Source: an uncultured virus (IMG/VR IMGVR_UViG_3300032116_000047)
Lineage: Duplodnaviria > Heunggongvirae > Uroviricota > Caudoviricetes
DNA length: 56,391 nucleotides
Direction: 5' to 3' (one strand)
Virus record (IMG/VR): IMGVR_UViG_3300032116_000047
The notes under the pieces were generated by a model. That model was not told the DNA's origin and did no database searches. It saw only the letters and a program-made list of their open reading frames with translations. Both the position numbers and the translations under genes were made by a program. Shown piece after piece: positions 1-56,391 of this stretch; position 1 is the stretch's first letter; every line of letters starts with the position of its first letter.

Positions 1-471
1 TTGTTTTTCTTCATTGGTAAGAGAGATAAAATTTTTAAAATCATTAATAGACATAGATATAAAAGACTTAAATGTCTCAATATCCATACCAATATATTTT
101 TCTATCTTTTCATCAATATTTGATTTTCCGGCTCTATCGTTTAGAACACCGTTTTCAACAAGATCTAAAATAGCAGGTCCGATTCCTCTTCGAATTTCAA
201 CATCAGTTCCTAAAGACTGAAATTTAATACGATTCAACAACTCACCATTTATTCGGTTTGGTAGAGTTGAAAGCTTGTGCCATTTTTTTGTTTTACCTGA
301 CTTTACTTTACCGTAAAGCGTATATTCAAATGATTCTAAAAGGGATGATTTCCCATTTCCGTTTTTACCAACAAGTAAAACTAATTCACCACTCTCGGTA
401 TTTAATTTTACAATTTGCTCGTTATTTCCAAAAGATTTATAACCACGAATTCCAATTTCACTAATTAACAT
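1..471 (-). CDS. SbcC/Rad50/T4 gp46-like recombination ATPase, N-terminal part (runs off window)
   Basis: Manual translation MLISEIGIRGYKSFGNNEQ...LVLLVGKNGNGKSSLLESFEYTLYGK: YKSFG plus Walker A GKNGNGKS, typical of SMC-like gp46/SbcC. Not in the ORF track because it is truncated. Confidence 0.9.
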   Translation of the reverse strand, partial: MLISEIGIRGYKSFGNNEQIVKLNTESGELVLLVGKNGNGKSSLLESFEYTLYGKVKSGKTKKWHKLSTLPNRINGELLNRIKFQSLGTDVEIRRGIGPAILDLVENGVLNDRAGKSNIDEKIEKYIGMDIETFKSFISMSINDFKNFISLTNEEKQ

Positions 472-524
472 TCATAAGTATTATTTTTTACTTATATTAA
501 AAAAAAGATAATTAGTTATTGATT

Positions 525-836
525 TTATTCATCATTATCAGAATAAATTATTTTGTACTGATTTTCATCAAATCCGTGTAAATTTTCGATTGTTTCATCA
601 TACGGTGCGACTTTAGAAAGTATCGATAACATTAATTGGTCATATCTTTCCCAATCTTCAATTATACAGTTCAATTTTTTTTCTAACTTTTCTTCTACAG
701 AAAGAGCAGATCTGTCCTTTTCATAGTAAAAAATAGCTTCATAGAATTCTTCTTGATAATTCAATGATAAGACAACATAAATTCCACCATCTAATTTACC
801 AATATATTCAATTATATCAAACTGAATTTCGTCCAT
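525..836 (-). CDS. hypothetical protein
   Basis: 103-aa ORF tightly packed in a minus-strand run; no motif recognised. Confidence 0.7.
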   Translation of the reverse strand: MDEIQFDIIEYIGKLDGGIYVVLSLNYQEEFYEAIFYYEKDRSALSVEEKLEKKLNCIIEDWERYDQLMLSILSKVAPYDETIENLHGFDENQYKIIYSDNDE

Positions 837-837
837 T

Positions 838-1056
838 TTAAGATAAAACTTGGTTTATTTTTTCTGTTATAATCTCTTTGAGATATCCAGCGTTATAAAG
901 TGTATTAAATAAAGAAACTCCAATTCTATCTCTCTGATCCATAAAACTATACATCATGTCCATATAGTATCGATGAATTTGTTCTCTTTCTTTTTCAGAA
1001 GATATTGAATTAACTTTTTCTAAATCTAAGTAGTAATTTTCAAATCTCATAAGCAT
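838..1056 (-). CDS. hypothetical protein with weak C-terminal tag-like end (TEKINQVLS)
   Basis: 72-aa ORF abutting its neighbours; ends EKINQVL. Confidence 0.7.
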   Translation of the reverse strand: MLMRFENYYLDLEKVNSISSEKEREQIHRYYMDMMYSFMDQRDRIGVSLFNTLYNAGYLKEIITEKINQVLS

Positions 1057-1329
1057 TTATATTTTATCATTGATTATAAATTCTAACTTTTTGAATTTTT
1101 CATCAGTATCAAAAAAGATAATTTGAATTTTATCAATGTCTTTGATTTCTTGTGCTTTACCCGTTACTTCATTAATCATAACATCTCTTTTATAAAGTAT
1201 ATCAATTCCTGGCTCCTCTCCTAAGAATTTACGCATATCTTCTTTTATAACCGATAACCTCCAATCATCATTTTTAAAATCAATTCTCGAAACATAATCT
1301 CTAATTGACATTTCTTTCATTGAACTCAT
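1057..1329 (-). CDS. hypothetical protein
   Basis: 90-aa ORF; TAATATATA motif upstream (1350-1358). Confidence 0.7.
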   Translation of the reverse strand: MSSMKEMSIRDYVSRIDFKNDDWRLSVIKEDMRKFLGEEPGIDILYKRDVMINEVTGKAQEIKDIDKIQIIFFDTDEKFKKLEFIINDKI

Positions 1330-1355
1330 ATCATAATTTATTTTTTATTTATATA

Positions 1356-1688
1356 TTAAAAATCGCCTTTGTCTAAAAAATAGGTGTTTTGTTCAGAAAT
1401 TAATTTTAAATTATTGTGAATTGTATTACAGTGTGAGTTAAATTTTTCAATATCTTCTTGAGATAAATTAAACCATTCTCCTTCTACTTTTTTTTCTTTA
1501 TAGATTTTGTGAAGCATAGCTTCTATTTTTGTCCCCCATTCCGATTGAAAAGAATCTACCAAATAGATTTCAGAAGCATTTCCAGTTTTAAATTCTTTGA
1601 TTCTCTTTTCTGGAGTTCTTCTAGTATATCCTATTTTGTGTAATTTTTGACCATTTATCTCAGAACATACTAAATAAATATTAAACAT
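1356..1688 (-). CDS. GIY-YIG superfamily (T5orf172/MUG113-like) protein
   Basis: IYLV...KIGYTRRTPEKRIKEFKTGN...IEAMLH...EGEWF pattern. Confidence 0.8.
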   Translation of the reverse strand: MFNIYLVCSEINGQKLHKIGYTRRTPEKRIKEFKTGNASEIYLVDSFQSEWGTKIEAMLHKIYKEKKVEGEWFNLSQEDIEKFNSHCNTIHNNLKLISEQNTYFLDKGDF

Positions 1689-1712
1689 AGGGTATATATA
1701 ACCCCATTGATT

Positions 1713-1826
1713 TTACTTACTAAAAATTTTAGCAATTTTTTTCATTCTTATAAATTTCTTAGGTGGATAGTATGTTGAAATATCTACTTCTTTTACATAA
1801 ACACCTGGTGATACATATTTAGTCAT
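1713..1826 (-). CDS. 37-aa microprotein: tail-sheath N-terminal motif plus RxxKI tag
   Basis: Manual translation MTKYVSPGVYVKEVDISTYYPPKKFIRMKKIAKIFSK. The start overlaps the upstream gene's stop, and SPGVYVKEVD matches the myovirus sheath N-terminus. Confidence 0.75.
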   Translation of the reverse strand: MTKYVSPGVYVKEVDISTYYPPKKFIRMKKIAKIFSK

Positions 1827-2325
1827 TTGATTTCTTTTTATTTTTTTTACCAGCTCTTCTTGTTTTTTTATGAGTTTCTACTTTACTATCACCATATTTA
1901 AAATCTAAATAAAACAATTGATTAGAAGGTGCAGAAAGAGGTTGAAGTCCCTTTTTCATTAGTTCTTTATATCCAGGGTCATCCTCTAACTTCTTTTCAA
2001 CAAATTCCCCGCCTTCAATAATTGCATCAATTTTTCCATCACGATTTTCAGATTGAACTTTACTTTTTACTTCGTTAATTTCTTCTTCTGAATCAAAACA
2101 TAAATCCATAGCTATTGTTTTTGCGGCTACTTTCATAGCCATAGGTAAAATGTTAGGAAATTCAGGTGTAGTGTTTTCAGTCGCTGAAGTATTCTCTTCC
2201 AGTATTTGATTAGATTGATTTTCTACTAATTGCTCAATATTACCCCAATGTGAGTTTGTGAGGCCAGATTTTTCTAAAATAGATGACCATTTATTTATTA
2301 AATCTTCTTTTGAAGGCTTATTCAT
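1819..2325 (-). CDS. truncated gp23-like major capsid protein paralog with inserted RxxKI tag
   Basis: LINKWSSILE, ILPMAMKVAAKTIAMDL and QPLSAPSNQLFYLDFKYG resemble gp23-family N-terminal blocks. Only 168 aa; insert contains NRDGKIDAII; basic tail. Confidence 0.7.
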   Translation of the reverse strand: MNKPSKEDLINKWSSILEKSGLTNSHWGNIEQLVENQSNQILEENTSATENTTPEFPNILPMAMKVAAKTIAMDLCFDSEEEINEVKSKVQSENRDGKIDAIIEGGEFVEKKLEDDPGYKELMKKGLQPLSAPSNQLFYLDFKYGDSKVETHKKTRRAGKKNKKKSND

Positions 2326-2357
2326 TGAATTAAATTTTCTTTCTTATATAAGAAAAT

Positions 2358-2693
2358 TTAATAGTTGTTTGGATCAATTCCCGGATATTCTTTTAATATT
2401 CTATCAGATAATTTAATTCTTTGATCTTCGGTAAGTTCTTTTTTAAATTCTTTTTCGTACCAATCTATCAATTGATCAATTACAACTTCTTCAGCCTCTC
2501 CAGAGGCGTTATCATAATACCAATCAACTTTTCCCTCATAACTATCTCCAATCTGTTCTTCTTCAACCCAGTTTTCAATTTCATCATCAACCATGTTCTT
2601 AACATCATACTCTGTATAAAAATGTTTGATTTTTGCGATTGCAAAGTCTGGATCAAAATCTATAAAATTCTCGTATGTTTTAACTAACTTCAT
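2358..2693 (-). CDS. acidic hypothetical protein, putative internal head protein
   Basis: N-terminus MKLVKTYENF (CTS-like). Confidence 0.7.
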   Translation of the reverse strand: MKLVKTYENFIDFDPDFAIAKIKHFYTEYDVKNMVDDEIENWVEEEQIGDSYEGKVDWYYDNASGEAEEVVIDQLIDWYEKEFKKELTEDQRIKLSDRILKEYPGIDPNNY

Positions 2694-3463
2694 AAACCAA
2701 AAAATTCTTTTAGTGAGGTTAAAAATCCTCTGATTTGAGATTTTTCTTCTTCAGTACCTTCTGATAAAATCTCTTGAAAAATTTCTGTAGATTCAACCCA
2801 TTTATATGCTGATAATTTATCAACATATTCAAAATTTTCAATTTTTTTCCCAATATATTTTTCTAAATCTTTTTGTAATCCTTCAGGATGTTCCCATCTT
2901 GTGAAAATATCATCCTCTTCATCCTCAGTCCAATCATTTAATGTTTTTTCAAATTTATCATCATCAAAAAAATCATCTAATAATTTAGATGATTTTTCAT
3001 CTTCAACATAAACCCAACTATCATCACATCTATCTAAAATATGTTGAGACTCTTTATCTAAATATGAGATATTTTTTTCATTCTTATCTCTAACAGCGGC
3101 TCTAAGACTACCAATACAATCATCAAAAATTCCAAAAATTGAATAGTCATATCCACTCGAAATACCAAATTTATTATCATTGTATAGTCTACTTTCAAAT
3201 TTCTCAACTAAATCACAAAAGTCTTCAGTCATAAGACGACCATTAGCTATAATACTATCAATCATTGACTTTAATTCAGATTGCAATTCTTCACTTTTAA
3301 CTATTTTATCATCGTTATAGTAGTGTTTTTCATGCACTTCAATTGTCTTATTGATAGCTTGTTTCATTTTACCAACAGCAGCTAAAAAATCAAATTCTAA
3401 ATCATCATTTTGAGATTTAGAATTTCTTCCCCAGAATTCTTCATATATTTTAATTATTCTCAT
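2690..3463 (-). CDS. acidic hypothetical protein, putative internal head protein
   Basis: N-terminus MRIIKIYEEF; TAATATATA just upstream (3468-3476). Confidence 0.75.
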   Translation of the reverse strand: MRIIKIYEEFWGRNSKSQNDDLEFDFLAAVGKMKQAINKTIEVHEKHYYNDDKIVKSEELQSELKSMIDSIIANGRLMTEDFCDLVEKFESRLYNDNKFGISSGYDYSIFGIFDDCIGSLRAAVRDKNEKNISYLDKESQHILDRCDDSWVYVEDEKSSKLLDDFFDDDKFEKTLNDWTEDEEDDIFTRWEHPEGLQKDLEKYIGKKIENFEYVDKLSAYKWVESTEIFQEILSEGTEEEKSQIRGFLTSLKEFFGL

Positions 3464-3473
3464 ATATTATATA

Positions 3474-4478
3474 TTATTTAAGTTTAATGTGAATGTATAG
3501 CCAAAATGATTCAGGTTTTACACTAATAAGTATTTTACTACCCCATTTTTTTGACATTAACCAATTTGTAAAATTATTTTTAATATTTTGATATTCACCC
3601 TCATCTAACTTTCCATTATCCCAACGACCTACACCATAAAATCCAAAAGTCATAACTCTATCTCTTAACATAGGTTTTAATCTTTTCTCAAAATAACCCG
3701 GTGAAAAAGAAACCATATCTCTTTTAATTTGACCTAAAGTGAGTAAATCAGAGTAATTAAGATTAACTATTTCTTTCTTAAGTGATTGAGCTGACTTAGA
3801 CTCTAAACTTAACATCCATTTTATAACAGATTGTGATAATTTGAATTGACCTATCGGGAATCTTTGTTCATAACTAATTCCGTATTCAAATTGACCTGAT
3901 ATATTTACTCCAAAATACAGATTTAAATTATTTTGTTGATAGTCAATTAAGTGTAAATATCTTTGCAAAGATTTAAATCTTGAAAATATTTGTTTTACAA
4001 CATCAGACTCTAAATTTAAAAATTGATAATAAAGAAGAAATTCATCAGGACACAATTCCCAATTCGGATTTGATTCTTTGAGACCAAGCGCTGTCAAACA
4101 TTTAAGAAAAGAGGTAAAAATTCCTTTACCAGCAACAGTAACTTCAGTTTGAACATCAACCGATTCTCCTAAAAGTTCCGATGTATCGGTCGAAGAGATC
4201 ATAACGGGTTCTTTATCTTCTATTCCAGACTCTAAATATTTATCTATTTGTAATTTTATTTCACTTTGAGTCTTTTCGTCTAATAGATTAATTGCGTTTG
4301 AAAGTCTAATTGTTGGATTTATATCATCTCCGTTATAAAGATTTTGAGTATCATCAATATAACGATTTACAATATTCATAACATATTCATCACCTGACAA
4401 AGATTCTATCCATTCACCTAATGAATTAAAATCTTCAGAAGATTCTTTAATGAATTCTAAATATTTTTTAATTATCAT
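3474..4478 (-). CDS. hypothetical protein, putative virion protein
   Basis: N-terminus MIIKKYLEFIKES; TAATATATA at 4483-4491. Confidence 0.75.
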   Translation of the reverse strand: MIIKKYLEFIKESSEDFNSLGEWIESLSGDEYVMNIVNRYIDDTQNLYNGDDINPTIRLSNAINLLDEKTQSEIKLQIDKYLESGIEDKEPVMISSTDTSELLGESVDVQTEVTVAGKGIFTSFLKCLTALGLKESNPNWELCPDEFLLYYQFLNLESDVVKQIFSRFKSLQRYLHLIDYQQNNLNLYFGVNISGQFEYGISYEQRFPIGQFKLSQSVIKWMLSLESKSAQSLKKEIVNLNYSDLLTLGQIKRDMVSFSPGYFEKRLKPMLRDRVMTFGFYGVGRWDNGKLDEGEYQNIKNNFTNWLMSKKWGSKILISVKPESFWLYIHIKLK

Positions 4479-4482
4479 AAGG

Positions 4483-4520
4483 TATATATTAAAATTAGAT
4501 ACTCATTTTGTTAATATATA
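4483..4520. promoter_or_regulatory. divergent pair of TAATATATA putative late-promoter motifs
   Basis: TAATATATA on - (4483-4491) and on + (4512-4520), each 4 nt before an ATG. Confidence 0.65.
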
Positions 4521-4524
4521 AGAG

Positions 4525-5715
4525 ATGAACGGATTAAAAATTGGCATTACTTTAGGTTTAAAATCAAATACAGAGTCAATATGGACAAATGGGATTAAGC
4601 AAAATGTTTTGATGTTACATCATCTACTTAAAAAGTCAAATAATCAATATGAAGTAAAAATTTTAAATACAATTAAGGTAGATTGGTCAACAAAACCACA
4701 GTATTTAAAAGATATTGATATATGTTATTTTGATGAAGCCTACGAGGAAATGGATTTAATCATTATAATGGGTGCTCAAGCAGAACCTGAAAAGATAAAA
4801 AAATTTAAATTAATTAAAAGTGATAATAAAGTAATCAGTTATAAATGCGGAAGTAATTATATTCTAACAACTGAAAGTGTTCTTTTTGGAACAGAAGATA
4901 AATGGTGTCAATATGAAGATTATTTTGATGAAGTTTGGTACATTCCACAACAACATGAAACTTGTAATGGTTACTTTCACACACTTTATAGAACAAATGT
5001 TGTTACGGTTCCTTTTATTTGGCATCATAAGTTTTTAACAGAAGCTATTATTGACATCGAAAAAGGTTATAAATTAGGTAAGTTTAAAAAAGGATTTCAA
5101 TATAATCCTGAAAAAGATAAAAAAGTATTGGGCATAATGGAACCTAATTTAAATTTGGTTAAATTTTGTTTAATTCCAACAATGGTTGCTGAAGAATCTT
5201 ATAGAGGTAAAATCGGTAAAGAAAAGATTTCAAAATTAATGATTACTAACTCAAAAGATGTTTCTAAACATAAGGAATTTCTAAGTATATTGAAGACTTT
5301 TGATTTATATAAGGAGGGAAAGATAACTGCTGAGAGTAGATACCAAACTTCTTACATAGTTACTCAATATTTAGATATTTTAATTTGTCATCAGATATTA
5401 AATCCACTAAACTATCTTTATTTGGATGTTGCTTTTATGGGTTATCCGGTTTTACATAATGCACCAATGTGTAAAGATATTGGATATTATTATGAAGGAT
5501 CAGATACTGTTGATGGGGCTAAAATGTTAGATTGGATTTTAGAAAATCATGATAATAATTTAAAAGAATATGAAGAGAGAAATAAAAAAGCTCTTTTCAG
5601 ATACTTTGCAGATAATAGAACTTTAATAGAAGCCTATGATATGTTAATCCATAACTTATTTAATGATGGAAATATAGGATTAGAGTATGATGAAACTACA
5701 AATAACTACAAATAA
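4525..5715 (+). CDS. DUF2827-like protein, probable GT-B glycosyltransferase
   Basis: KIGIT...SIWTNGIKQN, DEVWYIPQ, IMEPNLNLVKFCLIP, HQILNPLNYLYLD...GYPVLHN match my recollection of the DUF2827 pattern. Transferase function is inference. Confidence 0.7.
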   Translation: MNGLKIGITLGLKSNTESIWTNGIKQNVLMLHHLLKKSNNQYEVKILNTIKVDWSTKPQYLKDIDICYFDEAYEEMDLIIIMGAQAEPEKIKKFKLIKSDNKVISYKCGSNYILTTESVLFGTEDKWCQYEDYFDEVWYIPQQHETCNGYFHTLYRTNVVTVPFIWHHKFLTEAIIDIEKGYKLGKFKKGFQYNPEKDKKVLGIMEPNLNLVKFCLIPTMVAEESYRGKIGKEKISKLMITNSKDVSKHKEFLSILKTFDLYKEGKITAESRYQTSYIVTQYLDILICHQILNPLNYLYLDVAFMGYPVLHNAPMCKDIGYYYEGSDTVDGAKMLDWILENHDNNLKEYEERNKKALFRYFADNRTLIEAYDMLIHNLFNDGNIGLEYDETTNNYK

Positions 5716-5746
5716 AAAAAGAGAGACTTAAAGCCTCTCTTTTTTT
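5714..5746. terminator. bidirectional intrinsic terminator
   Basis: AAAAAAAGAGAG-acttaaagc-CTCTCTTTTTTT inverted repeat between convergent genes. Confidence 0.8.
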
Positions 5747-5766
5747 ATTTGTTAAAAATAATCAAA

Positions 5767-8700
5767 TTATTTCAAATTTGCTTTACCATCATCATAAGTT
5801 CCCATTATCTTAGCAATTGATACAGAACAAAGTTCAGCATATCTATTCAAAGATATATATCTACTTCTTTGAGACTCCGTAAATACAATATCACTTAGTT
5901 TATATCCTTCTCCACTTCTGTAATAATTAAAGAACGTATTGAAATTATCTACTTCAGGATAATAATCTACATGAGCATTCAATAAATACCATTTATTATT
6001 GATATTTACTTTTACCCACTGCTCAAGAACTTCGGTAGTTTCTTCACACTCTGATCCATCTAATATATCACATATAGATTTGATAATAGCGTTAAATACT
6101 TCCCAGTCTTTTGTATTAGAAGATGTTTTTGGATAATTCGTCTTTAATGAATTGATTGTGTTAAATATTGAACCAACCATCAATGAACCTTTAGACCATG
6201 AAGAATCATAAGGAACTCCATCACCGTCATCAAACACATAAGCTGATCTTGAATAATCCTCAAGTTCTCCAGTAAATAGATTATTGATTTCATCAATATC
6301 ATCAACTAATGTGGAAATATTATCAACTAAATCATCACTATAAACATAATTATCAGTAATTCCAGTCACATTAAGATAATACGGTTCAGATACCCAACGA
6401 TGTGTAGAACCATTATCAACTTTGAAAGATGAAGCTACTGTCGCATTAAATAAACCTTGCTCATTAGCTCTTTTCAGTGTTAGATATTGAGAAACTACAT
6501 CTACATCTGTTGCATAGTTTTCTTTAGAGAAATTTACAACTGCTCCAACTGGTTGCCCAGTTGAGTCAATTTCTTGACGAGTGTAGGATAATCCACCACC
6601 CATTCCGTTTTCTGTCCAAGAAAGGAATTTCATTCTGTAGAATTTATTATCCTGAACATCATGTAAAATCATTTCTTTACCAACAGATGTAGGTGGATTC
6701 CAATCAACAGAATCAGCCCAATTAACCATCAATGATGTGTTAAACTCAGATGGATTAAATGTATTCCACAAGTTCTCAACCCAATAATCATAAGGAGACA
6801 CTAAATCACTGTAAGTTGACTTAAAGAATTTTCTTAGAGATGCTCCAGTTGCCCAATCACGACCATTTTGCCATCCATAATAGTCATAAAAGAACACATC
6901 TTTATCAGATATCGTTAATTCATATTTTATTTTTGAATCTAAAACATAGTTTTTGAAATCTTTAGTTATTTGTTCTTCATTTACAGGAACAGTTATTGTG
7001 TATGACCATTCATTAGTTTCGGAAGATTGTGTCCAAGTCACATACTTTAAGTTGAAGAATCTGATTAAAGACGCTCTCTCTCCCATATTATCACTAGACC
7101 AATAAATTACCCAATCAGACACACCACCAGATGTAGGATTAGTCATATCTTGTAATCTACTATTATTTAACGGATTAATGAAGTTATTTGCGGACCAAGT
7201 ACCATCTCCATTATCAACTAATATAGACTTAAAGAAAGTTAAAATTGGATCTACTATTGACCAGTCCCAACCTTGTGAATTTCTACAATAATTTAACAAA
7301 TCATTTGTTGCCCATATAGCTGTGTTATTATATAATTCTCTCATTTTAGATAAGTATCCACCTAACTCAAGACCTGACCACATTGCTTTATCACCATCCC
7401 AAGATGAATTTGCCCAATCATTTATCAATCTATGTAATTCAGTGTAAGTTAAATTATTTAAATCTAAACTTTCTGTAGTAACGGTTCCTTCATTTGAAAA
7501 TAAAGAAAGATATGATTGATCATTTTTAAAAGTGTCTAAAATTTCACCTCTAATAAAAGTAACCTTATTATCTAAATAATTCTCAATATCAGAAATTAAT
7601 CCAATTCTTGTAATTGGATCAAAAAACACAGGAATATTATTTGAATAATAAAATATTCTTTCTTTGTATTTATCAAACAACACATCAAATGTATAAGGAT
7701 TCTCAAAGTTTACTACATCATCATACTGAGGAAGTTTGTATTCAGATTTTATTGCCATTTCAACTAGTTGAGCTCCTTTTAAGATAACATTTGAAAAATC
7801 AGAAATATACTGACCGAAAGAAGAATGAACTGTTGCTAATTTTGATAAAGAATCATTAAAATACTTTATAATCTCAGAATATAACTTAGATTTCAATGAA
7901 AAATCTAAATAAGTCTCTTCAGAATAAAATAAGTCTGATAATAACCTTATAATTGGCTTCTCAAATGAGCTTAAACTTTTTAATCTAATTATAGCATAAA
8001 GAGATTCAGGAGAATATGACACAAATTTTCCAGAAAAGTTTAATACTATACCACTTGTAGAAGTTTGAATTGTTTGTTCTTGCATTTTGAGGTAATTCAA
8101 GTCAAAATTTAGAACTCTTGAAAGGCTATAAAGATAGTCTTGTAAATTAGAAATAGAACTTACAAAGTTTGTTGGAACAATATGACTAACTGACAATAAT
8201 GAATTCAATACACTTTGTATAACAGAAGATTCTGTTTCACTTGATACTTCTGTTATTTTTAAATTTATAGTTCCAGCATATGGATCATTTGTAGTCACCT
8301 CATCATTAACTTGATAATTTTGACCTTGATCTATTAGAGTGTAATTTGAAATATTTCCAATAGAATCAAAAGTGGCTTGAAATGTTAAATGAGCACCTAT
8401 TCCAGTTGTGATGGATTGTGAGAATTCAACTGTTTGATTCGCATAAGCCTCCATTGGAAAAGAATTCCCAACTTCATCAAAACTCAATGATAAAACGTGA
8501 TTAGGTTTATTTACCTCAATATATTTCAAACTATCTGAAATCTTTTCATATATTTTAGTTAAATTTGACAATTCACCAAAAGAATTAACTTTAAAAGATG
8601 AACTTCCTGATGATTTTGTATTAAAGTTCAGAGTTATTCCATTTTCACCAATTATATCATCATAAATAGATTGTAAAACCAATTCTTCATCTGTCTTACT

Positions 8701-9798
8701 TTGTAATAAAGAAATTATATCAGAGACGTTTTCTGATAATGCGCCATTTTCATACACATATTTCTTAAAGAAATAATTTTCAGATACTGTAGATACTCTA
8801 GACTTTATAATAAGAGACTTAAGATATTCTTTAGCTAGTGTATAAGAAGCTTCACCTGAAGGATCAAATTCTTGTCTAATATAAGTGTATTGAATAGGAA
8901 GACCAATCATTCTATTATTTCTAATATTTGACTTACTCTTAACAATAACTCTATAATAAGTAAAAGACTCTTTCTGAATTGAATCTGCAAAATTTGTTGA
9001 AGGAACTCTAAAAACAATTTCAGAATTTTTCATTTCAGCATCAGCGTCCTTAAACATTTCTAAAAAATTCATAGACCATACTCTAAAGTCAGAACCGATA
9101 TTTTCCCATCCTATAGACCACTCAATTTTAGATCCATCTTGTACTGAGTTTGATATCTCACCAGTCTCAGTGTCAATAGATAATTCTAAATCTTCACTGA
9201 TAACGTCATTTAATTGACCATTAAGTGTGAATTCAACTACACTTGGTTCTGATTCTAAATAGTTTTCTAACATTAAGTAAGAACCATTGAAGTTTCTATC
9301 TAAAAGTGTAGATAATAACCTTTCTGAATCTAAAGAAATCTCACTAACACTTTCTACGAATCTTGAATCTGTTATAGTTTTTAAATAGTTCTCTTGATAA
9401 GGAGATAGTCTACCTGCAGCGGTTTTATAAGTATCAATTGCTATTTGTAGATCAGTAGCATCTTCAAATGATTTTTTTGTTAATAGTAGTTCAGCCTCTT
9501 CTTTACCAGGTAAAGTAACTCCAAGTTCAGAAACGACTGATTCTAAACCATCAACTCTACCTCTAACAATAGCAGATTCTTTTTCAAACTCACTAACAGT
9601 AGCTGAAACGTCATTTATAGCATCTGCTAAAGATGTGAAATTTCCTTCAAATTCATCAACTGATAAAGGCCTGTTTAGAGCAGAACTGTTTTCATAATTT
9701 TTTGTTTTAAGATTTAGATTAGAAATCTTTTTCTCACCTTTTGAAACACCACCTGGAAGTTCATCAGGAGACAATTGCCTTTGATTTAAATAATTCAT
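5767..9798 (-). CDS. large virion/fibre-associated protein
   Basis: 1343 aa; N-terminal RPLSVDEFEGNFTSL resembles fibre/spike attachment motifs; last gene of the fibre cluster. Confidence 0.65.
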   Translation of the reverse strand: MNYLNQRQLSPDELPGGVSKGEKKISNLNLKTKNYENSSALNRPLSVDEFEGNFTSLADAINDVSATVSEFEKESAIVRGRVDGLESVVSELGVTLPGKEEAELLLTKKSFEDATDLQIAIDTYKTAAGRLSPYQENYLKTITDSRFVESVSEISLDSERLLSTLLDRNFNGSYLMLENYLESEPSVVEFTLNGQLNDVISEDLELSIDTETGEISNSVQDGSKIEWSIGWENIGSDFRVWSMNFLEMFKDADAEMKNSEIVFRVPSTNFADSIQKESFTYYRVIVKSKSNIRNNRMIGLPIQYTYIRQEFDPSGEASYTLAKEYLKSLIIKSRVSTVSENYFFKKYVYENGALSENVSDIISLLQSKTDEELVLQSIYDDIIGENGITLNFNTKSSGSSSFKVNSFGELSNLTKIYEKISDSLKYIEVNKPNHVLSLSFDEVGNSFPMEAYANQTVEFSQSITTGIGAHLTFQATFDSIGNISNYTLIDQGQNYQVNDEVTTNDPYAGTINLKITEVSSETESSVIQSVLNSLLSVSHIVPTNFVSSISNLQDYLYSLSRVLNFDLNYLKMQEQTIQTSTSGIVLNFSGKFVSYSPESLYAIIRLKSLSSFEKPIIRLLSDLFYSEETYLDFSLKSKLYSEIIKYFNDSLSKLATVHSSFGQYISDFSNVILKGAQLVEMAIKSEYKLPQYDDVVNFENPYTFDVLFDKYKERIFYYSNNIPVFFDPITRIGLISDIENYLDNKVTFIRGEILDTFKNDQSYLSLFSNEGTVTTESLDLNNLTYTELHRLINDWANSSWDGDKAMWSGLELGGYLSKMRELYNNTAIWATNDLLNYCRNSQGWDWSIVDPILTFFKSILVDNGDGTWSANNFINPLNNSRLQDMTNPTSGGVSDWVIYWSSDNMGERASLIRFFNLKYVTWTQSSETNEWSYTITVPVNEEQITKDFKNYVLDSKIKYELTISDKDVFFYDYYGWQNGRDWATGASLRKFFKSTYSDLVSPYDYWVENLWNTFNPSEFNTSLMVNWADSVDWNPPTSVGKEMILHDVQDNKFYRMKFLSWTENGMGGGLSYTRQEIDSTGQPVGAVVNFSKENYATDVDVVSQYLTLKRANEQGLFNATVASSFKVDNGSTHRWVSEPYYLNVTGITDNYVYSDDLVDNISTLVDDIDEINNLFTGELEDYSRSAYVFDDGDGVPYDSSWSKGSLMVGSIFNTINSLKTNYPKTSSNTKDWEVFNAIIKSICDILDGSECEETTEVLEQWVKVNINNKWYLLNAHVDYYPEVDNFNTFFNYYRSGEGYKLSDIVFTESQRSRYISLNRYAELCSVSIAKIMGTYDDGKANLK

Positions 9799-9833
9799 TC
9801 TTTTTATTTTATTTTTATTTTGTATTAAACAAA

Positions 9834-9983
9834 TTAACTATTTTGTTTTTCGGATACTAAGTAATTACCAGCACTTTTATTTAAGTATTGTTTATCAGTT
9901 AGATAACCAGAGAAAGAATCAATAATAGTATTTGAATCTTTTCTCCTAACAGCTAGGTAAACTTTCTTTTTTGTTTCTGCCAT
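9834..9983 (-). CDS. 49-aa hypothetical microprotein
   Basis: Manual translation MAETKKKVYLAVRRKDSNTIIDSFSGYLTDKQYLNKSAGNYLVSEKQNS; A-rich leader; fills the gap between two large genes. Confidence 0.6.
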   Translation of the reverse strand: MAETKKKVYLAVRRKDSNTIIDSFSGYLTDKQYLNKSAGNYLVSEKQNS

Positions 9984-10002
9984 ATTGTTATTTTTTTTTA
10001 TT

Positions 10003-10034
10003 AAAAAAAGAGGACAGATGTCCCATCCCCTTTT
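10003..10034 (-). terminator. intrinsic terminator after giant fibre gene
   Basis: Minus strand AAAAGGGGA...TCCTCTTTTTTT hairpin plus U-tract, about 20 nt after the stop. Confidence 0.6.
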
Positions 10035-10052
10035 ACTTAGTTTTAAACTTTA

Positions 10053-13000
10053 TTAATCATTAGCTGTTTCAGCTGATGGATCCGTTATTTTACCAGGTTG
10101 AGTTGCTCCACCAGGTAGAGGTTCTAATACCGCTGGAGATACAAAATGAAACGCTTGAATACCCATAGTCACAACTCTATAAGAGTTAGACGCCGGAGCA
10201 TCAGCAAATTCAATTGATACACTTTGGTCGTTAACTCTAATAGACTCAGTCTCAACAGTGGCACCAGTAGTAATGTCATAGATTTGAACAATCACATCCA
10301 TAGTTCCTAAAGCGTGCTCACAAGAGAATGTAGTCTCAACACCATCACCAATTGTGAAAGCTGATACAACCGGAGTTATATTTAATCTTTCAGCAACAGT
10401 AACTTTTGTATCACTAATCTCAGCCATAACATCAACACCACCAACTTTTAAGATAGTCTCAACGTCAACTTCACCTTCAAATGTTCTGATTCCAGAAACA
10501 GGAGCCGCAATAGTCTCAGCTAAACTAATTGTGTTATCAACATCGTTAAGAACGATTGTTTTCTCATCAACAAGTGCTAATTCAGCAATTGCATCAGACA
10601 CAGTTGAAACTAACTCAGCAGATACCTCAGCGAATGAATCAAGTTCAGTCAAATCAGTATTACTTAATAAGTAAGCAACTTTGTTAGAAAGTTCAGTAGA
10701 TAATTCAACCTCAGCCTTTTCAGCTCTTTCGATTTCAGCTTTTAATGCGTCTTCTAAAGATAACTCAGCAGATGTAGCTCTCACTACTTCATTACTCAAA
10801 TCTGTTGTAGCAGCACTTGATAAGTCCTGAATAGCAGTAGTTAAGTCACTATCAGCTCCTTGGAATGCCTCAACGATTTCAGTTAATGAATCTAAAGCAG
10901 CTGGATCGATGTTAGAAATAACAGCGTCTATTCTTCTATCTAAATTATTCAAAGAATTTTTGAAATCATTAGACATGTTATTAATGTCTAATTTAACAGA
11001 CCAGTTCTTCCAAGCCTCAAAGTTTACTAAATTAGAAGGTTGGAATTCACTTTGACTTAAATAGTATTTTAATGAAGAATTCTCACTTTCTCTGTCTCTT
11101 TTTAATCCACTATAGAAATCAATAGCCTCACTGTATGAATTAAATGTATAAACACTATTATAATAAGAAGATGTCATACTAACTGGGTAAACTTCTTGTG
11201 AGAAGATTTCAGTGTTCATTAAATTCAAATCAGATAGATTATTATCTAGATTAGATTCGATGTTGGAAATGTCTGATGAAAAGTCAGAATTAATATAGTT
11301 TGTATATTCATTCCATTGACCTGTGTAGTAATTACCACCTTCTTCATAACCAACTGTAGTAATAATACTAGCCTCAGTTTCTTCAGCTCTTGAAATCTCA
11401 GCAGATAAGTCTGAATTGATTGTAGACACATTATCTGATAATAAATCCTCTAAAGAAGCCTCAGCAGCAAGTGCTCTATTTTCTTCAGCATCAACGTCAG
11501 CAACTCTATTAGCAACTTCAGAAGATAAATCATTTCTTAATACTAACTCAGCAGCAAGTGCTCTTAACTCCTCAGAGTCAACATCAGCAACTCTATCAGC
11601 AACTTCTTTAGCTAAATCAGATGCTAAACCATCCTCAGCGTTTAATGCTCTACTTTCTTCAGCTTTAACAGCGTCTTGTCTGTTAACAACCTCAGAAGAT
11701 AAAGATGATGTTAAAGAAGCCTCAGCAGCAAGTGCTCTACTTAACTCAGTAGATAAAGCGTCAGCTCTATTAACTTCCTCAGAAGATAATCTATCTGTTA
11801 AAGATTTCTCAGCAGCAGTAGCTCTACTTAATTCAGTAGATAAAGCATCAGTTCTATCAACGATTTCTCTTGATAAACCAGAAGCCAATGATAACTCAGA
11901 AGATGTAGCTCTTGAAACTTCAGATGATAAATCAGCAGCTGCAGCGTTAGATAAGTTAGTGATTGCGTTATTGATGTCTCCATCAGCAGCTTGGAATGCA
12001 GAAACGATCTCAGTTAATGAATCTAAAGCAGTTGGGTCAATGTTAGAAATAACATTGTCTAATTTATCCTCTAAAGATACTTCAGTTGAAGTAGCTCTAG
12101 CGATTTCAGAAGCTAAGCTTGTAGATAATGTAGCTTCAACAGCCATTGCTCTACTTTCTTCAGCGTTTACGTCATCAATTCTATTAGAAACCTCAGTTGA
12201 TAAATCTGAAGTTAATTTAGTCTCAGCAACGATAGCTCTTGACTCTTCAGCATCAACATCAGATGTTCTTGCAACAACTTCAGCAGAAAGTGCAGAAGTT
12301 AAAGAAGCTTCAGCAACAAGTGCTCTTGATTCTTCAGCGTCAACATCAGCGACTCTATTAGAAATCTCTGTATTTAAGTTAGATGTTAATAATGTCTCAG
12401 CAGCAGTAGCTCTTGATTGTTCAACATCAACATCAGAAATTCTTGCTGCGATTTCAGCGTTTAAGTCGTTTGTTAATTGAACCTCAGCAGCAGTAGCTCT
12501 TGATTGTTCAGCATCAACATCATTTGTTCTATTTACAATCTCTGTAGATAAGTTTGCTTTGATTAAGTCTTCAGCAGCCTTAGCTCTAGAAACTTCAGAT
12601 GATAAATCAGATGTTAATACACCTTCAGCAGCTTCAGCTCTAGAAACTTCAGATGATAAGTTAGAAGTTAATACTCCTTCAGCATACTCAGCTCTTGATT
12701 GCTCAATAGATAATTTATTTGTTAAAGATAATTCAGCAGCAATTGCTCTACTTTCTTCGTTACTTACAGCAGTTGTAGCAGCGTTAGATAAGTTAGAAAT
12801 TGCTCCATTTATATCACTATCAGCTGATTGGAATGCAGAAACGATCTCAGTTAATGAATCGATAGCAGCAGCATCAACGTTAGAGATAACGAATTCAACT
12901 TTTGTGTTTAAAGATAACTCAGCAGCAGTAGCTCTTGAAATCTCAGCAGCTAAATCAGATGTTAATACACCTTCAGCAGATTCAGCTCTCGAAATCTCAT

Positions 13001-16000
13001 CAGCAAGTGCCTCATCGTTAGAAGTAACATAAGAGTCTAATTTATTATTAAGATTAGCATCACCTGCAATTCTTGATGATTCTTCAGCACTAATAGCATC
13101 CACTCTGTTAGTAACCTCAGTTGATAATTTAGAATCTAATGAATCCTCAGCAGCGATAGCTCTTGTCTCTTCAGCATCAACATCAGCAACTCTGTTAGCA
13201 ACTTCAGATGATAAGTTAGCTCTTAATACAGACTCAGCAGTCATTGCTCTACTTTCTTCAGCATCAACGTCAGCAACTCTATTAGAAACCTCAGAAGAAA
13301 GGTCTGATCTAAGAACAGCCTCAGCAGAAAGAGCTCTTGTTTCTTCAGCATTTACGTCAGCAACTCTATCAGCAACTTCTTGAGATAAATCAGATGTTAA
13401 TTTAGCATCACCAGCAACTCTTAAAGACTCTTCAGCAGATACTGCGTCTTTTCTGTCAGCGATTTCTTTAGTTAAATCAGTAGTTAATACAGCTTCAGCA
13501 GCCATAGCTCTACTTTCTTCAGCATCAACGTCAGCAACTCTATCAGAAACTTCTTTAGTTAAATCAGATACGATTGAAGCCTCAGCAGAAGTAGCTCTAA
13601 CGATTTCAGAAGAAAGTGCAGAAGATGCACTATTTGATAAGTTAGAAATTGTGTTATTTAAGTTTCCATCAGCAGATTGGAAAGCCGCAACGATTTCAGT
13701 TAATGAATCTAATGCAGCAGAATCTGTGTTAGAAATTACATTGTTTAATTTATTCTCCAATGAAGTCTCAGTTGCAGTAGCTCTTGAAATCTCAGAAGAT
13801 AAATCACTTTTAATGATAGTCTCAACTGATTCAGCTCTTTCTTGTTCAGCATCAACATCAGCAGTTCTGTCTAAAATCTCCTTAGTCAAGTCGCTTTTAA
13901 TGATAGCCTCAACTGACTCAGCTCTTTCTTGTTCAGCATCAACATCAGCAATTCTATCAGCAACTTCTTTAGTTAAATCAGATGTCAATTTAGCTTCAGC
14001 TGATATTGCTCTACTTTCTTCAACATCAACATCAACGATACGTGCAGAAATCTCAGCATTTAAGTTAGATGTTAATAATATTTCAGCAGCAGTAGCTCTA
14101 GATTGTTCAACATCAACATCAGCAACTCTTGCAGAAATTTCAGCATTTAAATTAGTTGTTAAAATACCTTCAGCTGCAATCGCTCTTGATTCTTCAGCAT
14201 CAACATCAGCAGTTCTATTAACAACTTCAGTAGAAAGTGAGTTAGATAAAGCGGTTTCAACAGATTTTGCTCTTGTCTCTTCAGCATCAACATCAGCAGT
14301 TCTATCAGAAACTTCTTTAGCTAAATCATTAGTTAATACTAATTCAGCAGATTCAGCTCTCGCTAATTCTATTGATAAAGCATCAGCTCTGTTAGTTTCT
14401 TCAGCAGATAATCTATCAGTTAATGATAATTCAGCAGTCTCAGCTCTTAAAATTTCAGCATCTAAGTTTGTAGAAGCCGCATTTGATAAAGTAGTGATTG
14501 CGCCATTAATATCACTATCAGCATCTTGGAACGCTTTAACGATTTCAGTTAATGAATCTAATGAATCAGGAGTTACGTTTTCAGTAATATAAGAGATAGC
14601 ATCAGATAAATCAGCTTCAGCTCTTGTAGCTCTTAGAATCTCAGAAGATAAATCACTTTTAATGATAGCCTCAATTGATTCAGCTCTTACTTGCTCAGCA
14701 TCAACATCAGCAATTCTATCAGCAACTTCTTTTGCTAAATTATTAGTCAATACTAATTCAGATGATAAAGCTCTACTTTCTTCAGCATCAACATCAGCAG
14801 TTCTATTAACTACCTCTGTAGATAATGAACTTCTTAATGCAGCCTCAGCAACAAGTGCTCTACTTTCTTCAGCATCAACATCAGCAGTTCTATTAACTAC
14901 CTCTGTAGATAATGCAGCTGTTAAAACAGTCTCAGCAGATGTAGCTCTTAATTCTTCAGCATCAACATCAGCAACTCTATTTGAAACCTCTGATGATAAA
15001 TCAGATCTTAATTGAGATTCAGCAACAAGTGCTCTACTTTCTTCAGCATTAACATCAGCAATTCTATCAGCAACTTCTTGAGATAAATCAGATGTTAATT
15101 TAGCCTCAGCTGACATCGCTCTAGATTCTTCATCATCTAAGTTAGATTGTAACTCAGAATCACCCATTGAACGAGCGCTAGCCTCTAAACCTAACTCATA
15201 AGTTAGAGAAGCAGTATCTGCGTTTCTTTCAGATATTTCAACTGATAGTTTAGTAGTCAAAGACAACTCAGCAGAAGTAGCTCTGGTGATTTCATTATTC
15301 AAATCTGTTGTAGCAGCATTTGATAAGTTTGTAATTGCATTATTGATATCACCATCAGCTGATTGGAATGCGGAAACGATTTCAGTTAATGAATCAAGTG
15401 CAGCAGGATTAGTGTTAGAAATAACAAAATCAACTTTTGTGTTTAATGATAACTCAGCAGAAGTAGCTCTTAGAATTTCAGAAGACAAATCACTTTTAAT
15501 GATAGTCTCAACTGATTCAGCTCTACTTTCTTCAGCATTTACATCGGAAATTCTATCAGAAGTTTCTTTAGCTAAGTCACTTTTAATGATAGCCTCAACT
15601 GACTCAGCTCTTGTCTGTTCAGCATCAACATCAGCAGTTCTATTAACCACCTCTGTAGATAATGAAGCAGTTAAAACAGCTTCAGCAGACATTGCTCTTG
15701 ACTCCTCAGCATTAACATCAACTATTCTATTAGAAATTTCGTTACTTAATGCTGTTGTTAAAGAAGTCTCAGCAGCAATTGCTCTACTTTCTTCAGCATC
15801 TACGTCAGATGTTCTAGCAACTATCTCAGCTGATAAATTAGATGTTAAAACACCTTCAGCTGCGGTAGCTCTTGCTTCTTCATCATCAACATCAGCTATT
15901 CTTGCATCAGTTTCTGATGCTAAATCAGAAGCTAATTGTGATTCAGCTGCAGTAGCTCTTGCTTCTTCGTTATCAACATCAGCTATTCTAGCCGTAGTCT

Positions 16001-16367
16001 CGTTACCCAAAGCATTTGTTAGAGATAATTCAGCAGATGTAGCTCTTGCTACTTCTGTTGAAAGATTGGAACCAGCAGAACTTGCTAAGTTCTGGATTGC
16101 TCCGTTAATGTTGTCATCTGCTGATTGGAAAGCTGAAACAATTTCCGACAAAGAATCTAAAGCATCGGGACTAGTGTTTGATAGAACATTTTCTATCAAT
16201 CCATCTAATCTATCAACTTCAGAGCTAAGTTCAGAGCTAGTTTCGGCGATTAAACCAGTAACGAATTCTTTGTTCGCCACATCAGTTCCTTCCACAGGAG
16301 CTGCAACATTTTTAATTAGATTTAGATCTAAGTCTAAATCCACCAAAAATTTTTTACTTTTACCCAT
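10053..16367 (-). CDS. giant alpha-helical coiled-coil fibre protein
   Basis: 2104 aa of E-x-x-R-A-x-x-A-E repeats punctuated by 7 (L/I)DSL(T/S)EIVxAF motifs (fibre LDTLxEL-type), plus a C-terminal GDG...H.LGT.DV.VQ(I)YD beta domain. Confidence 0.85.
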   Translation of the reverse strand: MGKSKKFLVDLDLDLNLIKNVAAPVEGTDVANKEFVTGLIAETSSELSSEVDRLDGLIENVLSNTSPDALDSLSEIVSAFQSADDNINGAIQNLASSAGSNLSTEVARATSAELSLTNALGNETTARIADVDNEEARATAAESQLASDLASETDARIADVDDEEARATAAEGVLTSNLSAEIVARTSDVDAEESRAIAAETSLTTALSNEISNRIVDVNAEESRAMSAEAVLTASLSTEVVNRTADVDAEQTRAESVEAIIKSDLAKETSDRISDVNAEESRAESVETIIKSDLSSEILRATSAELSLNTKVDFVISNTNPAALDSLTEIVSAFQSADGDINNAITNLSNAATTDLNNEITRATSAELSLTTKLSVEISERNADTASLTYELGLEASARSMGDSELQSNLDDEESRAMSAEAKLTSDLSQEVADRIADVNAEESRALVAESQLRSDLSSEVSNRVADVDAEELRATSAETVLTAALSTEVVNRTADVDAEESRALVAEAALRSSLSTEVVNRTADVDAEESRALSSELVLTNNLAKEVADRIADVDAEQVRAESIEAIIKSDLSSEILRATRAEADLSDAISYITENVTPDSLDSLTEIVKAFQDADSDINGAITTLSNAASTNLDAEILRAETAELSLTDRLSAEETNRADALSIELARAESAELVLTNDLAKEVSDRTADVDAEETRAKSVETALSNSLSTEVVNRTADVDAEESRAIAAEGILTTNLNAEISARVADVDVEQSRATAAEILLTSNLNAEISARIVDVDVEESRAISAEAKLTSDLTKEVADRIADVDAEQERAESVEAIIKSDLTKEILDRTADVDAEQERAESVETIIKSDLSSEISRATATETSLENKLNNVISNTDSAALDSLTEIVAAFQSADGNLNNTISNLSNSASSALSSEIVRATSAEASIVSDLTKEVSDRVADVDAEESRAMAAEAVLTTDLTKEIADRKDAVSAEESLRVAGDAKLTSDLSQEVADRVADVNAEETRALSAEAVLRSDLSSEVSNRVADVDAEESRAMTAESVLRANLSSEVANRVADVDAEETRAIAAEDSLDSKLSTEVTNRVDAISAEESSRIAGDANLNNKLDSYVTSNDEALADEISRAESAEGVLTSDLAAEISRATAAELSLNTKVEFVISNVDAAAIDSLTEIVSAFQSADSDINGAISNLSNAATTAVSNEESRAIAAELSLTNKLSIEQSRAEYAEGVLTSNLSSEVSRAEAAEGVLTSDLSSEVSRAKAAEDLIKANLSTEIVNRTNDVDAEQSRATAAEVQLTNDLNAEIAARISDVDVEQSRATAAETLLTSNLNTEISNRVADVDAEESRALVAEASLTSALSAEVVARTSDVDAEESRAIVAETKLTSDLSTEVSNRIDDVNAEESRAMAVEATLSTSLASEIARATSTEVSLEDKLDNVISNIDPTALDSLTEIVSAFQAADGDINNAITNLSNAAAADLSSEVSRATSSELSLASGLSREIVDRTDALSTELSRATAAEKSLTDRLSSEEVNRADALSTELSRALAAEASLTSSLSSEVVNRQDAVKAEESRALNAEDGLASDLAKEVADRVADVDSEELRALAAELVLRNDLSSEVANRVADVDAEENRALAAEASLEDLLSDNVSTINSDLSAEISRAEETEASIITTVGYEEGGNYYTGQWNEYTNYINSDFSSDISNIESNLDNNLSDLNLMNTEIFSQEVYPVSMTSSYYNSVYTFNSYSEAIDFYSGLKRDRESENSSLKYYLSQSEFQPSNLVNFEAWKNWSVKLDINNMSNDFKNSLNNLDRRIDAVISNIDPAALDSLTEIVEAFQGADSDLTTAIQDLSSAATTDLSNEVVRATSAELSLEDALKAEIERAEKAEVELSTELSNKVAYLLSNTDLTELDSFAEVSAELVSTVSDAIAELALVDEKTIVLNDVDNTISLAETIAAPVSGIRTFEGEVDVETILKVGGVDVMAEISDTKVTVAERLNITPVVSAFTIGDGVETTFSCEHALGTMDVIVQIYDITTGATVETESIRVNDQSVSIEFADAPASNSYRVVTMGIQAFHFVSPAVLEPLPGGATQPGKITDPSAETAND
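10700..16160 (-). repeat. degenerate ~29-codon (11+18 aa) coding repeats
   Basis: For example STEVVNRTADVDAEESRALVAEAALRSSL, reiterated; DNA motif tcttcagcatcaacatcagc recurs many times. Confidence 0.85.
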
Positions 16368-16516
16368 TTAGATATTATTATTTTTCTCTCGATATATCGA
16401 GTAATGTATATATTTTGAGAGAAAAATAAATTATTTTAAATGATTGATTTTTAGAGGATTTTTTATACTTTAAATTAAAAAATTTTAAGATTTTTTTAAT
16501 TTAATGATTTGTTAAC

Positions 16517-17335
16517 CTATGATATAACGACACAATATTTTTCACTATCAGGTGGTCTGTTAAAGTTAATCTCAACTGAATTTTCATCTTTTCTTATCAC
16601 TTCGGTCTCTACTGATTCGCCAGTTTGAACATCAAAAATTTGAACAATTACAGCTCTTGTTCCTAAATTATGTTTTAAATCAAATGTGTCTGTTTGGCCG
16701 TCACCAATGTTAAATATAACCTTACTATCAGATAGTTGTTTTAGAATACGAGACGCAGACCAAATATCAAATTCATTGATTCCATCATTGTTCAATTTAT
16801 ATCCAGATGATATTACAGATTCACTATTTGAAATTAAAATATCACCTTCATTAAATTCAGTATTATTTAATCCACCTCTTTCTATAGGAAGTATTCCAGA
16901 CCAATTTAAACTTATTGAATGAGTGTTTCCAGTTGAGTCAATTGAAATATCTAAGTTATCATCTCCAAAAACTACTAAATTTTGCTTAGAAGCTGTCAAT
17001 CCATTGAGAGAAGAAATTCCAACAGATGTTTGAATTATTTTTTCTACATATTTTTCAGTTTCTTTATCAACACTGGTTGGAGCTTTTTGTCTTAATAAAT
17101 CTATAAAAGATTGAAATTTTACTAAAGCCTCTTTAGTATCATCTTGTGAATCAAAGTCTAAAACAATTGTTCGATTACCGGATAGAGAGATATTTAAGTT
17201 AGAGTTAGTAACAAATAATCTTAAAACCGAAAATGGATTGACTGTATGCACTGGAAAGTTTCTATCATCAAAAATCCGGATAGTCTTATCTGTTTCTTTT
17301 AAAGGTCTTAAAAATCTATTTAAACTATAGCTCAT
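16517..17335 (-). CDS. fibre adaptor-like structural protein (paralogous N-terminus to 20198..23644; C-terminal domain shared with giant fibre)
   Basis: MSYSLNRFLRPL vs MSYSWDKFLRPL; C-terminal FNIGDGQTDTFDLKHNLGTRAVIVQIFD. Confidence 0.75.
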   Translation of the reverse strand: MSYSLNRFLRPLKETDKTIRIFDDRNFPVHTVNPFSVLRLFVTNSNLNISLSGNRTIVLDFDSQDDTKEALVKFQSFIDLLRQKAPTSVDKETEKYVEKIIQTSVGISSLNGLTASKQNLVVFGDDNLDISIDSTGNTHSISLNWSGILPIERGGLNNTEFNEGDILISNSESVISSGYKLNNDGINEFDIWSASRILKQLSDSKVIFNIGDGQTDTFDLKHNLGTRAVIVQIFDVQTGESVETEVIRKDENSVEINFNRPPDSEKYCVVIS

Positions 17336-17344
17336 TTTATTTTA

Positions 17345-18160
17345 TTATGTTATTGAAAATACAACAGTTGAATTATTTTGATTTTGTCCTAAATCTTGTA
17401 TGTAAAATTTACAAAGATAAATTCCCAAGCCAGAGATTTCATCAACTATATTATCCACATTAATCACGTCTTTATATATTGTAAAATCGGTCTCTGTTAA
17501 GTTCATTTGCCCATCTCTATTGTCATTTACTGAGTAAATTAAACCTGTAATAATATCATTTTTTGTGATTGGTTTAGGTCCCTCAAAGTTTGAAAAAAAT
17601 ACATCTACTAAAAATGTACTCCCGTCATCAGTAGAAAATGGGCCAGATAAATCACTTCCATCTAATTTAACTACTTCTCCAAAAAAGTATTCATTGAAGA
17701 AGATAGTAGGTGCAGTGACATCATTTATAATTGAATCAATATCAGTATCGGGATTTTGAAGAACAAGATTAAAAACAGAATAAGCTTGATCACAATCATA
17801 TTTAGTAATAAACTCTAAATTTATTGGTTCTGTTTGACTATCATAAATAACTAAATTTAAATCACCTTCTCTTTGAACAGACTCAATACTTGAAATACTT
17901 AAATAAATCTGTGGTTTTGGAGGATTACTTTTATCATTTACTACAACAGATTCACCAACTATATGTGTTCTTAAATCAATCCATTCTAAATCTTTAAAGA
18001 ATGAATTTGATCCTCTATATCCTTCTCTAATACTTCCATAGTATCTCTCAATAAAAATATCTTCTTCATTTAGACCAGTATAAACTACTCTTTGTCTGGT
18101 TTCGGTCTGGCCATTAACAACAACATAATAAGTTTCTATTTCATATTTACCTAAGTTCAT
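17345..18160 (-). CDS. structural protein, paralog of 23661..24809
   Basis: IVGESVVVNDK...FITKYDCDQAYSVFNLVLQNP...DLGQN aligns with VVGESVVVYDK...FIDEFNAKQAYSLMNYVLENP...DLAQN. Confidence 0.75.
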   Translation of the reverse strand: MNLGKYEIETYYVVVNGQTETRQRVVYTGLNEEDIFIERYYGSIREGYRGSNSFFKDLEWIDLRTHIVGESVVVNDKSNPPKPQIYLSISSIESVQREGDLNLVIYDSQTEPINLEFITKYDCDQAYSVFNLVLQNPDTDIDSIINDVTAPTIFFNEYFFGEVVKLDGSDLSGPFSTDDGSTFLVDVFFSNFEGPKPITKNDIITGLIYSVNDNRDGQMNLTETDFTIYKDVINVDNIVDEISGLGIYLCKFYIQDLGQNQNNSTVVFSIT

Positions 18161-18175
18161 TTTAATATTTTATTT

Positions 18176-18751
18176 TTAATATTCTACATATACATTAAAG
18201 TTATGTCTCACTATTGTTGGTGAAATAACAAACGTTGGTGTTTGCCAAATTATCTCTAACTCGTCATCTTTTGCGACATCTAAAGATACTTCTAACTCAA
18301 AATTATCTAATTGATTATTTGAAAAATGTTTGTAGTCAGAAGTTACTATTATGAATTGACCACTGGAAATATTTTTTAGTGTAAATGTTTGTTCTTCATC
18401 TGAACCTAAAACTCCCAATATCTGTGTCATTATAGTAACTTGTTTTATTTTACCAGTTACCAAAGATTTAACTCTCTTAGAAGCAATTGAATTATTAGAC
18501 TGTGCCGGAAAGTCTGGAATATTTCCAATATAATAGACACCATTATCAATTGGATCCATAGAACTGTGAGAAAATTGATAAGTGATTGCATTAATTCCAG
18601 TGTTACCAGAAGGACCGGTTGGTCCAGTCAAATAAACTACATCAGTTTCTTTCAAAGAAACCCAACCTTTGCCATTCCATTTCCATTTAACACCCTGAGG
18701 ATTTACATAAATATCACCGACATTTTTATTTTTTGGCCAATTTGTACTCAC
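18176..18751 (-). CDS. short fibre/virion accessory protein
   Basis: WPKNKNVGDIY...WKWNGKGW N-terminal motif seen in phage fibres, followed by a short GPT collagen stretch. Confidence 0.65.
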   Translation of the reverse strand: MSTNWPKNKNVGDIYVNPQGVKWKWNGKGWVSLKETDVVYLTGPTGPSGNTGINAITYQFSHSSMDPIDNGVYYIGNIPDFPAQSNNSIASKRVKSLVTGKIKQVTIMTQILGVLGSDEEQTFTLKNISSGQFIIVTSDYKHFSNNQLDNFELEVSLDVAKDDELEIIWQTPTFVISPTIVRHNFNVYVEY

Positions 18752-18767
18752 TTCTTATATATTTTTT

Positions 18768-20174
18768 TTAAATTACACCATATACTCTAAGACTATCTAC
18801 AGTCCAAGTTCCGTTAGATGTTCCGGTTGTTGTTATTGTTATAGTTGCTCCACCTGTTATTGACTCTGAGTATTTTAGTGTTCTACCAGCCTCATGTAAG
18901 TCACCTGCTCCAGTCGCGTCAAATCTAATATTTCTACTTCTTTTATTGACAACACCAACTAGTATATTGAATGTAACAGTACCTGAAGCATTTATGTTAC
19001 TTAGAAATCCACATTCAGATTCGATTATTATACGAGAATAAGAATTGGAAGCTAAAACATAGGTGAAAGCAGTTGTATTTGTTGTTCCGGTTTGTGCAGT
19101 TTCTTGAGTATTTATCAATATAACAGCTCCGGAAGCCGGACTAAGACCAGATGTACCAGATGTACCCGTAGTACCGGATGTACCACTTGTACCACTTGTT
19201 CCTGATGTGCCATTCACACCACTAGTTCCTGAAGTTCCATTAACACCACTAGTTCCTGAAGTTCCATTAACACCTGATGTACCAGACGTAGCAGATGTAC
19301 CGGATGTACCTGTAGTACCAGATGTACCTGTAGTACCTGATGTTCCATTAACACCAGAACTACCAGATGTTCCATTTACTCCTGATGTACCAGACGTAGC
19401 AGATGTACCAGATGTACCAGACGTAGCAGATGTACCAGATGTGCCAGATGTACCACTTGTCCCGGAGGTTCCATTAACACCAGAACTACCAGATGTTCCA
19501 TTTACTCCTGATGTACCAGACGTAGCAGATGTACCAGATGTACCAGACGTAGCAGATGTACCAGACGTAGCAGATGTGCCAGATGTACCTGTAGTGCCGG
19601 ATGTTCCATTTACTCCTGATGTACCAGAAGTACCTCTTGTTCCTGATGTACCACTAGTTGCTGAACTACCGGATGTACCGGAGGTTCCAGTTGTTCCAGA
19701 AGTACCGGAGGTTCCGGAGGTTCCATTAATACCAGAGGTACCACTTGTTCCGGAGGTTCCATTAATTCCAGAACTACCAGAGGTGCCAGATGATCCAAAA
19801 AAGTTTCCATCAACTCCCGAAGTTCCCGATGTACCCGAAGTTCCCGATGTACCCGAAGTTCCTGATGTACCAGAAGTACCAGTTGTTCCGGATGTACCAG
19901 AAGTGCCTCTTGTCCCGGATGTACCAGAAGTACCACTTGTCCCGGACGTACCATTCAATCCAGAAGATCCAGATGTACCTGAACTACCTGCTAAAACAAA
20001 AATATTCCAATTTGTTAAATCACCAGAAGGAGGAAGAGAGCCAATTGGTATAAGAGGACTTGTAGCAATATAAGTATCGTTATTATAACTAACTAATTCA
20101 CCTTCATAATATGAAATAGTACTTAATCCCTCAAATCCTGACCATCCGCCTTTCCAAGTTGTATATCCTGCCAT
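18768..20174 (-). CDS. Gly-Thr-Ser collagen-like fibre protein
   Basis: N-terminal [16 protein letters not shown] (CBM5/12-like), about 280 aa of (G-T/S-S)n, beta-rich C-terminus. Confidence 0.8.
19145..19990 (-). repeat. 9-nt period coding repeat (Gly-Thr-Ser)
   Basis: gatgtacca/gaagttcc variants in tandem. Confidence 0.9.
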
Positions 20175-20197
20175 TATATTCTATATATTTTTAATTT

Positions 20198-23100
20198 TTA
20201 TGTAAATAGTGAGAATGATAAACTCACTATATTAATATTTGCTGGTGGATTTTTTGTGTTTTTTACAACCACATCAAATTTATCACCTACTTGAGCACCA
20301 ACAATACCAGTAAGAGTCATTGTTGTAGTTGCGTTTGAGTTTGGATTAGTAGCAACTGGTACTGGAACTATCTCTTGGCTACCATTAAATCCGGATGTTT
20401 TTCTAATAGCAAATAGTAAAGATTGGTTATTTGCATTAAAAAATGAAACTTGAACATTATATTTCAAATAAACAATTGATGATCCGGTTGCAGATGTTAA
20501 ACCTAAAGTCATAGAGTTTTGACTACCTGTTGCTATATTAAAATTATTATTATAATCAACTATTGTATTACCAACTCCAGATAATAAAAAGTAATTAGTA
20601 ATATCAACAAAAGTTTGAATATTCGATTGTCCATCAAAATAAATATAACCTCTTGAACCTAAAGCTCCTTGTGCTATAGACTCTATATCCGATTTTGTCA
20701 ATAAATCATCAGTTGTAGCTAAAGTTCCTGATTTAGCAGGAAAACTATAAGTAAATGTTTGTCCAGATGGAATTTGTGTTGTGTTTAAAAAAGCAGTTCC
20801 ACTTGAAGTAGGACTACCCGATAATCTAAATGAACCAGTTGCTGAGAAGCTTCCATTAAGTTGTAAATTGTTATTTATAAAACGAAGATTGTCTAAAGCA
20901 ACAGCCTCATATTGAAATCCATTAGATATTAACAACTTACCATCACCATTAAGATAGTTTGTGACATAACCAAATCCAGAAGTAACCATTATATCCCAAT
21001 TAGGATTTATGTCTGGAGTCGAAGAAAATGCCGGAATGCTTGTTTTGGCTATGTAAATCTGAGAAACACTTCCACCATATCTTACAATATCATTTTCACC
21101 ATAAGGAGAAGTCAATAACCACTGGCCCTGCCAAGTTAATGGAAGACCGTCAGCTCCACTCGATCCAGCTGTTCCGGAAGTACCAGTTGTACCTGATGTA
21201 CCATCAGTACCGGTCGTGCCACTTGTACCAGAAGTTCCGCTAGTCCCAGTTGTACCAGAAGTTCCGCTAGTTCCAGTTGTACCAGAAGTTCCAGCAATTG
21301 CTATTAAAGACCATTCAGCATTAACATCAGGTTGAAAACCAATATTTCCATCAATAACAGATATATACGAACTACCATCATAAGTAACAATATCGTTTAT
21401 ATAATATGTACTCAAACTATCCCATATTCCTTGATAGTTAAAACCAATACCAGAAGATCCGGATGTTCCACTAGTTCCAGAAGTTCCACTAGTTCCTGAT
21501 GTTCCTTTAGTTCCTGATGTCCCACTAGTTCCTGAAGATCCTCTAGTTCCTGATGTTCCAGTCGTACCGGAGGTACCATTTATTCCAGAAGTACCATTTA
21601 TTCCAGAAGTACCATCTATACCAGAAGTTCCGCTAGTTCCAGATGATCCGTCACCACCAGATGCTCCATCGAGATTAACTATCCAACTCAATAAGTCTGA
21701 ACTTCCCACTTTATTTGTGATTAGAAATTCTAAATATCCAGTTGATGGATTGTATTGAGTAACATCACCTTGTAAATAGTTAGATAAGTCGGATGCTATA
21801 ATAATATTTTGAGCAGTACTATATCCCAAATCTGTTGCTATTATTATACTAAATGTGTTACCTACATTTGTAGTAGGATCACTTAAATCAATAGAACTGT
21901 TATATTCATATCTATATAAATCTCCATTAAATCCAGAACTACCAGAAGTTCCACTTGTTCCAGAACTACCAGAAGTTCCACTTGTTCCAGAGCTTCCGTC
22001 AAGTCCAGCAGGTCCTTGTATAGAACCAAGATCAACCCAACCATCAAGTGTAGCAGATGATGATATTGGATCATAAATATAAACCGAAGTAGTATCAATA
22101 ACTAAAATTGTTGTTAATAAAAGTGGTTGTGTAGGACTTAATAAACCACCAAAAGTAGCAATTAATGTTGGATAATCCGAAACAGAGGATTCTATTTTTA
22201 GTGTTTCACCAGGCTCTCCTTTTTCACCGCTCGTACCACTAGTTCCAGTTGTACCAGAAGTTCCAGTTGTACCAGAAGTTCCTCTTGTGCCACTCGTACC
22301 AGAAGTTCCTCTTGTACCACTCGTACCAGAAGTTGCTGATGTACCACTAGTTCCAGTTGTACCCGACGTTCCTGATGTTCCATCCGCTCCTGATGTTCCT
22401 GATGTTCCATCCGCTCCTGATGTTCCTGATGTTCCGTCTGTTGCTGATGTACCACTAGTCCCATCTATTGCTGATGTACCACTAGTTCCTGATGTTCCAT
22501 CCAATGCAGACGTTCCTGAAGTACCTGAAGTACCAGAGGATCCGTTGTAAGCACCAACTGCTACTATTAAATCATCGCCTAAACTAAAATTTGTTGTACC
22601 AGTTCCAATTGAATTTAATAAAACAACTGGAATCTGCCAATAGTTAAAGTTTGGAGAAGGTTCTATTATTTGTATAGGTGTTCCACTTATTGTCCATTTT
22701 TGATAATTTTCACTTAAATATCTATCTTGTATTAAAATCTCTTGACCTTCTCTATAAAGAGAGATAAAGTTATCAACATCAGTAACATCTGAAGTAAACA
22801 TATTTACATATATGTAAGTAGAGTTTATTTGAGTTGAGTTATTCCAACTAATAAAACCTGGATTTGGATTCCCAGAAATGACACTCGTATTTGCCTCATA
22901 GAAAAAATAACTCGTAGATTGACCATCTTTACCGGATGTGCCGGAAGTCCCATCTAAACCGCTTGTTCCGGAAGTTCCAGCTGGTCCTAAAATACTTCCA
23001 CCATCTACCCATCCACTTTGACCATATACCCAAAGATGACCATCTAAGTCATCAACATAAGCATTTCCTAAAACAGATGGTTCAGGTAAAGATGAAGTAC

Positions 23101-23644
23101 CAGAAACTGTACCATTTAATTGGAACGGATTACCTTGTGGGCCGTCAGGTCCTGTTGGACCGGCAGGTCCTGTTGCTCCGACAGGACCAACTTCACCAGC
23201 TGCTGTAACCCACTGATAATAAGCTCCATCATAAATATATACATAAAGATAACCATAGTCGGAATCGTACCAAAAAGATCCTGTTCTTATTGAATCCGTG
23301 CCAGTACCGTTTGGAATATTATCTTGATAAAAGAATTGAATATTTACACTATTAACATAATTCTTTATTTCATTACTAACAAAAATTGGTGCTTTCTTTT
23401 GTAAAGCATCAAATAATTGTTTTATTCTTGGAAGAGCTAATTTTGCCTCATTTAAAGAAGAAAATGGTATTGATATTACTCTACCGCTTTTTAAGCTTAC
23501 ATTTACCAAGTTATTTTTAACAAAAACATTAATAACTGTATATGGGTTTATTGTATATGTTACCGTGCCGTTATTGTCCATAATCTGAACATTTGTATCA
23601 TTACCGGCCAAAGGTCTTAAAAATTTATCCCAACTATAACTCAT
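20198..23644 (-). CDS. multi-domain collagen-like (GPT and GTS) fibre protein
   Basis: 1148 aa; several GTS tracts separated by globular modules, including two W...Y..NDIV.Y.GS CBM5/12-like units. Confidence 0.8.
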   Translation of the reverse strand: MSYSWDKFLRPLAGNDTNVQIMDNNGTVTYTINPYTVINVFVKNNLVNVSLKSGRVISIPFSSLNEAKLALPRIKQLFDALQKKAPIFVSNEIKNYVNSVNIQFFYQDNIPNGTGTDSIRTGSFWYDSDYGYLYVYIYDGAYYQWVTAAGEVGPVGATGPAGPTGPDGPQGNPFQLNGTVSGTSSLPEPSVLGNAYVDDLDGHLWVYGQSGWVDGGSILGPAGTSGTSGLDGTSGTSGKDGQSTSYFFYEANTSVISGNPNPGFISWNNSTQINSTYIYVNMFTSDVTDVDNFISLYREGQEILIQDRYLSENYQKWTISGTPIQIIEPSPNFNYWQIPVVLLNSIGTGTTNFSLGDDLIVAVGAYNGSSGTSGTSGTSALDGTSGTSGTSAIDGTSGTSATDGTSGTSGADGTSGTSGADGTSGTSGTTGTSGTSATSGTSGTRGTSGTSGTRGTSGTTGTSGTTGTSGTSGEKGEPGETLKIESSVSDYPTLIATFGGLLSPTQPLLLTTILVIDTTSVYIYDPISSSATLDGWVDLGSIQGPAGLDGSSGTSGTSGSSGTSGTSGSSGFNGDLYRYEYNSSIDLSDPTTNVGNTFSIIIATDLGYSTAQNIIIASDLSNYLQGDVTQYNPSTGYLEFLITNKVGSSDLLSWIVNLDGASGGDGSSGTSGTSGIDGTSGINGTSGINGTSGTTGTSGTRGSSGTSGTSGTKGTSGTSGTSGTSGTSGSSGIGFNYQGIWDSLSTYYINDIVTYDGSSYISVIDGNIGFQPDVNAEWSLIAIAGTSGTTGTSGTSGTTGTSGTSGTSGTTGTDGTSGTTGTSGTAGSSGADGLPLTWQGQWLLTSPYGENDIVRYGGSVSQIYIAKTSIPAFSSTPDINPNWDIMVTSGFGYVTNYLNGDGKLLISNGFQYEAVALDNLRFINNNLQLNGSFSATGSFRLSGSPTSSGTAFLNTTQIPSGQTFTYSFPAKSGTLATTDDLLTKSDIESIAQGALGSRGYIYFDGQSNIQTFVDITNYFLLSGVGNTIVDYNNNFNIATGSQNSMTLGLTSATGSSIVYLKYNVQVSFFNANNQSLLFAIRKTSGFNGSQEIVPVPVATNPNSNATTTMTLTGIVGAQVGDKFDVVVKNTKNPPANINIVSLSFSLFT

Positions 23645-23660
23645 TTTTTATTTTATATTT

Positions 23661-24809
23661 TTAAATTATTATATTCAAATTCATTACTACACCATTTAAA
23701 TTATTCTGAGCCAAATCACCAACATTAAATGTTAAAGAATATGTTCCGGTAGTAGATATAGAATTTACAACACCAGCCGTTCCAGTAATTATCATTTCAG
23801 AATCCATAAGGCCAATTTCACCATCTCTAATATCGTCAATGTAGTCAATAACTAAGTCTCTTAACTTATCTTTGTAAAGAATACTAGATGTTCCCCAATT
23901 TGAAAGAGAAATAGAAGTTGAGAAAGTTAATCCATCATTTTCCGTATTAAATCCAAAACTGGACGTAAGTCCTAAGTAATTTACGATGTAGCTTCCGGTA
24001 GCACCAGCAGTTGAATTCCAATAAACAACAGGAGGTATATCATCAAGTAGTGGAGATATGGTATCTATATCAATATTTGGATTCTCTAAAACATAATTCA
24101 TTAATGAATAAGCTTGTTTGGCATTAAATTCATCAATAAAATTTAAGAAAACTGTTCCAAAACTTTCATCATCTATAATTAAAAATGTAGAGTTTAAGTT
24201 TATAGAATTAATATACGGGAGACCAAAGTAAATAAGAGCTCTTTTCGGAGAACCTTTATCATAAACAACAACTGATTCTCCGACTACAAATGATTTTATG
24301 TCAGTATATTCCAATCCAGTAAATGATGTAGCATTTTGATTTAAATCATCATTAAAGAATGAATAATTTTCATCAATAATACCAACCATAACATCTAAAA
24401 AAACATTATAGTTACAATTTGGATTAGTTAAATACAATTGAGGAATTCGGTGAGCAGAATTTCCAGTCAAAACTAACATTTGAGAAAAAGTTAAATTTTG
24501 AACAGGATTATTATAGTATGAATAACTTATATAATTATTATCAGCTACGACAGACTTTGGATCATAAGTTGCTTTGATTGCTAAAAATGTAGCGTTATCT
24601 CCTAAACCTAAATGATTAAGTAAATAATTTACTTGACAAGCCTTTAGAATAATTCTACCTCTTAAAAGTTGTTTATAAGGCATTCTCAAATCAGAAATAG
24701 GAAGTCTATCAACTACACCAGATCCTTCAATAGCTACAAATTCGCCATTTCCTGGTTTTATATATTGACTACTTTGTCCGAATAAAGAAGTTCCACAGAT
24801 TGAAGCCAT
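23661..24809 (-). CDS. virion structural protein
   Basis: 382 aa in the structural cluster; TAATATATA upstream (24831-24839); paralog at 17345..18160. Confidence 0.7.
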   Translation of the reverse strand: MASICGTSLFGQSSQYIKPGNGEFVAIEGSGVVDRLPISDLRMPYKQLLRGRIILKACQVNYLLNHLGLGDNATFLAIKATYDPKSVVADNNYISYSYYNNPVQNLTFSQMLVLTGNSAHRIPQLYLTNPNCNYNVFLDVMVGIIDENYSFFNDDLNQNATSFTGLEYTDIKSFVVGESVVVYDKGSPKRALIYFGLPYINSINLNSTFLIIDDESFGTVFLNFIDEFNAKQAYSLMNYVLENPNIDIDTISPLLDDIPPVVYWNSTAGATGSYIVNYLGLTSSFGFNTENDGLTFSTSISLSNWGTSSILYKDKLRDLVIDYIDDIRDGEIGLMDSEMIITGTAGVVNSISTTGTYSLTFNVGDLAQNNLNGVVMNLNIII

Positions 24810-24848
24810 AAGTGTTTTAAAATTTTAATGTATATATTAAAATTATAA

Positions 24849-27551
24849 TCACATAATATCGTCAATTTGAACTTTGTATCTCTCATTTAACACAGATGAG
24901 TTAGAAACTCTTGTAATTTTAATTTTTTTACCTTTGTTAAATGAAAAATATGGAGTATTAGATAGTAAAGATTGAGTAGCGCTATGTAATTGCAACGGTA
25001 AAGATGCCGAAGCTCCATAAGATACTAAATTTTTATTTGACGAAATATCAAAAATAACTACAGAACTAGTATTTCCAATAAGTGAATCAACCGTATATTG
25101 ACCAGAGAAGTTATAAACAGAAGATGTACCAACAAAAAAGTTATTTAGATAAATAGTTTCTCCAACTTTTATTGAATTATAATTTAAAAATGTGTTACCT
25201 TCAAATGATAACTCAAGTCTTTCTCCTGTTAGTAATCTTACTTCCTGATTAAAGTCTATATCAAAGTTAAAATTTTTCCACAAATAGGCCGAGTTTGGTA
25301 AATTTGTAGAAGTATTGTAATATACAGGTAAATCAATGTCTCCAACTAGCAAAACTTCCGTCAAAACTGAACCACCAGCATAATCAGAATTCATAAAAAT
25401 ATCCAACTTTTTATTTTGCGAGGCAAATTCTGTTCCGGTTATAACTATATCAACTGATTGTTTATATGATAAATCTCTATCTAAAATTAATGTTAATTTT
25501 TCGTTATTTGGTAATTCAAACTCTACTTCATCATTATTCTGAATATTAATCAAAATAGACTTATTTGCCGTAACAAAGGTATTCAAAGGTATAATTCCAC
25601 TAGTATCATACATATCTGATGTAAAGTAGTTGAGTATTGAAGCATACGTAGGATCGATATTAAATAATTCTATCTTTGGTGGAGTTCCGGTAATAAATCT
25701 CGCTTCAATTGAGTTACTTGATTGTATCTGTAATGTAGAATATAACCTTAGTAGTGTTTCGAGATTTGAAATTTTATTATTTAATACATTAATATCTGTT
25801 TGAGTATATAATAAACTCTTTAAATTATTTATTTCATCTCTGACTATAACTTGTTCTCCTATTATATTTGAAAAACTATCATTTAATGAAGCTAATCTAG
25901 TCATCGCGTCATTAAAAAGGTTCATGCTAAAAAGTGAATTTATAGCTTGCGGATTATAGGCTTCTTGAATATTTTCATTAATGATGTTAAAGTTTAGATT
26001 TAAACTAAATGCATAGGATGTGCCGTCTTGTTTTCCATTTGAAACCAACTTTTTATACGTTGGAAATCTAAGACTAGTTTCTTCTTCTATTACGTTATTA
26101 TCTGGGTTATCTAAAAGAGAAACTCCATAAACATTGGTTGTTGAATTACCATTTGAGTCTTCAACTGTATAATACCAAAGAATAGCATTAAATTCAAAGT
26201 CCTCTGGTGGTAAATTATTTGTTGATTGCGCATTGAACTGGTCAAAATTAGTTAATATTCTTCTTGGAATATTCATTTTGACATAGTGATTTATATTAAA
26301 ATCTAAACCAACTCCATCAATAGTTGAACCATCAATTATAGGATTGTTTATATCTCCAGTTACTCCAAAATAATCTCCGGATCTTCTTAACGTATCACCA
26401 TTTGAGGTCTCATAAGTATAATCTAAAGTATCGAAATGACCAAAATAAGATCCTGGATAATTCAAAGGAGTACTAACAATTGGTGAGTTGAAGTTTTCGG
26501 ATCCTAAAATTTCTGATTGATATTGACTAGGTAAAATAGGAAAACTAAGACCTGGTTTATAATTAAAATCGGTCATTAACCTAAACAAAATATCGGGTGT
26601 TTTTCCTGTGTGGTCTGGAATATGAGCATAAACCTCAGTGTATGATCTATTTGCTTCTTGAACATTGGAGATACCATTAACTTCTCCAATATACTGAACT
26701 AATCTATGATAAACTAATTCAAAATTTGCTATAGTCTCACCACCTAAATTAGTAGTAGTTGTATAATCAATATTAAAAATTATTTTTTGACCTTGAGTTG
26801 CACCTGCGGGAATTACATCCAATACATCTATATTTAGACCATCATTTATGTTGTATCCAGCATTCATAAAAATGTCCTCAGTAGTTGAGTCTGCAATATC
26901 ATAAACATTTACAATATCACCTACTTTAAAATTTGTCGTACCAACAAATTCAACTTCTAATTTATTTAAGAATTGTGGATTAGAACTACCAGTTTCATAA
27001 AATAAAATTCCTTCATAAGGTTTTACTTCTCTCTCTTTCCATAAAAACTCCGGAAAATACTCATCATCATTTACGTTTTTTGATTGAAACTCACCTAAAG
27101 TACTAAAATATTCATCTTCAGGTATAGCAGGTTCAAATCCTATCAAATTTAATTTTTTACACCACTTGAAAAATATTTTTTCAGTTGTAGTTTCCAAAGC
27201 ATTTGTGTCATAATAATATTTAGTATTATTCAATCTACTTTCTCTTAAAACAACTTCGTGATTAGCAACATAGTTTCTTAAAGATTCAACAAAAGCATCT
27301 TTAAAATTAGTTGGTGCTTGTGCTACAGATGTTTTTGAAAACGCACTCTCAAAATCAAAATATATTGGTTTAGAAATTGTTCCACCCGTTGGAAGACTTT
27401 GTTTTGGAAAATTTAATAAAGCATATTTAGAAAAATACATTTTATAATTTGAGTTCTGATATGCTGCTGATATGTCTTCAGCTGCTCCAGGAAATGCGTA
27501 AAAAGATGTTCCGTTTTGTTTTAAGAATTTATAAAGTGGTGTAGAAGCCAT
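24849..27551 (-). CDS. large virion structural protein (baseplate/tail-like, unassigned)
   Basis: 900 aa, N/T/S-rich with a central coiled coil; cluster context; TATATA upstream. Confidence 0.6.
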   Translation of the reverse strand: MASTPLYKFLKQNGTSFYAFPGAAEDISAAYQNSNYKMYFSKYALLNFPKQSLPTGGTISKPIYFDFESAFSKTSVAQAPTNFKDAFVESLRNYVANHEVVLRESRLNNTKYYYDTNALETTTEKIFFKWCKKLNLIGFEPAIPEDEYFSTLGEFQSKNVNDDEYFPEFLWKEREVKPYEGILFYETGSSNPQFLNKLEVEFVGTTNFKVGDIVNVYDIADSTTEDIFMNAGYNINDGLNIDVLDVIPAGATQGQKIIFNIDYTTTTNLGGETIANFELVYHRLVQYIGEVNGISNVQEANRSYTEVYAHIPDHTGKTPDILFRLMTDFNYKPGLSFPILPSQYQSEILGSENFNSPIVSTPLNYPGSYFGHFDTLDYTYETSNGDTLRRSGDYFGVTGDINNPIIDGSTIDGVGLDFNINHYVKMNIPRRILTNFDQFNAQSTNNLPPEDFEFNAILWYYTVEDSNGNSTTNVYGVSLLDNPDNNVIEEETSLRFPTYKKLVSNGKQDGTSYAFSLNLNFNIINENIQEAYNPQAINSLFSMNLFNDAMTRLASLNDSFSNIIGEQVIVRDEINNLKSLLYTQTDINVLNNKISNLETLLRLYSTLQIQSSNSIEARFITGTPPKIELFNIDPTYASILNYFTSDMYDTSGIIPLNTFVTANKSILINIQNNDEVEFELPNNEKLTLILDRDLSYKQSVDIVITGTEFASQNKKLDIFMNSDYAGGSVLTEVLLVGDIDLPVYYNTSTNLPNSAYLWKNFNFDIDFNQEVRLLTGERLELSFEGNTFLNYNSIKVGETIYLNNFFVGTSSVYNFSGQYTVDSLIGNTSSVVIFDISSNKNLVSYGASASLPLQLHSATQSLLSNTPYFSFNKGKKIKITRVSNSSVLNERYKVQIDDIM

Positions 27552-27606
27552 TAATTATATTTTTATTTTGATAAACTATATATAATTATTCTTAACCTCT
27601 GTTATT

Positions 27607-28011
27607 TTATTTAATCATTTTTGCAACTTCCAAAAATGCTTTTTCAGTTGATTTAATAACATATTCATAAATACCAAAGGCATTTACTTCAGTCGGTCTT
27701 TCGTCAAAAAATTTCATATCATTAAGAATTTCATCTATATCATTTCTCCATTTTAAGTAAAAATCATAAATATCCGAATCGTTTATAAAACCTTCTACTT
27801 TTACATCTTTAGGATTATTTATATATGACTTTACAAATGAATCAAATTCACCTCCTGACTTTTCAATTGTTTTCTCAATCATTGACTTTACTTCATCAAT
27901 AATCTCTGCAAACTTTGAAGAATCTCCTGCATCAGTTTCTGTTTTTTGCGCTTCACCAGTTGGATTTACTTCATCCGCTTCTTTAATAAACTGAATATAC
28001 TTTTTTATCAT
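27607..28011 (-). CDS. hypothetical protein, putative head protein
   Basis: N-terminus MIKKYIQFIKEA; TAATATATA at 28017-28025. Confidence 0.7.
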   Translation of the reverse strand: MIKKYIQFIKEADEVNPTGEAQKTETDAGDSSKFAEIIDEVKSMIEKTIEKSGGEFDSFVKSYINNPKDVKVEGFINDSDIYDFYLKWRNDIDEILNDMKFFDERPTEVNAFGIYEYVIKSTEKAFLEVAKMIK

Positions 28012-28041
28012 ATTACTATATATTATTTAATAATATTGAAT

Positions 28042-31000
28042 TTACATCCATATATCCTCAAAAATACCATTATACCAAATTCCACCTTCCCAGAATCCTT
28101 TTTCATAGATACCGTTTGTCCAGATTCCGGATTTCCAGTTACAATTTTTAAATCTACTAACAACTCTTAATCTTGTATCAACAGGAGGTAATAAATTTAT
28201 TGGAATCTGTTTATTAACATAAACCTTTGTTCTTTTATTCACAGTATCTTCTACTGTGTATAAAACCTTATAATCTTTTGGATCGTCATTGCTTCCAAAA
28301 TTTTGAGAATAAAGATTTCCTACTTGATTATCAATAATCGTAATTTCATCACCTATATTAAATTTGAAAATTCCATTCAAAGTAAAGTAGTTATCACTAC
28401 TTACGGTAGATCCAGTAAAACCAATTACTTGTATATCTTCTAAAATTCCACCATGCCAAGTACCTGACACAAATTTCATATTATATGCTATTCCTCCATA
28501 AAAATCTCCTGAAAACCACTGACCAGTGTACCACATTGAGTATTTATGAATGTCCGACACATCATATTGACCAACATCATTAAGATTTAATCTTGAATGA
28601 AAAGAACCATTTATCCATTTACCAGAGTGCCATGTTGAAGTTCTACTATTAAAAGAATTTATACCAAATCTAGATTCTAATCCCTCTTTTTGATCAAATG
28701 TTCCGTTGTACCACATTCCATTTTCAAAATCCCCTGAATACCATTCACCATCTAACCAGTAAGCTGGTTCCGAATCTGTGTTAAAATAACCAGCATTCCA
28801 AGTCCCTTGTACCCAAATACCACCTTGAAATTCACCATCATTCCACGTGCCATCGTTCCATATACCTTTATACCAAAGTCCATTATTCCATGTACCACCA
28901 TACCATCTACCATTTATCCAGTTTCCATTATTCCAAGTTCCAGCAAACCATCTTCCACCAAACCATTTAGAGTTTGATACACTTTCTGATTTTTCATTTA
29001 TTTCGACAGTTAAAATTTTATTTTCAATATATTTAGAATCCCAAACACCATCGTACCAATCACCTGTTATCCACGTTCCTGAAACCCATCTTCCACCAAA
29101 CCATCTTCCGGATTCCCAAATTCCTTTATACCAAACAATTTCGTTTCCGGATTGACCTATTGTCGCATCTGAAATCTCAGCTTCGAGTAACCAAGAATAT
29201 CTTCTTGATAAAGTTTCAAAATCTAAACCGTCAATTAGTCTAAATCTGAATTTAGAAAAATCTACATTCTGTAAGCTGAATTTCCTACCAGAAAGTTTTA
29301 GATTGTCAATATCAATCTCAATAGATTGTTTTCCTCTTTTATCAGCACCCATATCAATTAAATCCACAGGTTGATAATTAAAAAATGGATCTGTTTTGAT
29401 ATATTTTACAAACCCAGTATCGTTACCCACTTGTGGAATATTTCCATAAGGTTGATTCAAATAGAAATTATACTCATTCACTACATTTACAATTTTATAT
29501 CCAAAATACTCAGAATTTAATTCCTGAGAAGAACCAACACCACCATTGAATTCTAAAACTACACCATCACCATTTTTAAGACCGTGTTTTTCTGAACAAA
29601 ATATAAATAATTTACCACCAAAGTTTCCTGTATTACTTATAGGAACTATGATTTCTTGGTCCAATCTAGTAACATTGAAAGAAAGTTCATTTTTATAATC
29701 TACATAAATTAAACCGGTCAGATTTTCAACAGTTTCAACATCAGAAAGTAAAATTTTAGCATAAGAATCGGTAGGGAACTTTTTGTTTAACTCACTCTCA
29801 TATGTAAAGTAATTATACCCATTAATAACCACGTCATCGTTTGGTATCTTTACTTCTCGTTTATTGTGCAAACTTCTTTGTATATTATTCAATTCATTTA
29901 AATCTTCACTGATTTGTTTAAGTTTTCTTCTTGATATTATATCAATAAAATATAAATTCGGAGTTGGAACCGCAGTCCAGTTTAATTTTTTATGAAACTC
30001 TACTATATACGCATCTATTCCTAAATCTTGGAAGTTTTCAATCACATATTTTTTTGTTATCAATAACTTTTCAGTAGTAGAAGACGGTACAGAGTAAGTT
30101 ACAGATGTATATAAATTGATATCAACAAATGTATTTAGATGTAAGGATTCCCACTCGATTTTTAAATCTTGACCAAAAATTATTTTATTTGTAGTTGATA
30201 GGTAAGCAGCAGGATTAACAGATGAAAAAGTCAATCCATTCTCGTCAATATAAGCATTACTTGATGTAAATCCACCAGTTCCCTGTAGAGGAATTGCTCT
30301 ATAATCCGGCATTGCGTAGTACTCTTTATCAGCATAAAAAATTGGAGACGGATCTCCTATATCATTTATTGATTCTAGATAATCTAATATATTATAAGTT
30401 GGACTATAACCAAAATTTAAAAATCCTGATGTATATGACATTGTATAAGATTCATAGGTTGTCTCTACTTTTTGAGACAAATTATAATAAGATGTAAAAT
30501 TATTAAATTTAGGATTTAATGTTAATTTATTTAAAGTCACCAATTGAGAATTAGTTCCATAAGAACTTGGTTCTACAACAAAAGGTGTATTAGCAACAGA
30601 GGTTAATTTAATATCATCTAAAACTACAGTTTTATAAGATGGAGTGAATGGTGGTTGTGTAGCGGCTGAACTTCTAATATTAAATCTATATTTAGAATAG
30701 TTATATGATAAATTAATATTTACTAATTGAGGAATATTTCCTAAGAATCCATTGGACATTACTCTAGTATCTAAGTCATACCAAGTTGAACCTGATAAAC
30801 CTTGAGTTTTAATGTAAGAAAATGTTCCAGAAGAGTTGAAAAGACCATTCGATTTGTATAAAAATGATATGTTTTGAGCATTCTGAATATAAGGAGTTTC
30901 AATTAAATAATTACCAACACCACTTGTACTTATTGAATATGTTTGACTTGATACGCCAAAAGAACTTACTGTTGCGAAATTTCCAGTAAAGTTCCAATTT

Positions 31001-33780
31001 GTATAACTAGCGGTTTGTGCTCCATAATTAAAATCTAATTTTAATTGTGTAATCCCATATAAATAATCTAAATCATTTACAGCTTCATATCCAACCGACA
31101 TTGGATGTTTGTTAAATCTTTCTACAAATTGAGATTGATCTGTGAAGGAGTTCAAGTTTGTAATCGAAGCTGTCGCTGATGGAGTTGCTGTTGATAAGTT
31201 AGTAATAATATTTTGATTAAACTCTGTAAATACATATAAATATTTCCATGTTCCTATTGATGAAGTAAGAGTTTCAATTCTATTTACTACAAATGTTTTA
31301 TTAACATAATAACTATTAAAACTTATAACATCTCCAATCTTTACGGGATAATTAGTAGCTACTCTAACTACCATTAGATAGTCATATAGATATAAATCCT
31401 TTGCTACAGTTGGACCGACAGGATTTGGAAATCCCATACCGGTCGTTCCTGCTCTGAAAAATCTACTATCTGAGTCTTGGTCAATTCTCGGGGCTAAATT
31501 TTTTATATGTGAAAGTTCTTTTGTTATTGAAAAAATACTTTTGACCGAAGAAATAGTTGAATAAGTAAATACAGTTGAATATTCAACTTTCTGTGATTCA
31601 ACTTGACCTAAGTCATTGTAATAAACAAAAGTCTGTTCTCTATCTCTCCAATATTGAAACCAGTTAGTTTGACTTTGTGTCAAATAACTTGGAGCAGTTG
31701 CTCCATTTACTAATGGACTAAAGTAAAAATAAGAAAATGCTGGAAAATCAATTGTAAGAGAATTTGGCAATCGATATTCCCCAAAGTCCGTGAAGAAATT
31801 TAATTTTGATCCAGCATCATAGTCTAAATATAATAATTTAGCTTTTAATCTATTCTCAAAATTAGGATCAGGTTTTTGAAAATTAAACACACTACTATAA
31901 GTTGCGCTGTATAAAAGTGATTCATTTCCGCAAATAATAATCTCATCACCTTCATAATCAATTATTTCATTTGGAAAATATTGCGACTCGTAGTTAGCTA
32001 ATGGTCCTAAAATTGTGTTTGAATAAGAATTACCAACACCTATACTTGAGAAGTTATTTATGTCAAAAGAAAATATTCCAGAATCATTACTAGAAATATT
32101 AATTCCAGTAAAATAAAAAGTATTTGTTGAACTACGTCTAGTTATATTTATTATATCATCGTAGTCATTTCCAAAATCCAAATAAATAAAGTCAAATTTT
32201 TGATTAACTTTATTAATATCATAAACAATTATTTTATTATCGTCTGTTGAAAGAAATAATAACTCTTTATCAGAAGGTATTGATTGTGTAAAGAAATTAA
32301 AGTTAAGATTCCATGTGTTGATATTAGTATATAACATATCATTGATGTTATCAACTAGCAAATAATCGTCTTCATCATCTATAAATCTTGAAATTCTTCT
32401 TTTATATGCGGTCCATCCACTTAATCCCTCTGACATTTCAATAAACACACCAACATTTCCAGCTATATAAAATGTGTTTTGTTTAGCAAAAATAACTTTA
32501 TTAAAATAATAAGAGTCAAAATCAGGAACTCTTTGTCTTTTCCAAGTTTTACCGCCATCTATTGTAACATAAATAGTATTTAAATCACCAACTAAAGCTC
32601 CTCTTAGGTCATTAAAAAAAGAAATTGACTTTAAATTAATTGAAAATTTATTATCAATATCCGGAAGTTGTATTCTTTCTATTAAAAAGTCATGTTTTCT
32701 TATTTTTAGAAGTGTAGCTGAGTCTCCACAAATCCAATAATACTCTTTTGTTTGAGTAATTGATCTTAAATTTACTTTATATTTGTTTTTTATAATATTT
32801 GAAATATCATTTTGTGTATTTAAAATAACCCCAAACTCACCAACAGAAATTAATCTTTCCGGAATAGAATAAGTTATTCCATCTAATTGATAAGATTGTG
32901 TTGCGTGTTTTATTACATCAAAATAATTTATCTCAAATAAATTGTTATAATCAACTCTATTTCTTAAAATCCAGTTCTTTTTTTCTTTAAATTCAAAAGG
33001 TTCCTGCTTAGATCCGACTGGAAAATAACCATCAAGTAATCTACTTAAGTGAAATTGTCTTTGTGTATTTGTAACTCCTTCTTTTACACAAACGCTAAAT
33101 CTTTTACAAGTATCATAATCGTCTAACTCATTTGCTTTAACTAATCTTCCTTCTGTAAATGTGTATATACCATTATTGCTATTATAATATTCATATTCGA
33201 TAGTAGCTCCTAAATTTTGAACTATATAATAATTACCTTGAATAAAATCTTCTGGATTATCAGTTGAAAGTAAATTTACTGTTGTTTTTTGGTCTTTAAC
33301 TAAAACTCTATGACCTTCTTTAAGTCTTATTCCATCAATTCTGAAATTATCTATTACTTGTCCAATATTATTTAACTGACCGGTTGTAGCAACATCAACA
33401 TAAATATAATTATTAAGTGAGTCTTTTATAAGTCTTGTTGGTGTGAAAAGATTTTTTAAGGTAAGTCCGTATTCTTTTATATTTTTTTGATAGTAATCAA
33501 AAGAAGAAGTACCATCTATTGCCTTAGGAGATCTACTCGGAATTAAAGTATTTGTATATTGAGAACCAGGAACACTTATGTACCAATTTCTTTCTTTATA
33601 ATAATTTAAAATATCAAATATATCTGTTAAATCATTAACAGGAATATAAGTAGATCCACTTAGTGCTTTAGAGTAGAATCTATAAGAAGATTGTTCTTGT
33701 TTTAGAAATTCAAACTCATTTAATGGCAGTTTATCATCGTTACTTTCCCATTTATTTAAATCACTGTTAAATATCCACAT
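28042..33780 (-). CDS. very large multidomain virion protein with beta-propeller-like region and C-terminal GxWxx pentapeptide repeats
   Basis: IDGIRLKEGHRVLVKDQ...NGIY virion motif, BNR-like TIDGGKTW, and long W-x-x-G-x repeats. Confidence 0.75.
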   Translation of the reverse strand: MWIFNSDLNKWESNDDKLPLNEFEFLKQEQSSYRFYSKALSGSTYIPVNDLTDIFDILNYYKERNWYISVPGSQYTNTLIPSRSPKAIDGTSSFDYYQKNIKEYGLTLKNLFTPTRLIKDSLNNYIYVDVATTGQLNNIGQVIDNFRIDGIRLKEGHRVLVKDQKTTVNLLSTDNPEDFIQGNYYIVQNLGATIEYEYYNSNNGIYTFTEGRLVKANELDDYDTCKRFSVCVKEGVTNTQRQFHLSRLLDGYFPVGSKQEPFEFKEKKNWILRNRVDYNNLFEINYFDVIKHATQSYQLDGITYSIPERLISVGEFGVILNTQNDISNIIKNKYKVNLRSITQTKEYYWICGDSATLLKIRKHDFLIERIQLPDIDNKFSINLKSISFFNDLRGALVGDLNTIYVTIDGGKTWKRQRVPDFDSYYFNKVIFAKQNTFYIAGNVGVFIEMSEGLSGWTAYKRRISRFIDDEDDYLLVDNINDMLYTNINTWNLNFNFFTQSIPSDKELLFLSTDDNKIIVYDINKVNQKFDFIYLDFGNDYDDIINITRRSSTNTFYFTGINISSNDSGIFSFDINNFSSIGVGNSYSNTILGPLANYESQYFPNEIIDYEGDEIIICGNESLLYSATYSSVFNFQKPDPNFENRLKAKLLYLDYDAGSKLNFFTDFGEYRLPNSLTIDFPAFSYFYFSPLVNGATAPSYLTQSQTNWFQYWRDREQTFVYYNDLGQVESQKVEYSTVFTYSTISSVKSIFSITKELSHIKNLAPRIDQDSDSRFFRAGTTGMGFPNPVGPTVAKDLYLYDYLMVVRVATNYPVKIGDVISFNSYYVNKTFVVNRIETLTSSIGTWKYLYVFTEFNQNIITNLSTATPSATASITNLNSFTDQSQFVERFNKHPMSVGYEAVNDLDYLYGITQLKLDFNYGAQTASYTNWNFTGNFATVSSFGVSSQTYSISTSGVGNYLIETPYIQNAQNISFLYKSNGLFNSSGTFSYIKTQGLSGSTWYDLDTRVMSNGFLGNIPQLVNINLSYNYSKYRFNIRSSAATQPPFTPSYKTVVLDDIKLTSVANTPFVVEPSSYGTNSQLVTLNKLTLNPKFNNFTSYYNLSQKVETTYESYTMSYTSGFLNFGYSPTYNILDYLESINDIGDPSPIFYADKEYYAMPDYRAIPLQGTGGFTSSNAYIDENGLTFSSVNPAAYLSTTNKIIFGQDLKIEWESLHLNTFVDINLYTSVTYSVPSSTTEKLLITKKYVIENFQDLGIDAYIVEFHKKLNWTAVPTPNLYFIDIISRRKLKQISEDLNELNNIQRSLHNKREVKIPNDDVVINGYNYFTYESELNKKFPTDSYAKILLSDVETVENLTGLIYVDYKNELSFNVTRLDQEIIVPISNTGNFGGKLFIFCSEKHGLKNGDGVVLEFNGGVGSSQELNSEYFGYKIVNVVNEYNFYLNQPYGNIPQVGNDTGFVKYIKTDPFFNYQPVDLIDMGADKRGKQSIEIDIDNLKLSGRKFSLQNVDFSKFRFRLIDGLDFETLSRRYSWLLEAEISDATIGQSGNEIVWYKGIWESGRWFGGRWVSGTWITGDWYDGVWDSKYIENKILTVEINEKSESVSNSKWFGGRWFAGTWNNGNWINGRWYGGTWNNGLWYKGIWNDGTWNDGEFQGGIWVQGTWNAGYFNTDSEPAYWLDGEWYSGDFENGMWYNGTFDQKEGLESRFGINSFNSRTSTWHSGKWINGSFHSRLNLNDVGQYDVSDIHKYSMWYTGQWFSGDFYGGIAYNMKFVSGTWHGGILEDIQVIGFTGSTVSSDNYFTLNGIFKFNIGDEITIIDNQVGNLYSQNFGSNDDPKDYKVLYTVEDTVNKRTKVYVNKQIPINLLPPVDTRLRVVSRFKNCNWKSGIWTNGIYEKGFWEGGIWYNGIFEDIWM
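28440..29135 (-). repeat. W-x-x-G-x pentapeptide coding repeat
   Basis: WYKGIWESGRWFGGRWVSGTWITGDWYDGVW... with 15-nt period; also present at the extreme C-terminus. Confidence 0.85.
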
Positions 33781-33781
33781 C

Positions 33782-34012
33782 TTATTTGCTAACTTTTAAA
33801 TTCCAGATAGCAGTTTTGCTATCAATCATAATTTTACTTTTCAAAACTTTTACTTTTGATTTCTTCAATATTAATTTTATTTCATCTACAAAATATTCAT
33901 ATTGATAGATATCATCAACATAATCAGCAAGATTAATTTTATAATCTATTTTTTCTGAAAAAATTAGATCATATATAAGTTCTTCTTTATTTTGCACTAT
34001 TAGGTCGTACAT
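33782..34012 (-). CDS. hypothetical protein
   Basis: 76-aa ORF directly upstream of the 1912-aa gene; TAATATATA at 34022-34030. Confidence 0.65.
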   Translation of the reverse strand: MYDLIVQNKEELIYDLIFSEKIDYKINLADYVDDIYQYEYFVDEIKLILKKSKVKVLKSKIMIDSKTAIWNLKVSK

Positions 34013-34090
34013 TTTTCATAGTATATATTAAAACTTCCTACTTCTTATGAAAATATAAGGGGGTAGATGGAGGCTATGGATATATACTTT

Positions 34091-34171
34091 ATGAAACTGT
34101 TACAAATTTTATTAATACCTTTTGATAATTACATATGTTGGAAAATCAAAAGAAGATTAAATAATAGATAA
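34091..34171 (+). CDS. possible 26-aa microprotein upstream of phoH
   Basis: MKLLQILLIPFDNYICWKIKRRLNNR; TATATA 4 nt before the ATG, as for other genes. Confidence 0.4.
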   Translation: MKLLQILLIPFDNYICWKIKRRLNNR

Positions 34172-34185
34172 AAAAAATAATTTTT

Positions 34186-34941
34186 ATGAGCAAGTCAAAA
34201 CAAGAATTAAATCGTGAAATTCAAGACGGAGTAGGCGATTGGGAATATAAAAAAAATATTCGAAAAAAAAATTCATTGACAAAAGAAGAGTTTCAGAAAA
34301 ATACAGTCAGACTTACTGATAAACAAAACGAACTCTACAAAGGAATTAGAAATAATATTCTAACAGTTGTTCATGGTCCAGCAGGAACAGCAAAAACATT
34401 TGTTACTTGTTACACAGCACTTGCTCTTTTAGCTGATAAAAAAATTGAAAAAATTATTATCACAAAACCGATTCAAGAAAGTGGTGAGAATTTAGGATTT
34501 CTACCTGGATCATTAGAAGATAAACTACACCCTTATAAACAATCTTACTATACTACTTTTTGTAAAATTATTGGTAAAGTAAATACTGATTTTCTTTTTT
34601 CAACTGAGGAAATTGTTTTTGAACCACTAGCATATATGAGAGGTTCTACTTATGATAATTGCATAATGCTACTTGATGAGTGCCAGAATGCTTCTATTAA
34701 ACAACTTATGCTTTGGATTACAAGATTAGGAACAGACTCGAGAGCAGTTATGATGGGTGACACATCTCAGTATGATGTTAGAAAAAAAGATTCAGGTTAC
34801 AATGATTTCATCAAAATGGTTGATGGAATGAAAGACCTAAATCTTTTCGAATTTACAAATGAAGATATCGTTAGAAATAAATTTCTTATTGAAATTGCTA
34901 ATAGATATGATAAGTATCGTTCTGAACAAAAAGATTTTTAG
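34186..34941 (+). CDS. phoH: PhoH-like ATPase
   Basis: GPAGTAKT, LGFLPGSLEDK, PLAYMRGST, LLDECQN, GDTSQYD, DIVRN. Confidence 0.95.
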   Translation: MSKSKQELNREIQDGVGDWEYKKNIRKKNSLTKEEFQKNTVRLTDKQNELYKGIRNNILTVVHGPAGTAKTFVTCYTALALLADKKIEKIIITKPIQESGENLGFLPGSLEDKLHPYKQSYYTTFCKIIGKVNTDFLFSTEEIVFEPLAYMRGSTYDNCIMLLDECQNASIKQLMLWITRLGTDSRAVMMGDTSQYDVRKKDSGYNDFIKMVDGMKDLNLFEFTNEDIVRNKFLIEIANRYDKYRSEQKDF

Positions 34942-35894
34942 AATTCATCATCATCCCATTCTTCTTCGTTTGTTTCTTGTTCTCTTTCAACAAGTCCACT
35001 ACTTTGTACAAGTGTGTAGTCAAAGTTATAACTTTGTGAATTAGAAAATCTACCTTTACAAAGATTATAATACTTAAAAGTATCTAAATAAGGATACCAA
35101 CTTAAATTATGTTTTTCCAAAACAACATAAAGATGCTTTCTTTCAGGATTCCCATCAATATCAATATAAAGTTCTGATTTAGCATTTTGTTCCCATTTAG
35201 TTAAATATCCATTTTCTTTAGCCCATTTTTTAAAGACATCGACATCGTGGTCATAAACTGTATAAATTCTATCCATAAATTTGTAAGTTTTATCTGAATC
35301 AAATTCTTTTACATCTTCCCAAATAAGTGCTCTTGCTCTTACCTTATTATCATCAGAAAAAAGAACAAGCATTTTAACATTATTTAAGACATAAAGATTC
35401 ATAAATTTATTTCTTTCAACTTGTCTCATGCAAGAATTCCATAAAGATCCGTATCGATATCCATCCGGTCTAAAATAGTTATCTTCTAAATAATATTTTC
35501 TAACATCTTCACCTTCAACTATCTGTAGTTTTGAAGGATCGTAATTAAAATATGATTTATAAGAATTAACAAACTTTTCAACATCAGAGTCTTTTATTCC
35601 AAACTCTTGAAAAGCATTTTCTGACAAAAATTTTCTAATAAAACGACCAACTTTGATAGGTTGTCTTCCAACACCTTCACCAAATGGATCTTTTGATTGA
35701 TCTTCTTTTATTACAGAATACTTCTTAGTAGGTAAATATGAAAGTGTGTCAATAGTGCCTTCAACTCTTTTTATGAAATTTCCCTCTTCTTTGATAAGTC
35801 CACTCATACCATGAATCAAAATTTGAGAGATGCGATCTTGTCTTCTATCTAAGAAGTTTAACATTTCGTGGTCAAAAATAAGTCGATTATACAT
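34938..35894 (-). CDS. conserved phage hypothetical protein (SCM / RALIW / DRIY motifs)
   Basis: GSLWNSCMR, VRARALIW, FMDRIYT, YPYLDTF motifs look like a recurrent phage family; function unknown. Confidence 0.75.
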   Translation of the reverse strand: MYNRLIFDHEMLNFLDRRQDRISQILIHGMSGLIKEEGNFIKRVEGTIDTLSYLPTKKYSVIKEDQSKDPFGEGVGRQPIKVGRFIRKFLSENAFQEFGIKDSDVEKFVNSYKSYFNYDPSKLQIVEGEDVRKYYLEDNYFRPDGYRYGSLWNSCMRQVERNKFMNLYVLNNVKMLVLFSDDNKVRARALIWEDVKEFDSDKTYKFMDRIYTVYDHDVDVFKKWAKENGYLTKWEQNAKSELYIDIDGNPERKHLYVVLEKHNLSWYPYLDTFKYYNLCKGRFSNSQSYNFDYTLVQSSGLVEREQETNEEEWDDDEF

Positions 35895-35911
35895 TTTAAT
35901 ATATAGTTTAT

Positions 35912-36124
35912 ATGCAGTTTATTGTTGAATTCAAATCGTTTTATAAAATTGGTGATGTTGTTCTAATTGAATACTGGTACAATGATATGATTACGCCAGT
36001 AAAAATTATAGACCAATCTTCACCTAGAAGTTTTAAAGTTAGTCATAATGTTCCAAATTCCAAAATTTGTAATGCACCTGATGAAATAGTTAAAACATCA
36101 GACATTATAGATATTTCTAGATAA
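35912..36124 (+). CDS. small SH3/Tudor-like beta-barrel protein
   Basis: YKIGDVVLI...PVKII...FKVSH; perfect TAATATATA at 35897-35905. Confidence 0.65.
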   Translation: MQFIVEFKSFYKIGDVVLIEYWYNDMITPVKIIDQSSPRSFKVSHNVPNSKICNAPDEIVKTSDIIDISR

Positions 36125-37403
36125 TATCAGTATTATTATTCTCATACATTTTTTCTAAGAGATAGTCATAGAAAAACTTATCATAAGAACTACTCATATC
36201 TAAATATTGTTCTTTGATAACTTCTAATTCCCAATATTCAAGACCACTATCTGTAAATTTAGACATAATCCAATCATATTTTGAATCAGAATTCATAACT
36301 TTATCAATAGATTGGTCAGATTTTGATATAAAATCAGAGATAGGATCTACTTCGTAAAAATCATCATATTGATCATAAGCATATGACATATCAACTAACC
36401 CACTTCCGCCATCATAGTATTTTTTACTACGGTTTCTTTTACGTTTTTTCTTACCTCGATTAGAGTGTATATCAGAAGCAAAACTGTCTCCGTAACCATC
36501 TGACATAGAATCACCATATCCTTTACTCTCGTAATTACCATAATCATAATAATCATCATTATATCCATAATCCTTACGAGACCAATTTCTTGAAGTAGGA
36601 TAAGAGTAATCTTTCCATTCGTTAGTTTTAGGATCTCTTTTAGTAGGAAGTTTTTCCCAATCAACTTTGACACATGCTTCAGCTAAATTAGTCAAGTGAA
36701 TAATATCTTGAGACTCAGAAGTTGTATGTTCTTTATAATAACCAACAGATACGTTTGTACACTCAGGAATTAAGTGTGTAAACTCAGCAGAGTCGGTGTA
36801 AACTCCACCAGTATCTTTTTTATAAGACATTTTACGAGTTTGATTTAATTCTCTACAAAGAGCATCTGCGAAATCATCTGAACAACAACGAGAAGAAGAT
36901 TGAAAAGTAATAACCGATCCAACATCACGTCTATCAAATGAAATAATCCTATCGTAATTACCTTTATAGAATCCACTCTTTGGAACTGGATTGATATGAG
37001 AAAAATCCATACTTTTAGCTGCTTTTCCAGAACCAATACATCCTACTTCTTCACCAATGAAAAAGTAATAAAGACCAGGAACATTGTTTTGTATCATCCA
37101 AAGAAGAACTGTAATACCCGCTTTATCATCAGCTCCTAAAGTTGTGCGTCCATCTGTTTTAATTAAATCACCATCAAATACGTGAGTAACAGTAACATAC
37201 TCTTTTGATACAGTATCTAAGTGAGCTGCGAAAATTGAACGACTTTCACCTACTTTGTAAAAATAGTTTCCCCACTCATCTTTTTGCATACCTTTTGGGA
37301 ACAACTCTCTCATCGATTCAACAAGAATATCTTCTGAACCATAAGGAACTGTTTTAGAGGTTAGTCTTAAAAATGTCTCAAACACAAAATCTTCTACTTT
37401 CAT
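36117..37403 (-). CDS. M20/M28-like zinc peptidase with low-complexity Y/D-rich C-terminus
   Basis: AHLDTV, LGADDKAG, GEEVGCIGS, FDRR, YTDS, NVSVGYYKEHT metal-ligand motifs. Confidence 0.85.
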   Translation of the reverse strand: MKVEDFVFETFLRLTSKTVPYGSEDILVESMRELFPKGMQKDEWGNYFYKVGESRSIFAAHLDTVSKEYVTVTHVFDGDLIKTDGRTTLGADDKAGITVLLWMIQNNVPGLYYFFIGEEVGCIGSGKAAKSMDFSHINPVPKSGFYKGNYDRIISFDRRDVGSVITFQSSSRCCSDDFADALCRELNQTRKMSYKKDTGGVYTDSAEFTHLIPECTNVSVGYYKEHTTSESQDIIHLTNLAEACVKVDWEKLPTKRDPKTNEWKDYSYPTSRNWSRKDYGYNDDYYDYGNYESKGYGDSMSDGYGDSFASDIHSNRGKKKRKRNRSKKYYDGGSGLVDMSYAYDQYDDFYEVDPISDFISKSDQSIDKVMNSDSKYDWIMSKFTDSGLEYWELEVIKEQYLDMSSSYDKFFYDYLLEKMYENNNTDII

Positions 37404-37407
37404 ACTA

Positions 37408-37439
37408 CAAAGATACGGAACTTATTAACAAAATACAAA
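37408..37439 (-). promoter_or_regulatory. Bacteroidota-type housekeeping sigma promoter (-33 TTTG / -7 TATCTTTG)
   Basis: Minus strand TTTG-20 nt-TATCTTTG, 4 nt before the peptidase ATG. Confidence 0.75.
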
Positions 37440-37508
37440 TATTCTATAATAAATATGGCATTGCATAACAAAAAAATCAAAACAAATATAATATTTTTTG
37501 ATATATAG

Positions 37509-37585
37509 CATTAAGCTGTTCGCTAACTTATGTCGGGTATTATTAGAATACCTTTGAGATTTAGAAATGAATCAAAGATATAGGT
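37509..37585 (+). ncRNA. candidate structured 5' UTR (three-way junction) with end-pairing segment
   Basis: P1 37526-37534/37577-37585, P2 37536-37541/37547-37552, P3 37553-37557/37572-37576; 37514-37522 is complementary to 38532-38540. Confidence 0.5.
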
Positions 37586-37606
37586 CTAAAAATAAAATGA
37601 ATAACT

Positions 37607-38521
37607 ATGGCAAAACAAATTGCAACGAGCAATGCCAAGCCAGGAGCTTGGATTGTATCTCCTAAAGATAGGGGAAGAAAACAAATCAAAAGTGGAAAAG
37701 TCTTCTTAAAAGACGAGGACGAATTCGAAATCGAATTATTTAACCCACTAACCGTTTCAGTTCTCGCTGATATTAAATTAAACGGTCAATCAATCTCAAA
37801 AACAGGATTAGTCATAAAACCAGGACAAAGGGTTTATCTAGACTGCTTTATTGATGATAGAAAAAAATTCAAATTTTCAACTTACGAAATTGAAAACTCT
37901 GGAGAAGCATTAGATGCAACTCAAAACAATGGTGTATTGGAAGTTTTCTTTTATAAAGAAGATGTTATTACTTTAGATAACTGGCAAAGAAAGTTTGATA
38001 GAGTGATAGTTGAAAAATACTATCCTTATAATCCTTATCCATGGTATAATCCATATAAAGTCTATTGTGGATCAGGAACAATTACATATGGTGGAACAAC
38101 AGTAACTACAAACAGCAATAATGGATTAATTGGTGGAACAACTAATGTTTATAACTCATCAAGTAATATAAATTGTAGTTATACTTCTCAAGTTGATTTA
38201 CCTAACTTGAATGTTGCTGGATCTATTTCAACAAATTCTATTGAAACAGGCAGAGTTGAAAAAGGTGAAAAGTCAAAACAAAAATTTACTGAAGTTGATA
38301 TGGAATTTGAGAAACATTATATTGCTTCTACTATAATTCAGATACTTCCAGAAAGTAGAAAACCAGCAGAAGTAAAGCAAATGAAAACTAAACAAAGTCA
38401 ATTAATTTCTTCGGATGAAGTGATTGAACTTATCAAAAAATTAAGTGATTTACATTCAACAGGTATCTTAACAGATGAAGAATTCTCTTCTAAAAAGGCA
38501 GAATTATTATCTAAAATCTAA
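37607..38521 (+). CDS. beta-rich hypothetical protein with C-terminal SHOCT domain
   Basis: C-terminal IKKLSDLHSTGILTDEEFSSKKAELL is a SHOCT pattern; N-terminal FEIELFNP...IKLNG...GVLEVFFYKE domain. Confidence 0.8.
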   Translation: MAKQIATSNAKPGAWIVSPKDRGRKQIKSGKVFLKDEDEFEIELFNPLTVSVLADIKLNGQSISKTGLVIKPGQRVYLDCFIDDRKKFKFSTYEIENSGEALDATQNNGVLEVFFYKEDVITLDNWQRKFDRVIVEKYYPYNPYPWYNPYKVYCGSGTITYGGTTVTTNSNNGLIGGTTNVYNSSSNINCSYTSQVDLPNLNVAGSISTNSIETGRVEKGEKSKQKFTEVDMEFEKHYIASTIIQILPESRKPAEVKQMKTKQSQLISSDEVIELIKKLSDLHSTGILTDEEFSSKKAELLSKI

Positions 38522-38546
38522 AATTAATAAACGAACAGCTAAGAAT

Positions 38547-38571
38547 GAGAGGCAATTTGTCTCTCTTTTTT
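38547..38571 (+). terminator. intrinsic terminator
   Basis: GAGAGGCA-att-TGTCTCTC hairpin followed by a T-run. Confidence 0.75.
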
Positions 38572-39616
38572 ATTTTAAGAAATCATTAAGATATCCACTT
38601 ACCTCGTCAGTTCCATCAGGACCACCACTTACAACAGGCGCACAAATATTATCATGGCCAATGGTAGTATCTTTCAATTTTTTAAAGGATATTTTTTGTG
38701 ATACTCTTGTTTGAGATTCATCAATCTCATTTGATGCCTTGCCTATAACCAATACTTCTGATTGTAAAGGACCAGTGAAGTTGTCGCCTGTCTTACTAGA
38801 CTTATTTCTATCTATAAACTCTGAAATCATTCTAGTATCTTCTGTAATAAATGATTTACCTTCTGAGTTTTTATAATCCGGATTGACACCACCAGGTGTA
38901 TTCACATACCTCTTTTTCCAATCTTCTTCTTTAGGAAATTTATTCTCGACAATATAATCACAGTTTAAATTAGAAATATCATCTGGTGTATATTCATCTT
39001 CACCAAAATAAGTCTGGCATTTATTACTCTTCAAAAACTCATCCAACTTTGATTGTTCTCTAAATATAAAAAAATCTTTATCTCTTATTATATCTTTTCC
39101 TGTTCTAGATTTCTCAATTGCTTCTTTAGTATAAGCAACAGCTATCCTTGGCGGATTGTCTCTTAATAAATATTTCATTTCTTCTTCTTTCGAAGCAGGA
39201 ACACCACCATCTATACCAAATACCTTATATAAAAAATTTGATGATTTTTTACTTTCTAAAACTTTAGCTATTTTATAAGCCATTCTATATCCGAAAGAAT
39301 ATCCACCAAAAGTCCATAATCCACCAATTTTTTCAATATCATTTACACATTCTTCGGCAAATTTTTCAACATTAAAATTAGAAGGCCAGTTACAAGAATA
39401 AACATTGTAGTCTTTTGATAGTTTTGGAGCCAATACTTTATAATCCGAAGCAAATCCAGCATCTCCTTCACCTGTTCCAGGAATAATTAAAATATTTTTG
39501 TCTTTTCCTCTATCTTCCATTAAAATAAGTTTAGAGGTATTTTGTTTAGATGGAATATCAACTCCTGGAAGTGATTCACCTTCCATAAAATCTTCGTATA
39601 ACTTTAAGTATTTCAT
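38570..39616 (-). CDS. alpha/beta hydrolase, thioesterase-like, with CTS-like N-terminus
   Basis: IIPGTG, nucleophile elbow GYSFG, IDG, C-terminal GHDNI; N-terminus MKYLKLYEDF. Confidence 0.75.
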   Translation of the reverse strand: MKYLKLYEDFMEGESLPGVDIPSKQNTSKLILMEDRGKDKNILIIPGTGEGDAGFASDYKVLAPKLSKDYNVYSCNWPSNFNVEKFAEECVNDIEKIGGLWTFGGYSFGYRMAYKIAKVLESKKSSNFLYKVFGIDGGVPASKEEEMKYLLRDNPPRIAVAYTKEAIEKSRTGKDIIRDKDFFIFREQSKLDEFLKSNKCQTYFGEDEYTPDDISNLNCDYIVENKFPKEEDWKKRYVNTPGGVNPDYKNSEGKSFITEDTRMISEFIDRNKSSKTGDNFTGPLQSEVLVIGKASNEIDESQTRVSQKISFKKLKDTTIGHDNICAPVVSGGPDGTDEVSGYLNDFLK

Positions 39617-39621
39617 AATAT

Positions 39622-40551
39622 TTAATTTTTACTAACCTCTTTAATGACCAACACACTTAGTGATATACTTTTACCTCTTGTTTGATTAAGCCAATTTGCT
39701 AAGAATACTCTATGACCACCATCTAAAATTAAGTTTTTACCTTCTTTGTTTCTATAAACTACAATCATCTTTGATGTTGGTTGAGTAAGAAACTTTTCAG
39801 TGCTTTCTGCCCACAATTCATCTCTTTCTTCTGGAGTTTTAGATTCCATATCTTTTGCGAATTGTTTAGGTGTTTCTTCGGTAAGATATCCAACATTCCA
39901 ATAACATCCAGATACAGGTTCTTCCTTATCCTTTGTGATTCTCTCATCTTTTCTTCCATTTTTACCACCACTTGGACTACTAAGCTGTGTAGTATCCACT
40001 ATTTGATTATTATTTTCCCAGAATTCATGATTTTTTTCATTCCACCAATATCCACCCTTCATAACAAATGAGTATAATTTGTATCTAGCTTTTGGATTTC
40101 CAGTAAATGGATCTCCTCCATCAGATAGAACGATAGATTTACAATCTAAATTTTCTACTTTATATTCAAATTTATATCCTAAAACAAGCTCTGAATAAAC
40201 CAATGGTAGGTGTATGTATTCTTGGTGTTCTTCATCTTCTGGTCTATTCCAATATTTCACAACACCTGAATCAACTCCTTTTAATTTCCAGAAATTATCA
40301 AATTTAGATATATTCTCAAGATAAAAAGATCTAAAATCTTTTGATGCGGTCTTTGGTTTATTATTACTATCTGACGATGTTTCATAAAAGACTTCTTTAG
40401 CAATATCTCCTAACATGGATATTTTATTACCATCCACTTTCATTTCCTCTATCAATTTAATATCATCATCAGTAAATCCAAGTGATTTTAAATCAATTGA
40501 TTCACTTTCTAATAGAAGTCTAAATTGTTCATATAGTTTTATGTATTTCAT
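39622..40551 (-). CDS. protein with ParB/Srx-like C-terminal domain and CTS-like N-terminus
   Basis: IVV...LILDGGHRV motif; N-terminus MKYIKLYEQF. Confidence 0.65.
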   Translation of the reverse strand: MKYIKLYEQFRLLLESESIDLKSLGFTDDDIKLIEEMKVDGNKISMLGDIAKEVFYETSSDSNNKPKTASKDFRSFYLENISKFDNFWKLKGVDSGVVKYWNRPEDEEHQEYIHLPLVYSELVLGYKFEYKVENLDCKSIVLSDGGDPFTGNPKARYKLYSFVMKGGYWWNEKNHEFWENNNQIVDTTQLSSPSGGKNGRKDERITKDKEEPVSGCYWNVGYLTEETPKQFAKDMESKTPEERDELWAESTEKFLTQPTSKMIVVYRNKEGKNLILDGGHRVFLANWLNQTRGKSISLSVLVIKEVSKN

Positions 40552-40569
40552 AAATTTTAATGAATTTTT

Positions 40570-40872
40570 TTAATCTAAATATGAACCGGGTTTATAGTTG
40601 CCTTCTTTTTCAAGTTCTTCAAGTGATTTACTCTTATCTGGACTTCCTATAATTGTTCCAGAAGGAATGCTTCCTTCACCTTTATCAGCATCACGGTCTA
40701 GAATAGAACCAGGTTTGTAGTTGCCTTCTTTTTCAAGTTCTTCAAGTGATTTACTCTTATCTGGACTTCCTATAATTGTTCCAGAAGGAATGCTTCCTTC
40801 ACCTTTATCAGCATCACGATCTAAAACTGATTCTGTAATCACAAACTGTTCAAATTGTTTTAAGTACCTCAT
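40570..40872 (-). CDS. small protein made of a CTS-like leader plus two 41-aa repeats
   Basis: MRYLKQFEQFVITE then (S.LDRDADKGEGSIPSGTIIGSPDKSKSLEELEKEGNYKPG)x2. Confidence 0.8.
   Translation of the reverse strand: MRYLKQFEQFVITESVLDRDADKGEGSIPSGTIIGSPDKSKSLEELEKEGNYKPGSILDRDADKGEGSIPSGTIIGSPDKSKSLEELEKEGNYKPGSYLD
40573..40830 (-). repeat. 123-bp tandem duplication
   Basis: Near-identical units offset by 123 nt (gaacc at 40583 and 40706), with mostly third-position differences. Confidence 0.9.
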
Positions 40873-40886
40873 AATAAATATAAAAT

Positions 40887-40904
40887 TTTAATATATATAT
40901 TAAA
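40887..40904. promoter_or_regulatory. palindromic bidirectional TAATATATA element
   Basis: Perfect palindrome TTTAATATATATATTAAA in the 34-nt gap between two divergent CTS-like genes. Confidence 0.65.
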
Positions 40905-40906
40905 TA

Positions 40907-42262
40907 ATGAAACTTAAAAGATATTTACAATTTATCAAAGAATCTCTAAAAGAAGATTTAGAGTCAGGTAAAATCTGGGAATTAGATGAAGACCAAATTC
41001 GTGAGTATCTAATAGAATTAGATGATGCTGGGTATTTAATCACAGTAAATTTTGGTTTTGTAAAAAGAAAAACAATACAATATTACAATAAAAAATCAGT
41101 TGAAAAAGATATTTATACTGAAAATATAGTTGCTGGTGAAGAAATAAGACCAGCTTATAATATAGTAATAGAGAAATCAAGACATTTAAGTAAAGAAGAT
41201 GTAACAGACGCTTTTAAGTTTGCTTGTTCAATAATAGAAGGAGAAGGAGATTGTGATATTTCAGTTAGAGACTCACAAGGTGATTTAGGCGATGTTGAAG
41301 GTATTGTAATTAAAGGTGGTTTTTTCTATACAGATAATTGGAACTCATCTGAACCCGAGTTGTTAGAAACTGAAGACCATATTGAAATTTTCGCTAAACA
41401 AAGAAACACAATCAAAGTAAAGCCAACAGATTTAGAAGAGTATTATGGATGGACTGTTGAAGTAAAAAAAGAAGGTCAATTGTGGGCTGAAATGGATTTA
41501 GAAGATTTAGCTGATTTTATAATTTCTAAAAGAAGTGATTATAGAGAATCTTTAATTAAAGGACAAGAGTATATGTGGGATTATTATGATCTATCAAATT
41601 ATTATCCAGAAATAAACTCACTTTTTCAATATGATTTAGATAGTGAGAATAAAACACTTTTAGTTAAAGCTTTAATAAAGGAAATGGGTGGATATGAAAA
41701 TACTATTGGACATATTGGAGATGAATGTGATAATGATGTTTATGAAATGGTAAAAGAAATGTCTGAAGAAGAATTGATTGAATATTTAACTAATGAAAGA
41801 TTTAATGAGACACTAAAACAATTAGTAAGAAGCTCAGATGTATTTACTGAAATTAAATCTGATGTTGCTAACTGGGAAATGTCAGCTCATTGTGACGATA
41901 ACTATGACGAAATAATAAGTAATTTTGATAGAATTGTTAGTGATGAACTGGGTCAATTTGAGAAAGTAGAAAAAGAAGTAACTAAACACTACACAACAAA
42001 AGATGCTCAAGGAAATCAAACAAGAAAAGAATATAAAGATAATGTTACTTATTATCAATTTCCTTATAGTAACGATTGGATTTCAGATATAGATTCTGAA
42101 TACCTATTTAATAAAGATTTAGATGAATTGTTTAGAGACTTTGTTAGAGAATCAAATATTGATAGAAACTTAAATCCAAGAATCTCTGATTACGGAAGCG
42201 TTAATAAAGAAGATATGAATAAAGATATTAAAGCTTATCTAACAAGATACTTATCTACTTAG
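40907..42262 (+). CDS. acidic hypothetical protein, putative head protein
   Basis: N-terminus MKLKRYLQFIKES; 451 aa, D/E-rich. Confidence 0.75.
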   Translation: MKLKRYLQFIKESLKEDLESGKIWELDEDQIREYLIELDDAGYLITVNFGFVKRKTIQYYNKKSVEKDIYTENIVAGEEIRPAYNIVIEKSRHLSKEDVTDAFKFACSIIEGEGDCDISVRDSQGDLGDVEGIVIKGGFFYTDNWNSSEPELLETEDHIEIFAKQRNTIKVKPTDLEEYYGWTVEVKKEGQLWAEMDLEDLADFIISKRSDYRESLIKGQEYMWDYYDLSNYYPEINSLFQYDLDSENKTLLVKALIKEMGGYENTIGHIGDECDNDVYEMVKEMSEEELIEYLTNERFNETLKQLVRSSDVFTEIKSDVANWEMSAHCDDNYDEIISNFDRIVSDELGQFEKVEKEVTKHYTTKDAQGNQTRKEYKDNVTYYQFPYSNDWISDIDSEYLFNKDLDELFRDFVRESNIDRNLNPRISDYGSVNKEDMNKDIKAYLTRYLST

Positions 42263-43183
42263 AAATATATCTGAGAAATCTTCATCACTCATTCTCTGAG
42301 TTAGCCATTTCCAATCTATAAGAAGTGCTTCATCTTCAAACCAAATCTCTTTAGCATCGAGTCTTGTTCTCGCCCATCTAATCCTATCACTAACACCACC
42401 AAATGTTAGTAAACTAAAGTTATTAAACTCAGGACTTAAGAAATGGTTTAAGTTTTCTAAAAGAGTCTTATCATTATCATAAACAATACCTTTACCAATA
42501 ACAAAGAATAAATTCTTATTAACTGCAGTTCTATTTTGAGGAACATCCCAAATAAAATCCTCTTGTAAATACTTTTTATCTAAATAAGGTAAAAGATTTG
42601 ACCAGTTTTTATCATCAGTCAATTCTACACCATTTAAGTCACCCACCATCTTTATAATTAAACTAACCCATTTAGAAAGATATAAAGTTTTTGTCTTAAA
42701 TGAGTCCCAGATATCATCTTTAGGACACAATCCAATTTTTGTAGTATCATAGGGAATAATTAAATAATCATCTGTTCCACCATGCGTAAAGGCTCTACCG
42801 TGGGAAGCTCCAATAAGACATTTATTTCTTTTAGGATATTCAGACCAAGACTCTAAGTTAGAAAGAAGTAAGTTGTGCCAATTACCCCATTCTGACCACG
42901 GAGCCACTCTTTCAATATTAGAATCTTTTGGATTTGTAAAAACAAATTGACCTAGGTTTTCGGGAAACTTTCTAAATATAAAGAATTTCTTTCCACTTTT
43001 GACTTCTCTACCATTTGAGAATTGTCTAATGACCTCTAAAAATTGACTGCAGTTACTATGTAAGAGTTGTTTAAATTCTTCTTTACCAATCTCATTTAAG
43101 GGTATTGTATTACTCGGTACTAAATAGGTTTGACCACCTCTTTTTAATTCAATAAATGACTCAAATGCTTTTAGATGTTTCAT
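42251..43183 (-). CDS. hypothetical protein with CTS-like N-terminus, possible ADP-ribosyltransferase-like fold
   Basis: MKHLKAFESF; FIFR...YPKRNKCLIGAS...YLIIP...KEIW spacing is reminiscent of R-S-E ARTs (inference). Confidence 0.55.
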   Translation of the reverse strand: MKHLKAFESFIELKRGGQTYLVPSNTIPLNEIGKEEFKQLLHSNCSQFLEVIRQFSNGREVKSGKKFFIFRKFPENLGQFVFTNPKDSNIERVAPWSEWGNWHNLLLSNLESWSEYPKRNKCLIGASHGRAFTHGGTDDYLIIPYDTTKIGLCPKDDIWDSFKTKTLYLSKWVSLIIKMVGDLNGVELTDDKNWSNLLPYLDKKYLQEDFIWDVPQNRTAVNKNLFFVIGKGIVYDNDKTLLENLNHFLSPEFNNFSLLTFGGVSDRIRWARTRLDAKEIWFEDEALLIDWKWLTQRMSDEDFSDIFLSR

Positions 43184-43749
43184 ATTTTTAAATATTCCTT
43201 CAACTTCATCAACATATAATCAGTAATCAAATCAGATGAATTTACAGAGTTGATATATTTAACATCAACTTTTACTGATTTGCTTTTTGCTTCTTCTTCA
43301 GAACCATCACCCTTAGCAATTACTTCGTGGTAATCTCTTTCATTAAGTGGTAAAATAAACGGATAGTATCTATTAGTATGACCTTTTGTCATGAAAAGAG
43401 GTTTTAATTCTTCTTCAATTTGAAAATCTTCTCTTAAAACAAAACCAGCTTCTTCTTCTAATTCTCTTAAAAGTGCTTGTTGTGGAGTTTCACCAGTTTC
43501 AATACCACCACCTACAACAGTTGCGTGAAATTCCTGACCAGTTACATACTTAAAAGTTGGAATATACTCATAACGAAGAACCATTTGATTTGATTCAATT
43601 AAATAAGGAATACAAACTACAACGTCTCTTTCTTTTATTATTGACCAATCTTCGTATTTTACGACTTTTAATTTACCATCTTCGTATTTGATTTCATCAT
43701 CTGGTTCGTTGAAATCATTTTTAGGTCTAAGTTTTGAGAATTTTTCCAT
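43180..43749 (-). CDS. NUDIX hydrolase
   Basis: Nudix box GGIETGETPQQALLRELEEEAG. Confidence 0.92.
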   Translation of the reverse strand: MEKFSKLRPKNDFNEPDDEIKYEDGKLKVVKYEDWSIIKERDVVVCIPYLIESNQMVLRYEYIPTFKYVTGQEFHATVVGGGIETGETPQQALLRELEEEAGFVLREDFQIEEELKPLFMTKGHTNRYYPFILPLNERDYHEVIAKGDGSEEEAKSKSVKVDVKYINSVNSSDLITDYMLMKLKEYLKI

Positions 43750-43751
43750 AA

Positions 43752-44426
43752 TTATATTGATAGTTTTCCAACTATTTCTCCTTTTTTATCTTCAGATGTC
43801 ATATATCCTTTTCCAAGAAGAGCGTCAGGCATCGCCGGTATTCTTTCATTACCACCCGCAAATGCATAAACTTTCCAATCAGATGGTTTAAAATTTAACT
43901 TTTTACAAATCCAATCCTTTAGATACGATTGAAATTTAAGACCACTTTTATTACCTAAATCATTCAAGTAACTTTCAAAATTAGAAAATGGTATCATGAC
44001 TCTAATAGGTTTTTCTAAATCTTTTATATTAACACTTTGTTGTGTTCCATTAACGTCTTGTGTGAAAATAAATTCAAAATTAGGATAATCTTCTGGTTTT
44101 ATCTCCATTAATCTCCTTACATTCAACTGTTGTTCATATTTATCTATTTCGAAACCTATCTCAAAGTAGTGGGAGCGAGCGGAACCATCTTGGTAATCTC
44201 TAGCTATAATAGTCCATTCTGTCTCACCCTCCATTCCTTTAATGATATCACAACCTTTATAATAAACATCAAATATTTTATAGATAATTTCTATTGGGTT
44301 TTCTGGAGACAAAATAGCATTTCCATCATATGCATATCCATCAATTAATTGCACAGTAAAATTTGAGTTATTTTCAAATACACGTTGTTTATTTGAAATT
44401 TCTATGAATTTTTTTAAATACTTCAT
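43752..44426 (-). CDS. hypothetical protein with CTS-like N-terminus
   Basis: MKYLKKFIE; TAATATATA at 44448-44456. Confidence 0.7.
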   Translation of the reverse strand: MKYLKKFIEISNKQRVFENNSNFTVQLIDGYAYDGNAILSPENPIEIIYKIFDVYYKGCDIIKGMEGETEWTIIARDYQDGSARSHYFEIGFEIDKYEQQLNVRRLMEIKPEDYPNFEFIFTQDVNGTQQSVNIKDLEKPIRVMIPFSNFESYLNDLGNKSGLKFQSYLKDWICKKLNFKPSDWKVYAFAGGNERIPAMPDALLGKGYMTSEDKKGEIVGKLSI

Positions 44427-44476
44427 AATACTATTTTTTTTATAAAATATATATTAATATAAAAAAATTGCTTTTA

Positions 44477-45112
44477 CTAATACTTGTAGTTCTTAGTTGC
44501 TTTTCTACATTTAATTTGGCTCTTAACATTGTTCATTTCTGAACTACCCACTTCAAGTCTAGCATTTCTTCTTTTCATCACCAAACCTTCAATAATATCA
44601 ATTGTGGTCAATTTATTATACAATTCATTAAATCCAGTCAAATAAGATTTAACACGATAAACATTTTCTGAAATACCAAACAAATATTCTTTTTCACAAT
44701 TTCTTTGGTCATATAAATTATCCAAAAGTTGAACTCTTTCTTCAAAGGTTTTACCAACAAGATAATCACCATCATAACAAAGAATATCAAAAATAACAAA
44801 CTTGTGGTTGAAAGGTTGTCCAGTTTCATCCATCTTATTTTTATTGAGATATTCACAATTTAGTATCATCCAACCTCCGGCTCCTCTATAAAGAGAAAGA
44901 ATTTCTGAGTCATCAACTCTCACATTGGTAAGTCGTTGATTATGTCGATTCATTACAATAACTTTCTTACCATTGGTATATATCATTGAATTTGAACCAT
45001 TAATTTTTGGCTGAGCTAAAAGACTTTGATTGTCCCAAAAATTTAAATCATCTGGGGAAATAGCATTTCGAGGTCTCGGAGGGAAAATATATCGATAGTT
45101 AAGATATTTCAT
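44477..45112 (-). CDS. minimal ATP-dependent ligase-type nucleotidyltransferase (adenylation domain only)
   Basis: Motifs I QPKING, III LNCEY, IIIa FVIFDIL, IV EGLVMK, V QIKCR. Start moved to ATG 45112, just after a TATATTTG promoter. Confidence 0.85.
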   Translation of the reverse strand: MKYLNYRYIFPPRPRNAISPDDLNFWDNQSLLAQPKINGSNSMIYTNGKKVIVMNRHNQRLTNVRVDDSEILSLYRGAGGWMILNCEYLNKNKMDETGQPFNHKFVIFDILCYDGDYLVGKTFEERVQLLDNLYDQRNCEKEYLFGISENVYRVKSYLTGFNELYNKLTTIDIIEGLVMKRRNARLEVGSSEMNNVKSQIKCRKATKNYKY

Positions 45113-45116
45113 ATCA

Positions 45117-45124
45117 CAAATATA
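45117..45124 (-). promoter_or_regulatory. Bacteroidota-type -7 element TATATTTG
   Basis: TAnnTTTG 4 nt before the ligase ATG. Confidence 0.65.
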
Positions 45125-45148
45125 CAAAATATATTTTATTATAAAAAT

Positions 45149-45319
45149 TTATTGTATTGATTTTTCTATCAGAGATTCTATAAAATCCTTTATAGTAATA
45201 TCTTTACCATCTATATGATTTTTTAATCTCTCATATAAATCATTAGTAATTCTAATACTCTTATGTGATTTATTATACTTATCACTATAGGTTTTTTTTG
45301 ACTCGTAAACTTTTTTCAT
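45149..45319 (-). CDS. 56-aa ribbon-helix-helix-like DNA-binding protein
   Basis: Manual translation ...HKSIRITNDLYERLKNHIDGKDITIKDFIESLIEKSIQ; alternating beta strand plus two helices; not in the ORF track. Confidence 0.65.
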   Translation of the reverse strand: MKKVYESKKTYSDKYNKSHKSIRITNDLYERLKNHIDGKDITIKDFIESLIEKSIQ

Positions 45320-45383
45320 TTTTTCTATGGAGGGAAATGTGGTTATTTTATATATAATAATATAAAAAATAAATAAATTGTTT

Positions 45384-46070
45384 ATGATGATTTGTAAAAA
45401 TTGTGGATTAGAAAAAGATACCTCTGAATTTTATAAAGGAAAAGGTAATTGTAAGTCTTGCATAAAAGATTATAATAAAAATTATTATAAAAATAATTAT
45501 TCATATTTCAAAGATAAAAGAGATAAATGGAACGAAGAAAATAGAGAATACAGAAATGAATATGCTATAAATACATATCATAATAATAAAGAGTATTATT
45601 CTAATAAAAGCAAAGAATATAGAAAGGAAAATAGAGAAAAATTAAATGAAAACAAAAAAGAATGGGATAGAAATAGACCAATTGAAGAGAAACGAAAATA
45701 TAGAAATGAATACGCTTTAAAAAAGAAAAAAGAAGATCCAGTTTATAATCTTAAATGTCTTATGAGAAGTTATGTTTCTTCTACTTTAAAAAATAAAGGA
45801 TATAAGAAGAGTTTAAAAACAATACAAATTTTAGGTTGTTCATTTGTAGATTTCAAAATCTATTTAGAATCAAAATTTGAGGATTGGATGACATGGGAAA
45901 ATAAAGGATTATATAACGGAGAAATAAAGTATGGATGGGATATAGACCACATTATACCACTATCGTCAGCAGAGACAGAAGAGGATGTAATAAAATTAAA
46001 TCACTATACTAATTTACAACCACTTTGTAGTAAATTAAATAGAGATATCAAAAAGAATCAAATTTTCTAA
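45384..46070 (+). CDS. HNH (homing) endonuclease with N-terminal CxxC..CxxC
   Basis: CKNC...CKSC, charged linker, WDIDHIIPLSSA...NHYTNLQPLCSKLN; oriented opposite to its neighbours. Confidence 0.85.
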   Translation: MMICKNCGLEKDTSEFYKGKGNCKSCIKDYNKNYYKNNYSYFKDKRDKWNEENREYRNEYAINTYHNNKEYYSNKSKEYRKENREKLNENKKEWDRNRPIEEKRKYRNEYALKKKKEDPVYNLKCLMRSYVSSTLKNKGYKKSLKTIQILGCSFVDFKIYLESKFEDWMTWENKGLYNGEIKYGWDIDHIIPLSSAETEEDVIKLNHYTNLQPLCSKLNRDIKKNQIF

Positions 46071-46602
46071 AGATAATTTCCAAATCTCTATAATGTTTAT
46101 GAACTCTTGTCATTCCCATTTTAGCAGTAATTATTTCTAAAGGATGTTGTAACTTAAGTGTAGTTCCTTCAAAATCAAACTCAATATATTTAGCACCATT
46201 ATCTTTAAAGAAATCAACTTCATACTCTTTTGTTTTTGAGAAAAAACCAGGTTTATATTTAAATACGATATAACCAAGTCGATTATCCATTCCTTCTTCA
46301 TCATCACCTAAATATGTATTATTATTGATATACCCAGAGTATCTATTTTCATCTTTGATAAGTATATCTATGTCATTGATATCTCTATGAATAAGACCCA
46401 ATAGAGTAAGTGCAATAGAACCCGAAATTATGTCATTTGGAAATTCTTTTTTTATAAAAGACAATCCTGTATGATATTTTTTTACCACATCTTTATTGAC
46501 CGAAAAATTAAGTTCATTTTGAATAAGTTTCAGTTTGAAATCTCTAAATTCTGGCAACAAATCTCTTTGTTGGTGGTTTTGTCTAGTAATATAGATTGAC
46601 AT
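46048..46602 (-). CDS. Pol-beta superfamily nucleotidyltransferase
   Basis: IISGSIAL...RDINDIDIL (GS plus DxD), third Asp in EVDFF, C-terminal KHYRDL. Confidence 0.8.
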   Translation of the reverse strand: MSIYITRQNHQQRDLLPEFRDFKLKLIQNELNFSVNKDVVKKYHTGLSFIKKEFPNDIISGSIALTLLGLIHRDINDIDILIKDENRYSGYINNNTYLGDDEEGMDNRLGYIVFKYKPGFFSKTKEYEVDFFKDNGAKYIEFDFEGTTLKLQHPLEIITAKMGMTRVHKHYRDLEIIFRKFDSF

Positions 46603-46615
46603 AAAAATAAATTAG

Positions 46616-46686
46616 AGGTTGGAGATAGAATTTCACTACCGTAAAGGACTTTGCCGGTCCTCGCCTAGATGCTCGGCCATCCAACC
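46616..46686 (-). tRNA. tRNA-Cys(GCA), atypical, no encoded CCA
   Basis: Acceptor GGTTGGA/TCCAACC plus discriminator U, D stem GCC/GGC, anticodon arm AGGAC-CGGCAAA-GTCCT, T arm GGTAG-TGAAATT-CTATC. Confidence 0.85.
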
Positions 46687-46693
46687 GTGTATA

Positions 46694-46834
46694 TTAAGAA
46701 TTGATTTCTTGTTTTAACTCTTCCATTAAAAGTTGATAATTATAATCTTCAACCATTACTTGAAAGTCATAAAAATTAACGAAATCCATTGCTGGATTTT
46801 CTAAATAATCATTTGTAATTGTCGTAGTGTCCAT
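46694..46834 (-). CDS. 46-aa acidic microprotein
   Basis: MDTTTITNDYLENPAMDFVNFYDFQVMVEDYNYQLLMEELKQEINS; A-rich leader downstream of a TATCTTTG promoter. Confidence 0.6.
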   Translation of the reverse strand: MDTTTITNDYLENPAMDFVNFYDFQVMVEDYNYQLLMEELKQEINS

Positions 46835-46849
46835 AATTTTTTATTTTTA

Positions 46850-46857
46850 CAAAGATA
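46850..46857 (-). promoter_or_regulatory. Bacteroidota-type -7 element TATCTTTG
   Basis: Intergenic TAnnTTTG ahead of the microprotein-tRNA-NTase unit. Confidence 0.65.
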
Positions 46858-46866
46858 AAAAATTAT

Positions 46867-47292
46867 TTAGTCTTTACCAATAACTGAATCAATTTTTTCC
46901 AATCTTTTTATAACTCCACTATAATTAGAAACTTCTTCAGCTAACTTCTCACACTCAGAAATTACATACTCTTTCGTTCGATAGATGCCATCAAAATGTG
47001 GAAAGGATGGACAAAGATCACCTGCATGAGCACAATCAAAACCAATAATCCATCCACCATCTCCTTCATCCGAATAGGTTAATCCACCATGTACATGAAC
47101 ATTAATTTTTGAATATAGTTTATCGTAATCTAAACCATAAAGTTTATTATCCGATGTCAAAACAACATAACCACATAGAGCTTGAGATGTATTTCTTCTT
47201 ATGCAACATTCAACTTCTAATCCGTTTTTAGCGCTATAAGTCCAATCGTGATAATCACCTTCAGATTTTATTATTTCATTAATATTTTTCAT
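46867..47292 (-). CDS. conserved phage protein (CGYV / HGGLTY / GFDCAH family) with C-terminal RxxKI tag
   Basis: LCGYV, VHGGLTYS, WIIGFDCAHAGD; ends KRLEKIDSVIG. Confidence 0.8.
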   Translation of the reverse strand: MKNINEIIKSEGDYHDWTYSAKNGLEVECCIRRNTSQALCGYVVLTSDNKLYGLDYDKLYSKINVHVHGGLTYSDEGDGGWIIGFDCAHAGDLCPSFPHFDGIYRTKEYVISECEKLAEEVSNYSGVIKRLEKIDSVIGKD

Positions 47293-48104
47293 ATGTTAAA
47301 AATCATTTCTCCGTTTTCACTTAATTGACAGACAAAAGAGAATAGTGTCTGTTTATAACCAGAAAATCTTGGCTTTCTTGGCGGATTGACTCCTTCAAAC
47401 TTTGACCATAGATTTAAATCTATTATCTCAAATGAGTCAATCAAAACTTTTACTACTGCGTAGTCTTTGTGATTTGGAAAAGATAGTAAAAGTATTTGAT
47501 CTTTTTTATATTCAGATTTTGTAGTTATTGAAATTCTTTTCTGAAGCCTTACTGCATCAAAATGGTTTAGTATATTTACATTAAGAAGGCTATCTAAAAA
47601 CTCACTGTTATTTGTTGGTAAAAACAAATTAGTATTTTGTTTAGTAAATTTTATATATTCTCCATTTTCAAAGTCTTCAGTTGGCGGAATTATTTGCCAT
47701 CTTTGTCCAGTTTTATTATCAAACTCAAAAAATATTCTTAAACAGTCACACAAATAAGAAAATGTTTTTGGAGCCTTTTCTTCTAAAGAAGCAAGTCCGG
47801 TTCCATATCCATTTTTAGAAAGAACTATTCTATTACCCTCTAATAATTTGGATTTTATAAGTAGTACATCTTCTAAAATTTTTTGACAATTTGCATCATA
47901 TTCATTATCATTATAGTAAGATCTTGGGGAAATTGACGGACTTTTTTTAGTTCTTATTCCGATTACATTATCAAGACCTCGTATCACCGCTTGACCACCT
48001 CTTCCTACTCTTTGGTCATTATCACCAAAGATATAAATTTTTTGTGGATTACTATTTACTAAATCAGTACTCCAATTACCTTCAAATATTTCTACGCCTC
48101 TCAT
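47289..48104 (-). CDS. hypothetical protein with N-terminal FGDN...GGQA domain (possibly macrodomain-related)
   Basis: IYIFGDNDQRVGRGGQAVIRG...IGIRTKK...GYGTGLA is a recurrent phage motif; the fold call is inference. Confidence 0.65.
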   Translation of the reverse strand: MRGVEIFEGNWSTDLVNSNPQKIYIFGDNDQRVGRGGQAVIRGLDNVIGIRTKKSPSISPRSYYNDNEYDANCQKILEDVLLIKSKLLEGNRIVLSKNGYGTGLASLEEKAPKTFSYLCDCLRIFFEFDNKTGQRWQIIPPTEDFENGEYIKFTKQNTNLFLPTNNSEFLDSLLNVNILNHFDAVRLQKRISITTKSEYKKDQILLLSFPNHKDYAVVKVLIDSFEIIDLNLWSKFEGVNPPRKPRFSGYKQTLFSFVCQLSENGEMIFNI

Positions 48105-48438
48105 ATAAATCTCCCAACGTTGGTTTTTTTATTACATCCCATTTATCTTCTCCTAAAAGATAATCTATTTTAAGCTGTCTTAATTTAGATTTTGAGTATA
48201 TTGACATCATATCTATATATGATCCCATATTCATTCTTTCAAGTGTGACACGAATTCCTCTTTTACTGACATAATCTCGATAGATAGTATCTATATAATC
48301 ATATTCATAGTCCTCATAATAGTAATAGTCATGATAGTCTTCTCCATCATACCAATAGTAAAACCAACTATCATAGTATTGACTATTTTCTTTGTCAATA
48401 TCATTACCTATTATATCCCATTTACTCTTTTTCATCAA
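48082..48438 (-). CDS. Tyr/Asp-rich hypothetical protein with RxxKI tag
   Basis: YYDSWFYYWYDGEDYHDYYYYEDYEYDY; LRQLKIDYLLG. Confidence 0.7.
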   Translation of the reverse strand: MMKKSKWDIIGNDIDKENSQYYDSWFYYWYDGEDYHDYYYYEDYEYDYIDTIYRDYVSKRGIRVTLERMNMGSYIDMMSIYSKSKLRQLKIDYLLGEDKWDVIKKPTLGDLYERRRNI

Positions 48439-48769
48439 CTAATTTACCCAATCTCCAATCTCTTACATTTATTTTAAAATCCTCAAATGAATGAGAATTA
48501 GACATTATTTCTATTTTAGTATTTATTTCTTCTATTAAGTCTTTTAATTCAGAGTCTCTTACTCTACCCCACCCATCATAAACACAAACTATTTCGTCTC
48601 TTTTAGATGCAACAAACCACATTGTTGCGTTTTTATAGATATCTAAATATTTTTGAGTTTGTTGAATATACTCAATTCCTGATTGACGAGGCTTACCATC
48701 AACGTTAATATAAACTACAAATATAGGGTTATTTAAATCTAACTCCTGACTTTTTTCAGATTGAAACAT
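48422..48769 (-). CDS. hypothetical protein with tag-like C-terminus
   Basis: Ends VRDWRLGKLVD. Confidence 0.7.
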   Translation of the reverse strand: MFQSEKSQELDLNNPIFVVYINVDGKPRQSGIEYIQQTQKYLDIYKNATMWFVASKRDEIVCVYDGWGRVRDSELKDLIEEINTKIEIMSNSHSFEDFKINVRDWRLGKLVDEKE

Positions 48770-48848
48770 AGTTTTTCTTTTTATATTCCAAAAAAGAAAA
48801 AAAGTTAATCTGGAATTTTACGAGAATATAAAAAAAATCAAATAATAT

Positions 48849-49328
48849 TTAATCAATGTGTCTTATATCTTTGTTTGTATATTTAGGTTTCCCATTGTGA
48901 CTCCAAAGTCTTGCAAAAGGAGTAGAAAAAAAATTATTGTAAATTAGTGTATCATCAATATGTAAGTTAATTTCATTATCTTTACAATATTGACCTTTTA
49001 CCTTATCCCAATCTTCATTCTTAAACTTCTTCTGAATTGTTCCATCTGGAAATTGAACTTTCCCAATAACTTCATAGTCTGATTCTTTTAAGTAGTCATA
49101 TACTGAAAACTTATGAGTCCATTTGATACCAAAGTCATTTAATTGTTTCTCGAACTCGACATCCCAACGACCACCTGTTATGATGTGAACTTCTCCTCCA
49201 TTTTTTATAAATGAATCTGTTAGAAAAGAAAAGAAATCCGGCATTGCATCTACCACCCCGTGAATATCCAAACCTAGTTTGAATTTACCCCCCAATTCTT
49301 CGTTTACCATATGAGTAAATTTTTTCAT
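48849..49328 (-). CDS. HAD-superfamily hydrolase-like protein
   Basis: LGLDIHGV, IITG, K, LHIDD motifs; TAATATATA at 49335-49343. Confidence 0.75.
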   Translation of the reverse strand: MKKFTHMVNEELGGKFKLGLDIHGVVDAMPDFFSFLTDSFIKNGGEVHIITGGRWDVEFEKQLNDFGIKWTHKFSVYDYLKESDYEVIGKVQFPDGTIQKKFKNEDWDKVKGQYCKDNEINLHIDDTLIYNNFFSTPFARLWSHNGKPKYTNKDIRHID

Positions 49329-49347
49329 AGAAAGTATATATTAAATA

Positions 49348-49737
49348 TCAGAATAATTTTCTAAATAAACTATTCAATTTAGCTTCTCTTATTTCACTTT
49401 TATCTAATTGTAATTCAGAAAATTCAAAATAGACTATAAGTGTCATACAAGGTATCAAATATAAACAAAAACTAAATAAGTCACCAAAAAATATTGAAAA
49501 AACTATATTAAAACCAAAAATCTTTTCTGTAAAATATATTATTGTAAGATTTATTACAATACATATCATAGATACTAAAAACATCTGTTGTTTATCTCTA
49601 CTGGTAAAGTCATCATGATAAATAAAAAGAAATGGAAAAAAAGGCACAAACGAGCCAATAAAAGATAGCATAGTAGAAGATCTTAAAATCTCTAACCAAC
49701 TATTTCTTAAAACTTTTCTTAATTTATAAAAAAACAT
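49348..49737 (-). CDS. membrane protein with C-terminal RxxKL tag
   Basis: About three hydrophobic segments; ends IREAKLNSLFRKLF. Confidence 0.7.
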   Translation of the reverse strand: MFFYKLRKVLRNSWLEILRSSTMLSFIGSFVPFFPFLFIYHDDFTSRDKQQMFLVSMICIVINLTIIYFTEKIFGFNIVFSIFFGDLFSFCLYLIPCMTLIVYFEFSELQLDKSEIREAKLNSLFRKLF

Positions 49738-50078
49738 TATTGTAAAATATCTTTAATTTTTTCATCTCTCATATATTGATTTATCGTATCTGGAAATTTA
49801 TTAAAAGAGCCTTTAATAAAACTCAAAAACAATTCTAACTGAAAGTCATTCTCATCTCCAAATGTTTTAAGACTAAAGTTTCCAAATTTTTTACCAGATT
49901 GCATGTTACTCCACATTCTGATTTCTTGTAGTTGAAAAAGACCTAAGTTATCATCTATATTTATATTGAGGTAATTATTTTCTATATCAGTTTTTATACT
50001 GAATAAATTAGGTTTTTCTGACCAAGTCTGTGAAAATCCTAATTCTTTAACTAAATCTATGAAATCTTGTTTTGTCAT
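49737..50078 (-). CDS. hypothetical protein with C-terminal RxxKI tag
   Basis: Ends MRDEKIKDILQ. Confidence 0.7.
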   Translation of the reverse strand: MTKQDFIDLVKELGFSQTWSEKPNLFSIKTDIENNYLNINIDDNLGLFQLQEIRMWSNMQSGKKFGNFSLKTFGDENDFQLELFLSFIKGSFNKFPDTINQYMRDEKIKDILQ

Positions 50079-50644
50079 TTAAATGCAATTTTAAGGTTCC
50101 ATATTATAACAAAAATTATGTGGATTGTTTCAGGAATTGCCAATCCATAAAACAAACCAACTGATAAAATTGGCAAAACTATCATAGAGATTGATATTGA
50201 AATACCTTCTTTCCAATCTTTATAGTGTAGAGTCTTTCTATTTAAATGACTATGTATAAATATAACCAATGGATAAACAAAGAAATAAACCCAAGCCGAG
50301 AAAATATGAACCATGCCCCAATTTAGATTAAAGAATCCAGTTGCAAAGAGTGCTAATGAAACAAAACTAAACATTATGTATGATAACCACTTCAATTTAA
50401 TTCTATTAGATTTCTTAATATAAAAAATTGAATTAATCCAAGTTGAAATAGCAAGTGTGCATATTATTGTATTCCATAGATATCCTAATAATCCAGATTT
50501 GCCCCATATAGAAAGTTGAATGTTACTTAAGTAAAAACCTGTTTTCCACCAGCAAAAAGAAAAAACTGCAAAAAATAAAATAATTGCAATTACAGTCTGA
50601 GACTTACGAATAATATTAACAAGATTTTCCCTCATTAATATCAT
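50075..50644 (-). CDS. multi-pass membrane protein (DUF998-like possible)
   Basis: 5-6 hydrophobic helices, conserved-looking His (MVHIFSA) and PE near the C-terminus. Confidence 0.7.
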   Translation of the reverse strand: MILMRENLVNIIRKSQTVIAIILFFAVFSFCWWKTGFYLSNIQLSIWGKSGLLGYLWNTIICTLAISTWINSIFYIKKSNRIKLKWLSYIMFSFVSLALFATGFFNLNWGMVHIFSAWVYFFVYPLVIFIHSHLNRKTLHYKDWKEGISISISMIVLPILSVGLFYGLAIPETIHIIFVIIWNLKIAFK

Positions 50645-50661
50645 ATATTAAAAGGTAAATA

Positions 50662-51279
50662 TTATTTTGAGAAGGTTTTATTGAAAACTTCACGTATTGC
50701 AAGTTTTCCATTTTCTTTTATTTCGCGAGTTCCAATTCCAGCAAAATTTTGACGGGTAATTTTAGGACATTTACACTCCATATAAAAAAGAGAAGAATAG
50801 GACCAACGAAACCACTTATCTCTAATCTGGTCAAAAACATAGACAGGTCTTTGGTGATTGATAGCCATTTGACATGCATATCCAGTTCCACCATCAACCA
50901 TATCATATTTGCCTTTATTATAATATCCTTTGGGATTTTTTTCACCTTTTTTAACAATATATCCGATAGCAATAACCTCATCGGAGTATTTTACCTGAGA
51001 CCAGTTTCTAGCCAATAAATTCATATATTTGTGAATACCATAACGATTAAGCCATTTATTAGCTTTATTAATCTCTTCAACTCCTTCTTTATAGTCTTCT
51101 TCTGATATTTCAATTTTGTTAACTGATTCATGTTTAGGAGTTTTGTAGGAATAAGCCTTAGTTTTAACACCAAATTCTTGTCCAATAACTTCCCACTCGG
51201 TGTCAGAACCAATAGCTCCACCCGAATGACAGACTATATTATTTAAGTCTAATGGTTTATTATCAAAAATATCAATCAT
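50662..51279 (-). CDS. SLOG-superfamily nucleotide-binding protein
   Basis: HSGGAIGSD, LARN...SD, GGTG..CQMA...PVYVFD, FAGIGTR. Confidence 0.75.
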   Translation of the reverse strand: MIDIFDNKPLDLNNIVCHSGGAIGSDTEWEVIGQEFGVKTKAYSYKTPKHESVNKIEISEEDYKEGVEEINKANKWLNRYGIHKYMNLLARNWSQVKYSDEVIAIGYIVKKGEKNPKGYYNKGKYDMVDGGTGYACQMAINHQRPVYVFDQIRDKWFRWSYSSLFYMECKCPKITRQNFAGIGTREIKENGKLAIREVFNKTFSK

Positions 51280-51532
51280 TTAACAATTCTCTTAGTAAAA
51301 ACTCTCTATTAAGTTCTGTATTTTTTTCAAAAATCATAGAGATTTCTGATACTTTTTCACCTTCAAAATATTGATTTGAAACAGTTATTCTATATTTTGT
51401 ATTTAAGTAGAATGGATTTATATACTTTATAAGTAACATTCGAGCATTATCAATATTAGTAACATTCTCTTCAAATTGATAAGTTTTTAACTTCTTATCT
51501 TTATTCTCTAAATATAAATTAACTTCTGTCAT
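51272..51532 (-). CDS. hypothetical protein with tag-like C-terminus
   Basis: Ends NREFLLRELLND. Confidence 0.65.
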   Translation of the reverse strand: MTEVNLYLENKDKKLKTYQFEENVTNIDNARMLLIKYINPFYLNTKYRITVSNQYFEGEKVSEISMIFEKNTELNREFLLRELLND

Positions 51533-52401
51533 AGTTTAATATCTAATCCTTCTATATTCCAAATCGCCAAATCTCCATCTATTCTAAAATATAAATCTTT
51601 GATATCCAAAGGCTCTTTAAGTATATATTTTTTTAAATATATGAAATATTTATGACCGTTACAACCTGATAAATCTTTATATAAAATACTTCCTAAGTGG
51701 TTATAAAAAGTATTGACTCTAAAATCTTCAATTCTTTCTACGGTAAATATTTTATATTTAAATAAAGAAGTGTCTAATTCTGAAATAATTTTATCGATGT
51801 CTTTAAAGTCATCAAATTGATAAATAACTTCATCTGATTTAGTACAGAGTATTTTTAGATTTGAATATTGAGATATTGATTGAATTAATTCTTCAATTAT
51901 AACTCTTTGAGCTTTTATTTGTTTTTTTGGATTAAGGTTTCCAAAAATATACTGTCTAAATTGTTTTGAATTCCAAAATACAGGATGTATATTAAACTTT
52001 TCTAATAATCCATTATAAGTTTTACCTAATTCGTTTAAGAACGGTGGGTCATATTTCTTTAAAACTACCCAGTTTGCTGAATTTATATCAATTGATAAAT
52101 ACTTTTTACCCTCGGAATACTCAAAGTTTTTATTGATTGGATAATCCGGAATTAAATTATCATCATTCAACTCATTATAGGATCTTGTGGATTTTAAGAA
52201 TTCTATAATTTCATTTGATTTATCAATTTTATATTGATATGGATCTTCTACTTTAGACTCAAAATCTAAATAAATATCTATCATTTCTTTCAAATGTGAC
52301 CATCTGGGTAATTTTGAATATTGTTCGATATAATAATCAAAATGTTCATACTCTGGTACATTCAAATCAAATAATTTAACAAAAGTTCTTATATCTCTCA
52401 T
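51529..52401 (-). CDS. hypothetical protein with polymerase-palm-like motifs
   Basis: YLSIDINSANW and TKSDEVIY resemble palm motifs A and C; unconfirmed. Confidence 0.55.
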   Translation of the reverse strand: MRDIRTFVKLFDLNVPEYEHFDYYIEQYSKLPRWSHLKEMIDIYLDFESKVEDPYQYKIDKSNEIIEFLKSTRSYNELNDDNLIPDYPINKNFEYSEGKKYLSIDINSANWVVLKKYDPPFLNELGKTYNGLLEKFNIHPVFWNSKQFRQYIFGNLNPKKQIKAQRVIIEELIQSISQYSNLKILCTKSDEVIYQFDDFKDIDKIISELDTSLFKYKIFTVERIEDFRVNTFYNHLGSILYKDLSGCNGHKYFIYLKKYILKEPLDIKDLYFRIDGDLAIWNIEGLDIKL

Positions 52402-52769
52402 AAACCTAAATCTTCAATTTTCTTATCTCTTAATTTGGCCAAATCTTCGTCTTTTAAACAAATTGAAAATCCCCATTCTTCTTTGACTAACCAATGGTCA
52501 ATTATATCTGCATCAAATCCATTTTTTGTTGAATAATCCTCTTTTACAAGAGGATACTTTCCGGTATAGATACCAAAGAGCTCTGGGAATATAACAATAG
52601 ATTCAGCAGATGAAATACTTTTCCAACAATTATCAATAACTAAATCATGTATATCATATCTACCCTCAAAAAGAAATTTACCCTTATGATGAAATCTGAT
52701 ATTGACAAAGTACCTTTTAGATACTTTGTCTTTTAATCCTCTTAATTGTATGACTCTTTTATACCCCAT
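52398..52769 (-). CDS. hypothetical protein with C-terminal RxxKI tag
   Basis: Ends LRDKKIEDLGL. Confidence 0.7.
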   Translation of the reverse strand: MGYKRVIQLRGLKDKVSKRYFVNIRFHHKGKFLFEGRYDIHDLVIDNCWKSISSAESIVIFPELFGIYTGKYPLVKEDYSTKNGFDADIIDHWLVKEEWGFSICLKDEDLAKLRDKKIEDLGL

Positions 52770-53098
52770 TATACACCTAAACTATTTAATTTTTCATTTC
52801 TACGATAAGCTTTATAATCTTCTTCTTCTGTGATAAAATATTCTGACATTTCTGATTCAGTGAAATAATACAACTTTATTTTCTCACTATATGGTAAATT
52901 CCACCAATCTTTTTTACCAGAGAACGATCCATAGTATTCGTCTTCAATACAGAAACCATATCCTTTTCTACCACCAACTTCTGGATCAGCATTCCATTCT
53001 AGATTACCTCTTCCTTTGATATCATAATGACTACCAACCTTAATAGTTTTATACTCTTTAATACAAACAACCATTTGACAATCCCATTTATCTCTCAT
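52769..53098 (-). CDS. hypothetical protein with C-terminal RxxKL tag
   Basis: Ends RRNEKLNSLGV. Confidence 0.7.
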   Translation of the reverse strand: MRDKWDCQMVVCIKEYKTIKVGSHYDIKGRGNLEWNADPEVGGRKGYGFCIEDEYYGSFSGKKDWWNLPYSEKIKLYYFTESEMSEYFITEEEDYKAYRRNEKLNSLGV

Positions 53099-53234
53099 AG
53101 AATAACCTTTTAATTTTTATAACTCTATTTTGTATTTTAAAAAATCTGGTCTTTTTCTTTACCAATTCATCGTAAAGATTTCTTCCAACACCACCCATAC
53201 CATAAGAAGAGTTTAATTGTATTTTCATATCCAT
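53088..53234 (-). CDS. 48-aa microprotein: DNA polymerase B motif-B-like peptide plus RxxKI tag
   Basis: Manual translation MDMKIQLNSSYGMGGVGRNLYDELVKKKTRFFKIQNRVIKIKRLFYER; fills the gap and overlaps the start of the next gene. Confidence 0.65.
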   Translation of the reverse strand: MDMKIQLNSSYGMGGVGRNLYDELVKKKTRFFKIQNRVIKIKRLFYER

Positions 53235-53250
53235 TATTTCATTTCTTAAC

Positions 53251-53850
53251 TTATTCATGATGGTCTATTTGATGAACGTCTCTTTTTTCCATAATTCTTG
53301 TGATATCACTTATATTGAATGGTCGATATTCACCAAACATTCTGTAAGCAACATCTACTCCAATATCCATAGAACGACCAAGGTCTGGAATTGAACCATG
53401 AGAATGTCCATATAAATGTATAACTCCTTTGTGACTTCCATTCCAAACACGATGTGAATAATGTGAAAGAAATAGTTCTGCTTTTCCTAATTGCAGATGA
53501 AGAACATCTTGAACAGATGAAAATAGATCTAAAGGATTGAATGAAGTGTCGTGAAATTTAACTTCTTTATCAACAATATGTTGGTCGTGGTTTCCTAAAA
53601 TCAAATGTATATTCTGACAAACAATTGAATCTCTAAATAATTTGATATTATGAATACCTCCAAAACTCCAATCACCTAAGTGATAAAGTATATCATCTTC
53701 TTTTACATAACGGTTGATACCTTCTACCAATGCCTGGTTCATTTCCCAAACACTACCAAAATCTCGGTAGCCTCTTTGCCAACGAGATACATTAGGACCG
53801 GCTATGTTTGTGTGTCCGTAATGAGTGTCTGATGTTATCCAAATATTCAT
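53251..53850 (-). CDS. calcineurin-like metallophosphoesterase
   Basis: SDTHYGH, LGDW, GNHD, SHY, GHSHG motifs. Confidence 0.92.
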   Translation of the reverse strand: MNIWITSDTHYGHTNIAGPNVSRWQRGYRDFGSVWEMNQALVEGINRYVKEDDILYHLGDWSFGGIHNIKLFRDSIVCQNIHLILGNHDQHIVDKEVKFHDTSFNPLDLFSSVQDVLHLQLGKAELFLSHYSHRVWNGSHKGVIHLYGHSHGSIPDLGRSMDIGVDVAYRMFGEYRPFNISDITRIMEKRDVHQIDHHE

Positions 53851-53854
53851 ATTG

Positions 53855-53862
53855 CAAATATA
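53855..53862 (-). promoter_or_regulatory. Bacteroidota-type -7 element TATATTTG
   Basis: TAnnTTTG 4 nt before the ATG heading the long minus-strand accessory operon. Confidence 0.65.
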
Positions 53863-53923
53863 ATAAAATTTTTATAAACTTCAATTATATCAATATATAA
53901 AACATAAAAATTATCTCTTTTTA

Positions 53924-54796
53924 ATGGAAAAACTATCCTCTGAAGTTGGTAAAACTCCACTTCTTAAAATCTCAGACAGAATCTTTGCAAAATTTGAAGG
54001 TCAAAATCCATCAGGCTCAATCAAAGATAGAATGGCATCCTATATAATCAACGATGCTGAAAAAAGAGGACTAATAAAAAAAGGAGATACTATCATAGAG
54101 GCGACTTCAGGAAACTCAGGAATAGCATTTGCTTTTTTAGCTGCAGAAAGAGGGTATAAATGTGTCATAGTAATGCCAAGTAATATGTCTGAAGAAAGAA
54201 AACAAATGTTAAGATACTATGGTGCTGAGTTAATAGAAGTGGAAGATGGAAAATTTGACGACGCTATCAAATTAAGAAACGAATTAGCTTTAGAAAACGG
54301 TTGGTTTAATCCAAATCAATTTCACAATCCATTAAATATTGAAGCACATTATAATGGAACAGGTGTTGAAATTTTACATCAACACAACAATGTAATAGCA
54401 GCATTTGTCGATGGAACTGGAACAGGTGGAACTCTTATGGGAACTTCTCGACTTTTAAAGATGTATCACCCAGATATGAAAGTCGTAGCTGTTGAACCAG
54501 CTGAATCACCAGTAATGTCAGGTGGAGAACCCGGATTACACGGAATTCAAGGAATAGGTGATGGCTCTAAATTCTTAGTTAATTTAGATGAAGTTAATGA
54601 TATCATTGTTATATCAACAGAAGACGCTATTAAAAGGGCAAAAAGACTTGCAAAAGAACAAGGTCTTTTTGTTGGAATATCATCAGGTGCAAATATTTTA
54701 GCCTCTGAAATACTATTAGAAAAATACCCAGAAATGACCGGTAACATCATAACTATTCTTTGTGATAGAGGAGAAAGATACCTTTCTTGTTTCTAA
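53924..54796 (+). CDS. cysK: PLP-dependent cysteine synthase (CysK/CysM family)
   Basis: GKTPL, NPSGSIKDR, EATSGNSG, NQFHNP, GTGTGGT, HGIQGIG, GISSGA, DRGERYLS. Confidence 0.93.
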   Translation: MEKLSSEVGKTPLLKISDRIFAKFEGQNPSGSIKDRMASYIINDAEKRGLIKKGDTIIEATSGNSGIAFAFLAAERGYKCVIVMPSNMSEERKQMLRYYGAELIEVEDGKFDDAIKLRNELALENGWFNPNQFHNPLNIEAHYNGTGVEILHQHNNVIAAFVDGTGTGGTLMGTSRLLKMYHPDMKVVAVEPAESPVMSGGEPGLHGIQGIGDGSKFLVNLDEVNDIIVISTEDAIKRAKRLAKEQGLFVGISSGANILASEILLEKYPEMTGNIITILCDRGERYLSCF

Positions 54797-54827
54797 AAAA
54801 TTGAGTTTTATATTTAATATATAAGTT

Positions 54828-55358
54828 ATGAAATATTTAATGTTATTTGAAAGTTTTGACGATAATAAAGAGGTAGTAGATGCTCTTAAAAAGATTCTTA
54901 GTTGCACTAAAAGTGGTAAAAGTATTACTTCTACACTAAACGGTGGAGCTATTATGGATTTACATGATAAATGTGATGATCCACAGGTTCAAGAATTTTT
55001 AGTTAAAGCTGCAGAAATTGCTGGTGAAGAGTTAGAAGGAACTAAAGTTAATCTAAAAGACTTTTTTGATATTAATGAATTAGAAGGCTTAATCAGAATT
55101 TTAGAAGCTAATCCAGAAAAAGATGAAGAAGGCATGAAAGTTGAAAGATTTTCAACATTTATCTCAGAATCACATAATAAGAGAGTATCTGTTTCAGAAG
55201 ATGAAATGAATTTATTTTCAAGTGAATCAGCTCTTCAAAAACTCATCACAGATAATAAAATTACTCTTAAAAATGGAGAAGTTCTTTTTGATGAGAACGA
55301 TATGCAAACTAAAGAGATATTAGACCAGTATTTGGAAATACCAGGTAAAGTTGAATAA
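54828..55358 (+). CDS. hypothetical protein with N-terminal and internal CTS-like motifs
   Basis: MKYLMLFESF; internal MKVERFSTFISES; TAATATATA at 54815-54823. Confidence 0.75.
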   Translation: MKYLMLFESFDDNKEVVDALKKILSCTKSGKSITSTLNGGAIMDLHDKCDDPQVQEFLVKAAEIAGEELEGTKVNLKDFFDINELEGLIRILEANPEKDEEGMKVERFSTFISESHNKRVSVSEDEMNLFSSESALQKLITDNKITLKNGEVLFDENDMQTKEILDQYLEIPGKVE

Positions 55359-56039
55359 TTATTTTTTTATAAAATTCTTTAAATTTTCATATAATATTCT
55401 GTAAATATCATCAATTTGATCATATCGAATTCTTATTAGATTGATGTAATTATCTTCACAATAATCCTCTTTTAATTCATCTAAGATTTTTACAAGATTA
55501 TGATCTTTACCTAAATATTCGATTACCGTTCTTTTATTTGATATATAAAATTGAAATATAATATTGTCTAAATTTTTATTTTCTTCATAGTCAATTTTAT
55601 ATTTACTTAAGAATTCTTTTATTTCTTTTATACCCATAATATCTGATTGATAAACCTTATCTCTTAGCAAACTTTCTTCATTATTTCTAAATTCAGGAGA
55701 TAATCCTAATAAGTGAGAGCTAGCTCTTTGCTCATAAATAATACCATTATAAATAATTTTAATATTATTTAAAGCACCAGTATATTCAGTAAGCGAATAA
55801 TCATACTTATCTCCCCAAATTTGTTTTGACTCCATAATAAATCCTTCAGTAGTTTTCCTTTTTATACTTTTTTCAGGACATCTACCCATTAAATGCTTAG
55901 AAATTTTCTGTGTATACACATCACCTTTATATTCAATTTCAATTTTATCATTTAAAGTAACTCTTTCTGATAAATTTAAATAAATGTATTTATATCCGTG
56001 TATATTTCTAGCTTTTTCTAAAAATTCCAATCTTCTCAT
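55359..56039 (-). CDS. homing-endonuclease-like protein (KYDYS repeats plus Vsr/PD-(D/E)xK-like domain), probably catalytically degenerate
   Basis: FLEKARNIHGYKY / FIMESKQIWGDKYDYS repeats; FQFY...IEYLG...LIRIRY where DFY...IEYDG is usual. Confidence 0.7.
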   Translation of the reverse strand: MRRLEFLEKARNIHGYKYIYLNLSERVTLNDKIEIEYKGDVYTQKISKHLMGRCPEKSIKRKTTEGFIMESKQIWGDKYDYSLTEYTGALNNIKIIYNGIIYEQRASSHLLGLSPEFRNNEESLLRDKVYQSDIMGIKEIKEFLSKYKIDYEENKNLDNIIFQFYISNKRTVIEYLGKDHNLVKILDELKEDYCEDNYINLIRIRYDQIDDIYRILYENLKNFIKK

Positions 56040-56146
56040 ATACTATATATAAAAAATCCTTACCCTATTTCAACATTTTTTTAATTTTTCTTGAAAGGAG
56101 GAGTGAGTTTTCTAATATATAAACTATAAAATAAAAATTAATTAAA

Positions 56147-56391
56147 ATGGCAAAACAATCAGCAAAAGAAGGAAAGAAGTTCGAGTTTTCTAAGATTGGT
56201 TCAATTTTGGATAACATCGCAAAATCAGTTCCGATTCAAATTGAAAAGGAAATTAAAGAAAAACAATTCATTACAACTGGAGTTTATTTGTTAGACGCGG
56301 CTCTTTCAGGTAAACTAATCGGTGGAGGTATAGCTTCAAACAGAATTACAGCATTCGCTGGTGAATCTGGTGCTGGTAAATCATTCTTAGC
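56147..56391 (+). CDS. UvsX/RecA-like recombinase, N-terminal part (runs off window)
   Basis: Manual translation ...FITTGVYLLDAALSGKLIGGGIASNRITAFAGESGAGKSFL; TAATATATA at 56113-56121. Confidence 0.92.
   Translation, partial: MAKQSAKEGKKFEFSKIGSILDNIAKSVPIQIEKEIKEKQFITTGVYLLDAALSGKLIGGGIASNRITAFAGESGAGKSFL

Follow-up and report, generated by a model that had tools for sequence, protein, structure and literature searches.

Described systems and the analysed locus

MicroProteins (miPs) of plants and animals are small proteins reduced to the part of a larger relative that mediates interaction; they titrate that relative or its partners. Among phages, the internal proteins of T4 carry an N-terminal capsid targeting sequence, and T4-like phages include split family-B DNA polymerases (PolB) of the gp43A/gp43B type. 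The arms of HK97-fold capsid proteins and of contractile sheaths contact neighbouring subunits or scaffold. Phage anti-defence decoys and sponges are small phage proteins as well, acting by mimicry or sequestration, a mode that is putative for the genes treated here. The listed examples of these decoys and sponges mimic DNA or bind signalling nucleotides, and none of those listed derives from a structural or replication protein of the phage itself.

The window (the whole stretch of DNA analysed, 56,391 nucleotides of IMG/VR record IMGVR_UViG_3300032116_000047) is part of a huge phage of the giant, freshwater type, kin of the 630–640-kb megaphages LR756502 and LR745206. Three minus-strand ORFs were confirmed in it: 1713..1826 (37 aa), 1819..2325 (168 aa), and 53088..53258 (56 aa). 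A sequence-only reading had described them as recognisable peptides of essential phage proteins joined to a common tag. All three ORFs exist, and the peptides quoted were verified within their translations, but the start given for the third (53234) is an internal Met; 53258 is the more likely start, because the longer N-terminus is kept in 26/26 database homologues. Homology searches showed that each ORF combines the same short motif with a genuine piece of a phage hallmark protein, the match to PolB being weak.

Judged from these similarities, the three ORFs look like functional molecular mimics with putative binding. Like miPs, they are short and stand alone, each copies a single segment of a larger protein that its own genome encodes, and they are under selection. 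Unlike miPs, they have virion and replisome proteins of a phage as parents, catalytic signatures were copied and not only dimerisation domains, and the copies share a portable, proteome-wide tag. Titration, established for miPs, is putative for these genes.

Conservation and selection

All three families were kept among related huge phages, as the proposed conservation check had asked, with 520 (168-aa), 26 (56-aa), and 74 (37-aa) database entries. Homologues thus number hundreds, their length is stable, and the reading frames were intact at every related locus holding the ORFs. Most dN/dS values were below 1, which indicates purifying selection: 0.11–0.53 for the 168-aa family (27 informative pairs), 0.12–0.85 for the 56-aa family (12 informative pairs; 0.22 in the closest pair), and 0.29–0.96 for the 37-aa family (36 pairs), in which constraint was weak in several pairs. 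The micro-ORFs were absent from some of the relatives examined and are therefore dispensable. When the window was translated in six frames, K...NS.YG occurred once against 0.05 expected from composition, and SPG[VI][YF]..E.D once against 0.0001. The gene sets behind the statistics reported here came from a crude ORF caller, not from a trained gene finder.

These data bear on the idea that the ORFs are non-functional debris, left by duplication or by the adjoining MUG113/T5orf172 element. The ORFs are very short, and a GIY-YIG-like gene does adjoin the locus of the 168-aa and 37-aa ORFs: the MUG113/T5orf172 gene (1356..1688, minus strand; Pfam E 2e-18) lies directly downstream of the 37-aa ORF. 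That gene is, however, a stable syntenic neighbour itself, found next to the locus in most relatives. The open frames, homologues that number in the hundreds and hold their length, a dN/dS well below 1 in two of the families, and the invariance of both signature and tag residues strongly contradict a debris origin, which we consider very improbable.

A truncated capsid protein paralogue

The 168-aa ORF (1819..2325, minus strand) is, as predicted by BLASTP, hhalign, PHROG, and PDB profile searches, a paralogue of the N-terminal part of a T4-type major capsid protein (MCP). It spans the MCP propeptide and N-arm through the first conserved block, to which an insertion of ~45 residues and a basic tail are added. 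The ORF matched the MCP of LR756502 with a BLASTP E value of 6e-6, and the profile of its family (520 homologues, 92–294 aa) matched the N-terminus of the same MCP at 98.5% (hhalign, E 2e-15). The PHROG major head protein was matched at E 3.9e-7 over profile positions 3–81 of 444, and the LR745206 orthologue matched residues 8–118 of its own MCP at E 1.3e-19. In the PDB profile search, T4 gp23 was the sole match (E 0.019), whereas Pfam Gp23 (PF07068) gave no match in the ORF at E ≤ 0.01.

As in MCPs of the T4 gp23 family (PF07068; PDB 6uzc and others), the N-terminal propeptide block and the Q-P-x-x-x-P-x-G-x-x-F block are present, corresponding to gp23 residues 1–52 and 113–134. Unlike gp23, the ORF lacks the full HK97-fold body (~400–570 residues) and carries a tag-like motif, RDGKIDAI (2020..2043, minus strand), within its insertion. 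Full-length MCPs (560–571 aa) are located elsewhere in the genomes of the relatives. The gp23-like blocks proposed from sequence were thus borne out, but the motif is internal, 66 residues before the C-terminus, and has the R-D-x-K-I flavour seen on larger proteins of LR745206. N94, R95, and K98 of this region were invariant in 32 sequences, and this stretch came out best in an AF2 model that is poor overall.

A sheath-arm micro-ORF

The 37-aa ORF (1713..1826, minus strand) overlaps the stop of the 168-aa gene by 8 nt and was found at the same position in 9/12 related loci examined. It combines an N-terminal arm of a contractile tail sheath with a C-terminal tag. The arm peptide SPGVYVKEVDIS (1776..1811, minus strand) contains the motif P-G-[VI]-[YF]-x-x-E-x-D of the contractile tail sheath (PF04984 and the N-terminal domain), and its P, G, and D are invariant across the family. 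The tag RMKKIAKI (1725..1748, minus strand), with R, K, and I equally invariant, is followed by F and ends three residues before the stop. The family profile aligned with the sheath N-termini of megaphages over 51 columns (hhalign 94%, E 1.3e-7), which upholds the proposed assignment of SPGVY.xE.D to the sheath arm; the tag stands in this alignment as a 12-residue insertion opposite a 12-column gap of the real sheath. No sheath family was found by Pfam among nine members of the 37-aa family at E ≤ 10. Of 74 cluster representatives (E ≤ 0.001), 72 are at most 104 aa long; the sheath domains that follow the arm are missing from the ORF, the true sheaths of the relatives measuring 1283–1295 aa. 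A terminator-like hairpin lies right after the ORF (1687..1707, minus strand), identified by consensus match alone; three such hairpins were found against 0.8 in shuffles.

A polymerase motif B-like micro-ORF

The 56-aa ORF (53088..53258, minus strand) has 26 database homologues, with syntenic copies in L021, L022, L023/L024, and LR745206; it was absent from L025 and LR756502. Conservation and the AF2 model describe it as a motif B-like helix, a loop, and a long helix ending in the tag. The model (pLDDT 88) is a confident hairpin of helices 2–17 and 24–54, the second being much longer than the first, holding the tag, and reaching residue 54. The peptide KIQLNSSYG (53199..53225, minus strand) fits the PolB (PF00136) motif B pattern K-x3-N-S-x-Y-G: in 29 sequences, K12, N16, and Y19 were invariant and S17 and G20 at least 90% conserved. 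The tag RVIKIKRL (53103..53126, minus strand; R45 and K48 invariant) is followed by F and ends four residues before the stop. The invariant columns of the family are exactly the K, N, and Y of motif B and the R and K of the tag.

The homology of this family to PolB is short and weak, as judged by profile alignment. The motif B block of the relatives' C-terminal PolB gene was matched over 13 columns (hhalign E 9e-4, probability 23%). No polymerase motif B was found with the family profile in the PDB, and Pfam gave no match in the 37-aa or 56-aa ORFs or their relatives. PolB motifs A and C and the palm and exonuclease domains are missing from the ORF. The PolB of the lineage is, like the gp43A/gp43B polymerases, split into two genes, the second of which begins ~35 residues before motif B. 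Unlike a half of a split polymerase, the 56-aa ORF shares only ~13 columns with the C-terminal PolB gene, and it is not the missing piece of PolB, because that gene has its own motif B.

The tag and its distribution

The strict tag R..KI..[IL] occurred six times in the 58 crude genes of the window against 0.5 in shuffles, and 4/6 occurrences lay at most eight residues from the C-terminus (0.03 expected). Other proteins of the window ending in the tag, all on the minus strand, were an ORFan of 109 aa (52769..53098; RNEKLNSL), which directly follows the 56-aa micro-ORF and whose tag is kept in orthologues; an ORFan of 123 aa (52398..52769; RDKKIEDL); an ORFan of 113 aa (49737..50078; RDEKIKDI); and a MazG-like protein of 141 aa (46867..47292; RLEKIDSV).

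In LR745206 (635 kb), the C-terminal tag was found on 122/938 crude genes (~13%), whereas shuffled sequences gave 1.6 such cases and reversed ones 2. Internal occurrences were barely above chance (38 versus 28 ± 5 expected), and the first eight residues held three cases (1.6 expected). The tagged bodies were unrelated, 118/120 being BLAST singletons. Codon choice in the tag followed genome-wide usage, with little information in third positions, and the next gene lay on the opposite strand for 20/112 tagged small genes. In this genome, the tag is a real C-terminal feature selected as protein and not as DNA.

As a short peptide common to unrelated phage proteins, the tag resembles the T4 capsid targeting sequence and is a candidate address label. 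Membership in that class was rejected on position, the tag being C-terminal in 122 cases and N-terminal in 3. It differs further in its presence on so large a share of the genes and in its density, which is lowest in the 150–250 kb stretch of LR745206 where the sheath and MCP genes lie. The last observation also speaks against the view that the ORFs are ordinary accessory parts of virion or replisome, with the tag as their means of entry into the assembling particle. The sheath-arm peptide would then provide the donor strand that is lacking where the sheath ends, and the MCP paralogue would be an extra scaffold or internal head protein. By general structural knowledge, the copied MCP and sheath segments are arms of the kind that contact neighbouring subunits or scaffold, and the 168-aa protein retains its propeptide-like block and basic tail, all of which would suit such parts. 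The genes are, however, missing from some relatives and lie outside the relatives' structural module, ~90 kb from the MCP and ~120 kb from the sheath, and snippets of polymerase motifs A and B are ill-suited to a virion role. We regard the accessory-part explanation as unlikely.

Two flavours of the tag were distinguished in LR745206, one of micro-proteins and one of larger proteins. K or R stood at tag position 2 in 14/31 proteins of at most 80 aa versus 0/91 larger ones, and an aromatic residue at +9 in 14/31 versus 4/91; both micro-ORFs of the window (37 and 56 aa) have the aromatic at +9. MinD/FtsA-type tails are short C-terminal amphipathic helices, basic and hydrophobic, that bind membranes. 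The micro-protein flavour might likewise tether the snippets to the inner membrane with no protein reader, and its statistical distinctness together with a putative resemblance to MinD-type tails would fit this. Yet the hydrophobic positions number only three, the conserved R falls in the middle of the hydrophobic face (helical wheel reckoned by hand), and in several relatives the sheath micro-ORF runs 25–30 residues past the motif. Membrane tethering thus appears quite improbable.

Pairing of snippets and tags

The sequence-only reading had treated the tag as a mark of bait proteins within a modular library. The modularity was supported by further tagged pieces. The metagenomic protein P0335 (152 aa) consists of a scaffold repeat and a sheath arm, each followed by a tag, and an ORF of L073 (107 aa) joins MCP residues 327–368 to a tag-like module. 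LR745206 has one tagged micro-ORF with PolB motif A (10/11 residues identical to its own PolB) and another with a C-terminal piece of the MCP. The specificity for baits failed: the tag ends genes with unrelated bodies throughout LR745206, and among fragment-like small proteins of that genome it was found on 3/21, against a base of 113/623 (18%). Co-occurrence no higher than the base rate is an outcome that the earlier reading had itself counted against the design. Body matches above shuffle level were obtained for 2/41 tagged micro-ORFs of LR745206 and for none of the other 39, so that bait bodies may be exceptional among tagged proteins.

It is possible, if rather doubtful, that the tag alone is functional, marking roughly every eighth gene for an address, for degradation, or for docking, and that the bodies are recycled scraps of duplicates. 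Such bodies would do no more than fill space or offer a stable helix or arm, and the residues they share with their parents would be kept for folding and not for mimicry. The proteome-wide tag on unrelated bodies, its lack of enrichment on fragment-like proteins, and the absence of a detectable parent for most tagged micro-ORFs favour such a label. N-S-x-Y-G, too, could be conserved because in the AF2 hairpin it makes up the turn and the end of the helix. Against this, independent bodies were repeatedly drawn from the best-conserved hallmark signatures (MCP three times, scaffold, sheath arm, and PolB motifs A and B), and one protein chains two snippets of different origin that are tagged separately. 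The columns that never vary in either micro-ORF family are, moreover, the signature residues of the parent plus R and K of the tag.

Proposed mechanism

Homology, conservation, protein-level selection, portability of the tag, and modular chaining were all observed. The explanation that we tentatively prefer is that the three ORFs encode microProtein-like interface mimics with a shared docking helix, a 'snippet plus tag' design. Their bodies would have been copied from short, highly conserved segments of hallmark proteins that the lineage itself encodes. These segments are the propeptide and N-arm of the MCP, the N-terminal arm of the sheath, and the motif B finger helix, which in this lineage sits at the start of the second half of the split PolB. 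Each body also bears the portable basic-hydrophobic helix of the lineage, R-x-x-K-[IL]-x-x-[IL]. The copied segment may dock where its parent usually docks, whether on an adjacent subunit, on the scaffold, on the opposite half of the polymerase, or on some protein recognising the epitope, and the tag helix would then link the complex to a common putative reader. Any binding, the single reader, and the purpose are what we infer; the phage may use them to regulate its own assembly or replication, to sabotage rival phages, or to decoy host sensors.

A bolder form of the mimic explanation, which we hold doubtful, is a modular library of micro-proteins that display hallmark epitopes and are wired by one helix to a common reader, neutralising host sensors or sabotaging the assembly or replication of rivals. 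The epitopes in such a library are those of capsid, scaffold, sheath, and polymerase motifs A and B.

Significance

Even on a conservative reading, two features stand for which no description was found in the literature: roughly every eighth gene of a megaphage has a C-terminal label, and micro-genes below gene-calling size are conserved. If the mimic explanation is true, these would be the first phage cases of fragment mimics of a phage's own core machinery, built as cassettes with a common handle. They would account for some of the 'dark' small genes that huge phages carry, provide a natural pair of peptide tag and reader, and open a way to find what, in an infected cell, recognises the best-conserved capsid, sheath, and polymerase epitopes.

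Genomic setting of the mini-ORFs

The window had a G+C content of approximately 29% and encoded T4-type functions (an SbcC-like gp46 N-terminus, PhoH, and a RecA/UvsX-like start), collagen-repeat fibre proteins, and ORFs of 1343–2104 aa. The two collagen-repeat proteins, probably fibres, were located at 18768..23644 (−), and the giant ORFs of 2104, 1912, and 1343 aa (10053..16367, 28042..33780, and 5767..9798, respectively) had no informative Pfam match. The auxiliary genes, all on the plus strand, were those for PhoH (34186..34941), a PLP-dependent cysteine-synthase-like enzyme (53924..54796), and a DUF2827 protein (4525..5715). Both mini-ORF loci shared synteny with two uncultured megaphages, LR756502 (642 kb) and LR745206 (635 kb), and with IMG/VR contigs as long as 483 kb. 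LR756502 and LR745206 are described as being among the largest megaphages, their sources being a freshwater lake and a subsurface sample (PMC9723777).

Stop-codon recoding was rejected as an explanation for the short ORFs, since coding under table 11 was dense across the window and the next gene after each mini-ORF lay in a different frame. In two metatranscriptome runs (labelled lake water and freshwater), no contig matched the mini-ORFs. The matches were on neighbouring genes only (2849..3031, 3701..3851, and 4015..4165, zero differences), and their source may be DNA carry-over.

Capsid and sheath snippets

The 168-aa ORF (1819..2325, −) was confirmed to carry pieces of the major capsid protein (MCP), as the sequence-only reading had proposed. 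It matched the MCP of LR756502 (BLASTP, E 6e-6), and its family profile aligned with the first 107 residues of that protein (hhalign 98.5%, E 2e-15). It also matched the PHROG "major head protein" (profile positions 3–81 of 444, E 3.9e-7), and the sole PDB match was T4 gp23 (residues 1–52 and 113–134, E 0.019). The LR745206 orthologue matched residues 8–118 of its own MCP (E 1.3e-19). The two capsid blocks are separated by an insertion of approximately 45 residues containing N-R-D-G-K-I, which was invariant in 32 sequences of the family. The AF2 model of the protein was poor (pLDDT 58).

The 37-aa ORF (1713..1826, −) follows with an overlap of 8 nt (window 1819..1826, ATGACTAA), and next comes a MUG113/T5orf172 gene (1356..1688, −). 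The 168-aa gene closes with an A-rich stretch in which more than one frame is open. Syntenic counterparts of the 37-aa ORF were found at 9 of the 12 loci examined, being missing in LR745206 and in the related loci L072 and L073. Profile comparison bore out the earlier assignment to the N-terminal arm of the tail sheath: the family profile aligned with residues 1–51 of the relatives' sheaths, which are 1283–1295 aa long (hhalign 94%, E 1.3e-7). The tag, a short helix motif of the form R-x-x-K-[IL]-x-x-[IL], coincides with 12 columns that are gapped in the sheath and is thus an insertion in the sheath snippet. Longer forms of the micro-ORF (56–66 aa) run into a second sheath-like block. An exhaustive profile search with the family gave 74 cluster representatives, of which 72 were at most 104 aa long and many 36–41 aa, and no full-length sheath was among them. 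At the related locus L074, a sheath micro-ORF (1959..2129, +) carries the S-P-G-V-Y arm twice, on either side of the tag.

An intron or split-gene reading of the MCP and sheath pieces was rejected, as there was no second exon nearby and the full-length genes lie elsewhere in the relatives; the full-length MCPs (560–571 aa) are approximately 90 kb distant. The mini-proteins could also be ordinary assembly accessories.

Polymerase snippet and the split polymerase

The third ORF was present, but its start had been placed at 53234, which is an internal Met: the longer N-terminus is kept in all homologues and reaches 53258, giving a 56-aa ORF at 53088..53258 (−). In 29 aligned sequences of the family, M1, L4, K12, N16, Y19, Y29, R45, and K48 were invariant, and S17 and G20 were at least 90% conserved. 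The conserved columns are the residues of family-B DNA polymerase (PolB) motif B and the R and K of the tag. The polymerase assignment is in this respect upheld, but the homology to PolB is short and weaker than the capsid and sheath ones: against the PolB C-half, the profile aligned to the motif-B block only (13 columns, single-comparison E 9e-4, probability 23%), and it did not find polymerase motif B in the PDB. AF2 predicted (pLDDT 88) a helix at 2–17, a loop S-Y-G-M-G-G, and a helix at 24–54, for which Foldseek returned generic helical hairpins only (E>2).

The PolB of this lineage is encoded by two genes approximately 100 kb apart and is split inside the fingers. The N-half (508–513 aa; 754 database proteins matching at E≤1e-10) carries motif A and ends in a long helix, and the C-half (474 aa) carries motifs B and C, its own motif B lying approximately 35 residues from the start. 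Split-PolB genes were located in the related contigs L027 and L026 (442..1866, −, in each), L028 (385..1926, +), and L030 (1468..2997, −). The C-half of LR756502 has a tag-like R-D-E-K-I-K-K-I at its start.

Selection on the mini-ORFs

Debris is another, improbable origin of the mini-ORFs. Pairwise dN/dS (Nei–Gojobori) was 0.11–0.53 in the 168-aa family (27 of 28 pairs informative), 0.12–0.85 in the 56-aa family (12 of 15 pairs informative; closest pair 0.22), and 0.29–0.96 in the 37-aa family (36 pairs; 0.40–0.76 in the four with dS <0.5), all figures being rough, given such short ORFs and the near-saturation of many pairs.

Position and spread of the tag

The strict motif R..KI..[IL] occurred 6 times in 58 crude genes of the window (0.5 in shuffles), and 4 of these lay within 8 residues of the C-terminus (0.03 expected). 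With the relaxed motif R..K[IL]..[ILVF], there were 9 occurrences, 6 of them C-terminal. In LR745206, for which 938 crude genes were called with a simple ORF caller of our own, the relaxed motif was found 163 times against 31 expected. The excess was at the C-terminus (122 versus 1.6 in shuffles and 2 in the reversed-sequence control), and N-terminal (3 versus 1.6) and internal (38 versus 28) occurrences were near chance. The tag is therefore real.

A DNA-level signal, such as a promoter or translation-coupling site, was rejected as the source of the tag. Its codons for R, K, and I/L follow the usage pattern of the whole LR745206 genome, with little information in third positions, and the next gene is on the opposite strand for 20 of 112 tagged small genes. 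Overlap or abutment with the next gene was commoner in tagged genes (64/112 versus 151/510). A large family of diverged paralogues was ruled out as well, as 118 of 120 LR745206 bodies, i.e., the proteins with tags stripped, were BLAST singletons. The C-terminal excess, the codon data, and the unrelated bodies show that the tag is a portable C-terminal motif under protein-level selection, borne by approximately 13% of the LR745206 proteome. Of the 61 tagged proteins with a length of 100 aa or more, one had a clear Pfam domain (a DNA methylase), which gives no functional hint. Tagging was most frequent (28%) in proteins of 80–120 aa, and tagged genes were scarce at 150–250 kb of LR745206, the stretch with the sheath and MCP genes. 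Full-text searching of the literature, at abstract level, gave no description of fragment micro-proteins or of a tag of this kind in huge phages.

The tag of LR745206 has two flavours that go with protein size: up to 80 aa it reads R-[KR]-x-K-I-x-x-I-[FYW], and above that length R-[DEN]-x-K-[IL]-x-x-[IL]-[LGI]. Of the 31 tagged proteins in the small class, 14 have K or R at position 2, compared with none of the 91 larger ones; for an aromatic +9 residue, the counts are 14/31 and 4/91. The window micro-ORFs, ending in K-I-F and R-L-F, share the aromatic form, but that of the 168-aa protein is R-D-x-K-I, so the single tag seen earlier in all three may cover two related signals. Alternatively, the micro flavour could be a membrane-targeting tail.

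Modularity of the mini-proteins

The sequence-only reading had inferred that the mini-ORFs form a modular bait-plus-tag library, and several counts speak against a dedicated one. Among LR745206 genes of less than 200 aa, 21 of 623 matched a protein that was 250 aa or longer (E≤0.001), most of them being N-terminal-domain paralogues, and 3 of these 21 carried the C-terminal tag against a base rate of 113/623. The body match exceeded the shuffle 99th percentile in 2 of 41 tagged micro-ORFs of at most 85 aa, and when the 354 window ORFs of 25–200 aa were compared by BLAST with the large LR745206 proteins, no further bait-like ORF emerged. With no enrichment on fragments and few body matches, the tag is a general label, and the hallmark snippets make up a small but striking part of the tag-bearing proteins.

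The bodies might accordingly have been recycled onto a general cargo tag. Against this stands P0335, a 152-aa metagenomic database protein in which two snippets, each with a tag, are chained (scaffold-like repeat piece, tag, sheath arm, second tag), which is evidence for modular design. Its first piece matched the repeat protein encoded directly upstream of MCP (BLASTP, E 2e-11). A 107-aa ORF of L073 joins MCP residues 327–368 (E 7e-7) to an N-R-E-G-K-I module. Two adjacent ORFs of that locus (1140..1463 and 1480..1809, +), one with this MCP 327–368 piece and the other with the N-arm, carry a common N-R-[DE]-x-K-I-D-S-I-L module.

In LR745206, MCP pieces were found in five small ORFs, and a 79-aa tagged ORF has 10 of 11 residues of the phage's own PolB motif A. 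A 53-aa tagged ORF matched the upstream repeat protein weakly (E 0.011 in one comparison and 0.003 in another, below the shuffle threshold). A 75-aa tagged ORF, one of two adjacent tagged micro-ORFs (255010..255237 and 255215..255367, −), has an MCP C-terminal piece, then a second K...NS.YG match, before the tag, and is possibly a two-snippet chimera.

Proposed function

The best reading of these sequences, which we hold tentatively and at somewhat less than an even chance, is microProtein-like mimicry through a copied segment and a shared helix. The copied segment would dock at the docking place of its parent segment, and the shared helix, i.e., the tag, would couple the docked segment to a common putative reader.

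What the first reader, a model, noticed from the sequence alone, without database searches (positions are those of the whole stretch)
1713..1826. Unannotated 37-aa tail-sheath N-terminus mimic
MTKYVSPGVYVKEVDISTYYPPKKFIRMKKIAKIFSK. The first 17 residues match the conserved N-terminal arm of myovirus sheath proteins, which in sheath lattices inserts into neighbouring subunits. The rest is only the tag. Its start overlaps the stop of the mini-capsid gene, so the two structural mimics appear translationally coupled. Inference: a free N-arm peptide could cap or poison sheath polymerisation, including that of other phages or contractile systems.
Basis: partly seen in the sequence, partly recalled or inferred. 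Interest (0 to 1): 0.8.

Follow-up and report, generated by a model that had tools for sequence, protein, structure and literature searches.

The report
Tagged tail-sheath mimic peptide, huge phage
A huge uncultured phage keeps a conserved 37-residue gene made of the short arm that locks tail-sheath subunits together plus a helical tag found on about a tenth of its proteins; it is one of about ten such tagged snippets of core phage proteins per genome, which likely act as decoys for host anti-phage sensors, although no binding has been shown.

Summary
The ORF is real (minus strand, 1713-1826) and overlaps the end of a conserved mini-capsid gene by 8 nt. An orthologue follows the mini-capsid in 32 of 46 related loci, and the family spans 70 clusters at 50% identity. 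It is neither a pseudogene nor half of a split sheath: five relatives carry a separate 1,300-aa sheath with its own arm. Longer orthologues continue after the tag with more sheath (or terminase-like) sequence, so the tag sits inside a sheath N-terminal fragment; this 37-aa form is the minimal arm-plus-tag unit. Its arm resembles sheaths of other myoviruses more than the clade's own. The same basic tag marks 45 small ORFs in five records; 24 have statistical support as fragments of capsid, sheath, portal, protease, tube, polymerase or fibre-like proteins. Ten literature searches found no description. This scan has noted the same design on other genomes (e1-5336110, e1-6424097, e1-5661193).

The parts
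1713..1826 (-). 37-aa ORF: sheath N-terminal arm + linker + basic helical tag
1770..1820 (-). residues 3-19, copy of the tail-sheath N-terminal (handshake) arm
   Evidence: all changes in close variants synonymous
1722..1748 (-). residues 27-35, RxxKIxxIF tag (basic flavour); predicted helix 25-34
1819..2325 (-). 168-aa mini-capsid: N-terminal segments of a gp23-type major capsid protein with the tag inserted; overlaps the peptide gene by 8 nt
   Evidence: PHROG 138 E 3.9e-7, 520 homologues
2020..2043 (-). tag (acidic flavour) inside the mini-capsid, residues 95-102
2343..2356 (-). promoter-like A/T motif upstream of the mini-capsid; relatives have TTYYTAYAA here (27 of 40) and never the ATATATA motif of structural genes (0 of 40); the window's own copy fits neither pattern exactly
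1687..1707 (-). weak terminator-like hairpin just after the peptide's stop; its loop holds a TATATA run in front of the next gene
   Evidence: consensus match only
1356..1688 (-). T5orf172/MUG113 gene, the usual downstream neighbour; shows that no sheath sequence follows

Best explanation
The gene encodes a sheath N-terminal arm joined to a helical tag shared by many small proteins of these phages, and it is one member of a set of tagged snippets of conserved phage proteins that likely serve as decoys, occupying host proteins that would otherwise recognise the real sheath, capsid, portal, protease or polymerase. Shown: the ORF, its conservation, its sheath origin, the tag inserted into the copy, the wider set of tagged fragments, and the absence of the structural-gene promoter motif. 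Inferred: the mini-capsid and peptide are made together, before or apart from the late structural proteins; the arm binds a host sensor or protease that reads conserved phage motifs without switching it on; the tag docks the complex on a common partner (a sink, membrane or protease) that is not identified.
For: (1) The copied pieces are not limited to assembly interfaces: they include a family-B polymerase motif (Pfam E 1.3e-4), prohead protease segments (PHROG E 4.9e-4; own-clade E 4e-4), a terminase ATPase segment in longer orthologues of this very peptide (T4 gp17 305-323, E 0.054; 14 of 43 post-tag parts) and, on rank only, helicase, gp32 and adenylate-kinase motifs. (2) The catalogue overlaps the proteins that bacterial STAND receptors sense (capsid, portal, terminase, tube, polymerase, helicase; 10.64898/2026.01.04.697583, abstract and passages) and the prohead protease that associates with a type I CBASS enzyme (PMC13728456, passage). 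(3) Several copies follow the broad T4-like consensus rather than the clade's own protein: this peptide matches foreign arms at 11.0 of 16 positions on average against 6.0 for the clade's; one capsid fragment hits capsid proteins of 50 phage records but not its own genome's capsid. A decoy that keeps the recognised form while the real protein drifts would look like this (inference). (4) Tagged genes lack the ATATATA motif that precedes structural genes (1 of 42 and 4 of 246 against 107 of 174). (5) The gene is conserved but dispensable (absent in 14 of 46 loci, cleanly so in 5).
Against: STAND sensors bind folded cores through extended surfaces (section 11 of 10.64898/2026.01.04.697583), which a 17-residue unstructured arm cannot present. 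No sheath sensor was found in print: that paper names sheath only as a possible future target and one search returned nothing. Catalytic motifs are buried in the folded parents, so a sensor would have to see them unfolded. The foreign-like signal is mixed: over the family only 13 of 31 arms favour foreign sheaths at the positions not fixed by my search pattern, and several fragments are own-type (tube, capsid C-terminus). A decoy could trigger rather than block. The window's own upstream motif is ambiguous. Recognising fragments through conserved motifs is also my detection bias.
Confidence: 0.4

Rival explanations
1. Anti-competitor poison: the free arm would take the handshake position on sheath subunits of co-infecting myoviruses, and the other fragments would invade folding or assembly intermediates of rival capsid, portal and enzymes; the tag would pull the captured protein to a sink.
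For: The sheath N-terminus is an inter-subunit strand that augments the C-terminal sheet of another subunit (PMC10457771, passages). The peptide agrees with foreign sheaths at unconstrained flanking positions (-2 F/Y 84 of 105, -1 V 76, +11 S 96, +13 Y 77) and differs from the invariant own-clade arm, which could spare the phage's own tail. Arm plus tag is the minimal unit that recurs. Huge phages are reported to target competing phages with CRISPR spacers (PMC7162821, passages); assembly blocking as defence is known (Tab, PMC10884400, abstract).
Against: Own-type fragments (two arms R-PG-I type in L040/L046) would hit the phage itself. Polymerase, helicase-like and kinase-like catalytic motifs are not interfaces. 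A monovalent 17-residue strand must compete with a cooperative lattice (inference).
Confidence: 0.28
2. Placeholder or timing factor for the phage's own tail: the arm would cap own sheath subunits until the tube is ready, with the mini-capsid doing the same for the head.
For: Collinear with the clade's sheath residues 7-63 in a long orthologue (E 7e-8); kept next to the mini-capsid; some arms are own-type.
Against: Differs from the own arm at invariant positions (S before PG in 26 of 31); no BLAST alignment of the 37 aa to a relative's sheath; lost in 14 of 46 loci; lacks the structural-gene motif upstream; lies far from the tail module in relatives.
Confidence: 0.1
3. Neutral debris: 5' fragments of genes recombined onto a tag-coding cassette, or a decayed sheath duplicate.
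For: pN/pS of 0.59 (arm) and 0.61 (tag) is weaker than the mini-capsid's 0.30; lengths vary from 32 to 104 aa.
Against: Frame intact in all 28 aligned copies at 30-78% identity; invariant Pro in all four codons and the preceding Ser in both codon families; arm changes in close variants all synonymous; 70 clusters at 50% identity.
Confidence: 0.04
4. Split gene: the peptide supplies in trans an arm missing from the main sheath.
For: None found.
Against: The main sheath keeps its arm in 5 of 5 relatives and 106 of 107 full-length homologues. The window's own contig does not reach the sheath gene, so this was tested in relatives only.
Confidence: 0.01

Closest known systems
N-terminal handshake arm of contractile-tail sheath proteins (phage XM1 gp6, PMC10457771; PDB 9ezm, 8bky, 8bl4)
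   Same: Same sequence motif at the same N-terminal position; long orthologues are collinear with sheath residues 7-63.
   Different: No sheath body, cannot polymerise; a foreign helix is inserted right after the arm; separate full sheath gene exists.
Tab, tail assembly blocker of a Pseudomonas prophage (PMC10884400, abstract and section titles seen)
   Same: Small phage protein that could act on tail assembly of other phages.
   Different: Tab targets the tape measure protein, is not described in the abstract as a copy of a virion protein, and has an anti-Tab partner; no shared sequence was tested or seen.
Phage decoys against defence systems such as T7 Ocr (PMC12409349, passages seen)
   Same: Mimic of a recognised pattern made to absorb a defence protein.
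   Different: Ocr mimics DNA; here the copies are linear pieces of phage proteins, about ten per genome, joined to a shared tag.
T4 capsid targeting sequence of internal proteins (recalled, no call)
   Same: A short terminal peptide shared by many unrelated phage proteins.
   Different: This tag is C-terminal or internal; it never co-occurs with the N-terminal MKxLKxFE-like motif of the same genomes (0 of 277, about 17 expected).
Eukaryotic microProteins, single-domain dominant-negative copies of larger proteins (recalled, no call)
   Same: Small conserved copy of the interaction part of a larger protein.
   Different: Here the copy is shorter than a domain, often follows other phages' sequence, and carries a modular tag.

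Membership tests
Tail sheath protein (PF04984 / PF17482) | Conserved N-terminal arm motif | tested here: met
Tail sheath protein (PF04984 / PF17482) | Subtilisin-like and C-terminal domains needed to polymerise | tested here: not met
   37 aa, no Pfam match; family 32-104 aa, one 152
Split sheath gene | Main sheath lacks the arm | tested here: not met
   (relatives only)
Sheath pseudogene | Broken frame, neutral drift, sheath remnants downstream | tested here: not met
Assembly-interference protein (Tab-like in action) | Binds a virion protein of another phage and blocks assembly | not testable with these tools
Assembly-interference protein (Tab-like in action) | Sequence fits foreign targets better than own | tested here: inconclusive
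   yes for this copy, 13 of 31 for the family at free positions
Anti-defence decoy | Mimics a pattern that a known sensor binds | tested here: inconclusive
   parents overlap the STAND target list but sensors read folds and no sheath sensor was found
Anti-defence decoy | Binds the sensor without activating it | not testable with these tools
   needs experiment
T4-type capsid targeting sequence | N-terminal position on head-packaged proteins | tested here: not met
   tag is C-terminal or internal and exclusive of the N-terminal motif
tmRNA-derived degradation tag | A tmRNA gene with this tag frame in the genome | tested here: inconclusive
   ARAGORN found no tmRNA in the window or in 54 loci covering G001-G003; divergent or split tmRNAs could be missed

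The most novel reading that the evidence does not exclude
Huge phages keep a modular, renewable peptide repertoire: short copies of the most conserved motifs of own and foreign phage core proteins, each plugged onto one clade-specific docking helix, used to neutralise host sensors or rival phages; a sister clade builds the same thing with a different tag (DPYGEE-type). Each fragment would then mark a surface that some unknown receptor reads, including a first sensor of tail sheath.
Probability: 0.45. Interest if true: 0.9.

Novelty: categorically new. Interest (0 to 1): 0.7.

Why it matters
If decoys, the fragments are ready-made baits: a synthetic 37-mer could pull out bacterial sensors of tail sheath, for which I found no report, and the set maps which phage motifs are under immune watch in the hosts of these phages. 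If poisons, they are a natural library of broad assembly inhibitors of myoviruses and contractile systems. Either way the shared helix points to an unidentified hub read by roughly 7-12% of the proteins of these genomes. The peptides are short enough to synthesise, so an uncultured phage becomes testable.

Tried and rejected
Pfam and PHROGs on the 37 aa: no match; long orthologues L006, L008, P0273, P0279, P0308 also unmatched. BLAST of the 37 aa against a relative's sheath: no alignment. ESM Atlas: holds the sequence, no usable look-alike. RNA evidence: no RNA holder listed. tmRNA origin of the tag: none found. Sigma-70 promoter scan: no excess over shuffles (47 against 41.8). Split-gene and pseudogene readings: rejected. 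An in-frame fusion of mini-capsid and peptide in L020 is one A missing from a homopolymer run compared with near-identical L027, so not used as evidence. Own-clade HMM test of tagged ORFs is noisy: 9 of 78 non-acidic-tag ORFs at E<0.01 against 0 and 1 shuffled, but 10 of 161 acidic-tag ORFs against 7 shuffled and 12 of 150 untagged small ORFs also pass; a first run timed out. Linker pN/pS of 1.6 not read as positive selection because the alignment there is uncertain.

Full report
OBSERVATION. The stated peptide is encoded on the minus strand at 1713-1826. It overlaps the last 8 nt of a 168-aa ORF (1819-2325) whose N-terminal part matches a T4-type major head protein (PHROG 138, E 3.9e-7) and is followed by a T5orf172 gene. 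The window belongs to a 118-kb, 30% GC virus contig that holds no other copy of the arm motif and no sheath gene. The closest public records are uncultured phages of 635 and 642 kb; genomes above 634 kb in PMC7162821 are placed in the Mahaphage clade with predicted Bacteroidetes hosts (passages), so that host group is an inference from size and relatedness. Near-identical DNA occurs mostly in lake and freshwater metagenomes.

CONSERVATION. The mini-capsid has 520 homologues. Of 46 distinct loci fetched through it (one duplicate contig dropped, several near-duplicates kept), 32 carry an orthologue of the peptide: 30 overlapping the mini-capsid stop (mostly by 8 or 14 nt), one a gene further on, one fused. 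Fourteen lack it; in five the T5orf172 gene follows within 19-36 nt, one has only 127 nt of flank, and one keeps the tag with a decayed arm. A profile search gives 70 clusters at 50% identity, 32-104 aa long and one of 152; 54 of 70 show both arm and tag by pattern. Selection acts on the protein: P7 uses all four codons and S6 both serine families; pooled pN/pS is 0.59 for the arm and 0.61 for the tag, weaker than 0.30 for the mini-capsid (simple counting, pairs not independent). In two close variants all changes in codons 7-19 are synonymous (5 in one, 1 in the other, which covers the ORF only from codon 10), while 4 and 4 replacements fall in codons 21-36; no indel falls in the sense codons.

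WHAT IT COPIES. Five of five relatives have a separate sheath of about 1,300 aa with its own arm; 106 of 107 full-length homologues read Y[KR]RPGIF. A 73-aa orthologue aligns with sheath residues 7-63 (25 of 71 identical, E 7e-8), the tag occupying the loop after the arm. Of 43 post-tag parts of 15 aa or more, 15 match the clade's sheath residues 27-66, 14 match the terminase segment around IIITSTPNG, 6 both; the family profile's best PDB match is T4 gp17 305-323 (E 0.054), then sheaths 9ezm, 8bky, 8bl4. The terminase reading was a lead from e1-5336110 that I then tested. So the ancestral form is probably a sheath N-terminal fragment with an inserted tag, and arm-plus-tag forms like this one recur. 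AlphaFold2 gives a helix at 25-34 and an extended arm (pTM 0.34). The window's arm resembles other myoviruses' sheaths: 115 of 119 translated viral matches of the motif are N-termini of long sheath-like ORFs, and the peptide has their commonest residues at positions the pattern did not fix; it scores 13.3 against 4.2 at such positions for foreign against own-clade arms, but across 31 family members only 13 favour foreign. The window phage's own sheath was not available.

THE TAG AND THE SET. R..K[ILV]..[ILVF] lies within 12 residues of the C-terminus in 10 of 141, 88 of 758, 37 of 543 and 17 of 247 ORFs of G000-G003 against 0.5-2.1 in shuffles, and in 125 of 1127 in W01. It never co-occurs with an N-terminal MKxLKxFE-like motif (0 of 277, about 17 expected; size and expression class may confound). 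A basic flavour, defined by a pattern I wrote after seeing examples, marks 45 ORFs of 95 aa or less in five records. Of these, 43 were scanned against PHROGs and part against Pfam: 9 match core families at E 0.01 or better (six gp23 segments down to 4e-10, portal 0.009, prohead protease 5e-4, polymerase B 1.3e-4) and 2 match fibre-like or unnamed repeats. Of 60 other tagged ORFs, one does (the mini-capsid). Eight more match capsid, protease or tube by own-clade comparison or at E 0.01-0.03, and five are this sheath-arm family: 24 of 45. Six more rank first to third among 1,246 proteins against helicase, polymerase, gp32 and adenylate kinase motifs without significance; 15 stay unassigned. One capsid fragment hits 50 phage records, mostly capsid genes where annotated, but not its own genome's capsid; others are own-type. 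In the 735-kb LR756501, one protein joins a sheath arm to a capsid segment (E 3e-6) and nearby proteins share a different DPYGEE-type motif.

EXPRESSION CLASS. ATATATA precedes the nine sheath, capsid and tube genes shown and 107 of 174 genes with the N-terminal motif, but 1 of 42 basic-tag and 4 of 246 other tagged genes; by transcription unit 144 of 175 against 9 of 42 and 24 of 248. Mini-capsid genes have TTYYTAYAA in 27 of 40 loci and ATATATA in none; the window's copy fits neither exactly. Reading these as late and non-late promoters is inference.

MECHANISM. The sheath N-terminus is an inter-subunit strand (PMC10457771, passages), so capping is structurally reasonable, but it was not tested and covers only part of the set. 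A reading that covers all fragments needs a binder of conserved phage motifs. Host sensors are the best-known such binders and their target list overlaps the parents here (10.64898/2026.01.04.697583: abstract, passages and section 11 seen; PMC13728456 passages). The same paper shows that those sensors read folds and does not list sheath among shown targets, which is the main objection. I put decoy at 0.4, poison of rivals at 0.28, own-assembly factor at 0.1, debris or split gene at 0.05, and leave the rest for unforeseen roles tied to the unknown tag partner.

NOVELTY. Ten full-text searches on huge-phage motifs, sheath mimics, decoys and assembly interference returned no description of tagged fragments; most subscription papers are outside the library, and I did not read the supplements of PMC7162821 or of the bioRxiv paper, where annotations might bear on this. 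Tab (abstract) and Ocr (passages) are analogues in action only. This scan has recorded the same design on other genomes; those are unchecked AI notes and not independent support.

Noticed in passing
L004:4089-5459 (LR756501, 735 kb): 456-aa protein that joins a sheath arm (from residue 305) to a capsid N-terminal segment (339-369, E 3e-6); its N-terminal part looks like a decayed family-B polymerase by eye (no Pfam match). Eight DPYG motifs in this 10-kb locus suggest a different clade tag.
   Followed up: partly
P0308: 152-aa family member with two tags: repeats resembling a scaffold segment (by eye) + tag + sheath arm + tag.
   Followed up: no
G000:C1:60394-60690 (just left of the window); also L134:17343, L117:11814, L280:5719, L283:7460: Tagged small proteins that copy the UVR coiled-coil of the clade's ClpC-like ATPase (E 7e-7 to 8e-3): possible links between the tag and a Clp protease.
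   Followed up: partly
G000:C1:20414-20848 and 23096-23662: SmpB-like and ClpP-like genes (by eye); no tmRNA found by ARAGORN in the window or in G001-G003; the first 62 kb of G000 were not scanned.
   Followed up: partly
G000:C1:47020-47166: Second basic-tag ORF of this contig (48 aa), apparently the orthologue of the helicase Walker-B-like fragments of relatives.
   Followed up: partly
window 1827-1870 (minus): The Lys/Arg-rich tail of the mini-capsid is encoded by A-rich DNA that is also the leader of the peptide gene; the tail may be a by-product of an A-rich translation start region.
   Followed up: no
window 46048-53258: Eight further ORFs with the tag (46048-46602, 46867-47292, 48082-48438, 49348-49737, 49737-50078, 52398-52769, 52769-53098, 53088-53258).
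   Followed up: partly
L278:1342-1646 (W01) and L060:1480-1620 (W02): A second, own-type sheath-arm mini-gene overlapping a capsid C-terminal fragment in W01; in W02 the arm next to the mini-capsid is decayed while another arm-like tagged ORF lies elsewhere.
   Followed up: partly
L112:10812-11561, L139:11730-12479, L066:814-1599: 249-261-aa decayed capsid paralogue ending in the tag, present in several relatives.
   Followed up: partly
window 10053-16367 and 18768-23644: Very long repeat proteins: a 2104-aa helical repeat protein and two proteins rich in GTS repeats.
   Followed up: no
L107:19132-19204 (G002): tRNA with a CTA anticodon (amber-reading) called by ARAGORN.
   Followed up: no
window 34186-34941 and 53924-54796: PhoH-like and cysteine-synthase-like genes (by eye).
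   Followed up: no
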